From an uncultured delta proteobacterium (lineage in GTDB: Bacteria > Desulfobacterota > RBG-13-43-22), in the NCBI GenBank assembly GCA_963782435.1, contig CAWAKF010000030.1, positions 84,573 through 148,572 on the forward strand: a stretch of 64,000 nucleotides of DNA, read 5' to 3'. The notes under the pieces were generated by a model, which saw nothing but the letters and a program-made list of their open reading frames with translations, was not told the origin of the DNA and ran no database searches. Below are positions 1-64,000 of this stretch, piece after piece. The translations under genes and the position numbers were made by a program. Position 1 is the stretch's first letter; the number at the start of each line of letters is the position of its first letter.

Positions 1-1064
1 CTGAATAGGGGCCAACCGGAGATGGAGATTCCTCCCACGACATAAAATATAAGGGTCAGAGGCATATATTTATAAAGCCCGCCCAATTTATTCAATTTAG
101 AGGTCCCGGTCATCATCAAAACCGAACCGGCCCCCATAAACAATAGGGCCTTATATAAAATGTGGGCGTAGGCATGGGCGCAGGCCCCATCTACGGCCAA
201 GGCCGTGCCGATACCGACACCGGCGACCATGTAACCCACCTGGCTGACGATGTGATAGGAGAGGATGCGGCGCATGTCATTTTCTATGGTCGCATAACAA
301 ACGCCATAAACTGTCATCACCGTGCCCATCACGGCCAGGACATCATAACCGGGAAAGGCCCGGGCCAGGACATAGATCGCTGTTTTTGTAGTAAAGGCGC
401 ACATAAACACCCCCCCGGTGACCGTGGATTCCGGGTAGGCATCGGGCAGCCAGGCATGCAGAGGAAAGACGGCCGCGTTCAAGGCAAAACCAGCCAGGAT
501 CAGATATTCGGCTATCCCGGCACCGGCCTGAGGGATAAAAATAAAATCCATGCTACCGGTTTTAATGTAATGGAGAAAGATGCCGGCTAAAAGCAACAAT
601 CCGCCGAAAACATGCATCAGTAGATAACGGAATCCAGCCTTTATAGAAGCCGGTTCCCGGCGGAACCAGATCAAAAAGACCGAGGCAAAGGCCATCATTT
701 CCCAGAAGATAAAGACCGTCACATAATCCCCGGCAAAGACCACCCCCAAAGAACCGCCAACATAGAAATAGGAGGCAATATGTTGGGCGTTTTCTTTGAC
801 GTGGAGGCTGTAGAGCATCCCTAAAAAAGACATCAGGGTAAAGACATGGGCAAAAACAATGCTTAATCGATCTATCCGGCCCAAGGTAATATTGAAGCCC
901 AGGTAATGGATTTGCCCATAAACGCCAGGGGTCAGGGACAGGACATCGGCAAAGGCCAAGGCCGGGATGAGTAATAAATAAACTTTCTTGATCTTTCCCG
1001 GCAATATGGGGATCAAAAAGGCTCCTAAAATAAATAAAAGGGCTGGATGAATAAACTTATCCAT
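1..1064 (-). CDS. MrpD/NuoN-like Na+/H+ antiporter-type membrane subunit (runs off the left edge)
   Basis: Manual translation from ATG at 1064: MDKFIHPALLFILGA...GRIDRLSIVFAHVF...VFAGDYVTVFIFWEMMA...AGFRYLLMH; hydrophobic with MrpD-type FWE motif. Not in the ORF track because no stop lies inside the window. Confidence 0.85.
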   Translation of the reverse strand, partial: MDKFIHPALLFILGAFLIPILPGKIKKVYLLLIPALAFADVLSLTPGVYGQIHYLGFNITLGRIDRLSIVFAHVFTLMSFLGMLYSLHVKENAQHIASYFYVGGSLGVVFAGDYVTVFIFWEMMAFASVFLIWFRREPASIKAGFRYLLMHVFGGLLLLAGIFLHYIKTGSMDFIFIPQAGAGIAEYLILAGFALNAAVFPLHAWLPDAYPESTVTGGVFMCAFTTKTAIYVLARAFPGYDVLAVMGTVMTVYGVCYATIENDMRRILSYHIVSQVGYMVAGVGIGTALAVDGACAHAYAHILYKALLFMGAGSVLMMTGTSKLNKLGGLYKYMPLTLIFYVVGGISISGWPLF

Positions 1065-1302
1065 AGTAATCCTCTTTTTTCATCAATACGGTGTGAGCCA
1101 ACCCCTTCATAATGCGTATCAATAGGACACAGCCGATAAAACCGAAAACCGTCCAGAACCCGGGGTATTCCCAGAAGTGATGGTTCTCATGGCTGGGGAC
1201 CAGAACATCAAAAGCGATCGTTGCCGCCAGGACCACGTAGAGTATTCGTTTCAAACCCTTTAAATGGTCTCTTAAATATTGTATCGGATTTGCCCAGTTC
1301 AT
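1057..1302 (-). CDS. small membrane protein of the Nuo/Mrp cluster
   Basis: 81 aa, two hydrophobic segments, overlaps both neighbours (translational coupling). Confidence 0.75.
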   Translation of the reverse strand: MNWANPIQYLRDHLKGLKRILYVVLAATIAFDVLVPSHENHHFWEYPGFWTVFGFIGCVLLIRIMKGLAHTVLMKKEDYYG

Positions 1303-2838
1303 AATTGGAAGACCACCTTAACGACATTTATAAGGTATTTTGGATCAACTGCTTTAACGATATTCATAAAATAATCCGGATAAAGCCCCAGAATAATGGA
1401 ACCGAGGGCTGTTAATAATAAGGGAATCACCATAAAGGCCGGGGCTTCTTGAAGTCCATTCGTCGGGTTCAGGTGATCGGCCGGTATTTCTTCATTAGCC
1501 TTGCCGAAAAAGGCCCGAATGATTACCGGGAAAAAATAGGCCGTGTTCAATAGGGTGCTGGCCAATAAGACGACTAAAAATACATATTTGATGGGCCTGC
1601 ATGGCCCCAATGGCCAGATACCATTTGGTGACAAATCCGCAGACTAAGGGAACCCCGATCATGCTTAAAGAGGCAATGGCGAAGGCCCCAAAGGTAAAGG
1701 GCATTTTGCGCCCCATGCCGGACATTTCACTGATTTTTTCTGGTATGGGCGGCCACATAAGATCGAGCCGGCGCACATAAAGAGGGTGATCTTGGAAAAG
1801 GCATGGTTGGCGATATGAATCAGCCCACCGGTCACTGCGCTGGGGGTCAATAAAGCGACCCCAAGATGATGTAAGAAAGCTGGCTGACCGTGGAATAGGC
1901 CAACCGGGCTTTTAAATCGTCTTTGGTCAGGGCGATGACGGAAGCCATGAAAATGGTAAAAGAGGCGACATAGGCCGTGGGGATTCCAAGATTCAAGGAA
2001 TTTAAGAGTCCGACCCCAAAGACCGAGAGCATGACCCGGCTGGTACAGAAGACCCCGGCCTTGACAACGGCCACGGCATGGAGCAGGGCGCTGACCGGGG
2101 TGGGGGCGACCATGGCCGATGGCAGCCAGTTATGGAAAGGCATGATGGCCGCCTTGGCAAAACCGGCCATAAAGAAAATGTAGAGTGATGGTCACCAGGG
2201 TCGGGTTGGCATCCGCCGGAAAAATCCCGTTGAGAGATTCCGGAGGGGCAAAATCAAGGGTTCCGGCTAAAACATAAGTCAAGATAAGGGCCGGCAGGAG
2301 AAAGGCTTTGGCCGTACGCGGTCAGATAGACCATGTATTTCCGGGCGCCCTCATAGGCCTCTTCGTCCTGATGATGGGCAACCAAGGGATAGGTGAAGAT
2401 GGTGATGATTTCATAAAAGAAATACAGGGTAAAGAGGTTGCCGGAAAAGGCCACCCCGACCGCTCCGACGATGGCTACGGCAAAACAGAAATAATACCGG
2501 GTCTGGGCATGTTCTTTCAAGGACCGCATATACCCGATGTTGTAGAAAGTGACCAGGATCCATAAGAAAGAGGCAATGGTGCCGAAAATCATTCCCAGGG
2601 CATCCACTCTGAATTTCATGGAGATCCCCGGTAATATAACAAACGGTGTTATTTCAAAGGCCTTTCCGGCCAGGACCTGCGGGGTCATCGAAAGGACGGT
2701 TAAAAAAGTAGCCACAGCGCCTAAAACCGACCAGGTCTCCCTTAAGTTCGGCTTTTTGGGCGTGAACATAATCAGCAGGGAGGCCACAGAGGCAATTAAA
2801 ACGGCTAATACGGGCCGTATGGAGATAATGGTTTCCAT
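1299..2838 (-). CDS. monovalent cation/H+ antiporter subunit D family protein (MrpD/NuoL-like), split by about 4 frameshifts
   Basis: Consecutive fragments 2254-2838, 1847-2170, 1665-1850, 1495-1776, 1299-1634 carry FYE, KAAIMPFHNWLPSAMVAPTPVSALLH, LAYSTVSQ, HAFSKITLF and SMIGVP motifs in the correct order. Confidence 0.85.
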
Positions 2839-2861
2839 TGGTTCCTTTTAGGTTAGAACAT

Positions 2862-3170
2862 CTATCCTTTCAATTCACTGACGCTATCGGGCGTAATCTC
2901 TCTGAATCTACGATAGACCGTGATTATGATACTCAGGGCGATGGCCGTCTCGGCTGCGGCCAGACCCATAATAAACAAGGTAAATACCTGCCCGATAGTC
3001 GCATCCTTGGATAAAAACATATTAAAGGCCATAAAGTTCAGAGCGGCCCCATTGAGGATCAGTTCGGTGGCGACCAGCATGCCGATGAGATTACTTTGAA
3101 AAATGATGCCAAAGATCCCGATGGTAAACATCAGGATACCAATAATCAAGTAAGTTAACAGACTTTCCAT
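2862..3170 (-). CDS. nuoK: NADH-quinone oxidoreductase subunit K
   Basis: 102 aa, ELILNG and AAAETAIALSI motifs, operon position. Confidence 0.93.
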   Translation of the reverse strand: MESLLTYLIIGILMFTIGIFGIIFQSNLIGMLVATELILNGAALNFMAFNMFLSKDATIGQVFTLFIMGLAAAETAIALSIIITVYRRFREITPDSVSELKG

Positions 3171-3172
3171 GG

Positions 3173-3706
3173 TTAATCTCTTTTCTGGCCGATTCCTGCG
3201 ATCATGATGGCGCCGATAATCGCTATGGCCAGGAGTAAGGAAATCAATTCAAAAACAAGGAAATAACGGGTCAGTAACTGTTGCCCTAATGTCTTGATGG
3301 TCCAGTCCCGTGAGGGTGGGGCATAAGGCGCCCATTTGGTATTGAGGATCGTCATGAACATGGTAACAAAGGTAATGATGCTGATCACTAAAGCGATGAT
3401 GGCTTTAATTACCGGCCGTTTTGGTATTTCCAATTCCAAGGGAGGGGAGAGCATGATGGCGAAAATATAGGTGATACAAATCGCCCCGACATAAACCAGC
3501 AACTGCATCATGGATACAAACTGGCTTCCAAGATATAGATAGATCCCGGTCACACCGAACATGGACAGGGCGAGTCCCATGATATTGTGAACGATTTTAG
3601 GCAAGGCCACGGCCATAAGGGCACCGCCCAGGGTAAGAACGACCATGAGCCAGAAGATCCCCTGGGCTACTAAGATTGGCGGAATGAAGTCAGCAATGGT
3701 AGTCAT
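3173..3706 (-). CDS. nuoJ: NADH-quinone oxidoreductase subunit J
   Basis: QLLVYVGAI and FELISLLL motifs. Confidence 0.92.
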   Translation of the reverse strand: MTTIADFIPPILVAQGIFWLMVVLTLGGALMAVALPKIVHNIMGLALSMFGVTGIYLYLGSQFVSMMQLLVYVGAICITYIFAIMLSPPLELEIPKRPVIKAIIALVISIITFVTMFMTILNTKWAPYAPPSRDWTIKTLGQQLLTRYFLVFELISLLLAIAIIGAIMIAGIGQKRD

Positions 3707-4160
3707 GGTCTTTCCTCTAACCGACGCATGAGGTCGATAACCGTCTCCCAGCGGGAATAATAGACCAGCTCGTATTCGCTGGAAAATTTAAGCGTTTGTT
3801 CCGGGCAGACATCGACGCATAAACCGCAAAGGCTGCACTTGGAGAAATCAATTACATATTGCCGGCCCACTTTTTTATCGCCGGCTTTGGTCTTTTCCCC
3901 CTGGAGCTTGATGACATGGGAAGGACAGGTGCGGGCGCATAAACCGCAGGCCACGCAATGATGGGTCTTGGTGTCGTCAAAGCGGATGGCCTCGATGTGT
4001 CCCCGAAAATTCGGGGTCATGGTTATTTTTTGACGGGGATATTGGACTGTGACAATCCTCGTAAAGAGTCTTTTCAGAGTTATCCAGAGGCCGATTGCCA
4101 AGCTCTTGATCCGGTTAGTATCTCCCTAATATAGAGTATAAAGCCGTTGGAGGTTTTCAT
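3703..4160 (-). CDS. nuoI: NADH-quinone oxidoreductase subunit I (2x[4Fe-4S]); apparent N-terminal frameshift
   Basis: TVQYP, CVACGLCARTCP, CSLCGLCVDVCP; probable true ATG at 4160 directly after the nuoH stop. Confidence 0.9.
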
Positions 4161-4161
4161 T

Positions 4162-5161
4162 TTATATGACCTTAAGGACAATAGCGGTAATCAAGAGATT
4201 GACCAGGGCAATTGGAATCAGGACTTTCCAGGCGAAATTCATCAGTTGGTCAAAACGGATCCGAGGGATAGGTCCACCGGACCCACATAATGACAAAAAT
4301 CAAAAAATAGACTTTAATTAAAAACCAGATTATCCCAGAGAAAATGGGGCCATGCCATCCCCCTAAAAACAAAACCGTAGCCATGGAAGCGGAAATGACC
4401 ATATTCGTGTATTCGGCCAGAAAAAACAGTGAAAATCGCATCCCGGTGTATTCGGTATGAAACCCGGAAACGAGTTCCGATTCGGCCTCGACCAGATCGA
4501 AAGGGGCCCGGTTGGTTTCTGCGGTGGTTGCAATGATAAAAATAATGGCGGCAATAGGCTGAACTAAAATAAACCAGAATGAAGACTGATCTTTTACAAT
4601 GTCACCCATTTTGAAAGTGTTGGTTATTATGATGACTGACATGGTGGACAAAAGGAGTGGTATTTCATAAGCCACGTTTTGAGCCACCGATCGAACGGCG
4701 CCAATCAGGGAATATTTATTATTGGAAGACCAACCGGCCATAAGAATGGAAATTACGGAGATGCTGGAAAAAGAAAAAATTAATAAGATACCGACATTCA
4801 CATCCCGAATTTGGGCTATAGGACCGAAAGGAATCGGGACAAATCCGACAAAGGCCGGAGCCACGACCAGGATTGGAGCTAAAAAGAAAAGGACCTTGTC
4901 CGACATTCCCGGGGTGACCATTTCTTTGCCCAGCAATTTCACAGCATCAACCAAGGTCTGAAGAATGCCGTGAGGCCCGACTTCCATGGGACCCGGTCGC
5001 AACTGGATATGTCCGGCCACCTTTCTCTCCGCCAAAACCAGCATAGCGACATTGATGGGGACCAAGGCGGCTACAATTATAAGTCCAATGAGGCCGGCTA
5101 AAATGTCGGACCCCAGGAAGGCATAAATATCTTTAATATATGGAAGTTGTGTTATATTCAC
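4162..5161 (-). CDS. nuoH: NADH-quinone oxidoreductase subunit H (frameshift near the C-terminus)
   Basis: [34 protein letters not shown]; an extra C near 4265 breaks [11 protein letters not shown]. Confidence 0.93.
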
Positions 5162-6288
5162 CGATCAATCTCCGGAACGGTTACATCCAGACTGCCAAAA
5201 ATGGCAATGACATCAGCCAGAAAATGTCCTGGACAGATTTTTGTCAGGACAAATAGGTTGGAAAAGGATGGGAGCGCGAACTTTAATGCGGTAAGGGACA
5301 CGTGAACCGTCGCTGACGATATAAAAACCAGCGGCACCCTTGGCACTTTCAAAGGTGAAATAGCATTCTCCTTCGGGCGGGGTGACAAACCGGGGGACCT
5401 TGGAGCGGACCGGACCTGGGGGCAGATGGTCCAAGGCCTGTTCAATAATATTCAGACTTTGCTCCATTTCAGCCATCCTTACCTGGTAACGGGCCAGGCA
5501 ATCGCCCCCTTCCCGGGTCGGGATCTCAAATTTAAATTCCGGATAAATCGAATAGGGTTCATTCTTCCGGACATCGTATCGGGATGCCCGAACCTCGTAA
5601 TGTAGGACCGGTAACTCCGAATTCCAAGGCCGTCTCTTTAGTAATGACCCCGACATCTTGGGATCGTTTAATAAAAATAATGTTTTGATTAATCAGATTT
5701 TCATAATCCCAAAATCGACCTCTTAGACGGTCAATAAACCGACGGGTCCCATCGAAAAACTCTTTAGTGATATCATTACGGACCCCGCCGAAGCGGCCAT
5801 AATTATAAGTCAGGCGGGAGCCGGCTATCATCTCGAGTAGATCCAGTATTTGTTCCCGGTCATCCCAACCGTACAGAAAAGGGGGTGATGGCCCCGAGAC
5901 CCATGACATAATCCATGGCCCCGACAAAATGGTTGGCGATCCGGTTCAGTTCCGAAGTGATGACCCGGATAAATTCCGCCCGCCTGGGGACCTCGATGCC
6001 GCAAAGCCTCTCTACAGCCTGGCAATAGCCATAATTGAAGATCAGGCCGGACATATAATCTATTCTGGGAGGATTGGGTAAAAACTGTTCATAAATCCGG
6101 TTTTCAGCCATTTTTTCATGGCCCCGGTGGGAATAACCGATGGTCGGCTCACAGGCCACAACCACTTCACCATCCAGGGTCAGAAGGATATGCATGACCC
6201 CATGGGTGCTGGGGTGTTGGGGCCCCAGATTCAACTGATAAACCCGTTGATTGATAGAGCTATCGTCTATGGTTTTAACATTTAACAT
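5158..6288 (-). CDS. nuoD: NADH-quinone oxidoreductase subunit D (frameshifted into 4 pieces)
   Basis: [44 protein letters not shown]; no NiFe CxxC motifs. Confidence 0.92.
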
Positions 6289-6776
6289 AGGATGTCGTCT
6301 ATATCTGAAGTAAATTTTGTTTTGCCGAAGTTTTTAAGTAAAGGGAAATAATCCACATCATCGGGGTTGATGATCCGCCTAAGGTCCGGATGCTCCTGGA
6401 AACGGATGCCGAAGAAGTCAAAGACCTCCCGCTCCAGCCAGATGGCCTCAGTATAGATAGACGAGACACTTAATGGTGTCGCATCCCTGGATATACGGAC
6501 ACGGGCCTTAACCCGGCAGAATTCTTGGTAATAGGTGGAATAAAGATAAACTAATTCAAAATAGTCAATATAATCCAAAGCGGTTATCGTTTCGAGATAA
6601 AACCGTTTTTCCTTCATGGCCTGTGCCACAGGACGCATCCCGACCTGGTCCAAACGGATCTCCAGGTGATAACCGGTGCGGGCATAGTCGGTTTCATTGA
6701 CTTGCCCATCGGGGACGGCCAAGGATAGGCTATTTTTTAGCTCTACGAGCAGCTTTTTCTGCCCTGCGGTTGGCAT
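6282..6776 (-). CDS. nuoC: NADH-quinone oxidoreductase subunit C
   Basis: WLEREVFDFFGIRFQEHPDLRRI...FPLLK motif. Confidence 0.92.
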   Translation of the reverse strand: MPTAGQKKLLVELKNSLSLAVPDGQVNETDYARTGYHLEIRLDQVGMRPVAQAMKEKRFYLETITALDYIDYFELVYLYSTYYQEFCRVKARVRISRDATPLSVSSIYTEAIWLEREVFDFFGIRFQEHPDLRRIINPDDVDYFPLLKNFGKTKFTSDIDDILC

Positions 6777-7296
6777 CTACGATTCCTTTGGTAATTTTGG
6801 TTTGAATTTTAAGAAAGCCTTGGAGCAAGGCTTCCGGCCGGGGGGGGCATCCGGGGATATAAACATCGACCGGAATGATTTTATCCGCCCCATTGACAAT
6901 GGCATACTGTCCATCATAGGAAAAAGGGCCCCCGGAAATAGCACAATTACCCATGGCAATGACATACCTTGGCGCCGGCATTTGGTCATATAAGGTTTTA
7001 ATAGTCGGGACAAGCTTATGGGGGATAGTGCCGGCAACGACCATAACATCCGACTGTCGCGGGGTGCCCCTGGGGATTATACCGAAACGATCCCAGTCAA
7101 AACGGGCTACACCGGCTGCCATCATCTCAATGGCACAACAGGCGATCCCAAAGGTAAGGGGCCAGAGAGAATTGACCCGGATAATGTCAATTAACTCTTG
7201 TACGGGAGCAAATCCCACTACTGCGGGGCTTTCCACATATTCTTTGGAAAGATCCCTGGAAGGTATGCAAATGGGGGCGCTTCCCTTTACTTCCAT
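6730..7296 (-). CDS. nuoB: NADH-quinone oxidoreductase subunit B
   Basis: [30 protein letters not shown]. Confidence 0.95.
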
Positions 7297-7670
7297 TTAA
7301 AAACTCCTTTACGCCAAGCATATACAATCGTCAATGATATCAGAGAGAGGAAGATGAAGAATTCAATGAATTCATAAAATCCGGTCCCCTTTTGATAGGC
7401 CATCAGGACCGGAAAAAGATAAAGAACGTCAACGTCGAAGGCCAAAAAAATCAGAGCGAAGAGATAGTAAGAGGCCCCGAATTGCATCCAGGCCGTCTTG
7501 ATAGGGGGCATCCCGCTTTCGTAGGTCGCCAGTCTTTTATCTCCGTAGATACGGGGACCGAGGACGAAATTAATACCCACCATGGTAAAGGCCAATAAAA
7601 AACCGACACCAAAGAAAATAAAGACAAATAGAAATTCACCGAGACCGGCTTGTAACATTTGAGAAAACAC
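7287..7670 (-). CDS. nuoA: NADH-quinone oxidoreductase subunit A
   Basis: [21 protein letters not shown]. Confidence 0.93.
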
Positions 7671-7822
7671 TTAATTATTACTCCTTAAGGTCTTCAAGGT
7701 TTTCTTAAAGTCTCCGACATTTTTAAGCCCTTTCAAGCTTAAAAATGTCATGGTCGTATTACCTGTTTGAGAGGGTTTTTGTCAAGGAAAAAATTAAAAA
7801 AATAGATCAGAATTTGTTATTC

Positions 7823-8767
7823 TTATTCCGTCGTATTTTGGGAAATCCATATTTGGGCTTGTTCGATATCTTTATTGATTTGAGTCTTTAAGGCTTCCGG
7901 GCCGGAAAAGGTTCTTTCACCTCTAAGCCTTTTTAGGAAAAATACTTTAATATTCTTGCCATAGAGGTCATCTTTAAAGTTGAAAATAAAGGTCTCAATG
8001 GAGATGGTTTTGCCGTCGGCGAAGGTGGGGTTGAAGCCGACATTGGTTACCCCGTAAAAAAACCCCTGGGGACTTTCCACCCGGACCACATACACCCCTC
8101 GCTGGGGAATCAGTTTTTCATTAGGGTTCAGATTGGCCGTAGGAAAACCCAAAAGTGATCGGCCGATTCCTTTGCCGGGAATGATTTTTCCGGTGAGGCA
8201 GAAAGGACGACCCAGAAGGAGTTTGGCTTCTTCCATGGCCCCGGAGGAAATCAACTCCCGGACGCGGGTACTGCTGACCAGATGGTTGCCAATGGTTACC
8301 GGCGGATGGATATGGACAATAAATCCTAAGGTTTCCCCCAATTCTTTAAGCAGATGGATATTGCCTTCCCGTTTTTTCCCGAAGGTGTAGTCGTATCCGA
8401 CCACAATCTCTTTCATCCCGATCCGGGCGACCAGGATATCCTCGATAAAACTCCTGGCCGTGACCTGGGAAAACTCCCGGGTGAAAGGGATGGACAGGAC
8501 TGCCTCGATCCCGTATTGGAAAATCAGATCAACTTTGTTGTCATCGGAGACGATCTGTTTGGGGAATTTGCCTGGTGTCAGGACCTGGGCCGGGTGAGGG
8601 TGAAAGGTAATGACCATAGGGGTTCCTTTTATGGCCTTGGCCCTTTCCCGCACTTTTTGAAAAAGACTCTGATGACCCAGATGAATCCCGTCAAAATTCC
8701 CGATAGTCAGCACCGGGGCCTTTAGCGGTTTGGTGATTTGATTGATGTCGGAAAAATAGGTGCCCAT
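7823..8767 (-). CDS. ribF: bifunctional riboflavin kinase/FAD synthetase
   Basis: IGNFDGIHLGHQ, VSSTRVR, GFPTAN, NVGFNPT. Confidence 0.97.
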   Translation of the reverse strand: MGTYFSDINQITKPLKAPVLTIGNFDGIHLGHQSLFQKVRERAKAIKGTPMVITFHPHPAQVLTPGKFPKQIVSDDNKVDLIFQYGIEAVLSIPFTREFSQVTARSFIEDILVARIGMKEIVVGYDYTFGKKREGNIHLLKELGETLGFIVHIHPPVTIGNHLVSSTRVRELISSGAMEEAKLLLGRPFCLTGKIIPGKGIGRSLLGFPTANLNPNEKLIPQRGVYVVRVESPQGFFYGVTNVGFNPTFADGKTISIETFIFNFKDDLYGKNIKVFFLKRLRGERTFSGPEALKTQINKDIEQAQIWISQNTTE

Positions 8768-8775
8768 AAATTATT

Positions 8776-8892
8776 GAGGTTCGAGGTATAAGGTATGAGG
8801 TTCAAGGGAAAACCTCAAATCCTAAACCTTATCTCCTAAACCTTATAAGTTGTAAATTAGACATATACCTTAAACCGTAGACCTTGGACCTT
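8776..8892. repeat. period-7 inverted-arm repeat (nAGGTnn / nnACCTn)
   Basis: gaggttc gaggtat aaggtat gaggttc aagg ... aaacctc aaatcct aaacctt atctcct aaacctt ... atacctt aaaccgt agacctt ggacctt. Confidence 0.85.
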
Positions 8893-8919
8893 AGGCAAGT
8901 AGTTTATGTGTCAAACTGC

Positions 8920-8948
8920 TTGACAGCCCTAAAATATTCATTTATATT
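8920..8948 (+). promoter_or_regulatory. sigma70-type promoter of tRNA-Leu
   Basis: TTGACA-17 nt-TATATT, 35 nt upstream of the tRNA. Confidence 0.7.
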
Positions 8949-8982
8949 TTTAAAAAATATAAAAATCAATTAAATAATGATT

Positions 8983-9070
8983 GCCGAAGTGGTGAAATTG
9001 GTAGACGCGCTAGGTTCAGGGCCTAGTAGGCAATAGCCTGTAGGGGTTCGAGTCCCCCTCTTCGGCACCA
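8983..9070 (+). tRNA. tRNA-Leu(CAG)
   Basis: GCCGAAG acceptor stem pairing with CTTCGGC-ACCA; anticodon arm ctagg-ttCAGgg-cctag; long variable arm; GGTTCGAGTCC T arm. Confidence 0.97.
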
Positions 9071-9078
9071 GGTAGTTA

Positions 9079-9118
9079 GAAGCGGGCAAGTTTTCAATAA
9101 CTTGCCCGCTTTTATTTT
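9079..9118 (+). terminator. intrinsic terminator after the tRNA
   Basis: aagcgggcaagtt-ttcaat-aacttgcccgctt followed by a T-rich tract. Confidence 0.75.
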
Positions 9119-9235
9119 AGGGTGGGTTCGGATAGGGTGCAGAAGGGTGCTGGGAATCCGATCGGTTAACAACATCCTGGTTACTGTTCAGGATCAGGCG
9201 GCCTTAAATATTATCCGTTTTTAGGAACAGGCAGT

Positions 9236-9406
9236 TCAAGTATGATCTTTGGTCAGCAGAATCCTTTTTTGTTTCGTCGCAAGTCTAATCACATCTGAAT
9301 CTGCTGCCCTGGGAGTAATTTCAGCAACAGCCAAAACCTCATGCTTAGCTTTCCTCAAAGCATAGACGACAGCAAAATCACAAGATTCATCGGCCAGAAA
9401 ACGCAT
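9236..9406 (-). pseudogene. truncated DUF5615/PIN-like toxin
   Basis: Manual translation MRFLADESCDFAVVYALRKAKHEV...DSDVIRLATKQKRILLTKDHT* (56 aa); stops where the TxDxDF motif should continue; lies directly after DUF433. Confidence 0.75.
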
Positions 9407-9410
9407 AGGC

Positions 9411-9662
9411 TTATTTTAAGGCCACGCGCCTGGGAGGATCTAAAAAAACCATTTCTTCATGGGCCAGGGTATCTGCCGCATAACGTATAGCGGCTTGGAT
9501 ATCTTTAACCCTAAGCTTTGGATAGGCCTTAAGGAGATCCGGTTCCTTGGCCCCTTCGCTGAGTTTCCTTAAAATAAGTTCCACCGTAATTCGCGTTCCA
9601 CGGATTATCGGTTTTCCCATCATAACCTTGGGATTGACTTCAATTCGTTCAATAAATGTCAT
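9411..9662 (-). CDS. DUF433 antitoxin
   Basis: RIEVNPKVMMGKPIIRGTRITVE...YPKL...DIQAAIRYA. Confidence 0.92.
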   Translation of the reverse strand: MTFIERIEVNPKVMMGKPIIRGTRITVELILRKLSEGAKEPDLLKAYPKLRVKDIQAAIRYAADTLAHEEMVFLDPPRRVALK

Positions 9663-10036
9663 ATGATTCCTCCTGCTTCTCTCATCGCGGCACCGCCAAG
9701 AGCATGGATCTAATAGTCTTTTTTCGTCACTACTCTTAAGATACAGGGCCGAAAGGGAGTTGGCAAGGCGTAAAAAATCTTGCCCCCGGTTCTGTTCAGT
9801 TTTCAGTCAGGCCCGCAGGGTATTGGTTTACCAAATCTCTTATCCCTTTGATCCATTTACACCCGCCGGCATCCCCGGTAACCTGACCGAATCCTTACAG
9901 ACCATAAAATCCCATCTACCCACCCGTCCCCACTCTAATTTTGAAATCTTCTGAGGGGTTAATGGATGTGGGTTGGTAAGGGCATAAATTTAAATCCATT
10001 CCAATTTGTCCCCAGTTTACCATTTTTTCTGCCTTT

Positions 10037-10600
10037 TCACTGGCCGCCGAAATCCTCCTTCAACTGATCGACGACATCTCCTACAAAATCGTGAAATCCC
10101 CAGCCGATACCATCGGTCATCTGCTCTACTCTCGCCAACCGGTCACGGAACTGTGGATACATCCCCCTCGCCTTGCCGCGCAACAGGGCGGCCATTTCTT
10201 CCAGCGCCGACTCTACGCTGCTGTAGAATCGCTCGTCAATGTCTCCAAACTTTTGGGTGAATTTTGCGCCGGTCTCCACATAGGTCATTAGTAATTCCAC
10301 CGTGCCAAGGAGGTCGCCCGTGGCCTTGCTGTAATTGCGGATAGCCTTGCGCGCTTCTCTCAGTTTCAACTTACCGAAGCCTCGTGCGGGAAAGAACTGC
10401 TCTACGATTTTGCCCCGATACTTTTCCAGGGCCTTGCCGCCGAACTCCCCGGCCTCAATGCGGGCATGGATAAAGTCGCGGTTATCAGGGGCAGATTCAT
10501 AAAGGTCTTTCACCAGGGCGAGCAGTGCGGGCTTGTCCCAGGAGGTGAGATGTTTGCGGACAGTGCTCCAACCACCCGGTTTTTTAGTTGAATTCTTCAT
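10037..10600 (-). CDS. conserved hypothetical helical protein (DUF6155-like)
   Basis: 187 aa, GGAG RBS; KLKLREARKAI...ELLMTYVETG...FGDIDERFY pattern; family assignment from memory only. Confidence 0.7.
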   Translation of the reverse strand: MKNSTKKPGGWSTVRKHLTSWDKPALLALVKDLYESAPDNRDFIHARIEAGEFGGKALEKYRGKIVEQFFPARGFGKLKLREARKAIRNYSKATGDLLGTVELLMTYVETGAKFTQKFGDIDERFYSSVESALEEMAALLRGKARGMYPQFRDRLARVEQMTDGIGWGFHDFVGDVVDQLKEDFGGQ

Positions 10601-10619
10601 GGATTATTTCTCCAGAGGG

Positions 10620-11035
10620 AAAGGATGAATGATGAAGGGTGAATTATGAAACATTAGCCTTCGTCTTCTTTGAGATGGTAGTGAGGATGGCCAAGAGTTG
10701 ATCGCATTCGTCCCGAAGGGCGGTAAGTTCCGCGTCAGGGACAATCGATGATTCCGCCAATAGCTCAAGCCAATAGGCAGTTTCGTCGAGTTCCTTAAGG
10801 CAGTCCCCGATCTTGGCGATGAACTCCGGCGTTGACCGAGCCCGATTTGCCTCTCGGTAATTGGCTCCAACGGATGTACCGGAGCGTAGGACCTGTTTGC
10901 CCAAAACCTGCGCTTCGGTTGACTTCGGTAATGCGGAATACATTCGAATCACCTGTAACGCAAACTCCTTCGTCCGAACCTGTAAATTTTTCAACTCTTT
11001 TTTTCCCTTCATCATTCACAATTCATCCTTCAACC
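10620..11035. repeat. period-7 inverted arms (TGAAnnn / nnnTTCA) bracketing the four-helix-bundle gene
   Basis: Minus strand 5' arm tgaagga tgaattg tgaatga tgaaggg (11005-11035); 3' arm ttcataa ttcaccc ttcatca ttcatcc (10620-10650). Confidence 0.85.
10644..11015 (-). CDS. four helix bundle protein (23S rRNA IVP / bAvd-like family)
   Basis: RTKEFAL...QVLRSGTSVGANYREA.RARS..EF..K....LKELDET.YWLELL. Confidence 0.92.
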   Translation of the reverse strand: MMKGKKELKNLQVRTKEFALQVIRMYSALPKSTEAQVLGKQVLRSGTSVGANYREANRARSTPEFIAKIGDCLKELDETAYWLELLAESSIVPDAELTALRDECDQLLAILTTISKKTKANVS

Positions 11036-11093
11036 TTCTTTTCCCACCAGACGCGGGCGAGGGATTGGATCTTCTTGTCGAATTCGATTTTTT

Positions 11094-11798
11094 TTAACCC
11101 AAAGTTTCTGAAAAATACGCCTTGTCCCAAATATTATCTCCCTTATCAAGATCCTTCTTGACCTCAGGAAAAGTAGCCAGAATTGCTTTTTTTAAGGAGA
11201 GCTTAAGTTTTCGGATGATGACTTCTATGGATTTTCCCCCATCGGATTCGACATAAATATGCAGGTGATCCGGAGCCAGCCAGAGCAGACGGGCAACTCC
11301 CCCAACGAGCCCCCCGCAACCAATAAGCGTATCAATAACTAAATTAAAATATTCTTTTTCAGGAGAAAAGACAGGTGTCCTTTGGCTGACATTCCAGGCC
11401 AAATGATACTTGAGTTCCATAAAAACCCCATCGGGATATTGTTTCAATTTCTGCAGAGCCAAGGCTTTCTGGTATTTGAACTTGTCGAAGCCCATTATTT
11501 CATGAATGGATTTATGCCTTGACTTTCGATCAACTGGAGCAGGGCGCGTTACCTCAGCCGAACCAATAAGGTTTAATCTCGGGCGAAAGGCGTGACAAGA
11601 AAAATTGTGATCATCTTGGACGGCTCGGTTCAGATGACAAAGAATCCCTTCCTTAAATTCCAAATCTCGGCAAACCAGGCAGCGGCTATCGGTCCGGACC
11701 CTATAAAACTTGTCACATTCCAGACATCTTTGAGGAGTATTTTTTTCAGGCATAGCTACTCGGTATCTTTTGAAGCGGCATGGCACGACCGGCAACAT
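11094..11798 (-). CDS. Cys-rich N-terminal domain fused to an IS200/IS605 (Y1 HUH) transposase-like domain lacking the catalytic Tyr helix
   Basis: CLEC..CLVC..C..C N-terminus; LKYHLAW, PDHLHIY (HUH), IWDKAYFSETLG*. Confidence 0.75.
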   Translation of the reverse strand: MLPVVPCRFKRYRVAMPEKNTPQRCLECDKFYRVRTDSRCLVCRDLEFKEGILCHLNRAVQDDHNFSCHAFRPRLNLIGSAEVTRPAPVDRKSRHKSIHEIMGFDKFKYQKALALQKLKQYPDGVFMELKYHLAWNVSQRTPVFSPEKEYFNLVIDTLIGCGGLVGGVARLLWLAPDHLHIYVESDGGKSIEVIIRKLKLSLKKAILATFPEVKKDLDKGDNIWDKAYFSETLG

Positions 11799-11815
11799 TT
11801 AGCCTTCGCATTGGG

Positions 11816-12040
11816 TCACGTTACCTCATAGGTTTTTTCCTCTTCACCCCAGACGCGGGCGAGAGTGGCCTGAATCTTCTTCTCGAAGCGGGCGATCAAT
11901 TCGCGGTTGGCGGCAACCAACGCCTGCTCGGCTTCGATCTCGGCTACGATGGCTTGCTGCGTGGCGAGGGGTGGAAGTGGTAGCTTGAACCTCAAAACGT
12001 CGCCCTTGGTGATGTTCGGATTTTTTCGAGTGCTGTGAGC
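11816..12040 (-). pseudogene. 3' remnant of a type I R-M specificity (HsdS or HsdM-S fusion) gene
   Basis: Manual translation ...NPNITKGDVLRFKLPLPPLATQQAIVAEIEAEQALVAANRELIARFEKKIQATLARVWGEEEKTYEVT*. Confidence 0.75.
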
Positions 12041-12294
12041 GGGTTTTTGTCCTCCGATTTGGCCTCAAGGACAATGAGCGGAAAGCCTTTGTTGTCTAAC
12101 AGCAGAAAATCGATGAAACCCTTGCTCGTCTTCTCGAAGTTCTCGCCAAGGGCTTCCAGATCGGTTTTCTTGATTGTGACACCGGGTTCGAGGCGAATGT
12201 TGGCTGGGGTGCTCCCTTCCGGAAAGAAACGCCAGCCTGCCGCTTCAAGCAGCTTGTTGATTTTGATACGGGCCGTGGCTTCCTTATCAGACAT
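12037..12294 (-). pseudogene. hsdR: 5' remnant of a type I restriction endonuclease subunit R
   Basis: MSDKEATARIKINKLLEAAGW...FIDFLLLD..GFPLIVLEAKSEDKNPL (PD-ExK start); homology ends after about 86 codons. Confidence 0.8.
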
Positions 12295-12400
12295 TCTGAT
12301 TCCTATTTTCCCCTCCTGTCCAAAATAAAACCCCCCATCTCTTTTTCAAGAATTAGGGTCTTGTCGGACTGTTTCATGGACCAGCCTTTCGGGTTTAAGA

Positions 12401-12470
12401 GCTATCAGCAATCAGCATTCAGTTTTCAGGAAAATATTTGGTAATAAAGACTTATGGTGGCGGCTGACTA
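12401..12470. repeat. period-7 repeat (GnnnTCA) with a degenerate inverted arm
   Basis: gctatca gcaatca gcattca gttttca g ... ggctgac. Confidence 0.6.
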
Positions 12471-12730
12471 TTAATGTCTATTTGCTCTATTTTAAACCAT
12501 AACAAACAGTTAAAGTCAACATTTATGGGAAAAATATCTTTAATCCTTGGGGAGGGAGTGCTCGAATCCCCAATTTAAAGTTGGGTCCCCACCTTTACGA
12601 GACGAAGAAAAACATTGCCTATAGGTTGCAAGTCGTGGTAAAATTATCACAATTTAAATAAAGTCCGTAATAGTAATAACAAGTGGTTACGATTTTTCGG
12701 CGTTTTCTCTATTCAGAAACAAAGACTGAA

Positions 12731-12768
12731 AAAGCGGGCAAGGTTTATAAAACTTCCCCGCTTTTTTT
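12731..12768 (+). repeat. terminator-like hairpin resembling the one after tRNA-Leu
   Basis: aaagcgggcaaggtttataaaacttccccgctttttt versus aagcgggcaagttttcaataacttgcccgctttt at 9080. Confidence 0.6.
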
Positions 12769-12806
12769 ATAAAGAATACGGCCGGAAGGAGGGGTCAGGA
12801 GATAAG

Positions 12807-13881
12807 ATGGAAACAGAAAAGGTTTTCAAATATGATTTTGAAACAGGGATCTACCGACCGCCGAGTGAGGGGGGGAGCTATTCTTTGCTCCTAAGGTTCA
12901 CGCGAAACTGCCCCTGGAACCAGTGCACTTTTTGCGGTATGTATAAAGAAGAAAAATTTTCCTTCCGCACTGCTGAGGAAATAAAAAGCGATATTGACGC
13001 TATCTCCGCTTTTTGCGCCGGATTAATGACCATTTCCATCGAACTCGGCTTCGAGGGTGAAATCAACCGGGCCGTCGTCATGGAGATGATCCATCGAGAA
13101 CCGGCTATAAATACCCATTCGGGATTCATCATGGTCCTGAACTGGCTCCTGTCCGGGGGTAAGACCGCTTTTTTACAGGATGGCAACAGCCCGGGCATGC
13201 AAACCCAAACGCTGGTCGAATCGTTGAAATATTTAAGGGAAACCTTTCCATCCCTGGAAAGGGTTACCTCCTATGCCCGGTCTAAAACCCTGGCCCGGAA
13301 GAGCCTGGAGGAATTGAAGGCCATTCATGAAGCCGGATTGGACCGGCTCCATGTGGGTTTGGAAACCGGGGATGATGTGCTTTTGAAAAGGGTCAAGAAA
13401 GGGGTCACTGGGGCCGAACATATCGAGGGCGGGAAAAAGGCTATGGAAGCCGGTTTCCAACTGTCCGAATACTGGATGCCGGGACTGGGAGGGAAAGAGG
13501 GGTGGGAAAGCCCACGCCCGGAATACGGCCCGGGTACTTAATGCCATTAACCCCCATTACATTCGGTCCCGTCCTTTTGTCCCGTCTCCAGGAACCCCTA
13601 TCTTCGAAGATTTTGCAAGCGGGGTATGCCACCAATTGACCGGGGCAGAGCAATTACAAGAACTCAAGCTGATGATCGAGACATTGGAAGTCACTTCAAA
13701 GGTCTGTTTTGATCACGCCGGGAATTACTGGTTGAATCGACGGGGGCATCTGTTGTTTACCCAGGACTATGAGGGATACCGGTTTCCGGATCAAAAGTCA
13801 CGGGTTCTGGCCCTGATCGAGGAAGGCCTCGAGGCCCAGAAGATCCGTCCCCAGGCGATCAGAAACGATTTTTTGCGCTGA
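12807..13881 (+). CDS. radical SAM protein (frameshift near 13515)
   Basis: IYRPPSE, CPWNQCTFC (CxxxCxxC), GLETGDD; continues in the 13636-13881 frame (DHAGN). Confidence 0.88.
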
Positions 13882-14087
13882 AAAGGGAACTAAAGATATC
13901 TGAAATTTTGCAATCCTTCAAGAGGTTTTAAAGAAAATTTATTTCAAAAAACTGAACCGAAAACAATATTAGAGATAAATATTCAAATGACAGGTGTAAA
14001 AATCTATGCCTCATTCGGGAGTTACCCCGGAAGAGGGGGCCATTTACAGGGCAGTTGTCTTTGAATATTTTTCAAAAGCCCCTGTTT

Positions 14088-14166
14088 GTCATTCCGGGCT
14101 TGGACCCGGAATCCAATAATTTAAAAGTCTCCTGGACCCCGGCTTTTCAACATAGAGGGGTGACGG
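14088..14166. repeat. REP/REPIN-like palindromic element
   Basis: gtcattccgggcttggacccggaatcca ... tggaccccggc ... ggggtgacg. Confidence 0.7.
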
Positions 14167-14243
14167 CAGTCGGTACCGTTTTTATAATCGATTAACAAAA
14201 TTTTGTCGATGTATCGGCATTATACACCTAAAAGGGAGGATAA

Positions 14244-15920
14244 TTGGAAATGGGAATAAGCTCGGAACCTTTACATTACCAATATTGGCCCAAAGGGGTC
14301 CCCCATACGGTCAATGTGCCAAGAACCTCGTTATACTACAATCTTGAAGTCTCGGCCAACCGCTACCCGGAGAAAACAGCGATTTCCTATTATGGATCAC
14401 ACCTTTCCTATGTCCGTTTCAAATCAGAGGTGGATGCCCTGGCCGGGTATCTTCAGCAACAGTGCGGGGTGAAGAAGGGGGATCGCATCCTTCTGTATAT
14501 GCAAAACAGTCCCCAATTCATCATCGCCTACTATGCCGTGCTTCGGGCTGATGCGGTCCTGGTTCCGGCCAACCCGATGAACCTGACCGAAGAAATGAAA
14601 CACTATGTGGAAGATTCCGGTGCCTTGGTAGCGATCTGTGCCCTCGACCTTTTCCCGCGCCTCCAACCCCTGATGGGCCCAGGGGGCATTGAACATGTGG
14701 TCGTGGCTGATTATGGGGATTATGTCACCGAGCCTACCGATATCCCCATACCGGATTTTATCCGTTCCTCCGGTCCTGAACCGGCCGGCAACGGGGTAAC
14801 GACTTGGAAAGAAGCCTTGGCAACCGACTGTAAACCGGGACTCCACCTGGCGGGGCCCGACGACCTCGCGGCCATTTGCTATACCTCAGGAACAACCGGA
14901 AAACCGAAGGGCTGTATGCATACTCATAGCTCGCTAATGGCCACTACAGTGCTGCCCAGCGTCTGGCAATATGGTTCCTGTGAAGAGGTCCTTCTTGGCG
15001 TTGTGCCTTTTTTCCACGTGACCGGCATGCAGATTTGTATGAACATGCCTATTTATCTCGGTGCGGAGATTGTCGTCATGACCCGTTGGGATCGGGAATT
15101 GGCCCTGGTTTTAATTGACCGCCATCAGGTAACCAACTGGACCAACATTCCCACCATGATCATTGACCTCTTCGCCAGTCCCAATTTCAAGAGCGATAGC
15201 CTGAAAAGTCTGCGATACATCGGGGGTGGCGGAGCGGCCATGCCCGAGGCTGTGGCCGCAAGGCTTTTTGAACTCACCGGGCTTTCTTATGTCGAAGGCT
15301 ACGGACTTACAGAAACCGCAGCGCCCTCTCATACCAACCATCCCTCCCGTCCTAAGCGACAGTGTCTCGGCATCCCTTTATGCAATACCGAATCCTTAGT
15401 GGTGAATCCCCAGACGCTGGAACCCCTGGGCCCCAACCAGACCGGTGAGATCGTCTCCCGGGGTCCCCAGGTATTCAAAGGGTACTGGAAAAATCCCCAG
15501 GCCACCCAAGACAGTTTTGTCGCGATAGACGACAAAACCTTCTTCCTCACCGGCGATCTGGGCTACTACGACGAGGATGGCTACTTTTTTATCGTGGACC
15601 GGTTGAAACGGATGATCAACGCCTCCGGTTTCAAGGTCTGGCCGGCAGAGGTGGAGTCCATGATGTTCGGCCATCCGGACATACAGGAAGCCTGTATCAT
15701 TAGCGCCAGAGATGCTCATCGCGGCGAAACCGTCAAGGCGGTCGTGGTCCTTAAGGAAAATTCCAAGGGGAAGATCACCGCTCAGGATATTGTCAACTGG
15801 TGCCGGGAAAGGATGGCCGCTTACAAATATCCACGGATCATTGAGTTTGTGGATGAACTGCCCAAGTCCGGGTCCGGAAAAGTTCAGTGGCGGTTGCTGC
15901 AGGAGAAGGAAAACGCCTAA
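14244..15920 (+). CDS. long-chain fatty acid-CoA ligase (AMP-binding family)
   Basis: YTSGTTGKPKG, EGYGLTET, TGDLG, DRLKRMI, LPKSGSGKV. Confidence 0.95.
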   Translation: MEMGISSEPLHYQYWPKGVPHTVNVPRTSLYYNLEVSANRYPEKTAISYYGSHLSYVRFKSEVDALAGYLQQQCGVKKGDRILLYMQNSPQFIIAYYAVLRADAVLVPANPMNLTEEMKHYVEDSGALVAICALDLFPRLQPLMGPGGIEHVVVADYGDYVTEPTDIPIPDFIRSSGPEPAGNGVTTWKEALATDCKPGLHLAGPDDLAAICYTSGTTGKPKGCMHTHSSLMATTVLPSVWQYGSCEEVLLGVVPFFHVTGMQICMNMPIYLGAEIVVMTRWDRELALVLIDRHQVTNWTNIPTMIIDLFASPNFKSDSLKSLRYIGGGGAAMPEAVAARLFELTGLSYVEGYGLTETAAPSHTNHPSRPKRQCLGIPLCNTESLVVNPQTLEPLGPNQTGEIVSRGPQVFKGYWKNPQATQDSFVAIDDKTFFLTGDLGYYDEDGYFFIVDRLKRMINASGFKVWPAEVESMMFGHPDIQEACIISARDAHRGETVKAVVVLKENSKGKITAQDIVNWCRERMAAYKYPRIIEFVDELPKSGSGKVQWRLLQEKENA

Positions 15921-15994
15921 GATCATTAACCGGACATATTTTCAATCCTTTTTCGCCACGGACAAAGCAGACAAGATAGACGAAAGTCTGCAGG

Positions 15995-16030
15995 GGAAAA
16001 AATCCTGGCAACCCCAAGGTGGATTTTTTC
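15995..16030. terminator. hairpin between convergent genes
   Basis: gaaaaaaatcc...ggattttttc. Confidence 0.45.
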
Positions 16031-16069
16031 AATTATGCACTCATTAGTAAGTTATAGAAAAAATTAAAC

Positions 16070-17185
16070 TTAGAAAATAATTTTTTTCAATGGCGTGTAT
16101 TCGCAACCCAGATCACCGGCCAAATTGGCACAGGTGACTTCACCTCGAAAAACGTTGACCCCTTTGGCCAGAGCCGGGTCGTCGTGGACTGCCTTGGCCA
16201 GCCCCTTGTTGGCCAAAGCCTGGGCGTAGGGCAGGGTAACATTGGTCAGGGCGAAAGTAGAAGTCCGTGAAACAGCGGCCGGCATATTAGTCACACCGTA
16301 ATGAATCACACCGTCCACCAAATAAATCGGGTCTGTGTGGGTCGTGGGTTTGGTGGTCTCGCAACATCCCCCTTGGTCTACTGAAACGTCTACCACGACG
16401 GTTCCCGGTTTCATTGAACCGATCATCTCCCGGGTGACCAGGTTGGGCGTTCGGCCTCCAGGGATGAGGACCGCTCCGATAACCAGATGGGCGTCCTTTA
16501 TCGAATGGGCGATGTTATCATAATTGGACATAAGGGTGTTGATCCGGGTCCCGAAGATATCATCCAGGTAGGCCAGACGCTGGGGATTGTTGTCCAGGAT
16601 GGTCACATAGGCCCCCAGCCCGATGGCTATCTTGGCTGCATTGATGCCCACGGTTCCGGCCCCAATAATTGCCACTTTCCCGCGGGCCACCCCAGGCACC
16701 CCGCCCAACAAAACCCCTCGGCCGCCGTAACCCTTTTCCAGATAGTGGGATCCCACCTGAACAGCCATTCGTCCGGCCACCACGCTCATAGGTGTCAGCA
16801 GGGGCAGCGATCCATCCGCCAGTTGAATGGTTTCATAGGCTACTCCAATGATCCTGCGTTGTAACAGACCTTGGGTCAATTCAGGCGAAGGCGCCAAGTG
16901 CAGATAGGCAAACAGGATTTGCCCTTCCCTGAGGAGTGGAATTTCCTGGGGAATGGGTTCCTTGACCTTCATAACCAGCTCTGCCTGACCATAAACTTGG
17001 TCTGCCTCGGCGACTATTACGGCTCCGGCCTCGATGAATTCTTCATCCTGGATGCCGCTCCCCTCCCCGGCCCCGGCCTGGACCAAAACCTGATGTCCAT
17101 CTTTCACTAGAATCCGCACGCCGGCCGGCACCACCCCCACCCGGTATTCATGATTTTTTATTTCCTTAGGGATTCCGATGATCAT
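16070..17185 (-). CDS. ald: alanine dehydrogenase
   Basis: True start MIIGIPKEIKNHEYRV at 17185; KVKEP, GAGTVG, DVSVDQGG, VTNMPAAV. Confidence 0.96.
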   Translation of the reverse strand: MIIGIPKEIKNHEYRVGVVPAGVRILVKDGHQVLVQAGAGEGSGIQDEEFIEAGAVIVAEADQVYGQAELVMKVKEPIPQEIPLLREGQILFAYLHLAPSPELTQGLLQRRIIGVAYETIQLADGSLPLLTPMSVVAGRMAVQVGSHYLEKGYGGRGVLLGGVPGVARGKVAIIGAGTVGINAAKIAIGLGAYVTILDNNPQRLAYLDDIFGTRINTLMSNYDNIAHSIKDAHLVIGAVLIPGGRTPNLVTREMIGSMKPGTVVVDVSVDQGGCCETTKPTTHTDPIYLVDGVIHYGVTNMPAAVSRTSTFALTNVTLPYAQALANKGLAKAVHDDPALAKGVNVFRGEVTCANLAGDLGCEYTPLKKIIF

Positions 17186-17216
17186 TGGATATCCAATCCT
17201 TTCATTGAAAAAGCGT

Positions 17217-17265
17217 ATTAAACCCTCATGCCCGATCGAAGCGGGCGCCGACGAAGTATGAAAAT
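17217..17265. repeat. structured ~45-nt motif, copy A
   Basis: attaaaccctcatgcccgatcgaagcgggcgccgacgaagtatgaaaat; matches 18019-18061. Confidence 0.7.
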
Positions 17266-17287
17266 GTTGTATTAACGGCGGAAAACT

Positions 17288-17365
17288 CGTCATTCCGGCA
17301 AAAGCCGGAATCCAGGTTAAATTAATATTATCAATCCTGGATGCCGGATCAAGTCCGGCATGACG
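17288..17365. repeat. REPIN-like inverted pair of REP palindromes
   Basis: cgtcattccggcaaaagccggaatccagg ... cctggatgccggatcaagtccggcatgacg. Confidence 0.8.
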
Positions 17366-17457
17366 GAGAATAAACAAGCCTGGAGTTTAATCCAGAATTA
17401 TTTTTGTATTAAATATATGACTGATATTACCAACTCAATGGAAAATATTCAAATTTT

Positions 17458-17997
17458 TCACTCAATCAAAAAAGGGATGGGTTTCCTGCAAACCAGTTGG
17501 GCTATTGATCTTCGGGGATTTTCCAAAGTCCCTTCAAAATAATGGATCACCTCCCAGTCCTTAAACCAATCGAACAACTCCCTGGGTTCCAGAAGATAAT
17601 CAGGATTATAAGGGCGACCATATAAAGTTTGTTGGCTGGTATAGGTTTCATAAATTAGGACACCTCCTGGTTTTAAGGCTTGTTTGATAAAGGGTATTAA
17701 AGAACGATGGAGGTAGCGGAAGACCAAAATAGCCCGATATTGATCTTTTTCTAATGGATTTTGACCAGTTTCCAGATTGATTTCCCAATAAGTTATTGGC
17801 AGCCCTTTTTCTTCCGCCGTTTTTTGGGCCATTCTCAAGGAATTGGGGTTTCGATCGGCCAGGACCACCGGGAAACCCATTTCCGCTAGAAAAAGACCAT
17901 TTTGCCCTTTACCACAAGCCAAGTCGAGGACCGGACCCTTGATGCCCGCCTCCATAATGAGAGGAACAAAGGATTTCAGTAAAATATCGGGGTTCAT
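17458..17997 (-). CDS. class I SAM-dependent methyltransferase (TehB-like)
   Basis: VLDLACGKGQN, FRYLHR, LKPGGVLIYET; likely start MNPDILL. Confidence 0.88.
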   Translation of the reverse strand: MNPDILLKSFVPLIMEAGIKGPVLDLACGKGQNGLFLAEMGFPVVLADRNPNSLRMAQKTAEEKGLPITYWEINLETGQNPLEKDQYRAILVFRYLHRSLIPFIKQALKPGGVLIYETYTSQQTLYGRPYNPDYLLEPRELFDWFKDWEVIHYFEGTLENPRRSIAQLVCRKPIPFLIE

Positions 17998-18018
17998 TTT
18001 CTTTCCTATGATTCTTAA

Positions 18019-18061
18019 ATTAAACCCTCTTGCCCTTCGGGGCACCACGAGGCATGAAAAT
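18019..18061. repeat. structured ~45-nt motif, copy B
   Basis: attaaaccctcttgcccttcggggcaccacgaggcatgaaaat. Confidence 0.7.
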
Positions 18062-18065
18062 AATC

Positions 18066-18094
18066 CGTAGGGGTGGGTTTCAACCTCCCCCTAC
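18066..18094. repeat. GTAG-type REP palindrome
   Basis: cgtaggggtgggtttcaacctcccctac. Confidence 0.6.
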
Positions 18095-18234
18095 AAAACC
18101 CCAACCGTGGTTAGGGACCGGAACCATTCTCTCTTCGAATTAAATTATCCCTATCCGATCATTAAAGTCAAATTTTTGCTGAAAAAATGATTTCCGCATT
18201 TTTTTTCTTTCCGGTTTAAAAATATTTCCATCGG

Positions 18235-18264
18235 TTGACATTTATCTAAAGAAATGTGTATATT
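18235..18264 (+). promoter_or_regulatory. sigma70-type promoter of the divergent GAPDH
   Basis: TTGACA-18 nt-TATATT. Confidence 0.6.
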
Positions 18265-18387
18265 TTATTTAATATTTAGAAAAGGTAAACCCTTTCCTAT
18301 ACGCCCCGAAAAATAGGAGGCAGGGTATTTAAACCGTTTTTTTGAAATCGATCTAATAAACTCACGTGAAAATATAGGAGGTGCACA

Positions 18388-19665
18388 ATGGCTAAAGTTC
18401 AAGTCTTCGAAAATAAAAAGCCCACTCTCGGTATTAACGGGCTTGGCCGGATCGGAAAGCTGACGCTGTGGCATCACCTGGCACGGAAACATTTCCAGGA
18501 GATCGTTGTCAATATCGGACGGGAAGCGGGGACAGGGTTATCGACCATTGCCCAGCGAATCGAAACCGATACGACTTATGGACCGGTCCACCGATTTCTT
18601 TATGGGCTTAAAGCCCAACGGTTTATCGAGATTGTCGATGAAAAGACAGGAAAAATGATTATTGACGGCATCCCTGTGACTATTTTAAGGGAAGCACGCA
18701 ACCCGGCGGAGATCAAGTGGCGTGACTATGGGGTGGATATGGTTGTGGAGTGCACCAGCCAGTTCAGGGACCCCACGATCCCCCCGGACGACAAGAAGGG
18801 CTCTATCCGGGGGCATTTGGCGGCCGGGGCTAAAGTGGTCATCAATTCCTCTCCTTTTAAAATAAAGGATAAGGCCCTGCGTACGCCTGAAGATGCCATC
18901 ACGCTGATCTACGGGATCAACCACGCTGCCTTTGACAAGAAAAATCATTCTGTGCTCTCAGCTGCTTCCTGCACCACTACGGGACTGGCCCATATGGTCA
19001 AGCCCCTGCTGGAAAATGAGGAGACCAACAAGATCCTGACTGCTTCCCTGTCGACCGTACATGCCGTGACCAATTCCCAGGCTGTTCTCGATTCCATGCC
19101 CAAGGCGGGCGAAAAGGATTTGAGGAAAAATAGGAGTATCCTGAACAATATCATTCTTACCTCCACCAACGCCGCCGCTGCCTTGGCCGAGGTTATCCCG
19201 GAGGTTAAAAATATCGGGTTTATGGCTGATTCCATCCGGATACCCACCAATACGGAATCACTGATCGTCCTTAATGTTACCTTCCAAAGCAAAAATACTC
19301 CGACTGGAACAGCCCTCGAATTAGACACTAAAGTCATCAACCGGATCTACCAGAAGGTCAGTGAGCGGGACCCGGAAAAACTACTCGTTTTTTCAATGGA
19401 ACAAAATGTCTCCAGCGATCTCATCGGCTTGAATGCGGCGGTGGTGATCGAAGGCCAGTTCAACCATACCCGGACCTCTTTTATCGATATCGACTGCGCT
19501 TGCATTCCCGGTCTGCCCCCACAGGCCCTTCCGTCCCTGGAGACGAATACCCTCCGGGTGCCGGTGGTCCATGCCAAGATCTTCGGGTGGTATGATAATG
19601 AGTATGGGAGTTATGTGAATCGGTTGGGGGATCTAACGGTTCATGTGCATAAACAATTGACATAA
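18388..19665 (+). CDS. divergent long-form glyceraldehyde-3-phosphate dehydrogenase homologue
   Basis: GINGLGRIG, SAASCTTTGLA, TVHAVTNSQ, WYDNEYG; 425 aa with insertions; GGAGG RBS. Confidence 0.88.
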   Translation: MAKVQVFENKKPTLGINGLGRIGKLTLWHHLARKHFQEIVVNIGREAGTGLSTIAQRIETDTTYGPVHRFLYGLKAQRFIEIVDEKTGKMIIDGIPVTILREARNPAEIKWRDYGVDMVVECTSQFRDPTIPPDDKKGSIRGHLAAGAKVVINSSPFKIKDKALRTPEDAITLIYGINHAAFDKKNHSVLSAASCTTTGLAHMVKPLLENEETNKILTASLSTVHAVTNSQAVLDSMPKAGEKDLRKNRSILNNIILTSTNAAAALAEVIPEVKNIGFMADSIRIPTNTESLIVLNVTFQSKNTPTGTALELDTKVINRIYQKVSERDPEKLLVFSMEQNVSSDLIGLNAAVVIEGQFNHTRTSFIDIDCACIPGLPPQALPSLETNTLRVPVVHAKIFGWYDNEYGSYVNRLGDLTVHVHKQLT

Positions 19666-19670
19666 AAGAT

Positions 19671-19840
19671 AGGGTTTAAGGTATAGGTGGAGGTATCAGG
19701 TAAGAGGTTCAAGGTTTATGGTTTTAGGTGTTTGGTAGAGAGACTTTAACTGAAGATCGAAAAAAATGGTCCAGAACAAAGGTGTTTTTCATTGTTTAAA
19801 ACCAGGGACCTTACACCGTACACCTTAAACCTTATACCTC
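19671..19840. repeat. period-7 inverted-arm repeat between convergent genes
   Basis: aaggtat...gaggttc aaggttt atggttt taggtg / ggacctt acaccgt acacctt aaacctt atacctc. Confidence 0.8.
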
Positions 19841-19844
19841 GTTG

Positions 19845-22800
19845 TTACAGCATAATTCGATTGGATTCCTGGGCCTCTTCCTCATGGCGGCCCTGGTAAA
19901 CCGCACCGCTCCAGCCATCGATGGAAATAAAGTCGCCCCCATGAATGGTCTGACCGTCAACAGTACTATAGCCTTTGGTTTCATAGACACTTAACTTGGA
20001 AAAACCCACAACCCCGACCTTATCAAGCTGGGGGATGGTTACCGCGGCATGAGAGGTACTACCGCCCTTGGCCGTTAGAAGACCTTCCACCTGAAGAAGC
20101 ACCCCAACATCATCAGGAACCGAGTCGGGCCGGATCAGGATCAGCGGTGTTTCCGGCTCCTTTTCCCGGTAGTGCCGGATTTCCTCTTCCGAATAGACGG
20201 CCCTTCCGGACAAGGCCCCGCCGCTCACCCCGATGCCGGTGCCGAGAAGAGCCCCCTTTAGTTGATCAGTTTCTTTGAATATCTTCAGTTTATGGGTTTC
20301 CCGCTGGACCATATCCCGGGTTTGAAGGATATAGAGTCCTTCCCGAGTCGCATTCTCAAAGGTGAATTCGATTTCCTGATGGTTGAACCTCTTATCGTAG
20401 ATCAATCTTTCAGACAAGTGAACGAGCTCTTTAAATATTTCCGGAAAATTGGCCTCCAAGGATATCGAGGTATCCTTTCTTTCTCTCAGCCTCTGCTTTT
20501 CCGATATGGGATAGGTGGAAACCAGACCGGAGACAATGTCGTCCCCCTGCACGCCAAAAATGAAGTCCCCATACAGGTTGATGCCGGGGGATGACTCTTT
20601 GGGGTCTCTGGTAAAGATAACGCCCGATCCGGATTGGTCATTTAAATTTCCGAAGATCATGGCCTGGACGACCACAGCCGTTCCCCAATCATCGGAGACG
20701 TGCATCTGTCGCCGGTAAATTCTGGCCTGGTCTGAATTCCAGGAGGCAATGACCTGTAGAAAGGCATCTTGGAGCTGGTCCGCGGGCCGGTCAAGAATTT
20801 TTATCCCTTTCTCCTCCAGGGCCTGCTGATAGGCCAGAGCGACCTGCTTTATCTGGTCCGGGGCAAATTGGATCTTCCGGTCGACCCCATATTTCAGCTT
20901 GAAGGTGTCAATAATGGAATCGAAAAAGTTCCGATCCAGTCCCCGCAACATGCCATAGCTCTGGAGGAACCTCCGAAAGCAATCCCAGGCCGCCCAGGCG
21001 AAGTCCGACTTTTTGCTGAGGCCTTCGGCGATTTTTTCATTGATTCCGACATTCAGGATGGATTGCATCATCCCCGGCAGGGAAAGCGTGGCTCCACTGC
21101 GTACACTTAAAAGCAAGGGGTTTCGGGGATCTCCGAATTTTCGACCCACCATCTTTTCCAACCGCCGGATCTCTTTACCGATCCTGTTGTTCAGGTCTTC
21201 CAGGATGTATTGGTACCCTAACAAGCCATCAATCCTGCGGAAGACCTCGGTGGTCAGGATGAAGCCCGGCGGTACGGGGAAGCCTAAAAAGGCCAGTTCC
21301 TTGAGAAAATAACCTTTATTCCCAAGGAGCAATTGATTGTCGAGCCTTTTACTCCGTTGGTAGAGAGGGGTGATGGTCATTTCCGGATTATAGGACATGA
21401 CCAGAGTCAATATCTGTTTGTTCTCTTTAAATTTCTCCAGTTCAGCCTGGAGGGTTCTTAAAATGCTGTTGATAAAATTGTCGAGCACCTGAAGGCCGAA
21501 GGCCGAGGAGATGGCCGCCCGGAAAAAATTTTCGGAGAGCTGGAAAAAGAGTTCCTCCTCCCCGGTTGAACCGGTTCCTTGGCTTGAGGGCGTGCCGTTT
21601 TCCTTGATGATTTGACCGATGACAATGGGGAGATTGGAACGGTGGGCATCGATGTGATAGTCCCGGATAATGTCCTGAATCCCCTTGGAGATGAACTGAA
21701 AGATATCAATGTACTGGTCAATGGAGAACTGTTTGATCTCCAGGGCGTTGCTGACATACTTCATTTTGGCCGTTAGACCCTCAGTGGCAATCCCTTCGAT
21801 ATCAAGGGCCTTCACATAAAGCCAGAGATAATGATGGATTCGCATCAGAGTGCTTTTGGTTATGAATTTCAGGTTGAGGGACTGGAGCAATTCCTCAAAC
21901 AGGACCGTGGCCAGGCTCTCCAGCCGAAGGGAAAGTCCCAGGGCTTCAAATTTTTCTTCCCGGTAGGTGCCGTACATGGAAGGGATACCGGCGGCGATAT
22001 GTCTTTTGCGGTAAATATTCTCCACATATTGCGTCTTCTCGGGGGAGAGGATTTTATCCTTCAGTTGGGCTAAAAATTCGAGAATAATAGCCAGACTTTT
22101 GTCTTGTTTTTTCTTATGGAGATGGCGTTTAAGCGCCTTCACCTTCGCCGGATCAAAGAGAAAGGAGGCTTCCAGATTTTTAAGGGCTTCTACGTGTTGG
22201 GGATTATATTTTTTGTAGAGGAGTTGATAAAAACGAATAAGCAGCCCGACCCGTTTCCGGTCCTTTTCAGGCAGGCCGTTTATGGTTTGAATCTCCCGTT
22301 CAATTTTGAAAACATCCCATTCCAGAAAACCCCTTGGATCCCCCTGGACCCGGTCATATAGGATTTCAAATATCGTCCGAAGGCCATTTGACTCTTGGGG
22401 GTTTTCAGGGACCTGCTCATACACCTCGTCCGGCAGATGATCACGAAGATGGATCTTTTTTCCGGAAGCCCAATAACGAAAGGCATTTTCCAGAAAGGTG
22501 ACCAGCAAACTGTTACTCTCTACGTGAGATTGTTTTCTAAGGAAATGGATTACCAGGTCCTGACGGGAGGAGAGCTCATCCACCTCGGTTGATATTTCCC
22601 GGAGTTCTCCCTCCGCACCGATTTCACTGAAATAGATCGGGAACAGCCTGAGGAGTTGTTTGACTAAGTTGTAGGCCGGGGAAATGTCCGTGTTCAGAAG
22701 GGCCGAAATGTTTTTCTGAAGCAGGTCCGTGTCCCGGATGAAAACGCCGCCCAGTTTCAGGTTAATAATCAGGGCCGAGAGCAATCTTTTTGTCCAACGG

Positions 22801-24065
22801 GGTTTCATGGCGATGATTTCCAGCCAGGCGCGGATATTCTCGATGTGAGCGGGATTGACCCGGATCTGCCATTCCGTGGTCGATCCGGCCAACTGGGGAT
22901 GCTGGAAGCCGAAAAAAATCAACTCTTCAATGAAAGTATCCACCAAGGGATGATGATTCAGATTAAAGACTTCCCTGGCCATGGTGATGACACAATTCAG
23001 GATCGTGCTGCGATATTGATTACAGGAAGTACATTTTTTCAACAGATCAAATATTTTCCGGAGAAAGTCATTCAGGTTCTCCGGCTTCTCCTCCCGGAAG
23101 ACCATGGTCAAGCAGCGATTGATCTCGATCAGGGTACGGCCATGGATATCGGTTAGATCCGGGACATTAATGATATGAAATAGGAAGTCGAGCTTGATGA
23201 GATATTCCCGCCCACTATATTCCTCCGCTTTCTCCAGTTCGTCGGCTACGAGGAGGTATCCCTCGATGATTTGCGTATAATCCGGAAGGGCAAGATAAGG
23301 CGCGGTCTCGTTTGCATCCCCTCCCCGGGATATTTCGGGCAGGGATTCGAGTCGTTCGATCAGGCCGGAAATAGACCGGTGGTTTAAAGGCATTACGATG
23401 GCATCATATCGGAAGATCGCCGAGGCCTCCTCACCCTCCTGGTTGAACCAGGCGATGGGGTCGGGCTGGCCCAACCAATAAAGATAGGTGTCCTTGAAGA
23501 CATTGTGGAGAAAAGCCCTCAACCCTTTCGTATCCAGGGAGATGGAATGCTCCATGGCTGTCTGAAGGAGTTTTTTCCCATAGGTCGATCCTTTTCTGAA
23601 AAGGAAGGCCTCTTTTTCAGAAAGGTCGATCAGGGAATCGATGAGCCCGGGAAAGAGGGCTATGTTCCGGGAAAGCAAACCGTTGCTTTTGGAAAGGATC
23701 AAATTTAAATAATCAAAGAGGAACCGGATCGAAGTCTCCCTGGTCTCTTCGTCAGCCCTGGAGCGGATGAGGTCCAAATAGATACCGACCAGGGTTTCCA
23801 GGGCTTTAAATCCTTTTTCGTGCCGATTGAAATCATAGAAATCCCCCATGGACAGGGTACGCAATTGTTTGAGTACATGCCCCCAGTTGACAAAGGGATG
23901 ATTCATCTCTGTCAGGAGATCCTGGGTTCTTTTAAACACACCATAGTGTTCCCGGGCGATAGTGAGCAGGATCTGATACTTGACTGGAATTTCCACCGTG
24001 GCTGCTGTGCGTTCCAGGTTGACCTGGAGGGCGGAGGATATAAATTGGGGTTCCTGTTTTTTCAT
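19845..24065 (-). CDS. giant PPDK-like protein: ~900-aa N-terminal domain + ATP-grasp + phospho-His domain, no PEP/pyruvate TIM barrel
   Basis: LLGNKG, PVPPGF, LLSVRSGA..SLPGMM, VQAMIFGN, QGDDIVSG, EIEFT, LQTR, GGSTSHAAV, ISIDG; ATG overlaps the gap stop (ATGA). Confidence 0.85.
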   Translation of the reverse strand: MKKQEPQFISSALQVNLERTAATVEIPVKYQILLTIAREHYGVFKRTQDLLTEMNHPFVNWGHVLKQLRTLSMGDFYDFNRHEKGFKALETLVGIYLDLIRSRADEETRETSIRFLFDYLNLILSKSNGLLSRNIALFPGLIDSLIDLSEKEAFLFRKGSTYGKKLLQTAMEHSISLDTKGLRAFLHNVFKDTYLYWLGQPDPIAWFNQEGEEASAIFRYDAIVMPLNHRSISGLIERLESLPEISRGGDANETAPYLALPDYTQIIEGYLLVADELEKAEEYSGREYLIKLDFLFHIINVPDLTDIHGRTLIEINRCLTMVFREEKPENLNDFLRKIFDLLKKCTSCNQYRSTILNCVITMAREVFNLNHHPLVDTFIEELIFFGFQHPQLAGSTTEWQIRVNPAHIENIRAWLEIIAMKPRWTKRLLSALIINLKLGGVFIRDTDLLQKNISALLNTDISPAYNLVKQLLRLFPIYFSEIGAEGELREISTEVDELSSRQDLVIHFLRKQSHVESNSLLVTFLENAFRYWASGKKIHLRDHLPDEVYEQVPENPQESNGLRTIFEILYDRVQGDPRGFLEWDVFKIEREIQTINGLPEKDRKRVGLLIRFYQLLYKKYNPQHVEALKNLEASFLFDPAKVKALKRHLHKKKQDKSLAIILEFLAQLKDKILSPEKTQYVENIYRKRHIAAGIPSMYGTYREEKFEALGLSLRLESLATVLFEELLQSLNLKFITKSTLMRIHHYLWLYVKALDIEGIATEGLTAKMKYVSNALEIKQFSIDQYIDIFQFISKGIQDIIRDYHIDAHRSNLPIVIGQIIKENGTPSSQGTGSTGEEELFFQLSENFFRAAISSAFGLQVLDNFINSILRTLQAELEKFKENKQILTLVMSYNPEMTITPLYQRSKRLDNQLLLGNKGYFLKELAFLGFPVPPGFILTTEVFRRIDGLLGYQYILEDLNNRIGKEIRRLEKMVGRKFGDPRNPLLLSVRSGATLSLPGMMQSILNVGINEKIAEGLSKKSDFAWAAWDCFRRFLQSYGMLRGLDRNFFDSIIDTFKLKYGVDRKIQFAPDQIKQVALAYQQALEEKGIKILDRPADQLQDAFLQVIASWNSDQARIYRRQMHVSDDWGTAVVVQAMIFGNLNDQSGSGVIFTRDPKESSPGINLYGDFIFGVQGDDIVSGLVSTYPISEKQRLRERKDTSISLEANFPEIFKELVHLSERLIYDKRFNHQEIEFTFENATREGLYILQTRDMVQRETHKLKIFKETDQLKGALLGTGIGVSGGALSGRAVYSEEEIRHYREKEPETPLILIRPDSVPDDVGVLLQVEGLLTAKGGSTSHAAVTIPQLDKVGVVGFSKLSVYETKGYSTVDGQTIHGGDFISIDGWSGAVYQGRHEEEAQESNRIML

Positions 24066-25059
24066 TTCATAATAAAAGACAAAAGTTCCAGCATCCGGTT
24101 CGAGAAGCCCCATTCGTTATCATACCAGGAAAGAATTTTGATGATATTACCGCCAATGACATTGGTATTGGGAAGATCGACTATGGAAGAATGGGGGTTC
24201 CCATTAAAATCACGGGAAACCAACTCTTCTTCGGAACACATCAGGATACCCTTCATGGGACCGGTGGCATATTCTTTGAGTTTGCCGTTCACTTCGTCTT
24301 TGGTGACGGCCCTTGAGAGGGTGGCCACAAAATCGACCAGGGAGACGTTGGGAACAGGTACCCTGATGGCGATGCCGTCTAATCGGCCCTTCATCTCCGG
24401 CATGACTTCTGAAATGGCCCTGGCCGCTCCGGTGGTCGTGGGGATCATGGAAAGGGCCGCCGCTCTGGACCGCCTGAGGTCTTTATGAGGTTCGTCGGCC
24501 ACGACCTGATCGTTGGTATAGGCATGGATGGTGGTCATCAACCCGTATTCCACACCGAACTCCTTCTGGAGTATCTTGACGATCGGGGCCAGGCAGTTGG
24601 TCGTACAGGATCCCATCGAGATAACGTGATGTTTCGTTGCGTCATATTCTTCCTCATTGATCCCGAAAACTACAGTGACGTCGGGGTTCTTGGCCGGTGC
24701 CGAAATCACCACTTTCTTGGCTCCAGCCATGAGGTGTTTTTCCGCCCCGGCCCGGTCGGTGAACTTACCGGTACTCTCGAGAACGACATCCACTCCGAGT
24801 TCCTTCCAGGGCAATCCTTCCGGATCTCTTTGGGAAAAGGTCTTAATTTCTTTACCATCCACAATAAGGGAGGTATCCTTAATTTTGACCTCCGCATCAA
24901 GAATTCCATGGACGGAGTCATATTTTAAAAGATGGGCCATGGTTTTGGTTTCCGTAAGATCGTTGACGGCCACAAATTCAACATCTTTGCTTCTTAGTCC
25001 GGCGCAAAAACCAACCGACCAATCCTTCCAAAGCCATTAATGGCGACTTTGACCGGCAT
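24062..25059 (-). CDS. gap: type I glyceraldehyde-3-phosphate dehydrogenase (N-terminal frameshift)
   Basis: Start MPVKVAINGFGRIG at 25059 with GGAGG RBS; YDSVHG, ESTG, SCTTNCLAP, WYDNEWGF. Confidence 0.95.
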
Positions 25060-25131
25060 AACCACCTCCTGGTTTTAATTCAACATTTTATAATACATGG
25101 GTATTTTTCATTAAATATTAATATTGGTTAG

Positions 25132-25160
25132 ATAATAGCTCAAAGATGGGGTCCTGTCAA
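25132..25160 (-). promoter_or_regulatory. sigma70-type promoter of the gap/PPDK-like operon
   Basis: Minus strand TTGACA-17 nt-TATTAT. Confidence 0.6.
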
Positions 25161-25275
25161 CTTTTTGTATTGACGAAAAGGATTGCAGGTAGGGGGTATT
25201 TTAGAGTAATATTAAGATTCTCTGCTTAGGGAATCGCCGTTATCATGATAAGAACAACAGAAAGGGGAATACCGG

Positions 25276-25929
25276 ATGGATCTTCAATTTATTCAGGCCC
25301 GGGACCTGCCCGATGCCTGGTTCCAATGTGTTTCTGCAATCCTGGATTACGGGCAGGAATATGTTATCGACCGGGGTAGTTTCACCGGTCAAAAAAGATT
25401 GGAGTTTGATTATCTGACTGTTCAAATAAAATATCCCGGGACCCGTCCGCTGATTCCGGACATTCCTCCCGCTCTCGGTATTCCCAATCCAGTGGCAGAA
25501 GGTTATGTTGAGCAATATCTCCCTTATTTGATGACCTCGGTTAAGCAGCCTAATGAAGATTATACTTATGGACAATACCTGGAACCTCAAATCCAAGAAG
25601 TAATCCGCATGTATAAAGAGGAGGGCTATGGGACCAACCAGGCCTATATGACGGTGGGAAATCCGGACGCCATCTATTTAAATGATCCGCCTTGCCTGCG
25701 GGGGATCGATACCCGGATACGGGATGGTGTTCTCCATTTTTTTGTCTATTTCCGATCCTGGGATTTATGGAACGGGTTTCCGGCCAATCTGGCGGCCATC
25801 CAGTATCTCAAGGAATACATGGCCCATGAGATCGGGGTTGGAGACGGCGAGATTATTGCTGCCAGCAAAGGTCTTCATCTCTATGATTATGTCTGGGAAT
25901 TGGCCAAGCTGAGGGCGTTGAAGAAGTGA
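25276..25929 (+). CDS. thyA: thymidylate synthase, short (archaeal-like) type
   Basis: YTYG, PPCL, FRSWD, GFPAN, HLY; 217 aa. Confidence 0.85.
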   Translation: MDLQFIQARDLPDAWFQCVSAILDYGQEYVIDRGSFTGQKRLEFDYLTVQIKYPGTRPLIPDIPPALGIPNPVAEGYVEQYLPYLMTSVKQPNEDYTYGQYLEPQIQEVIRMYKEEGYGTNQAYMTVGNPDAIYLNDPPCLRGIDTRIRDGVLHFFVYFRSWDLWNGFPANLAAIQYLKEYMAHEIGVGDGEIIAASKGLHLYDYVWELAKLRALKK

Positions 25930-25942
25930 AAAAAACAGGCTA

Positions 25943-26147
25943 TGCGTTGCGAGTTGCGGGTTCCGAGTTCCGGGTTTCCAAATCAAGACAAATCAAACAA
26001 GCAAATATCCTTCGTCGTAGCACATTCGACCTTCTTCAAAACCATATTACATATCTGGAAGCGGCTCCCTTTTTTCATCTTAGCGGTTTAATCTGATTAT
26101 GATTGCTTATTCTAACCCGCAACCCGCAACCCGCAACCCGCAACCGG
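25943..26147. repeat. period-7 inverted-arm repeat whose right arm lies inside the next CDS
   Basis: gcgttgc gagttgc gggttcc gagttcc gggtttc / (aacccgc)x4 at 26114-26141. Confidence 0.85.
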
Positions 26148-27394
26148 TTTTTGACGTTATCGTCATTGGCGCCGGGGCCGCGGGGATGATGGCTGCCGGC
26201 CGGGCTGCTGAAATGGGGGCCCGGGTTCTTCTATTGGAAAAGATGACAAGGGCCGGCTTAAAACTGGGTATTACCGGAAAAGGCCGCTGTAATCTGACCA
26301 ATCAGGGGGACATTCAGTCCTTCCTGGAAAGTTATTCTCCGGATGGTCGTTTTCTGCGCAACGGGTTCGCCCGTTTTTTTAATCAGGATTTAATAAAATT
26401 TTTTGAGCAGAGGGGAGTGCCTCTGGTTGTGGAAAGGGGAGGGCGGGTTTTTCCAAAATCCAACCGGGCCTTGGATGTGGTTTCCGCCCTGCTGGCCTAT
26501 TTGAAGGAACAAGAGGTCATCTTGAGGAAAGAACAAACCGTAAAAGAGATCCTGGTCCATGCCGGGCAAGTCCACGGGGTTTCAACCAACCGGGAAACTC
26601 TAAAGGCCTCAGCGGTAATCCTGGCCACAGGAGGGGCCTCTTATCCCGGGACCGGTTCAACCGGGGATGGGTATCGACTGGCGCAAAGGGTGGGACATAG
26701 GATTATACCTATCCGGCCCTATTTGATCCCTTTAGTCATTAAGGAGTCATGGGTTAAGGAGCTTCAGGGGTTGTCATTAAAAAATGTTGCTGCTTCGATT
26801 TATTCCAAGGGCCTGAGGGGGCCTTCGGAATTCGGAGAATTGCTCTTTACCCATTTCGGGATTTCCGGGCCGATAATTCTGACTCTTAGCGGCCGGGTAG
26901 TCGATATTCTAAAAGAGGGCCGGGTGGAAATTTCGATTAATCTCAAACCGGCTTTGACCCCGGAACAGTTGGATGAGAGATTGAAAAGGGAATTGAAGGC
27001 CCATCATCTCAAGGGATTGCAGGCTATTTTAAAATTATTGTTACCAAACAGGATGATTCCGGTCTTTTTGGCACTGGTCAAGATTCCAGGAGACAAAAAA
27101 GGGAATCAAATTTCCGCCGAAGAACGCTTGCGAATAAGAACCTTGCTGACTGATTGGCGAATGACGGTGACCGGCCACCGGCCTCTCGAAGAGGCAATCA
27201 TTACCGCCGGCGGTGTTCACCTTAAGGAAGTGGATCCCAAAACGATGGAATCGAGAATTGTTAAAGGGCTTTTCCCTTGCGGGGAAATCCTGGATATTCA
27301 GGGAAAAACCGGGGGCTATAATCTGCAAGCCGCCTTTTCCACCGGCTGGGTGGCCGGGGAGGTGGCGGCCGGAAAAGTTACGGGCGAAGAGTGA
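26099..27394 (+). CDS. HI0933/YhiN/BaiN family flavoprotein
   Basis: VIGAGAAG, GKGRCNLTN, ATGGASYPGTGSTGDG, FTHFGISGP, GGYNLQAAFSTG. Confidence 0.95.
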   Translation: MIAYSNPQPATRNPQPVFDVIVIGAGAAGMMAAGRAAEMGARVLLLEKMTRAGLKLGITGKGRCNLTNQGDIQSFLESYSPDGRFLRNGFARFFNQDLIKFFEQRGVPLVVERGGRVFPKSNRALDVVSALLAYLKEQEVILRKEQTVKEILVHAGQVHGVSTNRETLKASAVILATGGASYPGTGSTGDGYRLAQRVGHRIIPIRPYLIPLVIKESWVKELQGLSLKNVAASIYSKGLRGPSEFGELLFTHFGISGPIILTLSGRVVDILKEGRVEISINLKPALTPEQLDERLKRELKAHHLKGLQAILKLLLPNRMIPVFLALVKIPGDKKGNQISAEERLRIRTLLTDWRMTVTGHRPLEEAIITAGGVHLKEVDPKTMESRIVKGLFPCGEILDIQGKTGGYNLQAAFSTGWVAGEVAAGKVTGEE

Positions 27395-27409
27395 AATTGA
27401 TACAAAAAT

Positions 27410-27527
27410 TGGATTCAAATGTCGGATTTCGGAACCTGTGATCGGCAGGGGATTGCGGAATTAAAAACCTGTTTTCAAGCTTTAACCAGTAACCCGCAAC
27501 TCGTAACCCGTAACCGCTACCCGCAAC
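27410..27527. repeat. period-7 repeat tracts upstream of rlmN
   Basis: ggatttc...ggattgc ggaatt and aacccgc aactcgt aacccgt aaccgct acccgc aac. Confidence 0.7.
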
Positions 27528-27539
27528 AAAACCAGATAT

Positions 27540-28583
27540 ATGAACAACAAAGTTGACCTTCGAAATTTGACTTTTGAAGAACTGCAGGCCTGGATTACAA
27601 ACCTTGGTTTGGAATCCTACCGGGCCGAGCAGATCTCTCGTTGGTTATTCCTGCCGCATATTAAAACCTTTGATCAAATGACTAATTTATCCAAAAAATG
27701 GCGGGGTCTTTTCCGGGAGAAGGCCTACTTGAGTCATTTAATTATCTTAAAGGTTGAAAGATCTTCCGATAAAACCCAAAAATTTCTTTTTGAACTGGAA
27801 GATGGAGAGCGGATTGAAAGCGTCCTGATCCCGGAACGGGGGCACTACACCTTATGTATTTCTTCGCAGGTTGGTTGTGCCCAAAAGTGCCGGTTTTGTT
27901 ATACCGGGAAAATGGGGTTGAAAAGAAACCTCAAAGCCTCGGAGATCCTGAATCAGATCTTGACTGTTCAGGAGACTTTGACTGAAAAAGACCTTCTTCT
28001 GACCAATATTGTTTTGATGGGTATGGGAGAACCCTTGGACAACTTAGAAAACACAATCCGAGCCTTGAAAATCCTGCTTTCTCCCTTTGGAATGCAATTT
28101 TCCCACCGCCATGTGACCCTGTCTACGGCCGGTCTGATTCCGCAAATGAAGATCCTGGGGGACCTCCTTCCGGTTAATTTGGCCCTTTCCTTGAATGCGG
28201 CCGATGACGCCACCAGAAACCGGCTGATGCCCATCAATCGAAAGTTTCCTCTGGCCTCCTTGATTCAAGCGTGTAAGGCCTTTCCCTTGCCGCACAAGAA
28301 AATGATTACGATTGAATACATTTTGATAAAAGGGGTTAATGATTCTCCCCAGGCCGCCAGATCCCTGGCTAAATTACTGAAAGGAGTAAAGGCCAAGATT
28401 AACCTGATCCCATTCAATGCCCATCCCGGTTCCGGGTTTAAACCCCCGGATGAAGAGGGCCTCTTAAAGTTTCAAGATATCCTGATCGATTCTCAATACA
28501 CAGTAATGATTCGCAGAAGCAAGGGGGCGGATATCTCAGCCGCCTGCGGCCAGCTTCATGCCGATTGGAGTCAGGAGTTTTGA
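27540..28583 (+). CDS. rlmN: 23S rRNA m2A2503/tRNA methyltransferase RlmN
   Basis: CISSQVGCAQKCRFC, MGMGEP, INLIPFN, ISAACGQL. Confidence 0.97.
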   Translation: MNNKVDLRNLTFEELQAWITNLGLESYRAEQISRWLFLPHIKTFDQMTNLSKKWRGLFREKAYLSHLIILKVERSSDKTQKFLFELEDGERIESVLIPERGHYTLCISSQVGCAQKCRFCYTGKMGLKRNLKASEILNQILTVQETLTEKDLLLTNIVLMGMGEPLDNLENTIRALKILLSPFGMQFSHRHVTLSTAGLIPQMKILGDLLPVNLALSLNAADDATRNRLMPINRKFPLASLIQACKAFPLPHKKMITIEYILIKGVNDSPQAARSLAKLLKGVKAKINLIPFNAHPGSGFKPPDEEGLLKFQDILIDSQYTVMIRRSKGADISAACGQLHADWSQEF

Positions 28584-28600
28584 GTTCGGAGTTTGGAGTA
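28568..28600 (+). repeat. period-7 tract overlapping the rlmN stop
   Basis: ggagtca ggagttt tgagttc ggagttt ggagt. Confidence 0.75.
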
Positions 28601-28667
28601 AAAGAAAGAAGTTCTATTGCCGGATTCCCGCCCTTGCTGGATTGATAAATTTAAGAGCTTATCCGAT

Positions 28668-28711
28668 TTGACTTTTTTAAATAAAGGAGTAAGAATAAAA
28701 AAAGTAAGAAT
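28668..28711 (+). promoter_or_regulatory. vapBC promoter with a candidate operator direct repeat
   Basis: TTGACT-17 nt-AAGAAT; agtaagaat repeated at 28688 and 28703. Confidence 0.45.
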
Positions 28712-28729
28712 TAGTCCAGGAGAAATGTT

Positions 28730-28954
28730 ATGAGAATTACCGCCAAAGGACAAGTCACCATTCCCCAAAGTATAAGGGAAAAAATGGCCTTATTTCCCAA
28801 CACGGAAGTTGAATTTGATATTTTGGGAGATAAGGTTTTCTTGAAGAAGGTCCGATCGAGGGGAAGCCGAGGAAGGGAAATGGTCGCCAGGATGCGCGGC
28901 AAAGCTACCGTATCAATGAGTACGGATGAAATTATGGCCCTGACCAGAGGATAG
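28730..28954 (+). CDS. AbrB/MazE-family antitoxin (VapB)
   Basis: MRITAKGQVTIPQSIRE...STDEIMALTRG. Confidence 0.92.
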   Translation: MRITAKGQVTIPQSIREKMALFPNTEVEFDILGDKVFLKKVRSRGSRGREMVARMRGKATVSMSTDEIMALTRG

Positions 28955-28957
28955 ACA

Positions 28958-29365
28958 GTGGATATTTTAGTCGACAGCAATATTCTCTTGGATATTATCA
29001 CTGAGGATAAGAAATGGTTTTTGTGGTCTTCAGAAACTTTGGCCCGGTATTCAGAAAAGAATGCACTGGCCATCAACCCCATTATTTATGCTGAAGTTTC
29101 AATAGGATTTAAACGAATTGAGGAGGTGGAAGAGGTCTTGTCCAGGGATTTTTTCCGTCGTCTACCCCTCCCTTGGGAGGCCGCTTTTCTTGCCGGTAAG
29201 TGTTTTCATTCCTATCGAAAGAAGGGGGGTAAGAGAAGATCCCCCCTTCCTGATTTTTATATTGGAGCACATGCCGCAATTGCTGGAATGGACTTAATGA
29301 CTCGGGATCAGGCCCGGTATCAGACGTATTTCCCGAAGTTAAAAATTATATCGCCAACCAATTAG
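28958..29365 (+). CDS. vapC: PIN-domain toxin VapC
   Basis: LVDSNILLD, IYAE, PDFYIGAHA, TRD. Confidence 0.93.
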   Translation: MDILVDSNILLDIITEDKKWFLWSSETLARYSEKNALAINPIIYAEVSIGFKRIEEVEEVLSRDFFRRLPLPWEAAFLAGKCFHSYRKKGGKRRSPLPDFYIGAHAAIAGMDLMTRDQARYQTYFPKLKIISPTN

Positions 29366-29392
29366 TAATAATTTTCCAATCCTTGGTAATTT

Positions 29393-30319
29393 TTACTTCA
29401 GCCCCAAAAGCGCAGCGGCATTCCCGCCAAGGATCCCATCAATTTCTTTTTTGGTAAAACTAATCCCGGCCGGGGCCTTTTCCGGCAGGTCTTTAAGTAA
29501 TTGAATCAAGGTTTTTGTCGGAACAACGGCCGAGGCCATGGGATTATCCGTTCCAAAAAGCACCTTGGATGGGCCGGCATAATCGAGAATATCCCGAAGT
29601 TCACGGCAAAATAGATTATAATGGGTAAAGGTATAGTGATCCCACATGGCCAGATCGCCGTAAAGATTCGGCTGGCGGGCGGCCAAAGAGGCCCAGGGAC
29701 GCCAGTTGATCATGCCCATGTGGGCGGCGATCACTTTGAGATCCGGGAAGTCAACTGCCAGATCGGACAATTCCAGGGCTTCGGCATATTTACTTCTGGA
29801 TGGAGGTCCCAGTGGACTGGTGTGGGTCAACAGGATGCCGTTGTATTTGACCAGGACCTCCAGGAGTTTATACGATTCCGGCCCACAAGGATAATAGCCG
29901 TCGTCCGGGTGATATTTTAATCCCCTCACCCCATACTCCTCAAAGCACTGTCTCAACATATCGGGGGCCTCAGGTCTTCTCGGGTCCACACCGGCCAAGG
30001 CCATGATCCGGCCCGGATTTTTTCGGGCGATGTCACCGATGATTTTATTACCCCTCTGCATGTTCTCCGGTTTGATTTGGGTAATATTGGCATTGTCTAC
30101 CATGCAAATCAAGGTCAGATCGATCCCCGCATCCTCCATAATAGCTAGAACCCCCTCGCCGGAAGGGTCAGGCCAGGTTGTTGAAACCTTTTTGATCAGT
30201 GCTTCCGGATCGATTTCCTTACCCAGTTCCTGGGCCTGGTGGATAGCGGATTTGGCCAGATTCCTGCACATGTTTTCTGAAAGTTTGGGAAATAAATGAT
30301 AATGGACGTCGATGATCAT
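29393..30319 (-). CDS. amidohydrolase family (Amidohydro_2) protein
   Basis: IDVHYH, GLKYHP, AHMG, LFGTD, GGNAA. Confidence 0.9.
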   Translation of the reverse strand: MIIDVHYHLFPKLSENMCRNLAKSAIHQAQELGKEIDPEALIKKVSTTWPDPSGEGVLAIMEDAGIDLTLICMVDNANITQIKPENMQRGNKIIGDIARKNPGRIMALAGVDPRRPEAPDMLRQCFEEYGVRGLKYHPDDGYYPCGPESYKLLEVLVKYNGILLTHTSPLGPPSRSKYAEALELSDLAVDFPDLKVIAAHMGMINWRPWASLAARQPNLYGDLAMWDHYTFTHYNLFCRELRDILDYAGPSKVLFGTDNPMASAVVPTKTLIQLLKDLPEKAPAGISFTKKEIDGILGGNAAALLGLK

Positions 30320-30431
30320 GTTTTTCTCCTTATCTTAAATTTATTTGGGAAGTTTAATATAACGCTTCAGGCGATCCCTGAACCTATCCTTTTTTTAAAA
30401 GGGCTCTTTGGGGGCTTAAACCATTAGCTAT

Positions 30432-31538
30432 TCACACTATCGGTTGATGCAATGATCGGCATTGTTCCGCAGCTTGCCTCTTTTTTATGAGGGACCAATC
30501 CTGCACTTTGGTCAGGGCCTGGTCGGCAAAGTGTGGTTGTTCGCGGGGGTCGTACTCCTCAAAGATTGCACCCCGGGCATCCGCAAATACCGCTCTGCCG
30601 ATAGGATTGCGTATGATGACGGTTGTCCAGCCTTCCTCGGACCCGATACCCCCGAAAGAGATATCGGCATATTCAGCGGAATAATCATCACAATAAAGGC
30701 AGGCCTGCCTTTTCATAAACCCAATGTGATCTAAGGGGAGGTAGCGGATTTCCTGGTTCGATAAATGGATCATGAGATCTTCCTTAACATTCACCTTTAC
30801 CACATCCTCCCACTTGAAATGGCCAAGATTTTCAAGACGCCGGCGCTGTTCTTCGCCGAAGGAAAAGTTCCCCGTGCAGAAGAGACCGAAATAATATTTT
30901 ATTGAATCCGAGGGGATGATCCCAAGAACTTCCATACGCCGCAGCGCGTTTATTTGACAAGGGGTTCCGACAAAAGCGACCCTTTTGAGACGTTGTTTGG
31001 CTATTTGTTCAAGCTTGGCCATGGAAGGGGAGTAGGTTGAATACTCCTCGGAGAACATGGCCATGCCATGGGAAGTGTCGAAGTGAAACCCGGCAGCTTC
31101 AATGAGGTCCATCCGGGATAGGGCCAGCCAGGGTTGGCGACTGAAGATGCCTACTTTTTTACTGACCACGGCACCATCAATCTTTCCTTTGCTTAACAGA
31201 TGGACCAATAGGCTGGTCACTATACCGCCGTCAGTGGCCCGGTCAAGAATCTCCCGGTCTAAGGAACGGGCCTTCGTCAATTTAAGGATGCGCCCCATAG
31301 GAGCACTCCAGCCAACAAGATCTTTAGTTTCCTGTTCCAGTTCATTGATAACCGGACAAACCAAATAGCATAGACCGCACTCAATGCATTTTTCTTTGTC
31401 CGTATACATGGGTTTGCCATCCTCATCAAGCCCAAGGGCTCCGTAATTGATGGCAGTACAAAACGTGACACAACCTCCGCAGTGGTGACAAAGACCCGGT
31501 TCCTGGACTTCTTTGATCAGATTAGAAAACGTTTTCAT
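30432..31538 (-). CDS. coenzyme F420 hydrogenase/dehydrogenase beta-subunit (FrhB/FpoF-like) with N-terminal ferredoxin
   Basis: CHHCGGCVTFC, CIECGLCYLVCP, DGGIVT, VGTPCQ, GLFC, CLYCDD, ADISFG. Confidence 0.9.
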   Translation of the reverse strand: MKTFSNLIKEVQEPGLCHHCGGCVTFCTAINYGALGLDEDGKPMYTDKEKCIECGLCYLVCPVINELEQETKDLVGWSAPMGRILKLTKARSLDREILDRATDGGIVTSLLVHLLSKGKIDGAVVSKKVGIFSRQPWLALSRMDLIEAAGFHFDTSHGMAMFSEEYSTYSPSMAKLEQIAKQRLKRVAFVGTPCQINALRRMEVLGIIPSDSIKYYFGLFCTGNFSFGEEQRRRLENLGHFKWEDVVKVNVKEDLMIHLSNQEIRYLPLDHIGFMKRQACLYCDDYSAEYADISFGGIGSEEGWTTVIIRNPIGRAVFADARGAIFEEYDPREQPHFADQALTKVQDWSLIKKRQAAEQCRSLHQPIV

Positions 31539-31716
31539 AACGCATCCTCGCCTATGCTAAAAATTATTTTAATATGATTCGGATATCTTTTTCAAAAATG
31601 GATTGGACGTTAAGGGCTTGATTTTATCTGTAAAGAGTTTAAGATAGGTTATACAAAAGGTCAAGCAGAAAGACCGGAAGGCTGAAAAAAGGGGAAGGGC
31701 AGGCGGGTTCAGGAAG

Positions 31717-32127
31717 ATGGAAATCAAACCTATTGGTTTTGTTCATACGGATGCGGTCTCACTCCCGAGGCATTGGTCTGTTTCCGATGTCCAAGGAAAC
31801 CTCGATATCCTCCCGGAATACAAGGCGGCTCTCAAAGACATCTCAATCGGGCAGCATATTGTTGTCCTTTTTCTGTTTCACAAAAGTCCCGAATTTTCAT
31901 CTGACTATCTTTTTCAAACCCCACCGCATCAAAAGGAGAAAAAGGGTGTCTTCAGCATCTGCTCACCGGTGAGACCGAATCCTGTCGGTTTGTCCGTGGT
32001 GGAAGTTTTGGATATCAATGACGGCAGAATTACCGTAAAGGGAATCGATATGCTTAATGGAACGCCCGTCATTGACATAAAACCCTTTATCCGGAGTAAA
32101 GAGGACTGCCCGAGCTACAAGACCTGA
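31717..32127 (+). CDS. tsaA: tRNA m6t6A37 methyltransferase TsaA/TrmO family
   Basis: IKPIG, GVFS.CSP.RPNPVGLS, DMLNGTPVIDIKP. Confidence 0.88.
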   Translation: MEIKPIGFVHTDAVSLPRHWSVSDVQGNLDILPEYKAALKDISIGQHIVVLFLFHKSPEFSSDYLFQTPPHQKEKKGVFSICSPVRPNPVGLSVVEVLDINDGRITVKGIDMLNGTPVIDIKPFIRSKEDCPSYKT

Positions 32128-32158
32128 CGCAAAAGAAAAATGGCTCCGGGATATTTAA

Positions 32159-32884
32159 ATGAACAGCAAAATAATTTCAAAGTTCAAAGCTAAACGATCC
32201 ATCAGACCAAGCAATAACCGAATCCGTCCATGGAGACCTCCATGGGTCCCTATGGGATCGATTCTCCATAAAGAGATAAACATTCATCCCCATGTTCCGG
32301 AAGAAAGAGCTGACCTTTTTTTAAATTTTAATACCGGTTCAAGCGAAATCGAGGTGCTTAATTGGCTGTATTCAACCATCTGTCTATTAAAGCCTGAAAA
32401 TATCCTGGAAACCGGAGCGGCCCACGGATTTGGGACTATAGCCCTTGCCTCGGCCTGTAAGGCAAACGGTTTTGGAACTGTTTATTCGGTGGAAATTGAT
32501 CCCTCTTTCTGTCAAGCAGTGGAAGAAAAGGTGAGGAAATTAGGTTTGCAGAAATTTACCAGAATCATTTGTGATGATTCATTGGCCTTTCTTGCTAAAA
32601 CCCCCTTAGTTTTTGATGTAGGATATTTCGATAGCCTTTGTGAAATTCGGGGAAAAGAATTTGCAATTTCACTGGATCGGGGCATTCTTAAAAAAATGGC
32701 GGTTTTCCATGATACCTCTCCCCATCGATATCAATCATTAATGGATATTTCAGAAAAGTCTCTTCATGAAAAATATCGAAGTGATCTTTATCAAATGAGT
32801 GCATCCGAAAAATGCTCGGGTATTTTTGAGTCAAGCTTGTCACGGGGGATTATAATAATCCCCATAAAACGTCAAGGCTCTTAA
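32159..32884 (+). CDS. class I SAM methyltransferase (Methyltransf_24-like), AT-rich
   Basis: LKPENILETGAAHG, SVEID, DS, FHDT. Confidence 0.75.
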   Translation: MNSKIISKFKAKRSIRPSNNRIRPWRPPWVPMGSILHKEINIHPHVPEERADLFLNFNTGSSEIEVLNWLYSTICLLKPENILETGAAHGFGTIALASACKANGFGTVYSVEIDPSFCQAVEEKVRKLGLQKFTRIICDDSLAFLAKTPLVFDVGYFDSLCEIRGKEFAISLDRGILKKMAVFHDTSPHRYQSLMDISEKSLHEKYRSDLYQMSASEKCSGIFESSLSRGIIIIPIKRQGS

Positions 32885-32951
32885 GGAGTTTTATTCGGCC
32901 CAAGGGAATTTGAGGTAAGGGCACTGAGTGGCTAAATTTTTCTCCCCCTTC

Positions 32952-33599
32952 CTACGTTCTTTTCCGGATTTCTTTAGCCGGGACGCCGGCAGCAAGGACA
33001 TCATCCGCAATACTTTTGGTAATCACGCTTCCGGCCCCGATCAAGCAGTTCTTGCCGATGGTAACCCCGTTGACCGAACAGGAACCGACCCCGATAAAGG
33101 TATCGCTTAACACTTTAACATAGCCGGGCAGATGGACGCCGGCCCCCATGATGACGTTTTCGTAGATGATACTATCATGGTCGATGGTCACGGCGCTGTT
33201 CAGAATGGTGTGATCGCCGATGACTACCCCGGGACCGATAATAACCCCGGGTGCAATCAAACAGCCTTTCCCGATTTCGGCGCTTTTGGAAATGAGGGCT
33301 GAGGGATGGATGATGGTGATCGGGTTCAAGGACAGGTCTTTAATCTGCTGGATCCGTTCCTTCCTCTTTTCCATCGGGCTCATGGCGATGATGACCCCAA
33401 AAGGGCCGGCTTTTTCTTGAATCTTTCCCGGGAATTGGGATCCCTGAAAAACCGGAAATCCGGCAGCATCCCCCACTAAAAATCTGCTGCCCTCTCCCCA
33501 CTCGACAAATCCGATCAACTCCAGATCCTCTATAGATCCCAGAATATCCGGGATGATCCTGGCCTGGGGATCTGCTCCCAGCACTAATACTTTTTTCAT
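32952..33599 (-). CDS. NeuD/PglD-family sugar O/N-acetyltransferase (hexapeptide repeats)
   Basis: IIHPSALIS, IDHD, GAGSVITK, GVPAK. Confidence 0.9.
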   Translation of the reverse strand: MKKVLVLGADPQARIIPDILGSIEDLELIGFVEWGEGSRFLVGDAAGFPVFQGSQFPGKIQEKAGPFGVIIAMSPMEKRKERIQQIKDLSLNPITIIHPSALISKSAEIGKGCLIAPGVIIGPGVVIGDHTILNSAVTIDHDSIIYENVIMGAGVHLPGYVKVLSDTFIGVGSCSVNGVTIGKNCLIGAGSVITKSIADDVLAAGVPAKEIRKRT

Positions 33600-33622
33600 A
33601 GTTCACCCCATTCAGGTAGATA

Positions 33623-33812
33623 GACTGAAGGCCGAAGGCTGAAGGGAACAGACGGCAATAGATTGTTGTTATATTTTTATTTTCCGGCTTGTTTCAACTG
33701 TTAACTTTCTTTTGAAACTAACCGAAAGTTATGATCACCCGATGAATAAAAACGGTTCATCAGGCTGGTTTGCTTTTCCTTCAGTCTTCAGCCTTTCCAC
33801 CTGAGTTGTTAC
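33623..33812. repeat. period-7 inverted-arm repeat
   Basis: gactgaa ggccgaa ggctgaa ggg / cct tcagtct tcagcct; ends cacctgagttgttac. Confidence 0.75.
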
Positions 33813-33818
33813 AAATAA

Positions 33819-35114
33819 TCAATTCAAATGATTGACCACCCAGTTATACGTTTCAGAACCCCAGTTCCATTTGATCCGGCCTTCCTTTCTGGCCTTTTCA
33901 GCAGTGGAGGCCAGCCAACTGGAGAAAGTCTTTTCTCCCAAAATAATCCTTTGTTGCCTGGAAAGGGGATGTTGGGGTTCCTTGCCGGTAATTTTCAAGA
34001 TAAAAAATCCCTTGACAGTGTTCAGGGGAGGGGAAACCTGGCCGATGGGAAGATTAAAAGCTATGTCATCAATTACCTTTCCCCTTGGAGACTTTTCGAT
34101 CACCTTGATGATCCAAAAACCTTCCGGGGATTGAATTGGGTTGCTCACTTCTCCGGGATTAAGGGCATAGGCTTCAGCGGCATAGGGTTTTCCCTCTTGA
34201 AAATCGGCCGAATTCCAACCCAGATAGCCGCCTTCTTTGGCGGTTTCCTGATCCAATGAATAGGATCGGGCCAGTTTTCCAATATCCTGCCCGGATAGGA
34301 CCATTTCCCTGATTTTATCGGCCTCGGCCTTGGTTTTGGTCAAAATGCCCACAGCGCGTAATTGTCCCGAGGTCATTAATTCATCTACCCCTTTGGGAAT
34401 CCAGCCCAAATCCCCCCCTTTTTTAGCAGAATCGAGATCTATAGAAATTTCTTTTGCCAACCGGGAAAAGTCTTCCCCCTTTTGCAATCTGATCCTGGCT
34501 GCTTTAGCCTGTGCGGCAGTTCCCGTGATGATGACAGATAAATGAATTTCTTCGGCTTGTTCCGGTGTTCTTTTCAGAAAGGAAAGTAAAAGCTTGCCCC
34601 GGAAAATATCGGCCTGAACCAACGAGCGGTATTCCTTTTCCGTAAGCCCCATTCTTCTGAGCAAAGAAGTGTAAAGCTCTTCAAAATTACCTTCGGCCGG
34701 GGCCGAGGCCATGACCCTTCTTTTGACTTCCTGCTCCAGTTCCTGTTCCGAAACATTGATGTTTTGTTTTAAAGCCTCCTGCCTGATCAGTTCTTCATTT
34801 TGTATATCCTGCAGGAGGGTGGTCGTTGCCTCCAACTGATTGGTGCCGGTGGCAGACGGATTCAGGCGGAGTCTTTTGATCAGGTCCTGGGTGGTAATGC
34901 GAACCTCACCTACCTGCAGAACCGTTTTTCTCTTGGGGGCTATGGTCTTAAAATAGAACGGAAGGCCTATGATGAGACAGACCAGTAGAACATATGACGC
35001 TGTGATAAGGATAATCCTTTTGCTTCCGGATTTTCCAGAAGATGTTGCTTGGAAATCAGACTTGATGTCGGGTTGGTTAGAAAATCCGTTACCTTCCATT
35101 TTTTCTTTTTTCAT
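33819..35114 (-). CDS. membrane-anchored peptidyl-prolyl isomerase (SurA/PrsA-like, parvulin domains)
   Basis: N-terminal TM helix; GEDFSRLAKEISID..SAKKGGDLGW, EGGYLGW, GEVSNPI. Confidence 0.85.
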   Translation of the reverse strand: MKKEKMEGNGFSNQPDIKSDFQATSSGKSGSKRIILITASYVLLVCLIIGLPFYFKTIAPKRKTVLQVGEVRITTQDLIKRLRLNPSATGTNQLEATTTLLQDIQNEELIRQEALKQNINVSEQELEQEVKRRVMASAPAEGNFEELYTSLLRRMGLTEKEYRSLVQADIFRGKLLLSFLKRTPEQAEEIHLSVIITGTAAQAKAARIRLQKGEDFSRLAKEISIDLDSAKKGGDLGWIPKGVDELMTSGQLRAVGILTKTKAEADKIREMVLSGQDIGKLARSYSLDQETAKEGGYLGWNSADFQEGKPYAAEAYALNPGEVSNPIQSPEGFWIIKVIEKSPRGKVIDDIAFNLPIGQVSPPLNTVKGFFILKITGKEPQHPLSRQQRIILGEKTFSSWLASTAEKARKEGRIKWNWGSETYNWVVNHLN

Positions 35115-35661
35115 TTCTTATTATGCTGGGAGGAGGGTAGGGTGGTTCCTGGACCAACCTCATCAGCACCTCGCAATAGATGTTGTGCATAATATAAAGT
35201 ACAGGACTGTTTTTTAAGTTAACATAATATTGATCCCCTTGGGGGGTTTGGGAGCCAAAATAAATCTCCAGGGGTTCAGACCGGGTCTGTATGTTAAGGG
35301 TCACGATCATTCGGGGGTTGTTAAGTCCAAATTGCGTCAGATCATCCACTTTTTCAGAAATCATCCTCTTTGATTTCGGCCCGGAGACAAGCTGAACGAT
35401 CCCTCCCCAGCGTTTTATGTCCACTGGAAGCTGGTCCTTATCTTCGAAACGCCACTTCTCCTCCTTGTCCTTGAAAAAAGCGACGTCTTGGTGAGTTAAA
35501 GGTAATCGAATCCTTATCCGTTCTATCTTTCCTTCTTCCACCGACCACATTTGGGGCCGATTTTCGGCTTTTCCTCCGGATTCAACCTTGAGGAAATAAT
35601 AGGCAGTTCCGGCCAGCAGAATCAAAAGACCGGAAAGGATTAGAATCGGTTTAGCCTTCAT
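35089..35661 (-). CDS. DUF4340 domain protein
   Basis: N-terminal anchor, DLTQFGLNNP, G..TPQG..YYV; follows gldG-like gene. Confidence 0.8.
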   Translation of the reverse strand: MKAKPILILSGLLILLAGTAYYFLKVESGGKAENRPQMWSVEEGKIERIRIRLPLTHQDVAFFKDKEEKWRFEDKDQLPVDIKRWGGIVQLVSGPKSKRMISEKVDDLTQFGLNNPRMIVTLNIQTRSEPLEIYFGSQTPQGDQYYVNLKNSPVLYIMHNIYCEVLMRLVQEPPYPPPSIIRNEKRKNGR

Positions 35662-35737
35662 GAGTATATTTTTTACTCTATAACTCTTAGAATTTATCTT
35701 TAATTTTTAGCACAATTTTAAAAAAGTTGCCCAGACC

Positions 35738-37369
35738 TTACCGCTTTTTCCACCAGATCACCCCACCCAGGATCAACATTAAAAGTGGCAAAAAAAACAA
35801 ACTGGAATAACGAATGAATCTCAGTTCATTTTGGTTGATCAGGAGTTTTCTGAAGGAGTACGGTTTCGGCCGGATAGAAATCAGATTTTCTTCTTCGGAC
35901 AACCAGTTGACCGCATTCAGGAAAAGATCGCCGTTCCCACCGTTTCGGATATGGAGGTTGGAGGCGAAATCCGAATCGCCGACAACGATCAACCTGGTCA
36001 ATTTATCTTTTTTCCCCGGTACGGGAGTGGTTGAACTTGATCCAACAGGACCTCCGGCAATGATCATGGCGCCCAGAGCTTGGGGACCTTTATTTTTTTC
36101 CAGTCGATTAGAGTCCTTTCCCGACTTATCCAGCCAGCTCTCCGGCGTTGAAAGCAGGGTCGGCAGAATAGCCAGGTTCCGGTATTGAATCGCCCTTAGG
36201 GGCCAGCCGGTCTTAACCTGCCCTTCTTTTTGCATGGCTTCCAAAACCCTTGAAAGTTCGCTGGTCAGTACGAAGGAAACGGCTCCCGGGAAATAGGTGG
36301 TATCAAGACCTCTGGTAATAACTACCGAAGGATAGTGACCCTTGAATACGGCCGGGACGGCCATGTCCGGGGCTACATAGGCCCCGGGATCCATGACCCG
36401 TCCCTCATTGACGGCTAAGCCCCATTCGCCCAGGAGGTCCTTAAGCTCTTCCGGAGGATGTGGATCGATCAGCATCAGGATCTTCCCGTTATTGACTAAA
36501 TAAGCCCGGATGACCTTGACGGTTTCTTGGGGCAGATCTTTTTTGGTCCCGGCCATTATTAATACGGCGCAATCTCTGGGAATTTCACTCGAAAGGGTCA
36601 GATTGAGGGTCCTGACCTGGTAAAGGTCCCGGATTAAACCTTTTCGGGCTTCACTGTATCCATCATCATTTTCCTGATTCAGGTCATGCTCCCCGTTTCC
36701 GGTCAGGAAATAAACTTGTTTGGCCTGGATCCCGGAGATCTCCAGCAGGGCATTGGTAAATTGTTGTTCAGTTGGATCAGTTACGGTTTTTTGCCGCCCA
36801 AGGCCATCAAAAATAATCGTCCCATGGGCGACTACTTTATATTGGTTAGCCTGGGCCGGGTTTGCTTCCGGGTCAATGAATTGGAATGTGATTTTTTTAT
36901 TGATGTAACGATATTCTTCCAGGAGCTCCCGGGTACTTCTTTTCGCCTCTTCATAGGCCGGATCATCCGGAAAAAAACAAAGGACTTTTACCGTTTCCTT
37001 CAATCCCTTGACAATATTGATTGTCTGGGGAGCCAGGGTGAATTTCCCGGAAGCAGTTAAGTCGAACCGGTGGTGTTTGATAATCCCCAGAATATTGGCC
37101 AGGATCAAAACAGCGATGAAAAGCAGGATCAGTATCAGGGTATTTAACCCATACCGGGCCTGTTTACTGACTAAAAAGATCAGAATGGATTTCCACGACC
37201 CGATGACGGCAAATAATAACAAAAGAAGCCCAAGAATCAACAAACCGAAGACGGATTCTGTCAACTCGGGGAGAAAGAAACGGACCGGGAGGATCAGAAA
37301 CAGGCTGATCACCCCCAATACCCCAGTTTCTTTTTTAAAGTTAGATATAACGGAAATGATCGATCCCAT
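35738..37369 (-). CDS. GldG-family ABC auxiliary protein
   Basis: RFDLT...FTLAPQT, FIDPE, VYFLTGNGE, VVGDSDF, NGDLFLNAVNWL. Confidence 0.88.
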   Translation of the reverse strand: MGSIISVISNFKKETGVLGVISLFLILPVRFFLPELTESVFGLLILGLLLLLFAVIGSWKSILIFLVSKQARYGLNTLILILLFIAVLILANILGIIKHHRFDLTASGKFTLAPQTINIVKGLKETVKVLCFFPDDPAYEEAKRSTRELLEEYRYINKKITFQFIDPEANPAQANQYKVVAHGTIIFDGLGRQKTVTDPTEQQFTNALLEISGIQAKQVYFLTGNGEHDLNQENDDGYSEARKGLIRDLYQVRTLNLTLSSEIPRDCAVLIMAGTKKDLPQETVKVIRAYLVNNGKILMLIDPHPPEELKDLLGEWGLAVNEGRVMDPGAYVAPDMAVPAVFKGHYPSVVITRGLDTTYFPGAVSFVLTSELSRVLEAMQKEGQVKTGWPLRAIQYRNLAILPTLLSTPESWLDKSGKDSNRLEKNKGPQALGAMIIAGGPVGSSSTTPVPGKKDKLTRLIVVGDSDFASNLHIRNGGNGDLFLNAVNWLSEEENLISIRPKPYSFRKLLINQNELRFIRYSSLFFLPLLMLILGGVIWWKKR

Positions 37370-38080
37370 TTACCGCCATCTCCTGGATTCAATGGACCTC
37401 AAGGTCAAGAAAAGAAAAATCAAGGCCACGCTCAAAAAATAAATGACCCCAGTGCTGTCGATGATTCCCCGATTGAAAGAAGGGAAATAGGTAGAGAGGG
37501 AGATCGTTTGAAATATCCTTCCCGTCCAAGTCCCGCCTATACTCCCGGCTTGTCCAATGAACCATAAAAAAAGAACCAGGGCACTGGCCATTATATAAGC
37601 TACGATCTGATTAGCCGTGAGTGATGAGGCAAAAAGGCCTATGGAGAGAAAAACCGCCCCCAACAGAAAGATCCCCAGATATCCGCTGAAGAGAGGGCCT
37701 GCATCCGGGTGGCCGAAAAAGGCAAGAAGGAAGGGATAATAGAGCGAAAGAATTAACATCAAGGAAAAAACGCCCAAGGCGGCGAGATATTTTCCTATAA
37801 CGATCTCAAAATCCCTCAGCGGTGCGGTCAAAAGCAGTTCCAGGGTCCCCAGTTTTTCTTCTTCGGAGAATAAGCGGACGGTCAAGGCCGGGCCGAGAAA
37901 GAGCAGAAAAAAACCTCCCCAATTCAAGAATCCCTGAATGGAGGACTCCAGATAAGTGGCCGGAGACCATCCAAAGCCGTATCCGGTAACCAATAGAAAG
38001 ACAGCGATGATGATATAAAACGAAGGGGCGCCAAGAAAGGCATGAAATTCTTTTCCGGCGATGGCAATGATGTTCCTCAT
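37370..38080 (-). CDS. GldF-like ABC-2 permease
   Basis: EEEKLGTLELLLTAP, IVIGKY, SSLTANQIVA. Confidence 0.9.
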   Translation of the reverse strand: MRNIIAIAGKEFHAFLGAPSFYIIIAVFLLVTGYGFGWSPATYLESSIQGFLNWGGFFLLFLGPALTVRLFSEEEKLGTLELLLTAPLRDFEIVIGKYLAALGVFSLMLILSLYYPFLLAFFGHPDAGPLFSGYLGIFLLGAVFLSIGLFASSLTANQIVAYIMASALVLFLWFIGQAGSIGGTWTGRIFQTISLSTYFPSFNRGIIDSTGVIYFLSVALIFLFLTLRSIESRRWR

Positions 38081-38083
38081 GAT

Positions 38084-39019
38084 TTACTCCTTATCCTGTT
38101 TGGTCAGCCGGAGAAAAATGTCTTCCAGACTCATTTCTTTGGTCGTTAACCCCAAAAGACGAAATCCTCCCTTCATGATCGCTGAAGTCAAGGCATCCCG
38201 GATATCCCTTCCGGCTTGGGTTTCCACCCAGAAGCGTCTTTCCTCCCCCCTTCCTTTCGCCCTTACGGTTACGACGCCTTCAACCTTCGCAATCAGATCC
38301 AATATCTTTTTCTCATCCCCGGCAGCTTCAATCTCAAATTTATGGGTCCCTTCGATTCCGGCGGCCAGCTTATCCGGGCGGTCCACGGCGATGATACGGC
38401 CCTGATCCATGACCATGATTCTTTCACAGATCATACTCACTTCGGGAAGGATGTGGCTGCTAAGGATCACGGTGTGTTTTCGGCCGTATTCCTTAATAAG
38501 GTTTCGGATGTGAACCACCTGCCGGGGATCGATGCCGATAGTCGGTTCATCCAGAATCAGGACTTCCGGTTCATGGATAATGGCTTGAGCGATGCCGACG
38601 AGCTGTCTGTACCCTTTCGAAAGTCTGGTGATGGGAGATTGTTCATATTCGGCCAAACGACACAGTTTAAGGACCTCTTTAATCCTTATATCCCGCTGTT
38701 TCCCGATGACCCCACGTATGGTAGCCAGAAATCGAAGAAAAGCGCTGACAGTCATTTCCCTGTACAGGGGAACGCTTTCCGGGAGGTATCCAATTCGTTT
38801 TCGGACCTGGATGGGTTCTTTAGAAAGATCAAAGCCGGCTATTCTAACTTTTCCGGTGTCGGGGGGCAAAAAGCCTGTCAGTATACGCATGGTCGTTGTT
38901 TTCCCGGCCCCATTGGGACCGAGAAAACCGACGATTTCCCCTTTTTTTATTTGGAAACTAACTCCCTTGAGGGCTTGAAAGGACCCGTAATATTTGGTTA
39001 GGTTTTCGGCTTCGATCAA
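38084..39019 (-). CDS. GldA-like ABC exporter ATP-binding protein
   Basis: GPNGAGKTT, LSKGYRQ, LDEPT, SSH. Confidence 0.93.
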   Translation of the reverse strand: MIEAENLTKYYGSFQALKGVSFQIKKGEIVGFLGPNGAGKTTTMRILTGFLPPDTGKVRIAGFDLSKEPIQVRKRIGYLPESVPLYREMTVSAFLRFLATIRGVIGKQRDIRIKEVLKLCRLAEYEQSPITRLSKGYRQLVGIAQAIIHEPEVLILDEPTIGIDPRQVVHIRNLIKEYGRKHTVILSSHILPEVSMICERIMVMDQGRIIAVDRPDKLAAGIEGTHKFEIEAAGDEKKILDLIAKVEGVVTVRAKGRGEERRFWVETQAGRDIRDALTSAIMKGGFRLLGLTTKEMSLEDIFLRLTKQDKE

Positions 39020-39101
39020 TTTGCCCCCAATTCGTCTTTCAAAAAAATGAATCTGCTGGTATATCTTCTGAAAATTGGTTTCTGATAAATGAAGGGAACC
39101 A

Positions 39102-39221
39102 GAGGTCTAAGGTGCAAGGTTAAAGGTGCAAGATTGAAGAAGAACCCTTTCCATGGATCGTGGACTGGGAACCTTACACCGGCAGATACAAATCCTTGAA
39201 CCCTTGAATCTTCGAACCCTT
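39102..39221. repeat. period-7 plus period-8 repeat tracts
   Basis: gaggtct aaggtgc aaggtta aaggtgc aagattg ... atccttga acccttga atcttcga accctt. Confidence 0.75.
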
Positions 39222-39234
39222 TTATTCATTTTTA

Positions 39235-40218
39235 TTACGAAGCCCCTTTAAAGGAGAAATGACAGGCGACCAGATGATCGGGAGAAATTTCCTGCAAGGC
39301 CGGGACCTCCTTCGAACAGCCCGGTTGCGCCTCGGGACATCGGGTGTGAAATCGACATCCCGAAGGAATATGAAGCGGGCTGGGCACCTCTCCGGTCAGA
39401 ATGATTTCATTCTTTTGCTCATCCGGATGGGAGGGGAGGGCCGCCGAGAGGAGGGCCCTGGTATAAGGATGTAAGGGGTTTTGATATAACTCGGAGCTTT
39501 CTCCTGTTTCCACCAGTTTCCCCAGATACATCACTCCTATGCGGTTGCTCATATGCTTGACTACGGCCAGATCATGGGCGATGAGCAGGTAGGTCAACCC
39601 GAATTGGTCCTGAATTTCTTTCAGGAGATTCATAATCTGGGCCCGGATGGATACATCCAGAGCCGATACCGGTTCATCCAAGAGGATCAGTTTCGGATTC
39701 AGAGCTAGTGCTCTGGCCACGGCGATTCTTTGCCGTTGACCACCGCTGAATTCATGGGGATAGCGGTCGGCATGATCGGCCTGAAGCCCCACCACCTCCA
39801 GGACCTCGACAACCTTATCCCGGATCTGTTTTCGGCTGAATTGTTTATGAACAATCACCGGCTCGGCGATGATCGATCCCACCCGCATCCTCGGGCTTAG
39901 TGAGCTATAGGGATCCTGAAATACCGCCTGGACCTCGCTACGATAATTTTTGTGTTCCAGGTCCGACATCTTCCCGATGTCGTGACCTTCAAAAAATATA
40001 TGGCCCGAGGTGATGGATTCGAGCAGCAGGATCAGTTTGGCCGTGGTGGTTTTGCCACATCCGGATTCCCCCACCAACCCGAAGGTCTCCCCTTTGGCGA
40101 TATTAAAACTCACCCCGTCCACGGCCTTGATGGCTCCGATCTGCTTCATGAGGATGAGCCCTTTGGAAATCGGAAAATGCTTAATCAGATTTGTAACCTG
40201 AAGGACTTTTGGTTCCAT
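39235..40218 (-). CDS. oligopeptide/dipeptide ABC ATPase (OppF/DppF)
   Basis: GESGCGKTT, FSGGQRQR, DEPVSALD, GCRFHTRC. Confidence 0.93.
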   Translation of the reverse strand: MEPKVLQVTNLIKHFPISKGLILMKQIGAIKAVDGVSFNIAKGETFGLVGESGCGKTTTAKLILLLESITSGHIFFEGHDIGKMSDLEHKNYRSEVQAVFQDPYSSLSPRMRVGSIIAEPVIVHKQFSRKQIRDKVVEVLEVVGLQADHADRYPHEFSGGQRQRIAVARALALNPKLILLDEPVSALDVSIRAQIMNLLKEIQDQFGLTYLLIAHDLAVVKHMSNRIGVMYLGKLVETGESSELYQNPLHPYTRALLSAALPSHPDEQKNEIILTGEVPSPLHIPSGCRFHTRCPEAQPGCSKEVPALQEISPDHLVACHFSFKGAS

Positions 40219-40229
40219 GAATTTTACCC

Positions 40230-41198
40230 CTATCCAGCCAGCCAACAACGCATGAAATGATCCTGGTCGAGTCTCGATTCCTCAGGGGCTTCTTTTTTAC
40301 AAACAGCCATGACCCGGGAACATCGGGGGGCGAAACTGCATCCCGGTGGGAGATGGCCCAGATCTGGCGGTTGCCCGGTAATCGAAGGGAGCCGTTGCGT
40401 TTTTTGGTCCATCCTGGGGAGCGAGGACATAAGAGCCACGGTATAGGGATGACGGGGACGGCTAAAAATTTCCCGGATCGGTCCGGTTTCCACGATTTTT
40501 CCGGCATACATGACCGCCACGCGATCGCAGACTTTAGCCACGATCCCGAAATCATGGGTGACCACAATCAGGGCCAGGTTAAATTCCCTTTGAATGGATT
40601 TCAATAAGGCCAGGAATTGGGCCTGTATGGTGACATCGAGAGCGGTGGTGGGCTCGTCGGCAATTAAAAGCTTGGGCTGACAGCTCAAGGCCATGGCCCC
40701 GACGATCCTCTGCCGCATGCCCCCGCTCATCTGGTGGGGATATTCTCCCACCCGTACTTCCGGCAAGGGGATTTTCACCAGCCCCAACATTTCTTTGGCT
40801 TTTTCCCAGGCCGTTTTTCTATCCAACCCCTGATGGATCCGAATCGGTTCGGCTACCTGATGGCCGATGGTAAAGACCGGATTCAAAGAGGTCATGGGGT
40901 CCTGCAGGATCATGGAGATCTCAGCCCCCCTGATCTTGCGCATTTCCTTTATACTTTTTTGGAGCAGGTCTTCCCCATTCAGAAGGATTTCTCCCCCGAC
41001 AATACGGCCGGCGGGCTGGGGCACCAGTCTCAGGATCGAGAGGCAGGAGATACTCTTGCCCGATCCGGATTCGCCGACAATCCCCAGGGTTTCCCCTTTG
41101 GCCACATGATAACTGACCCCATCCACCGCCTTGACAATACCGCTGCGGGTATAAAAATGCGTTTTCAGGTCTTTGACTTCCAGGGTGTTGTTACTCAA
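40230..41198 (-). CDS. oligopeptide/dipeptide ABC ATPase (OppD/DppD)
   Basis: GESGSGKS, MSGGMRQR, DEPTTALD; probable TTG start at 41198 after GGAAGGA. Confidence 0.93.
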   Translation of the reverse strand: MSNNTLEVKDLKTHFYTRSGIVKAVDGVSYHVAKGETLGIVGESGSGKSISCLSILRLVPQPAGRIVGGEILLNGEDLLQKSIKEMRKIRGAEISMILQDPMTSLNPVFTIGHQVAEPIRIHQGLDRKTAWEKAKEMLGLVKIPLPEVRVGEYPHQMSGGMRQRIVGAMALSCQPKLLIADEPTTALDVTIQAQFLALLKSIQREFNLALIVVTHDFGIVAKVCDRVAVMYAGKIVETGPIREIFSRPRHPYTVALMSSLPRMDQKTQRLPSITGQPPDLGHLPPGCSFAPRCSRVMAVCKKEAPEESRLDQDHFMRCWLAG

Positions 41199-41218
41199 GG
41201 ATTTCCTTCCATAGGTAA

Positions 41219-41409
41219 TCACCACAGAGCCAAAGAGAACACAGAGAAATTTTCCTTTTCTTTGGCGGGGAAACCGCCAAAGAAAAACCAACTTGTCGCT
41301 TCGCAAACGGGCACATTATCAGGTGCCGCAAGCAGACTGGATTTTAAAAATCGGCATCTCCCGATTTTTTAAAAAAAAAGTCTCTGTGCTCTCTGTGACT
41401 CTGTGGTGA
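41219..41409. repeat. period ~9 inverted-arm element with nested hairpins inside the opp operon
   Basis: tcaccacagag ccaaagag aacacagag ... ctctgtgct ctctgtga ctctgtggtga; internal ctttggcgg-ggaaa-ccgccaaag. Confidence 0.85.
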
Positions 41410-41446
41410 ATAAGAGTCTTATAAAACTAGTGTGTTACAAAACCTT

Positions 41447-42352
41447 TCAAAACCGTGTCTGACGGAACTTGGGATCCAATCGGACCCGCAACCAATCCCC
41501 CAGCAGGTTAAAGCTCAAAACAACCAGGAGGATGGCTATCCCCGGCCAAAGGCTGAGCCACCAAGCCTGCCCGATATAATTCCTGCCCTCATTGATCATC
41601 CCTCCCCAGGCCGGGGCTGGCGGGGGAATTCCAAGTCCCAGAAAACTGAGCGAGGCCTCGGCGATGATGACCACTCCCAGGTTAAGGGTAGCCAGAACCA
41701 CCAGGCTGTTGACGATATTGGGAAAGATATGGCGCAGCATGATCCTGGATTTACTGCATCCGGCCACAATGGCCAGGCGGACAAAATCACTTTCTTTGAT
41801 CTTCAATACCTCGGACCGAAGCACCCGGGCATACCAGGCCCAGGCTACTCCGGCCAGAATAATGATCAGATTATATTTGCTCGCCCCCACAATGGCGGCC
41901 AGGGTCACCGCCAGTATAAGGAAGGGCATGGAAAGGACCATATCCACGAAACGCATCACCAGCATGTCTACCTTGCCTCCAATATAACCTCCCAAGGTAG
42001 CCATCAATGCCCCGATCAGACCGGCAAAAACAACCACCATGATGCCGACCTCTAAGGAGACACCGGCCCCGACGATCATGCGGCTCAGGATGTCCCGTCC
42101 CAGATGGTCCGTCCCAAGAGGGTAGGTCCAGAGTCCCCCTTCCATCCAGCAGGGGGGGGTCAAGGCCAGACGAAAGGAGGTTGCCGTCGGATCATGGGGG
42201 GCGATCCATCTTCCGAAAAGACCGCAGAAGATGAAAATAACCAAAATAACCAGGGGGAACTTGGGGACTTCCCCAATGTTTGAAAGAATCTTTTTAACGG
42301 CTGATTTTTGAAAACCAGTCTCAATCCCTATGGTGTTTTCTTCTTCTGACAA
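41447..42352 (-). CDS. peptide ABC permease (OppC/DppC)
   Basis: LGTDHLGRD, EASLSFLGLG, PAWG. Confidence 0.93.
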   Translation of the reverse strand: MSEEENTIGIETGFQKSAVKKILSNIGEVPKFPLVILVIFIFCGLFGRWIAPHDPTATSFRLALTPPCWMEGGLWTYPLGTDHLGRDILSRMIVGAGVSLEVGIMVVVFAGLIGALMATLGGYIGGKVDMLVMRFVDMVLSMPFLILAVTLAAIVGASKYNLIIILAGVAWAWYARVLRSEVLKIKESDFVRLAIVAGCSKSRIMLRHIFPNIVNSLVVLATLNLGVVIIAEASLSFLGLGIPPPAPAWGGMINEGRNYIGQAWWLSLWPGIAILLVVLSFNLLGDWLRVRLDPKFRQTRF

Positions 42353-42392
42353 AAGACCTTATCTCCTTCTTTTCCTTTTTCAGGTGGAGTCC

Positions 42393-43310
42393 CTATTGAT
42401 ACCTGATTCTTGGATCCAGATAAGCATAGGCGATATCGACGATCAGGTTGGCGAAAACAAAAAAACTGGAAGAGATCAAAACGCACATCTGCACCACCGG
42501 ATAATCCCGTCCGAAAATGGATTCAACAATCAGTCTTCCCAAGCCCGGCCAGTTGAAAACCGTCTCAATAATCATGGTGCCGTTCATCAGGGCTACGAAC
42601 TGTAAGACGGACATGGTTAACACCGGGGCAGAGGCGTTCTTAAAGGCGTGCTTAAGAAAGACCCAGAACTCCGAAACGCCCTTGACTCGGGCCATCTTGA
42701 TATATTCGGTGTCCAGAACATCCAGCATGGCCGAACGGCTTAAACGGGTCAGGGCGGCCATGGTATACCAGCCCAGGGTGAAGGCGGGCATGAGGTAATA
42801 TTGCCAGCCGCCCATACCGGAGGTGGGCAGCCATCGGAGCTTCGTAGAAAAAAGAATGATCAGGATGATCCCCACCCAGAATCCGGGCAGGGCTTGCCCC
42901 ATCAGGGCGAAAATCTTACCGAAACTGTCAAATTTTCCTCCGATCCGCACCGAGGAGAGAATACCGATGGGGATTCCGAAGACGAGGGCGAACCCCATGC
43001 TGGCGATGGCCAGCTTCAGGGTATTGGGAAACCGATCCCAGAACATCTCGATGGCCGGCATGTTCCCGCGGATCGATTTTCCGAAATCTCCCCGTACTGC
43101 CCCGGAGATATATTTCCAGTACTGAACATAAATCGGTTGGTCAAAACCATATTCAACCCGGATTTTTTCCAAATCTTCCAGAGTAGCGCTCTGGGGAGCC
43201 ATGAGGGCCACCGGATCACCGGTGAGGTGGGTTAAGAAAAAAACAATCATCGATATCCCGATGATGGTGATCAAGGCCTGCCCGATTCGTTTCAGTATAT
43301 ACCGCTTCAT
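42393..43310 (-). CDS. peptide ABC permease (OppB/DppB)
   Basis: GDP, GDFGKS, ETVFNWPGLG, RDYPVVQ, LDPRI. Confidence 0.93.
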   Translation of the reverse strand: MKRYILKRIGQALITIIGISMIVFFLTHLTGDPVALMAPQSATLEDLEKIRVEYGFDQPIYVQYWKYISGAVRGDFGKSIRGNMPAIEMFWDRFPNTLKLAIASMGFALVFGIPIGILSSVRIGGKFDSFGKIFALMGQALPGFWVGIILIILFSTKLRWLPTSGMGGWQYYLMPAFTLGWYTMAALTRLSRSAMLDVLDTEYIKMARVKGVSEFWVFLKHAFKNASAPVLTMSVLQFVALMNGTMIIETVFNWPGLGRLIVESIFGRDYPVVQMCVLISSSFFVFANLIVDIAYAYLDPRIRYQ

Positions 43311-43829
43311 CGCTTCCTTATGGGGTTGTTAAACAAGAAAATTAAAACAAGCTTTCTTTAAATTCAAAAACGTAAACAAACCATCATTGAGGAAATGGAT
43401 TATTTGTCCGCTATCGATTTTTTCATAACATCTCTGCGTGGGAAAAAGCAACTTTTTTTTCTTCCTGATATTTTTTTGACTATTGTTTTCATCTACTTGA
43501 ATAAGCAACGCGATCATGAGGCCTTTAATGAAGCAACAGGTGCTGATGAATTCTTGATGTATAGAGCCATTACATCCCGGGAAACCTATGGATAAACCAT
43601 TAAACAGTAAAAGGTCATAAGGACTGTTCGATCTCCGGGTACCTACAGGCCCTTTATTTTTTCTTGACTTTCCCAAAATACTTTATACCATAAAACTCTA
43701 AAGACATATTATTATAATCAATTACTACTTCATAAGCGTTTTCTTTATATTAATACGCTGACAGTTAAATAAATAAAATGGGGCCTTATTGATATAATGA
43801 GAAACCAATACTGATGGACTAAAAAAAGT

Positions 43830-43900
43830 TGTCACCCCGGTGAAAACCGGGGTCCAGGGGTTTTCTAACCTACCAAGACTCCTGGATTCCGACTTCCGTC
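43830..43900. repeat. REPIN-like element
   Basis: gtcaccccggtgaaaaccggggtccagg ... cctggattccgacttccg. Confidence 0.7.
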
Positions 43901-44071
43901 AGACAGAGACAGCCTTTTAGCGACTTTTTTAAAATTTGTTTGTAATACCTTTTTAAAAATTTAATTGCCGATGTAATATTAAATATTCAAAGGAGGTGAT
44001 AGCGGATTCTACAGGGATTTTGATTGAATTGTAATTAAAATGATTAACTTCTATCAGAAGGAGGTCGTTGC

Positions 44072-45635
44072 ATGAAAGGATTTGGATTTAAAAAGATGTT
44101 TTGGTGTTGTTCGTTGGCACTTATTGTATCCTTTTTTCTCACCCCATCTTTAGGGCTGGCTGTACCGCCGAAAGGGGAAGTGGTATATGCCGTCCCGGCC
44201 AGTAATTTTTATCAGATCGGCGGTGACCCTGCCACCCAAGCCGCCGGGCTGCCGTTGTTGGCCAGGACGATTTTCGATTCTCTGGTTTATGTAAATAAGG
44301 ACGATAAGCTATTACCCAGTTTAGCCAAATCGTGGAAAATCGATCCCAACTGGAAATATATTGATTTTTTCCTTAGAGATGATGTGACCTTCCATAACGG
44401 CGATAAATTTACAGCGGAAGATGTAAAATTCAGCTTTGAAACCTATCTGCGCAAAGAACTTAGATATCTCTTTACTCCCATGTGGTCACGGAACATCGCC
44501 AAACTTGAAATCGTTGGCCCCTATCATTTTCGAATCTATTTAAACAGGCCGGACCCGGGTTTTCTGGGCCGCCTGTGGTGGTCAACCGGCATGATGCCTA
44601 AGAAATATCGGGAGAAGGTGGGCGATAAAGGGTTTGCCGACAAACCGGTCGGCACCGGACCTTTCAAATGGGTAGATTACAAACAGGATTCCTACTGGAA
44701 AGTGGAGGCCGTTAAAAAACATTTCCGTCACACCCCGGCCATAAAAACTTTTAAAGTGGTCTATGTACCCGGATCACGCCACACGGCTGGCCATGCTCAA
44801 AGCCGGGGAGGCGGACATGACCACGCTTATCGGACCTCATACAGTAGAAGTAAAAGCCGACCCAAACTTGCGATTAGTGGAGGGTAAATACACCAGCCTG
44901 ACCTGTATCACCTTTGCCGATTTGACTTTTCCCAAGGAACCCAGCCCTTTTCATGACATCCGGGTTCGTGAGGCGGCCAGCTTGGCCGTTGACCGGGAAG
45001 GGATTACCAAAAAAGTCCTCTTCAGTATGTCCGAACCTTACGGAGACTTCTGCTCTCCTATCACCCTAGGGCATGATCCCTCCATCAAACCTGATCCTTA
45101 TAACCCTGAGAGGGCCAAAAAGCTACTGGCGGAAGCGGGTTACCCCAAGGGTTTTGAAACCGTGATTACCACCACCCCTGAAAGCCGTTACTGGGTTGAA
45201 GCCATCGCCTATAACCTGGGGGAGGTGGGGATAAAAACGAAGGTCGATATTGTGGAAGGCGGGACCTATGTTAAGAACTTTATAACTAAAAAGTTTAAGG
45301 GGCTTTTGACCCAGGGGCTTTGGTGGCATGCGGAAATATCCGCTGCCGCCGATGCCGGCGATCACTTTTTAAGTTATATGCCCTATTGTTACAATACCAC
45401 CCCGGAGATTCAAAAAGCGATTATAGACGGAGCCTCTGCCATAACAGACGAGGAGATGAAAGTGGCCGGTGTCAAAATTTCCAAAGCAATTCGCGAAAGC
45501 CGGAATAAAGCCCTCCTCTGGGCTAACAGTATTCCCTATGGCCTGGGGCCGAGAATCGAGTATTGGGAACCGGAGGTCGGGGCCTTACCGGCCAGTGGTT
45601 TTGAAATGATTCGTTTAAAGAAGCAATATCAATAA
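44072..45635 (+). CDS. family-5 ABC substrate-binding protein (frameshift near 44770)
   Basis: Signal peptide, FHNGDKFTAEDVKFS, PVGTGPF, DIRVREA, YNPERAKKLLAEAGY. Confidence 0.9.
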
Positions 45636-45649
45636 TAGAACGAAAATAC

Positions 45650-45764
45650 GTTCGGAGTTAAGTGTTCGGGGTTCGGAGAAAATCTATTCCGAGGATTCAA
45701 GGGGTTAAGGGGCCGAGGGTTCAAGTGAAAGATTCATAGTTAAAACACTTGATCCCTCGACCCC
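45650..45764. repeat. period-7 and period-8 tracts with an inverted arm
   Basis: gttcgga gttaagt gttcggg gttcgga; ggattcaa ggggttaa ggggccga gggttcaa gtg / cacttgat ccctcgac ccc. Confidence 0.75.
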
Positions 45765-45773
45765 TTTTTTTTA

Positions 45774-46380
45774 TCAATCCTTGATTTTCATATATTCAAA
45801 TCTTGTTCCCGGATAGGAACCCAAATGCTGTTCCCATTTCACGATTTTTTTACTTGTTCCGAAATTGCCATGTTGAGACCATAAGGGGGGTCTAAAGTAT
45901 TTTTCACGAATCATTTTGGATAATTTCCTTCCCCATTTGGCCATATCCTCTTCGGTATAAGCGCTCATGGAATCATCGATGGCCTTTTCCACTTCGGCGT
46001 CAGTCGAATAAACAAAGACAGCGTCTTTATTAAAAGCGTTCTGGATGTATGCTCCCGGATGGCGCTCGGCGTCGTACCACAATCCGCCCAATTTCAAACC
46101 GGTCATTTTCTTTCTTCGGTGGGCATCATACCAGGCTCCTCCTTCAAAAACGTTAATCTTGGCTGAGATCCCTGCCTCCGCCAAATTAGCCTGAAGGGCC
46201 TCCATCATCTCTTTATCCCTGGTCATACAGTTCAAGGCGGTTTCAAATCCTTTGGGATACCCGGCCTCTGTCAGGAGCTTTTTTGCTCTTTCAGTGTCAT
46301 AGGGGTCGGGTTGGACAGTGGGGTCATAACCAAGGTTGTAGGGGCAGAGGACTTCACCCCAGGCACTGGCAGAACTAAAA
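45774..46380 (-). pseudogene. 5'-truncated family-5 substrate-binding protein
   Basis: Frame extends upstream as ...WGEVLCPYNLGYDPTVQPDPYDTERAKKLLTEAGYPKGF; no signal peptide or N-terminal half. Confidence 0.8.
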
Positions 46381-46456
46381 GTGAAGTGATGTTTAAAACG
46401 AGAAAAGGTAGGGCTAATGATTTGTCGATCGGATTTTATTTAATAGAAAAAATATT

Positions 46457-46497
46457 GCACCTCCAGGAAAATGGTTAGAAATTTGACCTGGAGGTGC
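46457..46497 (-). terminator. hairpin downstream of the SBP gene
   Basis: gcacctccagg...cctggaggtgc. Confidence 0.55.
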
Positions 46498-46507
46498 TTG
46501 GGTTTGG

Positions 46508-48079
46508 TTAATCCTTTACCTTCATATACTCAAAACGGGTGGCCGGGAAGGAACCCAACTGTTGATCCCACTCAACGATCTTCTGGCTGGTGCCGTAATT
46601 GGCATAGGTGGACCAGAGATGGATATTGATTCGGCTGTCCCGGATGAGCTTGGAAAGTTTCCGGCCCAATTCCGCCGCTTCCTTATCATTCTTAGCCGCA
46701 ATGGTTTTTTTAAGGGCGTCGGAGATTTCCTTGGTAGTTACATAAGCCCATGGCATCCCTTGCATATAGGCGTCCTGCAGATCGGCACCGGCATTTGTTT
46801 CGGCATCATACCAGGAATTTCGTTGAATAATTCCACGCAGTTTTTTCCCGAGATAGGCATCGGTCAAGGCAGCGCCTTCAAGTATTTTCATCTCAGATTT
46901 AATACCCACATCGGCCAGATTGCTGGCAATAGCCTCCATATAATATTTAGTGCCCTGGCCGGCATAAATCGTGGTCTTAAAGCCATTAGGGTATCCTGCT
47001 TGGGCCAACAATTTTTTGGCCTTCTCCGGGTCATAGGGATCGGGCTTGACTGTCGAATCCCAGCCCATGGTGTAGGGAGAGATTACCTCGCCATAAGGCT
47101 CGGCCCCTCCAAAAAGTATCTTATCACAGATACCCTTGCGGTCAATGGCCAGACTGGCTGCCTCACGGACCCGGATATCCTGGAAAGGACTTTTTTCATC
47201 GGGGAAGGGGAGATCGGCATAGGCCAAGGTCACTCCGATAATATGCTTGACTTGAACGAGTTTAAATTTTGGGTCAGCCTTGATTTGAGGGATGTGTGGC
47301 CCTGCAAGTTGGATAATATCGGCCTCACCGGATTGAAGCATGGCCAATCTGGTCGAGTTGTCAGGGACAAACATGATCTTTAAAGTTTTGAATTCGGGGG
47401 TTTTGCGATGATGGTTGGGTACCGCCTCCATGGTGAAATACTGATCCTGCTTGTAATCCACCCACTTGAAAGGACCGGACCCGATAGGCTTATCGGCAAA
47501 ACCGGCATCCCCGACCTTTTCACGGTATTTCTTGGGCATGATAGCCCCGTCCCACCAAAAGCGCTTTATTAAATCAGGGGCGGGCATTTTAAGATTGAAA
47601 CGAACTTTGTATGGACCCAGGACTTCGATATCCTTGATCCGTGCTCTATAAGTTACTCCAAGAACCTGCCTCAGTTCCGGACGCATATGGGTCTCAAAAC
47701 TGAATTTTACATCTTCGGCGGTAAGGGGATCCCCATTATGAAATTTGATCCCTTCATTCAGTTCAAATTCAATGTAACTCCAGTCGTGGGCGATTCTCCA
47801 GGATTTGGCCACGGCAGGGAGGGTCTCCAGCCTCACCCCCATATCGACCAAACCTTCAAAAACCGTGGTGGCAATCAACGGCCCGTTCCCGGCGGCGTGG
47901 GTGGCCGGATCACCTCCCCTTTGGTAGAAAGCGGGGTAGGCGCTGACATAGACTACCTGCCCTTTTGGAGTAGCCTGTCCGGAGAGGGGAACTAAAAGAA
48001 ATAAAAGAAGACATCCCATTAAAAAAATTACTACCGGTTTACCTCTGTTTTTTTTCATTCCAAGCCTCCTTTTTGCCAT
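46508..48079 (-). CDS. family-5 ABC substrate-binding protein
   Basis: Signal peptide, FHNGDPLTAEDVKFS, PIGSGPF; paralogue of 44072-45635. Confidence 0.93.
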   Translation of the reverse strand: MAKRRLGMKKNRGKPVVIFLMGCLLLFLLVPLSGQATPKGQVVYVSAYPAFYQRGGDPATHAAGNGPLIATTVFEGLVDMGVRLETLPAVAKSWRIAHDWSYIEFELNEGIKFHNGDPLTAEDVKFSFETHMRPELRQVLGVTYRARIKDIEVLGPYKVRFNLKMPAPDLIKRFWWDGAIMPKKYREKVGDAGFADKPIGSGPFKWVDYKQDQYFTMEAVPNHHRKTPEFKTLKIMFVPDNSTRLAMLQSGEADIIQLAGPHIPQIKADPKFKLVQVKHIIGVTLAYADLPFPDEKSPFQDIRVREAASLAIDRKGICDKILFGGAEPYGEVISPYTMGWDSTVKPDPYDPEKAKKLLAQAGYPNGFKTTIYAGQGTKYYMEAIASNLADVGIKSEMKILEGAALTDAYLGKKLRGIIQRNSWYDAETNAGADLQDAYMQGMPWAYVTTKEISDALKKTIAAKNDKEAAELGRKLSKLIRDSRINIHLWSTYANYGTSQKIVEWDQQLGSFPATRFEYMKVKD

Positions 48080-48312
48080 GACCCGAAATCCTTTTTCTTC
48101 GGTTAGCCGTCACAGCCGGTTTGATTGTTGAGGAATTTTATATGATAAAACAAAAATGGTTATAGACGATTCCCTTTGGGTGAAAAAATTATATTTCGAG
48201 CGAGAAAGCGTGTCAAGAGAAATTAAAAAAAGCCGGGACTGAATTAAAAAAAATTCCCTTGTGCATTGAACTGGGTTAAGGTTTTACCTTATAATGCTTA
48301 GGAGGATTAACC

Positions 48313-49915
48313 ATGAAAAAAACAAAGAGCTTGCCGCTACTCGATGACAAAGATTTCCCCATCAATCGTATCCGACAGACCATGGTCAGAGGAACAGGCA
48401 CCGATGTGGAGGAACTTAGACAAAAGCCTTTGATCGCCATAGTCAATTCCCACACCGAATTGAATCCCGGCCATATGCATCTCGGGCTTCTGGCTGAAAA
48501 AGTCAAAAACGGGGTTCATGCCGCCGGGGGGGTTCCTTTTGAGTTCAATGTTCCGGCCCCCTGTGACGGGATGTCGGAAGGGCATGAAGGGATGCGCTAT
48601 ATCCTGCCGCAAAGGGAGTTGATCGCCGATATTGTCGAGACCCATGTCCGCAGTATGATTTTTGATGGAATGGTCATGATCGCCAGTTGCGACAAAATTA
48701 TTCCCGGGATGATTATGGCTGCGGCCCGATTGGATATCCCCACCATTTTTCTGACCGGCGGCCCCAGCGCTTGGCAAAGGCAGATCGTGGGGGAGAAAAG
48801 ACCTGATGGCTCCAATATCGCCTCTTGTGGGGCTTGTGATATTATGGGAACGGCCAATACCTTCCAATGCATGGCCGAGGTCCTGGGACTGACGATCCCC
48901 GGTTCGGCCAATGTCCCCGGATTTCACACCGACAAATTGCTTTTTGCCCGTCAGACCGGAAAACGCATCGTTCAAATGATCGAAGCAGGGCTGACGGCCA
49001 GAAAAATTCTTTCCGCCAAAGCAATTGAAAATGCGGTCATCATGGACCTGGCCATTGGGGGTTCAACTAATTCAACCCTTCATTTGCCGGCCATTGCCCA
49101 TGAACTCGGTTTGGCCTTGGCCCTTTCCCGGTTCAATGAGCTCAACCGAAAAATTCCTACCCTGCTGTCCATTCGTCCCAGTGGACCCCACGGAATTATC
49201 GATCTTTATGCTGCCGGGGGGATTCCTGCGGTGATGAAGGTGATGGCGGATGATCTTCAATTGGATGCCTTGAATGTTACCGGACAGACCTTTAAAGAGA
49301 TTGTTGAGACTGCCCAGGTTTTTGATGAAACCATCATACCGCCTCGAGAACAAACCCTATCTGCCCGAAGGTGGCACAGTGATTCTTTTTGGAAATTTGG
49401 CCCCGGATGGGGCGGTGATAAAACAATCGGCCGTGGATCCGGAAATGCGGACCTTCACCGGTAAGGCACGGGTCATGGAATCTGAGGCTGAGGCCTTGAA
49501 GGCCTTTCGGGAGAAAGCAATCCAAGAGGAAGAAGTAATTGTAATCAGAAATGAAGGGCCTAAAGGAGGGCCGGGTATGCCGGAAACCCTGGCGGTTACC
49601 ATGGCTATCATGACTTCCGGTATGAAACGGGTGGCCCTGGTTACGGATGGTCGTTTTTCCGGAGCCACTTCCGGACCTTGTGTGGGTCATGTTTCTCCTG
49701 AGGCCTATGTAGGGGGACCTATAGCCGCTTTGCGGAATGGAGACATCATAACCATCGATATCCCCAATCGAAAGATCGAAGTAAACCTCTCTGATGAAGA
49801 GATACGACAACGTCTCCAGGGATTTAAACCTATCAAGAAAGAGGTCCCCCCGGGTTTCATGCAGCGCTATATCAAATATGTGTCTTCAGCCGCCAAAGGG
49901 GCCGTTTTGGAGTAA
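48313..49915 (+). CDS. ilvD: dihydroxy-acid dehydratase family protein (frameshift near 49345)
   Basis: PCDG, CDKIIPG, CGAC..MGTAN, GGSTN, EGPKGGPGMPE, TDGRFSG, GHVSPE. Confidence 0.88.
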
Positions 49916-49949
49916 GCTAAACAAAAGAGTTACAAAAAGAGTGATCCTT

Positions 49950-50660
49950 ATGGAGATGGGGAAAATAGTATTAATCGGTTTGTTGTTTGCCGTGGCGGGT
50001 AACATCTGGGCGGCATCAGAGGAGGGGTTCCTTCTAAAACAAGAGAAAATGGTCAGGGAGCAGATCGAGGGGCGGGGCATAAAAGATCAGCGCCTGTTGG
50101 CGGCAATGAGAAAAGTTAAGCGTCATTTGTTTGTCCCCTCCCATCTGCAAAACGCCGCCTATGATGATCGGCCCCTGCCCATTGGTTACGGCCAGACTAT
50201 CTCCCAACCTTTTATTGTTGCCTATATGACCGAGGCCGTAAAAATCAGCCCCACCGACCGTGTTCTGGAGATCGGGACCGGTTCCGGGTACCAGGCGGCA
50301 GTATTGGCCGAACTCGCCAGGGAGGTTTACACTATAGAAATAATAAAACCCCTGGCGGATAGTACTCGCCTTCTTTTGGAAAAGTTGGGATATAAGAATA
50401 TCAGAATAAAATGCGGAGACGGGTATCAGGGTTGGAAGGAGTATGCCCCGTTTGACGCCATTATAGTTACCGCGGCTCCAACCGAGATTCCGGGAGAACT
50501 GGTAAAGGAGTTAAAAATGGGGGGTAGGATGGTCGTACCCATAGGCGGTTTTTTTCAAGAACTTTATCGCATAACCAAAACGGAAAAAGGATTTAATAAG
50601 GAGACCCTTTTACCTGTCCGATTCGTTCCCATGGTTCATTCCCCCAAAGGGGAAAAGTGA
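49950..50660 (+). CDS. pcm: protein-L-isoaspartate O-methyltransferase with a signal-peptide-like N-terminus
   Basis: GQTISQP, LEIGTGSGYQAA, APFDAIIVTAA, VRFVPM. Confidence 0.93.
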   Translation: MEMGKIVLIGLLFAVAGNIWAASEEGFLLKQEKMVREQIEGRGIKDQRLLAAMRKVKRHLFVPSHLQNAAYDDRPLPIGYGQTISQPFIVAYMTEAVKISPTDRVLEIGTGSGYQAAVLAELAREVYTIEIIKPLADSTRLLLEKLGYKNIRIKCGDGYQGWKEYAPFDAIIVTAAPTEIPGELVKELKMGGRMVVPIGGFFQELYRITKTEKGFNKETLLPVRFVPMVHSPKGEK

Positions 50661-50670
50661 TAATAGTAAA

Positions 50671-50700
50671 TCTCGGATTTTGGATTTCGGATTGCGGAAT
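50671..50700 (+). repeat. period-7 tract (TTnnGGA)
   Basis: tctcgga ttttgga tttcgga ttgcgga at. Confidence 0.7.
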
Positions 50701-50741
50701 ATAACAATCCCTTTTCTATTCTAATTTCGTTGCAAGATAGA

Positions 50742-51941
50742 TTATTTTATTTTGCTTCCAATAGCTCCTTTCATTATCGCCAATCCTTCCTCAAGCTCTT
50801 CCTGCTTGATATTCAAGGCCGGAAAAATCCGGATCATGTTTCCTTGGGTCTGCCTGACAAAAAGCCCTTTGGTCAGACAGGCTTCGGATATTTTTGTCGC
50901 TGTTGGTTCATCTCGGAGTTCAACGGCCAGGAGCAGGCCCAGCCCGCGAACATCCGTAACCACTTCAGGAAAGGCTTGCCTCCATTCAGTCATTTGATTC
51001 AATGCAAAACGCCCCATTGCTTCAACATGAACGGAGATTTGCTGATCAAGCAGATGTCTAATCACCGCATAAGAGACGGAGCAGCCGAGGGGATTTCCGC
51101 AGTACGTGCCTCCATGATCCCCCGGTTCAAGTTTGGAGGCAACGGCTTCCGAGAGGGCGAAGGCCCCAAAAGGAAACCCTCCGGCAATCCCTTTGGCCAT
51201 GGTCAAAAAGTCGGCCTGGGCACAAGTTCGGCTGATAGCGAACATAGGGCCGCAACGGGCAAATCCGGTCTGGACTTCGTCAATGATCAAAAGACTGCCG
51301 TTTTCCCGGCACATCCGGCTGACCTGTTCGAGATAGTTTTCCGAAGGAATCTGAACCCCGCCTTCGCCTTGAACCGGTTCCAGGATGATCGCGGCAACCG
51401 AGGTGTCGAGATTCTGTTCCAAGGCTTTAAGGTCATTAAAGGGGATAAATCGATAGTTGGGCATAAGGGGATTGAATTTCTCCCGGTGCTTGGCTTGTCC
51501 GGTGGCTGAGGCCGTACTGATCGTCCGCCCATGGAAGCTTTGATCGGTGGATATAACATCCATTCTACCAGTGGCCTTGCGGGCCAGTTTGATGGCTGCA
51601 TCATTGGCTTCCGCCCCGCTGTTGGAGAAAAAGATCCGGGTCAGGTTCGAGGGCAATATTTCCCGCATCAACTCCAGAAGACGAGCCCGGATCGGAGAAT
51701 AGGTCAAACCGGAATTGGGGTTCTGGATAATCTTTCGACTCTGTTCCTCAAGGGCCTTGGTGATGACGGGGGACGCGTGACCGAGGCAGGTGACCCCCCA
51801 GCCGGAAGTAAAATCCAGATATCGTTTCCCTTCTTCGTCCCACACATACACGCCTTCCCCCCGCTCAATGGAAACGGGAATTTTGTTAAAGAAGGGCGGG
51901 GAGAATTGATCTTCGATCTCTGTCGTTTTTTTGGTGCTCAT
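50742..51941 (-). CDS. argD: class III aminotransferase (acetylornithine aminotransferase-like)
   Basis: NSGAEAND, SFHGRT, EPVQGEGG, DEVQTG, AKGIAGG, HGGTY.GNP. Confidence 0.85.
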   Translation of the reverse strand: MSTKKTTEIEDQFSPPFFNKIPVSIERGEGVYVWDEEGKRYLDFTSGWGVTCLGHASPVITKALEEQSRKIIQNPNSGLTYSPIRARLLELMREILPSNLTRIFFSNSGAEANDAAIKLARKATGRMDVISTDQSFHGRTISTASATGQAKHREKFNPLMPNYRFIPFNDLKALEQNLDTSVAAIILEPVQGEGGVQIPSENYLEQVSRMCRENGSLLIIDEVQTGFARCGPMFAISRTCAQADFLTMAKGIAGGFPFGAFALSEAVASKLEPGDHGGTYCGNPLGCSVSYAVIRHLLDQQISVHVEAMGRFALNQMTEWRQAFPEVVTDVRGLGLLLAVELRDEPTATKISEACLTKGLFVRQTQGNMIRIFPALNIKQEELEEGLAIMKGAIGSKIK

Positions 51942-51943
51942 AA

Positions 51944-52423
51944 CTATTCCCCGATTCTAAGGAGGAAATTAACCGCTTCCGCTCTTTCCGTCCAGCCTTG
52001 TTTTTTATAAAAGCCGCGTTTATATGATTCACGATCACGCAGATTAAGCAACATTAATCTGGAACAACCTCTTTTTTCAGCTTCGAATTTGACTGTTTTC
52101 AGCAATTGGCCGCCAATCCCCATTCCTCGGGCGGATTCCCTTAAAAACAGCTCCGATACATATCCTTCCGGACCGGAAGACAGGAGATAGGACAGCCAAT
52201 GGACCGCGCAATATCCAAGGATTTCTCCTGCCTTTTTTAAGGCCAGATAAACGGAATGGCTGGCGTCAGCCATATTTAGTTGGAGATTTTTGGAAACCTG
52301 TTCCTGTATGACCTCCGGGGTTTTGTTCCGGATATGGGGAAACAGCTCTAATGACCTTAATAACTCGGCTATGGCCGGAGAGTCTTCTTCGGTCGCCTCT
52401 CTGATTAGAAAGTCCTTGTTCAT
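51944..52423 (-). CDS. GNAT N-acetyltransferase
   Basis: ELFLRESARGMGIGGQL, FYKKQGW. Confidence 0.88.
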   Translation of the reverse strand: MNKDFLIREATEEDSPAIAELLRSLELFPHIRNKTPEVIQEQVSKNLQLNMADASHSVYLALKKAGEILGYCAVHWLSYLLSSGPEGYVSELFLRESARGMGIGGQLLKTVKFEAEKRGCSRLMLLNLRDRESYKRGFYKKQGWTERAEAVNFLLRIGE

Positions 52424-52426
52424 AAC

Positions 52427-53308
52427 TTAGCTATTCTCTTTATAAAGGGTTGAGGAACTTTTCATAACCCGGATCATCTTACACATCTCGGCGATCCGTT
52501 TGCCTTCAAGGTCATCCAAAAAGGAATCATACCAGTAGAATTCCGTTTTACCCGTCACCCCGACGAAAACAATCCGGCCATGGACCTTGTAAGGGGTATC
52601 GGCCAGGATCGGACCATTGATGTTGCGGAATTCCGTAGTCCCGAAAAAACCGACCGCCGAACAGTCCATCCGTTCCGGAAGTGCCCCTTCACGGTAAATC
52701 AATTGCAGGGCATCGTGCATGTTCTGAGGTGGTAGAACGGATTTTCCCCAGGGAGAAGATCCTTTGTACCAGTCGATGGGGTCGGTGGTAATCTCCAACC
52801 GTTGATTGACCTTGGATTGAGGAATGAGGCAATCATGGCTCCCCAGGTCGTATCCTGCCGAAAGGTTGGCAAAGACCCTCGGTTCTTCACCCGAGGTCGT
52901 CATTTGGATGGACTGAATATAAGTTGGTTCCTTAGGTTCTCCGACTGAAACCGTGCCTTTGCCGACGATCTGACCGTTGGGCATTTCCAGTCGGGCTTCC
53001 ACCTGCACGTCTTTGGCCCCTTGAGGGGGAAGGCCGATGACGGCCCGGACCTCTTCCCGGTCGGTGGTCATATAGGTATAGAAAATGCTCAAGGTGCCCT
53101 TTTCAAACCAGCGGGGCCCGAAGGCTTCGAGCAGAAGGGGCACAAAAATATCCAGGTGATTGGTTCCGGCTACGGCTCCGCCCCGAATGCCTATTTTTTG
53201 GGCCACCTCTTCATCATGGATGGAGCCTTTGACCTGGATGGCCGAGTTTACCGTTCGACGCCAGGCCCCGATAAGTTGATTGTCCTTTTTTACAATACCT
53301 TCAGACAG
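52427..53308 (-). CDS. hypothetical protein, probable double hot-dog (MaoC-like) fold; likely CTG start
   Basis: Frame open upstream of 53206 (GSIHDEEVAQKIGIRGGAVAG); GGAGG 7 nt before an in-frame CTG at 53308. Confidence 0.65.
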   Translation of the reverse strand: MSEGIVKKDNQLIGAWRRTVNSAIQVKGSIHDEEVAQKIGIRGGAVAGTNHLDIFVPLLLEAFGPRWFEKGTLSIFYTYMTTDREEVRAVIGLPPQGAKDVQVEARLEMPNGQIVGKGTVSVGEPKEPTYIQSIQMTTSGEEPRVFANLSAGYDLGSHDCLIPQSKVNQRLEITTDPIDWYKGSSPWGKSVLPPQNMHDALQLIYREGALPERMDCSAVGFFGTTEFRNINGPILADTPYKVHGRIVFVGVTGKTEFYWYDSFLDDLEGKRIAEMCKMIRVMKSSSTLYKENS

Positions 53309-53534
53309 ATCCGTTCCTCCTTTAAACTACAGCTTAACGATTCATTTCCTTTTTAAGGGCATCGTGACCAGCCGAACTTATCGTTAGGAAACAAAAAGTT
53401 GAGGTCGACGAACCTTAAAAGCAGAATCTTGAATATCATTTTTATTCTTATCATTAAATACATAACTAAAAAAAATTCTAAAATCAATCCCAATAATTCC
53501 CTTATTTCCATTTATATCTTGCGGCGAATTTATC

Positions 53535-53564
53535 TTGACAGGAAAAAAGTGCCGGACCTATACT
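53535..53564 (+). promoter_or_regulatory. sigma70-type promoter of the SDR-liv operon
   Basis: TTGACA-18 nt-TATACT. Confidence 0.6.
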
Positions 53565-53603
53565 TCACAATCGAAAATAGACGCTGTGAGGAGGGTGCGA
53601 ATC

Positions 53604-54359
53604 ATGTTTGATCTCAAGGGACATGTAAGTGTCATCACCGGGGGAAACGGAGGTATCGGGCTGGGGATGGCCCGGGGACTGGCGAAATCAGGAGCCAGTA
53701 TTGCCATATGGGGAAGGAACCGGGATAAAAACGCCAAAGCTGATGCTGAGTTAAAAGGCCTCGGTGCGGAGGCCAAGTCCTTTGAGTGTGATGTATCGAA
53801 GGAAGAACAGATTGTGAAAGCCATGACCGATACCCTGGCTTCTTTCGGCCGGGTGGACTCCTGCTTTGCCAATGCCGGAACCGGTATCGCCAAGCCGGCT
53901 ATCGAGACCACAATAGAAGATTGGAACTCGGTGGTTGAGATTAATTTGACGGGAGTTTTTATAACCTTCCGGGAGGCTGCCAAACACATGATTGCCCGTG
54001 GGGGAGGGGGAAAACTGATTGCCACTTCCTCTATAGGATCGATCCACGGAATGCCGCGCAATGCCAGTTATTCGGCCACAAAAGCCGGGGTAATCGCCGT
54101 CGTTCGTTCGCTGGCCGTAGAACTGGCCCGCTATAATATTCAGGCCAATGCCATCATCCCGGGATGGATTGATACTGACATGACGGTTGATGCCAGGGCC
54201 TTTGAAAAATTGAACAAGACGATCATCCAAAGGACCCCTGCTCACCGCTGGGGCGAACCAAGAGATTTTGAAGGACTGGCGGTTTACCTGGCCTCGAAAG
54301 AATCTGATTTTCAAACAGGCACCGCTATCCCGATTGATGGCGGCTACACCATTTTTTGA
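53604..54359 (+). CDS. short-chain dehydrogenase/reductase
   Basis: TGGNGGIG, ANAG, YSATK, PGWIDT. Confidence 0.93.
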   Translation: MFDLKGHVSVITGGNGGIGLGMARGLAKSGASIAIWGRNRDKNAKADAELKGLGAEAKSFECDVSKEEQIVKAMTDTLASFGRVDSCFANAGTGIAKPAIETTIEDWNSVVEINLTGVFITFREAAKHMIARGGGGKLIATSSIGSIHGMPRNASYSATKAGVIAVVRSLAVELARYNIQANAIIPGWIDTDMTVDARAFEKLNKTIIQRTPAHRWGEPRDFEGLAVYLASKESDFQTGTAIPIDGGYTIF

Positions 54360-54506
54360 AAAGGATTAAAAAAATTTCGGGAAGGGCGGTTTTTGAAGTG
54401 AACCAGATTTTTTCCTTAGGGCTCATTTATTACTTTATTTTCTTTTAATTTTTTTATAGAATCACCCCAAATAGTTCATTAACCTAATTTTCAGGAGGGC
54501 AGAAAA

Positions 54507-55766
54507 ATGAAAAGGATGCGATGGGTACCATTAATGGTGGGTGTTCTCATGTTCATGGCTGCCGGTGTTTGGGCCGCTGGTCCGGATACCACGGGTCCGA
54601 TTAAAATAGGGTTTATGGGCAATTTATCGGCCCCTTCTTCCTTAAGTGCCAAGGCAGCGGCGATGATGGCGGTGGATGAGATGAATAAGGCCGGCGGCAT
54701 TTTGGGAAGACCGATCACGCTGATCGTGGAGGATACCAAGGGGGAAATCCCGAAATGTGTGGAATTGTATAAAAAATTAGTGATGAGTGACCGGGTCTTA
54801 GCGGTTATCATCGCCGAAAAAGTAGAAATGGGTATTGCCGGAATGGAAATCGGGGCTGAATTGTTTCCCGAATATCCCCATATTTTTTTCAGTACCATCG
54901 GTTCCGGGGATGATATCTGGCACCATGTAAGAGACAATTATAAAAAATACCACTTCGGATTCCAGACTTATTATTCTATCTCCACCAATTACTTAAAAAT
55001 CAATGCTGATATCAATGCCGATATTTTTAAAAACATGATCAAGGCCAAAAAAATGGCCATCATTTACGAAGACATGGAATGGACCAAACCCCTGCGTAAA
55101 GGTTTGCCGGGTGTCTCTCCACCTTTAGTGGATGTTTATAAGAGCAAAGGATTGAATGTTGTTTTTGAGACGACCGTATCTCTCGACCAAAAAATGTTTA
55201 ACCCTATCTTTGAAAAGATTGCCGAGTCCGGTGCCGGGGTGATCGATTGTGCTGTAGGGTATATTGACCAAGGTGCTTTCATCAAGCAATGGGCTCAATC
55301 GAGTGCCAAGAATATCCCCTTGAATATTTGGGGAGGGTTGGCGGGGATGCCTCAGGCCTGGAAGATGACCGAGGGCAAGGTGGCCGGTGTATTGGTCGGT
55401 TCCTCCCTGGTTAAAGTGCCTATCACCCCCAAAACCATCCCGTTTATGGACAACCTGGTCAAAAATTATAAAGTCGGTCCCATCTTCGGCTCCCATACAA
55501 CCTATGACACCCTCTATGGGTTTAAAAAGGCCATCGAGAAAGCAAAGGGGACTGGAAATGTGGAGGCCCTTATTAAACAATTGGAACAGGTACAGGAGGT
55601 GGCTGTTTTGGGCACCATCGGCTGGGACCCCAAGTTTCACTACAATCTTCCTTACCCCAAATACATTACCCCCATTGTCCAATGGCAAAAGGGAGACATG
55701 AAGGTCATTTTCCCTAAAGAATATAAGGCAGGGCAATATATCTCTCCGGCCGATCTAAGAAAGTAG
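54507..55766 (+). CDS. Liv/HAAT-family ABC substrate-binding protein
   Basis: Signal peptide, IKIG, N.AGGILGRPI....EDT. Confidence 0.9.
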   Translation: MKRMRWVPLMVGVLMFMAAGVWAAGPDTTGPIKIGFMGNLSAPSSLSAKAAAMMAVDEMNKAGGILGRPITLIVEDTKGEIPKCVELYKKLVMSDRVLAVIIAEKVEMGIAGMEIGAELFPEYPHIFFSTIGSGDDIWHHVRDNYKKYHFGFQTYYSISTNYLKINADINADIFKNMIKAKKMAIIYEDMEWTKPLRKGLPGVSPPLVDVYKSKGLNVVFETTVSLDQKMFNPIFEKIAESGAGVIDCAVGYIDQGAFIKQWAQSSAKNIPLNIWGGLAGMPQAWKMTEGKVAGVLVGSSLVKVPITPKTIPFMDNLVKNYKVGPIFGSHTTYDTLYGFKKAIEKAKGTGNVEALIKQLEQVQEVAVLGTIGWDPKFHYNLPYPKYITPIVQWQKGDMKVIFPKEYKAGQYISPADLRK

Positions 55767-55920
55767 TTTCAAGGTAAAAGTCGCTTAAAATATTTTCAGG
55801 AATGCCTTTTGGGTAACCGGGCTGGTGGATCCTTTCCCTTAAGACCTGAGGGGCAGGATTAGACTTGAGATATCTAAAGACTCCCCCTACCTTAAAAGGG
55901 GGGGAGTCGAAAGAGACCCA

Positions 55921-56796
55921 ATGAATGAGACTATCCTTTCTATTCTGGTCTATACCTTTATCTGGGGTTCCATCTATCTCTTAATTTCCCTCGGTTTCTC
56001 TTTGATCTGCGGGGTGCTCCGGATTTTTCATCTCGGTTACGGGGCAACTTTTATCATCGCCGCCTACGGCGTTTGGGCCTTTATGGAGAATGCCGGATTG
56101 GGATTGATACCCAGCATCTTCCTGATGCTTCTGGTGCAAATCGGATTTTCCCTTTTTGTCTTTTATAAGGGCGTCTTTCAGCGCTATCTGGAACAAGAAG
56201 AGATCCTCTTAACCCTTTCCGTACTGATCTTTATTCTGATCGCCCATCTGGCTAATTATCTTTACCCAATCACCGCCGGGGTTTCTATTCCGACAACCTT
56301 GAGCGACGGTATGATATCCATCGGGAAGGTCAAAATTGCCACGCAGATGGTTCTGGCGGCCTTGGTGGGAATCCTGGTAACCGCAATTTATGTGATCTGG
56401 TTTCTGAAAACCAGAACCGGTTTAATCATTCGGGCCATCAGTCAGAATCTGTCTGCGGCCACGCTGATGGGTGCCGGTGTCAATCGGATGTACTATCTGG
56501 CCATTATCCTCTCGGTCATCCCGCCGACCATCTGCATGCTGGTCATCGCACCTTTTTGGGGAATCGATCCTTTTATGGGCTCCCCGCTGCTCATGACCGC
56601 CATGCTCATTGCCATCCTCGGCGGACTGGGCAATTTGAAAGGGAGCATTGTCGCTTCTTATTTGATCGGGTTCATTCATTCCTCGGTGAGCTTTCTCTAT
56701 GTTTCCCGTTTCATGGGCCTGGCGGCCCTGATCATCACCTTGATCGTCATGATTGTCCGGCGAGGGGGAATATTCGCAGGAGAAACCATATGGTAA
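55921..56796 (+). CDS. HAAT ABC permease (LivH-like)
   Basis: KTRTGLIIRAISQN..AA.LMG, ILGGLG. Confidence 0.9.
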   Translation: MNETILSILVYTFIWGSIYLLISLGFSLICGVLRIFHLGYGATFIIAAYGVWAFMENAGLGLIPSIFLMLLVQIGFSLFVFYKGVFQRYLEQEEILLTLSVLIFILIAHLANYLYPITAGVSIPTTLSDGMISIGKVKIATQMVLAALVGILVTAIYVIWFLKTRTGLIIRAISQNLSAATLMGAGVNRMYYLAIILSVIPPTICMLVIAPFWGIDPFMGSPLLMTAMLIAILGGLGNLKGSIVASYLIGFIHSSVSFLYVSRFMGLAALIITLIVMIVRRGGIFAGETIW

Positions 56797-57833
56797 ATTT
56801 TGAATTACGACGGGATCGTATCCTGGCCCGCTGGGGGGACCAGAAATACGAATGGGTCATCGAACCCCGCTATTGGCGGAACCCGGCCATCGGGGTGGCC
56901 CTTCTGGCGATGATTCCCATTTTCATTCACTCTTATCCAAACATCCTGACCATGATAACCACGGCCAACCTGTACGCCGCCGTGGCCATACCCTTGGGCT
57001 TGCAGATGCTGGGAACGGCCCGGGTCAATTTCGGCCCTCAGCTTTTTTTGGGGATCGGTGGATACACCGCCGCTTTGCTGAACCTACATTTTGGCTTCGG
57101 TCCGGCATTAACGCTGGCAGCCACGATCCTGGTTTGTACCGCCATTGCCTTACTTCTCAGCCCGACGACCTGGATTGCCAAAGGGTTGTATTTTTCTTTG
57201 ATCACCTTGATCTTGCCTTTGACCTTTCTGGATGTCACCTTCATCTGGGGTGATATTTTTCGCGGGGAAGTGGGGCTGGTGGGGATGAGTCCTTTATTGA
57301 GCTTCAGGAAAGTCAGTTGGAATTACCTGGCCTATTTTTATTTGTCCCTTTTCTTGATGCTGAGTTACTTGTTTATCTCCGATAAGATCGTTCGCTCCCG
57401 ATTCGGAGTCAATCTGGCGGCCATCAACGAAAATGAAGATGTAGCCCGGATGATGGGGGTTAACGTGGAACGCTACAAAGTATTTTACTATGTTTTCCCT
57501 TCCGTCCTCACCGGGATCGTCGGCTGGTTTATCGTTCATACTTTTCGAACCTTCGCCGGAGTCACCTACCTGCCCCTTGATTTCATGACCAAGATTTTAA
57601 TTATCGTCATCATTGGGGGGCGTGCTTTTGTCTATGGGGCCATCCCCGGGGCTTATTTGATATCCATTGTGGAAGATTCTCTGCGGAGTCTGGGGCCGAT
57701 TAATTATGTCCTTTTCCCGCTGGTTTTGGTTATTGCCATTATTGTCCTCCCCAGGGGGGAAGGGCTATGGGGCCTGTACCATAAACGGCACCACCGGGAT
57801 TATTTTCCAACCCTGCATGTCAGGAGAGATTAA
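56790..57833 (+). CDS. HAAT ABC permease (LivM-like)
   Basis: GLYFSLITL, SRFG..L.AINENE..A..MGVN; start MVNFELRR. Confidence 0.9.
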   Translation: MVNFELRRDRILARWGDQKYEWVIEPRYWRNPAIGVALLAMIPIFIHSYPNILTMITTANLYAAVAIPLGLQMLGTARVNFGPQLFLGIGGYTAALLNLHFGFGPALTLAATILVCTAIALLLSPTTWIAKGLYFSLITLILPLTFLDVTFIWGDIFRGEVGLVGMSPLLSFRKVSWNYLAYFYLSLFLMLSYLFISDKIVRSRFGVNLAAINENEDVARMMGVNVERYKVFYYVFPSVLTGIVGWFIVHTFRTFAGVTYLPLDFMTKILIIVIIGGRAFVYGAIPGAYLISIVEDSLRSLGPINYVLFPLVLVIAIIVLPRGEGLWGLYHKRHHRDYFPTLHVRRD

Positions 57834-57835
57834 CC

Positions 57836-58573
57836 GTGCTTGAAATCAACCAGGTGACGAAAACTTTCGGTGGTCTTTCTGCCGTCGATGAGGTCAGCTT
57901 TCAGGTCAATGAAGGAGAGGTGGTCGGCCTTATCGGACCGAACGGAGCCGGGAAAACCACTCTGTTAAATCTGATCTGCGGCCTGTATAAACCGAATTCC
58001 GGGTCGATCCGTTTTGACGGGACTGATATTACCGGGCAATCTTCCAACCGCGTATGCAGACTGGGTATATCCCGTACCTACCAGATTCCTAAGCCTTTTG
58101 AGGCCATGACCGCCCTGAGCGGCGTTTTGGTGAGTGTCTTGAACGGAAAAAGGCGCCAGAATATGAGCCTTTCCGATGCGGTTATGGAAGCCTCTTATTA
58201 TCTGGAGTTCGTGGGGTTGTTTGCTAAAAGGGATACCTTGGCCCGTCATCTAACCCTTTATGAGTTGCGGATGCTCGAATTGGCCAGGGCGCTGGCCACC
58301 ACCCCGAAACTTTTATTATTAGATGAAGCTATGGCCGGGTTGAACCCGACCGAAGCCTCACGTGCGCTGGAGATGATCTGGAATGCTCAGGATCAGTTTG
58401 CCATTACCATCCTCTGGATCGAGCATGTCATGAAAATCATCATGAGTGCCGCCCAACGGATTGTGGTTCTCCAATACGGAAAGAAGATCGCCGAAGGCTC
58501 GCCTCAGGAAATCACCAACGATCCGAAGACCATTGAGGCTTATCTGGGAGTACAGTATGCTCAACATCAGTAA
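57836..58573 (+). CDS. HAAT ABC ATPase (LivG-like)
   Basis: GPNGAGKTT, LDEAMAG, IEH, AYLG. Confidence 0.92.
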   Translation: MLEINQVTKTFGGLSAVDEVSFQVNEGEVVGLIGPNGAGKTTLLNLICGLYKPNSGSIRFDGTDITGQSSNRVCRLGISRTYQIPKPFEAMTALSGVLVSVLNGKRRQNMSLSDAVMEASYYLEFVGLFAKRDTLARHLTLYELRMLELARALATTPKLLLLDEAMAGLNPTEASRALEMIWNAQDQFAITILWIEHVMKIIMSAAQRIVVLQYGKKIAEGSPQEITNDPKTIEAYLGVQYAQHQ

Positions 58574-59261
58574 TCTGAATGCCTCATACGGGGTGATACC
58601 CATCCTTCATGATGTGAGTCTGGAGATAGGGGAAGGGGAAATCGTTGCCCTTCTGGGGGGAAATGGTGCCGGAAAAACGACCTTACTGAACGCCATTTCC
58701 GGTGTGTTAAAAACTCAATCGGGAAAAATTGTTTTTCTGGGTAATGAAATCCAAAACCGTCCTGCGGAAAAAATAGTCCAATGGGGGATAGCTCAGATAC
58801 CGGAAGGCCGAAAAATTTTCCCCTATCTGTCGGTCAAGGAAAACCTGCTGATGGGGGCTTGTACATCCAGGGCCTGGCGAAAGCGGCGTGAGATGTTGGA
58901 AAAAGTCTGTACTATTTTTCCCATTCTCAAAGAAAGGGCTGGACAACGGGCCAGTCTTATGAGCGGAGGGGAACAGCAGATGCTGGTTATTGCCCGGGGA
59001 TTGATGGCCCGTCCCAAACTGTTGATTATTGATGAACCCTCTTTGGGGCTCAGCCCTTTGATCATGAATCAGATTTATGAGGTCATTAAGACTTTTCCGG
59101 CTGAAGGCATCACCGTTTTGTTGTCGGAACAAAATGCCCTCTATGCATTGGAAGTTTCCTCCAGAGGATATGTGCTGCAGGACGGTCATGTGGTGTTGGA
59201 AGGAAAGAGTGATTTTCTTTTGAATAGTGAACTGGTGAAGAAGGCCTATATCGGCATGTAG
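58557..59261 (+). CDS. HAAT ABC ATPase (LivF-like)
   Basis: GGNGAGKTT, PEGR, MSGGEQQM, DEPSLGL. Confidence 0.92.
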   Translation: MLNISNLNASYGVIPILHDVSLEIGEGEIVALLGGNGAGKTTLLNAISGVLKTQSGKIVFLGNEIQNRPAEKIVQWGIAQIPEGRKIFPYLSVKENLLMGACTSRAWRKRREMLEKVCTIFPILKERAGQRASLMSGGEQQMLVIARGLMARPKLLIIDEPSLGLSPLIMNQIYEVIKTFPAEGITVLLSEQNALYALEVSSRGYVLQDGHVVLEGKSDFLLNSELVKKAYIGM

Positions 59262-59385
59262 CCGGTTGATGAAAAAAGCCCATCTGCGGTGTTGTCCTCA
59301 TCCCTCGTCGGTTCAACGTACATTAGTACGCCTCCCTCCACGGGATTTCGGACGCCTTGCATCTGGGCCTTTTTGATCAACCGGC
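59261..59385. mobile_element. 125-bp MITE-like element with terminal inverted repeats
   Basis: gccggttgatgaaaaaagccc ... gggcctttttgatcaaccggc; starts within the livF stop codon. Confidence 0.65.
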
Positions 59386-59450
59386 AACCGTAGTCCTTTT
59401 CGGAATTTGAGATTGAAGACTAAAAAATTTCTAACCGGTAGGAGATAAGG

Positions 59451-60809
59451 ATGGCCGAAGATTATTTTACGTATACCGAAAAAATATTCGATCCTAATGA
59501 GATTCCCGGAAAACCTGAAGCCTTGAAAGGGATCCGGGTCCTCGATCTGTCCCACATGATCTTCGGCCCCACCGCCGCCAAGTTTCTGGGACAATTCGGG
59601 GCGGAAGTGATCAAAGTGGAAGTCCCCTACCAGGGCGACTACTGGCGGGGAGGAACCTACTGGGGAAAATTTTGGAAACATTCTAACCCTCTTTGGCATT
59701 TTATCAACCAGAATAAATATTTCGTTGCCATCGATGTTAAGAAACCCAAAGGAAAAGATCTGATTTTAAGGTTGGCCGAGAAATCCGACGTGGTCATAGA
59801 AAACTTTACCTCCGGAACAGTGGAGGCCTGGGGGATCGGTTATACCCAGGTGAGCAAGATCAACCCCAAAGTTATCTACGCCTCGTTAAGTACCTACGGC
59901 CAATATGGTCCTTTCCGCTATTTTCCGGGTTGGGATTTACTGGCCCAGGGGGCCAGTGGAGTCCTTTCCATTACCGGCCATCCGGAAACAGAAAAATATT
60001 TCAAGATTCCCGATTTTTTCGGTGATTTTTTCCCGGGTCATTATGCCGCCATGCAAATTCTGATGGCCCTTAACTATCGGGAAAGGACTGGAGAAGGCCA
60101 GTATCTCGATTGTTGTCAGGCTGAAATTCTGATGAGGTCCCTCTTTCATTTCACCCTTCACGAAGCCACCGGGGATGATCTGGGGCGTACCGGAAACATG
60201 GACCCCACCATGGCCCCTTCAGGGATTTTTAAAACCCGGGACGAAAAATTCATCGCCCTGGCCATTGGGACGGATAAACAATTTCAGGCCCTCTGCCGGG
60301 TCCTTGGTCGGGAAGATCTGGCGCAAGACAAAAAATTTAAAAAGGCCTTTGACCGGCTTAAGCTGGAAAATGCCTCCGAATTAGATCGGATCGTTGAAGA
60401 ATGGGTTTCCTCCCAGGAGGCTTCTGTGATCATTGACCTGGGCAGAAAACATCATTTCGCCGTGGCCGAAGTCATGGATGATGTGCAAATCGGTCAGGAT
60501 CCCTGGCGGCAGGAGCGGGGAAGCGTCATCCGTTTCCATGATGACATGTATAAAGAACTGGAATTGGAAGGCCCGATTGCCATGCTCAGTAAAACTCCGG
60601 GGAGGACCAAGTGGCTTACCCGGCCTCTGGGGTATCATAACCGGTATATCTTTAAAAAAATTTTGGGTCTTACCGAAAAACAGATTAAGACCTTGGAAAA
60701 AGAAAGGGCTGTGGGCTACTGGGATTTCCGGGTCGGCCAGCGCCCGCCTATTTATTACAATTTGGAAAAGGATCCTATTTTTAATTATCAAGGGGGTGAG
60801 GACCATTAA
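59451..60809 (+). CDS. family III (CaiB/BaiF) CoA-transferase, subunit 1
   Basis: LKGIRVLDLS, GAEVIKVE, DVVIENF, YGQYGP, GWDLLAQ. Confidence 0.92.
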   Translation: MAEDYFTYTEKIFDPNEIPGKPEALKGIRVLDLSHMIFGPTAAKFLGQFGAEVIKVEVPYQGDYWRGGTYWGKFWKHSNPLWHFINQNKYFVAIDVKKPKGKDLILRLAEKSDVVIENFTSGTVEAWGIGYTQVSKINPKVIYASLSTYGQYGPFRYFPGWDLLAQGASGVLSITGHPETEKYFKIPDFFGDFFPGHYAAMQILMALNYRERTGEGQYLDCCQAEILMRSLFHFTLHEATGDDLGRTGNMDPTMAPSGIFKTRDEKFIALAIGTDKQFQALCRVLGREDLAQDKKFKKAFDRLKLENASELDRIVEEWVSSQEASVIIDLGRKHHFAVAEVMDDVQIGQDPWRQERGSVIRFHDDMYKELELEGPIAMLSKTPGRTKWLTRPLGYHNRYIFKKILGLTEKQIKTLEKERAVGYWDFRVGQRPPIYYNLEKDPIFNYQGGEDH

Positions 60810-62157
60810 AGAGCAGGTCTTTTCAAGATATTTACAAAAAAAAGGCTCCTCCCATCGACTTTCCGCCTGGAGTGAGTTTTTATCGAAAATGATGGTTGCC
60901 GAGGGAAAGGCGGAAGCCTTGGATGATATGGTGGTCCTGGACCTGAGTTATGCCAATTTTTCAGGGAATATTACTGCCAGCTTTTTTGCCGAAGCCGGAG
61001 CCGAGGTGATCAAGATAGAACCTCCTGATGGAGATCCGGCCAGAGTGATGAGTCCCTATGGGACCCAGGTCAAGGGAGTTGGGATCCCTTTTCTGATGGA
61101 AAGCCGGAATAAACGGAACATCACCTTAGATGTCGCTGATCCTGAGGATCGGGAAAACTTTAAGCGCCTGGCCTCCCGGGCCGATGTGGTCATCGAAACC
61201 TTCGCACCCGGTGAAATGGATGCCTGGGGGATCGGCTATCGCCAGTTAAAGGAGCTGAACCCCGGACTGGTCTATATTGCCATAACACCTTATGGGCATT
61301 ATACGGCCAAAGCCAAAGAAATGGCCGGAATGCCCTGGACCGATTTGACCAGTCAGGCCGAATCAGGACTGACCGCATTGATTGGAGATCTCCCGGATAC
61401 GCCGGATCCTTTTAACTGGCCCACCCGGGCCGGGTTTTATGCCGCTGGGTATACCACGGCCGTGGGTGCGGCCTGTGGAGGGCTGACGGCTTCTTTTTTC
61501 AAGCGCCGGACCGGAGAAGGTCAGATGATTGATATTGCCTCCGCCGATGCCTATACCTCCTGCGTCGGTTTTCCGCCTACCATCGGCTATGTCTGGAAAA
61601 AACCCCGGTTGCGCTATGGAACTCTGGACTACGGCCTATGTCCTTATGGATTTTTCAAGGCTAAAGACGGCTATGTGGCTATCGCCTGTTTTCGAGACCA
61701 GGACTTCCGGGCGGCCATGAAGATTCTGGGTACCTGGAAATTGGAGGAAGACTGGAAATCTCTCTTAGACCGAATCACCGATGATATCGATAAGGTAAAA
61801 GAATTGAACGAAGCGGTGGAAAAGGCGGTTGGTCGGTATACCTATAAGGAAATCTCCGATAAATTTTCCAGATACAGCGTCAAGTCGGCCCGGTCCAAAT
61901 GGCGGGGCGGGGGGTTGCCGGTAACGACCAAGATGTTGACTCCCAAAGAGGTGTTAGACCAAGAGCACTGGAAGGTTCGCGGCTCATTTGCCAAAGTGGA
62001 CCATCCAGCCTTCGGGATCGTTACCTTGCCGGTTACCGGCAAAATGTCCAAAACACCGTTGCGCGTGAAATGGATCTCGGCCAATATCGGGGAGGATAAT
62101 GACTATATTTTCAAAAAATATGGATTGGAACCCAAAAAAGAAGGAAAGGATATATAA
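60796..62157 (+). CDS. family III CoA-transferase, subunit 2 (start uncertain)
   Basis: VLDLS, GAEVIKIEPP, ADVVIE, LNPGLVY, TDLTSQA, TGEGQ. Confidence 0.9.
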   Translation: MRTIKEQVFSRYLQKKGSSHRLSAWSEFLSKMMVAEGKAEALDDMVVLDLSYANFSGNITASFFAEAGAEVIKIEPPDGDPARVMSPYGTQVKGVGIPFLMESRNKRNITLDVADPEDRENFKRLASRADVVIETFAPGEMDAWGIGYRQLKELNPGLVYIAITPYGHYTAKAKEMAGMPWTDLTSQAESGLTALIGDLPDTPDPFNWPTRAGFYAAGYTTAVGAACGGLTASFFKRRTGEGQMIDIASADAYTSCVGFPPTIGYVWKKPRLRYGTLDYGLCPYGFFKAKDGYVAIACFRDQDFRAAMKILGTWKLEEDWKSLLDRITDDIDKVKELNEAVEKAVGRYTYKEISDKFSRYSVKSARSKWRGGGLPVTTKMLTPKEVLDQEHWKVRGSFAKVDHPAFGIVTLPVTGKMSKTPLRVKWISANIGEDNDYIFKKYGLEPKKEGKDI

Positions 62158-62179
62158 AAAAATTTCAATTCCCATGAGA

Positions 62180-62262
62180 GCTTTCAGCGATTAGCGGGCA
62201 GCTCTTAGAAAACCATTTTAATAGCGTTTTTACTGACTGCTTAAGGCTAAAAGCTGTCCGCT
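62180..62262. repeat. period-7 inverted-arm repeat between convergent genes
   Basis: gctttca gcgatta gcgggca gctctta g / ctgactg cttaagg ctaaaag ctgtccg ct. Confidence 0.75.
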
Positions 62263-62298
62263 CCATCCGGAACTTATCAATTTCAGGATGGAAATCGA

Positions 62299-62988
62299 CT
62301 AAGCCCGGTCTCCTCTGCTTTCAGGAAGCTGATCCAGGTACCACTCCATGGGATTGAGCAGGGTAAATCCCAATGCCTTCAGTTTCTTTTTCACGGCCGT
62401 CACATTGTTGGTCAAGAGATAAGGGAAGACCATCCGTTTTCCTTCTTCCCAATGTCTGGCGACCAGGATACTGCCGAAAGGGATCCTTTCCTCACTAATG
62501 GCATCCACAATTTTTTTCATCGTCCCCAACTTATCTTCGGCCAGAATACACAAGAGTGTTCCCGGTTGTTCGATCCCCAGGACATTGATAAAAGCGCGCA
62601 TTAAATCCAACCGGGAAATAATCCCTATTACCTTCCCTTTCTGATCCACAACGGGAAAGGCCCCGACCCGAACTTTCTGCATCATCAGCAGGGCATCCTC
62701 AAGAGTCTGGCTGGGGGAGACCGTAACAGGATTTTTGGTCATAATATCTTTTATTTTTAATTGGGACACTCGGTCTTTCTCACTTTCCCTGTCTTGCTCG
62801 GATAAAAAGCCGGACGGCAAAGCGCTTCTGATGTCTCGGTCCGTAACAATCCCGATGAGGAGGTCATCTCCCTCGACCACGGGCAGTGAATGGATATGGT
62901 GTTTTTCCAGCCTTTCCGTGGCTTCCAGAATGCCGGCCTCCGGTTCAATAGTGATCACATTTTTGGTCATAGATCGATCGATAAACAT
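62299..62988 (-). CDS. AcuB-like CBS-pair protein
   Basis: Two CBS domains (LPVV..GIVTDRD; FPVV..GIIS) plus an ACT-like C-terminus. Confidence 0.85.
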   Translation of the reverse strand: MFIDRSMTKNVITIEPEAGILEATERLEKHHIHSLPVVEGDDLLIGIVTDRDIRSALPSGFLSEQDRESEKDRVSQLKIKDIMTKNPVTVSPSQTLEDALLMMQKVRVGAFPVVDQKGKVIGIISRLDLMRAFINVLGIEQPGTLLCILAEDKLGTMKKIVDAISEERIPFGSILVARHWEEGKRMVFPYLLTNNVTAVKKKLKALGFTLLNPMEWYLDQLPESRGDRA

Positions 62989-63006
62989 AATGCCTCCGTT
63001 CTTAGG

Positions 63007-63990
63007 CTATGAAGGGTTTGATTCTTTCATCCTCAAGTGGTTATCGGCCAGCAGTATTTTTAAGTGATTGGTAATGAGTTCCGGGAGTCGGTTAAGGCAA
63101 TAGCCTCCCTCAAGGATTGAAATAACCCTTCCTTGCGCGTATTGGTCGGCCATATTGACGATCTCTTCCATAATCCAGGAGAATCCCTCCGTAGACAAGT
63201 TAATGTCGGACATATCATCATCCATATGGGCATCAAATCCGGCGGAAACCAGAATTACCTCGGGTTTGAATCGGGCAAAGGCCGGAATCAAATCCCGTTC
63301 AATTAAGGCCCGGTATTCTTTATCCCCCTGACTCGGCAGAACCGGGGAGTTCAAAGTGAAGCCGTATCCTTCGCCCACACCTTTCTCAAATTCCCGGCCC
63401 GTACCCGGATAAGCAAAAGTTGGATGCTCGTGGATTGAATAGTAGAACACTGAAGAGTCCTGCTCAAAAATGTGTTGGGTGCCGTTTCCATGATGCACAT
63501 CAAAATCGACGATACCGACCCGCTCGATTTTCCAAGTCCTTTGCAGGTGCCGGGCGGCTATGGCCACGTTGTTGAAATAACAGAATCCTAATGCCTGGTT
63601 GACTTCTGCATGATGTCCGGGGGGCCGCACAGCACAAAAGGCATTATCCAGTTTTCCCTCCATTACCCGGTCGACCGCTTCCAGGACACCGCCAACTGCT
63701 AATAAGGCGGTTTCAAAGCTCTCGAATGAGATCTGGTTGTCGGGATGGCCGAGTTCGGTCAAGCCGTTATAACAGGCATCCCGAAATCGGCTTATTAAAT
63801 CGGAACTGTGAACCATTCGAATTGTCTTTTCGTCGGCCGGTCGACCCGGGATCAAGGTTAGTTTGGGCAACAACCCTGCCGCCTGAATCCCTTGAAATAT
63901 GGCCTCAAGTCTCTCGGGGACTTCCGGATGACCGGGACCGGTAAGATGGTTCAGAAAGCGTTTGTTATACAAAAAACCTGTTCTTTTCAT
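63007..63990 (-). CDS. histone deacetylase family (AcuC/HdaH-like) protein
   Basis: HPE.PERL, RPPGHHA, GFC.FNN, DFDVHHGNGT, SAGFD, LEGGY. Confidence 0.95.
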   Translation of the reverse strand: MKRTGFLYNKRFLNHLTGPGHPEVPERLEAIFQGIQAAGLLPKLTLIPGRPADEKTIRMVHSSDLISRFRDACYNGLTELGHPDNQISFESFETALLAVGGVLEAVDRVMEGKLDNAFCAVRPPGHHAEVNQALGFCYFNNVAIAARHLQRTWKIERVGIVDFDVHHGNGTQHIFEQDSSVFYYSIHEHPTFAYPGTGREFEKGVGEGYGFTLNSPVLPSQGDKEYRALIERDLIPAFARFKPEVILVSAGFDAHMDDDMSDINLSTEGFSWIMEEIVNMADQYAQGRVISILEGGYCLNRLPELITNHLKILLADNHLRMKESNPS

Positions 63991-64000
63991 AATTGTCCCT

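What the first reader, a model, noticed from the sequence alone, without database searches (positions are those of the whole stretch)
8776..62262. Window-wide family of 7-9-nt periodic inverted-arm elements: possibly 'empty' versions of a four-helix-bundle cassette
Seen: about 12 intergenic tracts (8776, 12401, 19671, 25943, 27410, 28568, 33623, 39102, 41219, 45650, 50671, 62180). Each has 3-5 tandem units of fixed period (mostly 7, some 8-9) with a conserved 3-4-nt core and variable remainder, and most have a downstream inverted arm. Cores vary between loci (AGGT, TGAA, GCnnnCA, CCGCAA, GAGT, GGATT, ACAGAG), so geometry rather than sequence is conserved. The same geometry (TGAAnnn x4 ... nnnTTCA x4) brackets the four-helix-bundle gene at 10644-11015. 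Established: this family includes proteins encoded in excised 23S rRNA intervening sequences and is related to the RNA-binding Avd protein of diversity-generating retroelements. Inference: the arms form long, periodically mismatched RNA or ssDNA duplexes that define a mobile or RNA-processing unit, with the other copies non-autonomous.
Basis: partly seen in the sequence, partly recalled or inferred. Interest (0 to 1): 0.8.

Follow-up and report, generated by a model that had tools for sequence, protein, structure and literature searches.

The report
Hairpin-armed gene cassettes and their empty relics
The short 7-9-base repeat hairpins scattered through this genome are real, and they belong with small gene cassettes of the kind known from ribosomal RNA intervening sequences: a four-helix-bundle gene (or a small nuclease gene) held between two inverted repeat arrays, an arrangement found in many bacterial phyla that also leaves gene-less miniature copies.

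Summary
Period-7 tracts of 3 or more units number 479 in the genome against 8 and 13 in two Markov simulations. 31% have an inverted partner within 600 nt, against 0.2-2% in controls. They are about 97% intergenic.

The key result concerns PF05635/TIGR02436 four-helix-bundle (IVP) genes, which sit between inverted arrays of 7-9-nt units:
- in this genome;
- in 21 of 28 loci from relatives;
- in 61 of 78 loci from many phyla, against 0 of 73 displaced controls.

A second cargo, GxxExxY/PDDEXK_3, has about 9-nt arms in 17 of 23 loci. The window hairpin at 41219-41409 is a gene-less copy of that type.

Orthologous sites in relatives show full cassettes, a cassette reduced to a gene remnant, empty hairpins, nested arms and swapped unit types.

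IVP genes are co-oriented with the upstream gene in 107 of 109 loci. The 5' arm starts a median 5 nt after the upstream stop codon.

Best reading: these are intervening-sequence-type stem-loop cassettes outside rRNA, with miniature derivatives. RNase III processing and the way they move are inferred, not shown. I found no description of this in print.

The parts
10601..11050 (-). Whole class-I cassette: arms plus the IVP gene. This is the stretch that differs as a block from the closest relative.
   Evidence: In G008 the flanking genes are 81-95% identical, but this stretch is replaced by an unrelated 96-aa LexA-N-like ORF without arms. The sense-strand RNA fold closes with the two arms: MFE -148 kcal/mol, z -2.82, 0 of 100 shuffles fold as well.
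11006..11040 (-). 5' arm in gene sense, read on the minus strand as GGTTGAA GGATGAA TTGTGAA TGATGAA GGG. It contains the start codon.
   Evidence: TRF period 7, 4.7 copies; sequence; partner score 35 against 12 and 14 in controls, 0 of 200 shuffles.
10644..11015 (-). Four-helix-bundle (IVP) gene, 123 aa.
   Evidence: PF05635 75.2 bits (cut-off 33.8). TIGR02436 95.5 bits (cut-off 24). PDB 2rld E 1.2e-21.
10621..10650 (-). 3' arm in gene sense. It contains the stop codon.
   Evidence: TRF period 7, 3.9 copies.
8776..8891 (.). Empty AAGGTnn hairpin: G-rich arm 8776-8805, C-rich arm 8812-8846, and a second C-rich array 8867-8891. It lies between the ribF start and the tRNA-Leu promoter.
   Evidence: Fold z -3.4 (+) and -4.1 (-). 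A hairpin of the same unit type is kept at the orthologous site in G009, G003, G013 and G005. G008 has another unit there.
19671..19839 (.). Empty AAGGTnn hairpin: arms 19671-19735 and 19808-19839, loop 72 nt, between convergent genes.
   Evidence: Partner score 29, 0 of 200 shuffles. At the orthologous site G008 has an AGTTCGG hairpin instead.
25946..26145 (.). GTTGCGG / AACCCGC hairpin: arms 25946-25976 and 26114-26145, loop 137 nt. The right arm overlaps the annotated start of ORF 26099-27394.
   Evidence: Score 42, 0 of 200 shuffles. TRF shows 4.6 perfect copies. The same unit forms the arms of IVP copy C18:184898.
27483..27527 (.). Solo AACCCGY array with no partner within 600 nt. Its complement lies 1.5 kb upstream at 25946.
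   Evidence: 39 of 200 shuffles reach the score.
33623..33795 (.). CTGAAGG hairpin: arms 33623-33648 and 33775-33795, loop 126 nt.
   Evidence: Score 27, 0 of 200 shuffles. In the flanking homology that I read, G008 shows a single unit and no paired arms.
39102..39221 (.). AAGGTnn (period 7) array against a CCTTGAAC (period 8) array. The pairing is weak.
   Evidence: TRF. Arms pair in the MFE fold, but z is only -0.6 and -0.9. 20 of 200 shuffles reach the partner score.
41219..41409 (.). Gene-less class-II (GxxExxY-type) miniature cassette. Termini are TCACC(ACAGAGnn)x3 ... (nnCTCTGT)x3GGTGA, with two small inner hairpins.
   Evidence: The terminal pattern matches twice in inverted orientation, against 0 expected. 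The termini and module order are the same as in full GxxExxY cassettes. It is one of four miniatures of 188-270 nt in the genome.
45690..45775 (+). AAGGGGn hairpin followed by a T run. It looks like the intrinsic terminator of gene 44763-45635.
   Evidence: Fold z -3.1 and -4.8. Partner score 28, 0 of 200 shuffles.
45650..45680 (.). Solo GTTCGGn array.
   Evidence: no partner.
12400..12428 (.). Solo AGCAATC array.
   Evidence: TRF; no partner.
28565..28599 (.). Solo GGAGTnn array, 5 copies.
   Evidence: TRF; no partner.
50671..50698 (.). Solo CGGATTn array. The same unit type forms the arms of an IVP cassette in relative G005.
   Evidence: TRF; no partner; G005 arms.
62180..62262 (.). Short AGCnnnC array with a weak inverted partner at 62248-62262.
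   Evidence: Score 20, reached by 4 of 200 shuffles.
27410..27440 (.). Weak CGGATTT array. Its apparent partner lies inside the rlmN coding sequence.
   Evidence: 1 of 200 shuffles. Probably not an element.

Best explanation
The window holds members of a widespread family of small stem-loop gene cassettes and their gene-less derivatives.

SHOWN BY COMPARISON
- A full cassette is about 430-600 nt. It has a 5' array of roughly four to five tandem 7-nt units (less often 8 or 9 nt), with the G-rich strand in gene sense. Then comes one small gene, then the reverse-complement array.
- Class I carries a four-helix-bundle IVP gene (PF05635/TIGR02436). This is the family encoded in 23S rRNA intervening sequences.
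- Class II carries a GxxExxY PD-(D/E)XK_3 gene, with about 9-nt units and TCACC...GGTGA termini.
- Cassettes sit in the sense orientation directly after the stop codon of an upstream gene.
- They differ between close relatives at the same site: present, absent, exchanged or nested.
- They decay or shrink to hairpins without cargo. These form a large share of the genome's heptamer hairpins.

INFERRED
- The cassette is co-transcribed with the host gene.
- The two arms pair in the RNA into a duplex of about 30-40 bp with periodic mismatches. This is the same architecture as the rRNA intervening sequences that RNase III excises. Processing would release the cassette RNA and separate the flanking cistrons. 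An insertion would then be tolerated, and the start codon, which lies in or next to the stem, would be under structural control.
- Spread at the DNA level is by an unknown route that favours hairpin or post-stop-codon sites.
- The encoded protein probably recognises its own repeat unit.

The confidence of 0.6 is for the whole statement. I put the shown part (architecture, gene linkage, turnover, miniature derivatives) at about 0.9 and the RNase III processing step at about 0.5.
For: Reality of the repeats: (479 versus 8 and 13; 31% paired versus 2% or less).

Linkage of IVP genes to arms:
- All nine distinct paralogues in this genome show arms by eye. Two of them, C36 and C29, are weak or interrupted.
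- Six of eleven IVP places rank in the top 51 of 5139 proxy genes.
- 21 of 28 loci in 26 related genomes pass.
- 61 of 78 loci from more than 15 phylum-level labels pass, against 0 of 73 displaced, 5 reversed and 9 complemented controls.
- Repeat-tract density is 3.6 per kb beside IVP genes against 0.31 per kb elsewhere in the same loci.

The arm unit follows the protein subfamily. Units within 2 mismatches of GTTCAAG make up 19 of 37 for homologues of one paralogue across phyla, 1 of 16 for mixed paralogues, and 76 of 496 for all genome tracts.

Second cargo: 17 of 23 GxxExxY loci have arms, controls 0.

Turnover at orthologous sites:
- Window site against G008.
- tsaD-like site: two different IVP cassettes, one remnant, three empty hairpins.
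- guaA-like site: nested arms and a different IVP type with different arms.
- Empty hairpins swapped or absent.

Miniatures share inner modules with full cassettes:
- Class II miniatures are 75-82% identical to each other, and their module order matches that of full cassettes.
- 18 of 23 ACTGGAT-family hairpins match the subterminal stretch of the ACTGGAT-armed IVP cassette over 34-59 nt at 83-92.5%. The other five match only the repeat arrays, over 25 nt or less.

Dependence on host transcription:
- The upstream neighbour is on the same strand in 107 of 109 loci and both neighbours in 93 of 103. The genome baseline is 73% and 56%.
- The 5' arm begins a median 5 nt after the upstream stop codon, and within 20 nt in 73% of 85 loci.

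Shared polarity: the left arm is G-rich in 67 empty hairpins and C-rich in 7, of 78. IVP 5' arms are 31% G and 13% C.

Fold: the terminal stem forms in both the MFE and the centroid structure, z -2.82.

Size and layout match the experimentally studied rRNA element: 428-444 nt, a 28-bp terminal stem, the ORF in the loop, and RNase III cuts in the stem (passages of PMC4990558). Arm-to-arm distance here has a median of 445 nt.
Against: - There is no expression or processing data. No RNA run holds the stretch.
- Mismatches between arms show no excess of sense-strand G.U-compatible changes: 112 against 124 of 428. So nothing favours RNA pairing over DNA pairing.
- Some hairpins fold no better than shuffles (39100-39225), and about five window tracts have no partner.
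- Eleven of the 78 loci from other phyla, and two paralogues in this genome, have weak arms.
- The ribF/tRNA-Leu hairpin lies in a divergent promoter region, not behind a gene.
- No transposase, target-site duplication or other mark of a known transposition chemistry was identified.
- Gene calls are ORF proxies. The loci from relatives are not independent.
Confidence: 0.6

Rival explanations
1. The arrays are binding sites for a ring-shaped protein, and the IVP pentamer itself is the reader. Each arm of about 4-5 units would wrap one pentamer, as the GAG repeats wrap the TRAP ring. Each paralogue would read its own unit, at its own gene and at the gene-less hairpins, which would then form a regulon. 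This could be true together with the cassette reading.
For: - Units have a fixed 3-4-nt core and a variable remainder.
- Arms have a median of 4.4 units; 115 of 215 lie between 3.5 and 5.5.
- The nearest solved relative, 2rld, has five chains in its entry. A family member is described as a homopentameric toroid (passage of PMC4990558).
- The arm unit follows the protein subfamily across phyla.
- Arm polarity is fixed.
- The Geobacter metallireducens genome paper files palindromic 5x heptanucleotide arrays as global regulator sites (passages of PMC2700814).
Against: - No binding test of any kind was run.
- TRF's score threshold truncates low copy numbers, so the 4-5 mode is partly technical.
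- This genome has 125 unit types but only nine IVP paralogues.
- The Avd relatives are, by my recollection, reported to bind nucleic acid without sequence specificity.
Confidence: 0.25
2. The hairpins are ordinary host elements: terminators or mRNA-stabilising, REP-like hairpins built from slippage-prone repeats. IVP and GxxExxY genes alone are the mobile part and home into the loops of such hairpins. On this view the arms belong to the target, not to the cassette.
For: - 45690-45775 is a hairpin followed by a U run.
- Hairpins are depleted between divergent genes: 5 of 80, where about 17% would be expected.
- Nested arms in G005 show insertion into an existing hairpin.
- Empty hairpins occupy the same site as cassettes in relatives.
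- The ribF site hairpin is kept in five species.
Against: - The arm unit tracks the protein subfamily across phyla. Under this rival, that would require unit-specific homing.
- At the window site the arms are absent where the gene is absent.
- Miniatures share inner, non-repeat modules with full cassettes.
- Most hairpins lack a U run.
Confidence: 0.2
3. The hairpins are REPIN-like elements mobilised by the Y1 (IS200/RAYT-type) transposases of the genome, one of which lies next to the window cassette.
For: - A Y1_Tnp gene lies at 11094-11798, next to the cassette.
- The genome has 18 Y1_Tnp places.
- Long imperfect hairpins resemble REP doublets.
Against: - Only 2 of 114 IVP loci have a Y1-like match nearby.
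- At least five of the Y1 genes are flanked by their own, different inverted repeats containing GGGGACA..ATACTTA.
- The 125 unit types are unlike the uniform REP families.
Confidence: 0.05
4. The tracts are neutral products of replication slippage, and the pairing is chance.
For: Simple tandem units are prone to slippage, and some tracts are solo.
Against: - There is a roughly 45-fold excess at period 7 specifically.
- Pairing is 31% against 2% or less in controls.
- Tracts are 97% intergenic.
- Polarity is 67 to 7.
- They are linked to two gene families.
Confidence: 0.02

Closest known systems
23S rRNA intervening sequences (IVS) that carry an IVP/'S23p' ORF (Leptospira, Coxiella, Xanthomonas, Brucella)
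   Same: - An element of about 430-450 nt.
- Terminal inverted repeats that form a long stem.
- A PF05635 four-helix-bundle ORF in the loop, with the start codon near the 5' side of the stem.
- Embedded in the sense orientation in a host transcript.
- Regarded as selfish and horizontally spread (passages of PMC4990558).
   Different: - The cassettes here are not in rRNA. Rfam finds no rRNA in the window or in 20 relatives' loci. They follow protein-gene stop codons.
- The stems are arrays of tandem 7-9-nt units with periodic mismatches. The passages I read describe the rRNA stem only as a near-perfect 28-bp duplex.
- They are multi-copy, with divergent paralogues (13-28% identity).
- They have gene-less derivatives and a second cargo family.
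STRR and other tandem heptamer repeats: cyanobacteria (recalled: Mazel et al. 1990), TAACTGA repeats of Beggiatoaceae (PMC4679880), heptanucleotide arrays of Geobacter metallireducens (PMC2700814)
   Same: - Intergenic arrays of 3-6 heptamers.
- Many unit families per genome.
- Some arranged as palindromes (the Geobacter 'class 3' sites).
- A regulatory role has been suspected.
   Different: The passages I read do not connect the arrays to IVP or GxxExxY genes. Here the inverted arrangement, the fixed G-first polarity and the gene cargo are the rule.
MITEs and REPINs (miniature inverted-repeat elements and REP doublets)
   Same: - Short, non-coding, dispersed hairpin-forming copies.
- They share their ends and subterminal modules with a longer, gene-bearing relative.
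   Different: - No transposase of a known family is in the full-length form.
- RAYT linkage was tested and not found.
- The arms are tandem arrays whose unit differs from family to family.
- Target-site duplications were not examined.
Avd of diversity-generating retroelements
   Same: Homologous four-helix-bundle fold family (passage of PMC10053308).
   Different: I looked for no reverse transcriptase or template/variable repeat pair next to these genes, and none turned up in the neighbours I did annotate. The context is a stem-loop cassette.

Membership tests
PF05635 / TIGR02436 four-helix-bundle (23S rRNA IVP) protein family | Profile score above the curated cut-off | tested here: met
   Window gene 10644-11015(-): PF05635 75.2 bits against 33.8; TIGR02436 95.5 bits against 24. 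The genome has 11 places.
PF05635 / TIGR02436 four-helix-bundle (23S rRNA IVP) protein family | Four-helix-bundle fold, homopentameric ring | tested here: inconclusive
   The sequence matches the solved structure 2rld (E 1.2e-21; five chains in the entry). I made no fold or oligomer prediction.
23S rRNA intervening sequence (IVS) element | Inserted in a helix of the 23S rRNA gene | tested here: not met
   No rRNA match in the window or in 20 IVP loci from relatives. The cassette lies between protein-coding genes.
23S rRNA intervening sequence (IVS) element | Terminal inverted repeats that close a long stem around the ORF, with total size about 430-450 nt | tested here: met
   MFE and centroid folds close with the arms. 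Arm-to-arm median is 445 nt in 87 loci. Compare 428-444 nt and a 28-bp stem in PMC4990558.
23S rRNA intervening sequence (IVS) element | Excision from the transcript by RNase III | not testable with these tools
   No RNA run holds the stretch.
GxxExxY / PDDEXK_3 cassette (for window 41219-41409) | Termini TCACC + (RCARAGnn)n ... inverted, with inner small hairpins | tested here: met
   Two inverted matches against 0 expected. Same termini and module order as full cassettes.
GxxExxY / PDDEXK_3 cassette (for window 41219-41409) | Carries a PF13366/TIGR04256 gene | tested here: not met
   The loop is 132 nt with no ORF, so this is a miniature form. Full copies are at C37 and C47.
MITE / REPIN | Dispersed similar copies with inverted ends, derived from a longer element | tested here: met
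   Class II miniatures are 75-82% identical to each other. 18 of 23 ACTGGAT-family hairpins match the IVP cassette's subterminal stretch over 34-59 nt at 83-92.5%.
MITE / REPIN | Cognate transposase (RAYT or other) linked to the family | tested here: not met
   Y1_Tnp-like match in 2 of 114 IVP loci. At least five Y1 genes carry other inverted repeats.
MITE / REPIN | Target-site duplication | not tested
   Boundaries at the window site are clean against G008, but I did not look for duplications.
Cyanobacterial STRR repeats | Tandem intergenic heptamers in many families | tested here: met
Cyanobacterial STRR repeats | Cyanobacterial host and the named STRR units | tested here: not met
   The gene content is that of a non-phototrophic anaerobe-type bacterium. 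The nearest IVP relatives carry Syntrophorhabdus and Desulfatiglans labels. The STRR unit sequences are recalled and were not compared.
Intrinsic terminator | G+C-rich hairpin followed by a U run behind a gene | tested here: inconclusive
   Met for 45690-45775. I saw a T run after the hairpins of G009 and G013 at the ribF site. The window hairpins at 8776, 19671, 33623 and 39102 have none.

The most novel reading that the evidence does not exclude
Tandem heptamer arrays, a bacterial puzzle since the STRR repeats of 1990, and the intervening-sequence four-helix-bundle proteins, unexplained since 1993, would be two halves of one system. A pentameric IVP ring would read arrays of about five 7-nt units, each paralogue its own unit. 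The gene would travel inside a hairpin made of its own binding sites. Copying and decay of these cassettes would seed genomes across many phyla with unit-specific hairpins, which then act as RNA-processing or regulatory sites. GxxExxY nucleases would form a parallel class with 9-nt units.
Probability: 0.2. Interest if true: 0.93.

Novelty: new variant of a known kind. Interest (0 to 1): 0.82.

Why it matters
Three things follow if this holds.

1. IVP ('four helix bundle protein') and GxxExxY genes are among the commonest unexplained small multi-copy genes in bacterial genomes. Placing both in one defined cassette architecture gives them a context and a testable function.

2. The intervening sequences of rRNA would be a special case of a much wider element, one that normally sits behind protein genes.

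3. It offers an origin, and a candidate binding partner, for the tandem heptamer hairpins reported in several phyla. One preprint explicitly calls their interacting protein unidentified.

Cultured carriers exist, so bench tests are within reach: Desulfacinum hydrothermale DSM 13146 and Thiohalocapsa marina DSM 19078 (loci L118 and L062).

Tried and rejected
1. Long 'loops' with housekeeping cargo. Heptamer arms also bracket genes such as PEP-utilising enzyme, ETF-ferredoxin, RuBisCO-like, FolE2 and HpcH. For the one case I checked (C19 130021-132579), the right-hand side is a separate short hairpin of the abundant ACTGGAT family. I therefore treated all of them as genes flanked by separate hairpins, not as cassettes.

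2. Wobble asymmetry as a test of RNA against DNA pairing: no asymmetry, 112 against 124. Uninformative.

3. Y1 transposase linkage: rejected.

4. PADLOC defence models for four IVP proteins: no match.

5. Expression: no RNA holder is listed for window 8700-12400.

6. rRNA context: none.

7. Literature. Searches found no paper linking IVP or GxxExxY genes to flanking tandem-repeat arms. The library lacks most subscription journals, and supplements were closed. The supplementary figures of PMC2700814, which show the Geobacter arrays, could bear on this, and I did not see them. Elhai et al. 2008 (Genome Res 18:1484) is not held. What I say of it, and of Mazel et al. 1990, is recalled.

8. Rows dropped.
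- One search used 28 of the 30 loci. L031 (own genome) and L045 (weak hit) were left out.
- One search scored 78 of 80 loci. L066 and L124 had flanks too short.
- additionally left out L056, whose arm is identical to that of L055.
- One search used 23 of 30 loci. Seven truncated or stop-containing matches were left out (L180-L184, L192, L193).

9. Threshold. The cut-off of 28 is the 99th percentile of 5139 ORF-proxy genes, scored with slightly different flank windows. Every set has its own controls, computed with identical windows.

Full report
WHAT IS THERE

Genome-wide, period-7 tracts with at least three units number 479. Two order-3 Markov simulations of the same genome give 13 and 8. Periods 8 and 9 are also enriched, at 65 versus 4 and 7, and 58 versus 5 and 2. 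The 496 merged period-7 tracts use 125 different units.

A reverse-complement partner at 75% or more identity lies within 600 nt of 155 of 496 tracts. The same test with the reversed, complemented or direct tract gives 1, 5 and 10. Loops are mostly 20-120 nt.

Eighty short-loop pairs are 97% outside ORF proxies. They lie between co-directional genes in 61 cases, convergent genes in 14 and divergent genes in 5. The intergenic baseline is 2141, 470 and 551.

The left arm is the G-rich one in 67 cases and the C-rich one in 7, of 78. Because the structure is a palindrome, both strands therefore read G-rich arm first.

In the window itself, seven tracts have a convincing partner, two or three a weak one, and about five have none.

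THE GENE LINK

The gene at 10644-11015 (minus strand) is a PF05635/TIGR02436 four-helix-bundle protein. It has a solved relative, 2rld. Its start and stop codons lie inside the two arms. The sense RNA folds so that the arms close the structure: -148 kcal/mol, z -2.82, and 0 of 100 shuffles fold as well.

The genome has 11 PF05635 places, representing nine distinct paralogues that are only 13-28% identical to the window copy. Their flanks show inverted arrays with a different unit at each.

I scored the complementarity of the two flanks for all 5139 ORF-proxy genes. The 99th percentile is 28. The IVP genes rank 1, 8, 13, 21, 26, 51, 160, 211 and three times 469. Two of the last three are the C48 and C35 copies, whose over-long ORF calls displaced the flank windows.

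The same test gave:
- 21 of 28 loci at or above 28 in 26 genomes of the same genus, family and phylum, against 0 and 1 in two controls;
- 61 of 78 loci from public genomes labelled as Desulfobacterota-type lineages, Planctomycetota, Verrucomicrobiota, Nitrospirota, Acidobacteriota, Chloroflexota, Chlorobi, Proteobacteria, Armatimonadota and others, against 0 of 73 for windows displaced by 1 kb, 5 reversed and 9 complemented.

Over all sets, 87 of 114 loci have arms. The best period is 7 in 58, 8 in 18 and 9 in 11. Arms have a median of 4.4 units. Repeat tracts are about 12 times denser beside IVP genes than elsewhere in the same loci.

ARMS BELONG WITH THE GENE

Homologues of one paralogue (GATTCAA arms), taken from many phyla, have units within two mismatches of GTTCAAG in 19 of 37 cases. 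The figure is 1 of 16 for mixed paralogues of relatives and 76 of 496 for all tracts of this genome. The 5' arm in gene sense is G-rich, at 31% G and 13% C. This is the same polarity as the empty hairpins.

A SECOND CARGO

One small gene with 9-nt arms turned out to be PDDEXK_3/GxxExxY. In 23 such loci from relatives, 17 have inverted arms at or above 28, with 0 in both controls. The units are about 9 nt, and the termini are conserved as TCACC...GGTGA.

The window hairpin at 41219-41409 has exactly these termini. It is one of four gene-less miniatures of 188-270 nt in the genome. Three of them are 75-82% identical to each other. All four have the order arm, small hairpin, spacer, small hairpin, arm, which also frames the full cassettes I read.

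Likewise, 18 of 23 short hairpins of the ACTGGAT family match the subterminal stretch of the ACTGGAT-armed IVP cassette over 34-59 nt at 83-92.5%. The other five match only the repeat arrays.

TURNOVER

- Window site. The closest relative, G008, has flanks 81-95% identical. Between them it carries a 96-aa LexA-N-like ORF and no arms.
- Site in front of a tsaD-like gene. This genome has a TTCGGCG-armed cassette. G005 has a CGGATTG-armed cassette with another IVP type. G009 keeps those arms but only the 3' remnant of the gene, by my reading about 60 nt. G008, G013 and G003 have empty AAGGTnn hairpins of 100-160 nt.
- Site in front of a guaA-like gene. Five relatives have an IVP. G005 shows an AGTTCGG-armed cassette nested inside CGTTCGn arms. 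G003 has a different IVP type with AAGGTnn arms.
- Empty hairpins of the window. They are conserved as hairpins with changed variable positions (ribF site), exchanged for another unit family (19671 site), or, as far as the flanking homology I read goes, missing (33623 site) in relatives.

PLACEMENT

IVP genes have the upstream neighbour on the same strand in 107 of 109 loci, and both neighbours in 93 of 103. The figures for all genes of this genome are 73% and 56%. The 5' arm begins a median 5 nt after the stop codon of the upstream 100-codon or longer frame. It begins within 20 nt in 73% of 85 loci. None of 20 relatives' loci, nor the window, holds rRNA.

HOW IT LIKELY WORKS

What is shown is the architecture, the linkage to two gene families, the polarity, the placement, the turnover and the miniature derivatives.

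What is inferred is the following. The cassette is read as part of the upstream gene's transcript. The arms pair and the duplex is cut by RNase III, as was demonstrated for the rRNA-borne members. That element is 428-444 nt with a 28-bp stem, the ORF in the loop and the cuts in mid-stem (passages of PMC4990558).

The DNA-level route of spread is unknown. Nested arms and post-stop-codon placement point to a preference for hairpin sites.

The link between unit and subfamily, the 4-5 units per arm, and the pentameric ring of the family suggest that the protein reads its own arrays.

The mismatch spectrum does not separate RNA pairing from DNA pairing. No RNA data were available.

WHAT IS KNOWN

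- The IVS elements and their ORF.
- The homology of the family to Avd.
- Tandem heptamer arrays in Beggiatoaceae, Geobacter and Nostoc.
- PDDEXK_3 as a family of unknown function.

My eight literature searches found no paper that joins these (listed under Tried and rejected).

VERDICT

The finding is a new, general form of a known element type, with a bolder reading still open.

Noticed in passing
window 11094-11798 (-); also G000 C39:32564-33226, C10:81314-81976, C51:13209-13775, C44:10655-11323, C49:126750-127409: The genome has 18 Y1_Tnp (IS200/RAYT-like) places. At least five of them are flanked by their own inverted repeats containing GGGGACA..ATACTTA, which resemble REP/RAYT units and are unrelated to the heptamer arms.
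   Followed up: partly
L011 (G000:C18:177500-186500); G013:C165; G010:C31; G018:C343: IVP and GxxExxY cassettes cluster in islands. For example, there are three IVP genes within 9 kb of C18, amid dense octamer arrays, and there are at least two IVP and four GxxExxY matches on one contig of G013.
   Followed up: no
window 26099-26145: The perfect AACCCGC x4.6 array overlaps the 5' end of ORF 26099-27394 (aminoacetone-oxidase-family flavoprotein), where it would encode 'NPQPATRNPQP'. The family profile starts at residue 20, so the true start is probably downstream of the array.
   Followed up: partly
G005:C162 (L158 about 400-590); G000 C19:71912 and C41:31074 flanks: Another dispersed palindromic repeat, of the form CTGGATTCCnGCTTTCGCnGGAATGACG, occurs in G000. 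A similar element sits inside the loop of the ribF-site hairpin in relative G005. So hairpin loops also take up other small elements.
   Followed up: no
L139 2068-2358 (-), G008: At the orthologous place of the window cassette, the closest relative carries a 96-aa ORF with a LexA N-terminal-like winged-helix region (TIGR00498, 37.5 bits, below cut-off).
   Followed up: partly
genome-wide and IVP loci: The polarity of the hairpins is unexplained. The G-rich array always comes first on either strand, and the opposite arrangement is almost absent (7 of 78).
   Followed up: partly
window 8940-9070: tRNA-Leu(CAG) at 8983-9070, with a promoter-like region (CTTGACAG ... TTCATTTATATTTTTAAAA) conserved across five relatives immediately next to the variable hairpin.
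   Followed up: partly

Follow-up and report, generated by a model that had tools for sequence, protein, structure and literature searches.

Between a standard gap gene and a second GAPDH paralog (gapL), the window analysed here, a 64,000-nucleotide stretch from an uncultured member of the Desulfobacterota, carries a gene for a 1406 amino acid protein, called X below, which has the ATP-grasp and swivelling histidine domains of a pyruvate phosphate dikinase (PPDK) and no barrel to receive pyruvate. The locus raises the question of what X phosphorylates. A search of the literature, largely outside the subscription journals, found no description of this family with a GAPDH partner, and in sugar metabolism of anaerobic bacteria X likely carries out a phosphate transfer not described before.

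Table 1. Position of X, its domains and the neighbouring features in the window
Feature	Position	Strand	Remarks
X, barrel-less dikinase gene, 1406 aa	19845..24065	-	one open frame plus stop
X ~912-1260, PPDK-type ATP-grasp	20286..21332	-	K917, R989, R1032, D1176, E1233, Q1248, R1250
X ~1271-1397, swivel domain	19875..20255	-	His1339 codon starts at 20051
X 1-361, helical solenoid, predicted GapL-binding surface	22983..24065	-	structure and complex models
X 362-735, most conserved core, candidate acceptor site	21861..22982	-	conservation
gapL, 425-aa GAPDH paralog	18388..19665	+	convergent with X
GapL His360-Thr361-Arg362 codons	19465..19473	+	motif tracking the presence of X
gap, standard NAD-type	24062..25059	-	stop overlaps X start
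Promoter-like site upstream of gap-X	25132..25160	-	11/12 consensus; consensus match only
Promoter-like site upstream of gapL	18235..18264	+	11/12 consensus; consensus match only

The dikinase half of X

Two Pfam domains are present in X, PPDK_N (residues 958-1193) and the mobile PEP-utilizers domain (1307-1384); PEP-utilizers_C (PF02896) is absent, residues 1-905 have no significant Pfam match, and no carbohydrate-binding Pfam domain was found. The sequence-only reading had placed a PPDK ATP-grasp and a swivel at the C-terminus and noted the missing pyruvate/PEP barrel, both of which are borne out: residues 912-1397 align to residues 16-512 of the C. symbiosum PPDK (E 9e-79), and the GGSTSHAAV motif contains His1339. 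The chain ends soon after, 9 residues past the alignment and 67 after His1339, where about 15 past the swivel had been estimated. By profile scores the best family is PPDK (TIGR01828, 357 bits, below the cut-off of 843) over PEP synthase (TIGR01418, about 55-62 bits, cut-off 740), and rifampin phosphotransferase (NF041857) gives 36 bits for a cut-off of 999. The equivalents of PPDK K22, R92, R135, D280, Q335, R337 and H455 are kept in 64/64 aligned C-halves. These residues are numbered through the C. symbiosum alignment, and R135 and D280 we take to be Pi-binding, for which a literature search gave no confirmation; on these residues X would depend on Pi (ATP + Pi -> AMP + PPi). The PDRP/PSRP regulator (PF03618) was not found in the genome of origin, which is 88% complete, though the regulatory Thr is kept.

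Of 7993 candidates scored, 791 matched the N-region of X. Among the 120 matches listed, nearly all are about 1400 aa long and have the same two Pfam domains, and with full-length relatives of the same architecture X is not a truncation. A search for shorter versions of the N-region gave 109 matches that varied in length; no Pfam domain was present in any of them, and several were labelled partial.

Among known systems, PPDK (EC 2.7.9.1; TIGR01828; 1KBL of C. symbiosum) has the same order of ATP-grasp and His swivel, the GGxTSH motif and the catalytic residues; X differs from it by the absence of the C-terminal PEP/pyruvate barrel, by the 905-aa helical N-region and by linkage to a GAPDH paralog. 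In rifampin phosphotransferase and in the two-component phenolic dikinases HpeHI/PpsAB (PMC12167813), the barrel is likewise swapped for another acceptor domain and the His motif is near the C-terminus, but their ATP-grasp motif is closer to PEP synthase than to PPDK, and unlike in these enzymes the extra domain of X precedes the ATP-grasp. StGWD1, too, is a dikinase of large size, whose acceptor domain is all helix and whose His swivels (PMC13553574). Two further features of GWD are absent from X: the CBM45 modules, and a C-terminal ATP domain, better aligned with RPH, that follows the His domain.

The helical N-region and its predicted contact with GapL

The AlphaFold model of the 905-aa N-region (pLDDT 89.6) is nearly all helix, in agreement with the mostly helical region of about 900 residues proposed earlier; its sole strands of at least three residues form a hairpin at 681-702, and the region is not a permuted barrel. 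Foldseek with residues 1-905 retrieved generic solenoids alone (TM at most 0.20) and no specific match, and VIA gave as top hit a designed repeat protein (Z 11.1, rmsd 15.3, 331 aligned). For the core (345-735) Foldseek had no match at E <=0.001, and the top hit of a fold search had Z 8.7, rmsd 8.1 and 167 aligned residues; the fold library may or may not include 9HA9/9QVI, and the lack of a match does not prove a new fold. Profiles of the N-region against PDB sequences reached at best E 0.08 to 0.09, a profile comparison of the core with the C-half saw no internal homology, and an Atlas search with a homologue as query returned exclusively clusters of the same architecture and offered no structure model. 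The core contains H407, D445, D447, R489, R501, R510, K511 and H514, and K687-R688-H689 in the hairpin; such near-invariant Arg, Lys, His and Asp residues are as would be expected for a site binding an anionic metabolite.

A model of the X N-region in complex with GapL scored 0.74, the best of three controls 0.00; the score mark is reached by 116/157 solved complexes and 2/215 mismatched pairs, a calibration roughly valid for the alignments used here. The runs share at least 78% of contacts, with partner pLDDT of at least 86, and the contacting X segments are predicted to be 40-43, 66-81, 111-128, 258-275, 310-320 and 357-361. The model supports binding of GapL by the N-region of X as a prediction. 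In this model, built without X 571-1406, GapL 360-362 is outside the interface. Interchain mutual information over 110 X-GapL pairs (effective number 57) gave a mean Z of 0.89 for the predicted contacts (permutation p 0.12); the highest-ranking pairs resembled phylogenetic noise.

GapL and its association with X

The start codon of X shares ATGA with the stop codon of the upstream gap (24065-24062). Relative to seven relatives, gap has a one-base gap near its 5' end, likely an assembly error. GapL keeps the catalytic C195 and H225, and also Arg249, Arg284 and WYDNE, and the type I GAPDH catalytic Cys and His and phosphate-site Arg/Thr are kept in 58/58 GapL sequences; it scores 288 bits with TIGR01534, under the cut-off of 367. 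The NADP-type GapB shares the catalytic residues, and 8WWZ is the best PDB match; what sets GapL apart from type I GAPDH are about 90 extra residues and the X-linked His-x-Arg motif. Asp32 of the NAD site is missing, N-x-G-R standing in place of N-D with Gly-Arg invariant, which we take to be an NADP-type signature, and GapL is probably of the NADP type.

Among 301 genomes of the phylum, a count that includes kin and is thus non-independent, 87 have both X and GapL, 6 X only, 3 GapL only and 205 neither. Where the flank suffices, gapL is within 3 kb of X in 46/54, 27/40 and 52/56 loci, and several distant loci unite X, gapL, pgk, tpi and secG, the gap gene there preceding X or following gapL. 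PGK was found in all 80 X+GapL genomes searched (80/80), so X replaces nothing, and we ruled it out as a PGK replacement. GapL survives without X in five genomes; the idea that it always decays once X is lost is wrong, as G284 and G103 have an intact GapL and both genes are deleted in G077 only. GapL is the sole Gp_dh_C match in two one-contig genomes, G026 and G064, and must there serve every direction used, for which reason X as a regulator of the standard gap, or as part of a two-GAPDH cycle, was rejected as a general rule. One genome has a copy of gapL-pgk, X not included, inside a RuBisCO/PRK cluster, as would suit a reductive role.

His360 and Arg362 are invariant in 133/133 GapL sequences from X-bearing genomes; one X-bearing genome, G338, has Gln360 and an intact X. 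In the X-less genomes with GapL, Arg362 is lost in 5/5 and His360 in 4/5 (G323 kept it), so that Arg362 follows X more strictly. Of 127 conserved GapL positions, 360 and 362 alone are changed non-conservatively in three genomes of a single genus that lack X; the GapL tree is a quick tree. By alignment the region is probably a strand.

What X may phosphorylate

The general interpretation of the sequence-only reading stands in one part, a dikinase for an unknown acceptor, on the conserved catalytic residues and the N-region modelled as other than a barrel. The other part, that a standalone pyruvate barrel receives the phosphate in trans, is not supported, since barrel matches in the own genome are confined to the ordinary PPDK and PTS enzyme I and the one-contig, X-bearing genome G012 has no barrel match at all. 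With the adjacent dedicated GAPDH paralog, which that reading had left out, the choice of acceptor comes down to the GAPDH step or GapL itself.

Our tentative preference is for X as an AMP- and PPi-forming dikinase that makes 1,3-bisphosphoglycerate, channelled to an NADP-type GapL. The N-terminal helices of X would clamp onto GapL, X would phosphorylate 3-phosphoglycerate with ATP and phosphate, releasing AMP and pyrophosphate, and GapL would receive the product directly and reduce it, likely with NADPH. When ATP/ADP is low, the two phosphoanhydride bonds spent would carry gluconeogenesis over the uphill PGK step, and binding to GapL would shield the product from PGK, which would else reverse the step; Arg362 and His360 may be part of the hand-over site. 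We infer the acceptor, the channelling and the direction alike. Counted in favour are the PPDK-like catalytic residues, the core, the co-occurrence and linkage of X and GapL, the complex model, positions 360/362, the NADP signature and the gapL-pgk copy in the RuBisCO/PRK cluster; the other swivel dikinases that lack the barrel have small molecules or glucans as substrates (PMC12167813, PMC13553574). Against it count the universal PGK, GapL without X, the duplication of pgk and not X, the position of 360-362 off the interface, and a distant X subfamily that keeps the dikinase residues and is followed in 3/4 loci by a GAF-sigma54 activator, suggesting that the scaffold can serve regulation. The fully specified form, a two-protein machine converting 3-phosphoglycerate to glyceraldehyde-3-phosphate (ATP -> AMP + PPi), with phosphate relayed from His1339 via a composite GapL His360/Arg362 site as a PGK bypass, is possible and rather doubtful; if true, about three in ten of the genomes sampled in the phylum would use the bypass.

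The His-x-Arg motif fits a protein acceptor equally well, and a protein-histidine dikinase is a close rival, if a doubtful one: X would bind GapL, and its His1339 would pass the ATP beta-phosphate on to His360, Arg362 stabilising, so that GapL would be switched by the balance of ATP-Pi and AMP-PPi, the core sensing an effector or docking the swivel. The invariance of the pair beside X and its breakage in 5/5 X-less genomes, the predicted binding, the sigma54-paired subfamily, the universal PGK and the persistence of GapL without X all speak for it. The GapL H-T-R also resembles His15-Thr16-Arg17 of HPr, the target of enzyme I (PMC8509676), whose His domain and the swivel are homologues (PMC12167813); enzyme I is charged from PEP by its barrel, X would be from ATP, and transfer to GapL is putative. 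The likeness to HPr, however, is one of three residues, at a helix N-terminus in HPr and in a probable strand in GapL, and Gln360 beside the intact X of G338 and the closer tracking of X by Arg362 than by His360 argue against the phosphorylated histidine. To our knowledge the GAPDH-PGK segment, the most conserved stretch of glycolysis and gluconeogenesis, is treated as universal and settled; a dikinase feeding GAPDH directly, or an ATP-driven histidine dikinase switching it, would if true be new in central metabolism, and either would bear on how syntrophs and related anaerobes starved of energy make sugars and what they do with their own AMP and pyrophosphate. The His360/Arg362 signature makes the question testable.

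It is improbable that X phosphorylates a different metabolite at the triose-phosphate node, or that it works backwards (1,3-bisphosphoglycerate + AMP + PPi -> ATP), recycling AMP and PPi from sulfate activation or acyl-CoA ligases. The same linkage data, the genomes with GapL as sole Gp_dh_C match and the reversibility of PPDK (PMC5371819) would suit it, but the NADP-type signature and the copy in the RuBisCO/PRK cluster point to the reductive direction. A glucan acceptor, which had also been proposed, is very unlikely: X would act on glycogen as plant GWD does on its glucan, an enzyme comparable in size and likewise with a helical acceptor domain (PMC13553574), and a glycogen-synthase-like gene is upstream of X in 3/40 distant loci, against which stand the Pfam result, the PPDK-like domain order, the linkage to GAPDH and the GapL residues that track X. 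Just as unlikely is an ordinary PPDK or PEP synthase using a separate or permuted pyruvate barrel; the database names speak for it, and the lack of a barrel protein in G012 leaves its route to PEP unexplained, yet the N-region model is nearly all helix, and a standalone barrel was found neither in the own genome, where a full PPDK is present, nor in five others. Family members are usually named pyruvate phosphate dikinase in the databases, and as the family is common (87/301 sampled genomes with its partner) this label can mislead metabolic reconstructions.

Domain structure and relatives of the dikinase

The reading frame encodes a 1406-aa protein, here named X, in which Pfam recognises a PPDK_N domain (residues 958-1193) and a mobile His domain (1307-1384), with no barrel domain and no significant match in the first 905 residues. 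PPDK is the top score in NCBIfam, and its value of 357 is far below the cut-off of 843. Residues 912-1397 align to solved PPDK as far as the end of its swivel, in keeping with the sequence-only reading of a PPDK-like ATP-grasp and phospho-His swivel without pyruvate barrel. Invariant in 64 aligned C-terminal halves are the equivalents of PPDK K22, R92, R135, Q240, G254, D280, Q335, R337 and H455, while those of E323 and T453 are kept in 63/64 and 59/64; their catalytic roles are presumed to be those of PPDK. Because these residues are conserved and the alignment reaches the swivel end, X is very likely an active phosphotransfer enzyme without the third domain of PPDK. PMC5371819 describes the PPDK domain layout and phospho-His mechanism.

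The AlphaFold model of residues 1-905 (mean pLDDT 89.6, pTM 0.84) consists of helices and a single hairpin at 681-702, as expected from the earlier description of a mostly helical domain of about 900 aa, and this excludes the permuted PEP-binding barrel considered as an alternative. Over 128 full-length rows conservation is highest at 400-550 and 680-716; H407, D445, R489, R510 and H514 are 100% and K687, R688 and H689 96% conserved.

This N-terminal region matches 791 of 7993 candidate proteins scored (579 representatives at 50% clustering). Named matches include Syntrophorhabdus, Smithella and Syntrophus, and among ten representatives checked three clusters are named as Marinimicrobia, Bacteroidales and Myxococcota. 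By membership tests X fits none of the classes PPDK, RPH and GWD, probably sharing in kind the first half-reaction of PPDK, and no description of the family was found in the open literature searched. Its own genome has no paralog of the N-terminal region, one PGK and three GAPDH genes; the only barrel matches are a separate PPDK and PTS enzyme I, both frameshift-split, which gives no support to phosphoryl transfer in trans to a standalone pyruvate barrel.

G000 carries several PPDK_N proteins (C16, C31, C11 and three on C19), of which five are uninterrupted (859-977 aa) and one is split, without barrel match in the same genome; they may constitute another barrel-less dikinase group. In G012 (one contig, 99% complete) X is present with no PEP-utilizers_C match.

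Linkage of X to a GAPDH paralog

Within the window X is flanked by two GAPDH genes: its start overlaps a standard gap gene, and its end faces the convergent gene of a paralog, GapL. A GapL profile separates standard GAPDHs (below about 225 bits) from full-length GapL (above 660 bits). GapL and X are no more than 3 kb apart in 46/54 close loci, in 27/40 distant loci selected from the 93 X-positive genomes, and in 52/56 metagenome loci that extend 1.5 kb or more downstream. The two genes face each other in near relatives, whereas most distant relatives have them in tandem. Standard gap adjoins X less often (14/47, 22/38 and 8/49, respectively). Several distant loci group X, gapL, pgk, tpi and secG, with gap preceding X or following gapL; these gene names come partly from recognisable sequence, PGK being confirmed. 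A glycogen-synthase-like gene is found 5' of gap-X in 3/40 distant loci (L102, L105, L133).

Features of the window and of two further loci
Feature	Location	Strand	Remarks
gapL	window 18388-19665	+	425 aa
X	window 19845-24065	-	1406 aa
standard gap	window 24062-25059	-	
one-base gap in standard gap	window 24990-25010	-	T run near 5' end, compared with 7/7 relatives
short thymidylate-synthase-like gene	window 25276-25929	+	217 aa; divergent from gap; retained in close relatives
lone gapL (G256)	L140:8210-9496		1/35 genomes of its family; no X; prophage-like genes nearby
RuBisCO cluster (G097)	L150:5043-9985		RuBisCO large chain, phosphoribulokinase, then 2492-bp gapL-pgk copy, 100% identical

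The one-base gap suggests an assembly indel, since PPDK (C46) and enzyme I (C18) of the same genome are likewise split.

Among 301 genomes of the phylum X is present in 93 and GapL in 90: both in 87, X alone in six, GapL alone in three and neither in 205. As these include kin and are not independent, no test statistic is claimed. The pairing holds even where the genes are unlinked, and the six X-only genomes are accounted for by a distant subfamily (four) and fragments (two). Of the 86 other genomes with both, 80 were searched; PGK is present in 80/80, once as a partial match, and standard gap in 78/80. In G026 and G064 (one contig each) GapL is the sole Gp_dh_C match; X of G064 is split across two frames. 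These two, lacking standard gap, belong to a genus whose short gap upstream of X (L097, L125, L142) has lost phosphate-site residues (SCISN, PVNID motifs), GapL being intact. The lone GapL of G256 was possibly acquired by transfer.

Active site, X-linked motif and predicted complex of GapL

All GAPDH catalytic residues are kept in 58/58 GapL. The NAD site reads N-x-G-R instead of having Asp, while adjoining short gaps retain N-D or N-E/D-like sequences; this replacement and the best PDB match, 8WWZ, suggest that GapL uses NADP, presuming the usual GAPDH structure-function relations. The gapL-pgk copy of G097 is, judging by its identity, a recent recruitment to a Calvin-cycle cluster, an arrangement compatible with GapL acting in the reductive direction and being able to operate alongside PGK.

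In 133 GapL from X-bearing genomes, many of them close kin, 127 positions are at least 95% conserved, H360 and R362 in 133/133, and only these two were altered in all of the first three X-less GapL found. The motif was then scored in 78 loci, about ten from genomes counted before. H-x-R is present in 66 X-bearing loci and in four further ones missed by the N-region search, where the C-terminal half of X lies at a contig edge; the pair is missing in five truly X-less genomes, in all of which that half is absent. Three loci were unread by the pattern (G392, H-R-R; G313, truncated; G338, Q-T-R). In the X-less genomes R362 is changed in 5/5 and H360 in 4/5, these being the sole non-conservative changes in G284, G323 and G324. 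The five span three families; a quick tree requires four changes, of which well-supported branches force only two. The pattern ties this specific GapL site to X function.

ESMFold2 scored X 1-570 with GapL at 0.74 (runs 0.79, 0.72 and 0.74; best control 0.00). The mark was attained by 116/157 solved complexes and 2/215 mismatched pairs, counts that apply only roughly with the alignments used here. Runs share at least 78% of contacts, with partner pLDDT of at least 86, and the model supports binding of X to GapL. The predicted interface sets the N-terminal solenoid of X against GapL 176-185, 208-214, 327-329 and the two GapL termini and lies apart from Cys195; its residues are only moderately conserved, and mutual information on the contacts neither confirms nor contradicts them.

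Proposed reaction and its rival

It is highly probable that GapL is either the partner or the target of X. Our best reading, held tentatively, is that X phosphorylates 3-phosphoglycerate and hands the product to GapL. The conserved basic core would bind 3-phosphoglycerate and the swivel His would phosphorylate it, consuming ATP and Pi, with pyrophosphatase pulling the reaction. By textbook values such phosphorylation is near equilibrium at about +4 kJ/mol, backward PGK being at about +19. PGK, being invariably present, would reconvert any unbound product; this would supply a reason for a dedicated, bound GAPDH with His360/Arg362 as hand-over site. The characterised barrel-less relatives covered by PMC12167813 and PMC13553574 all act on small molecules or glucans.

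A less probable, still serious rival is that His360 of GapL itself accepts the phosphate. By analogy it may resemble HPr His15, acceptor for enzyme I beside Thr16-Arg17 (PMC8509676), and Q-T-R next to an intact X in G338 is a counter-example for His360. Regulatory use of the scaffold, as the rival would have it, finds support in the distant subfamily (L127-L130, 1494-1543 aa), in which dikinase residues are intact with Gly replacing the regulatory Thr, and the core is rewritten without the K-R-H hairpin motif. No GapL was found in the genomes checked for this subfamily. In 3/4 loci its gene overlaps a following GAF-sigma54 activator gene, and the two possibly form a dikinase-based signalling system.
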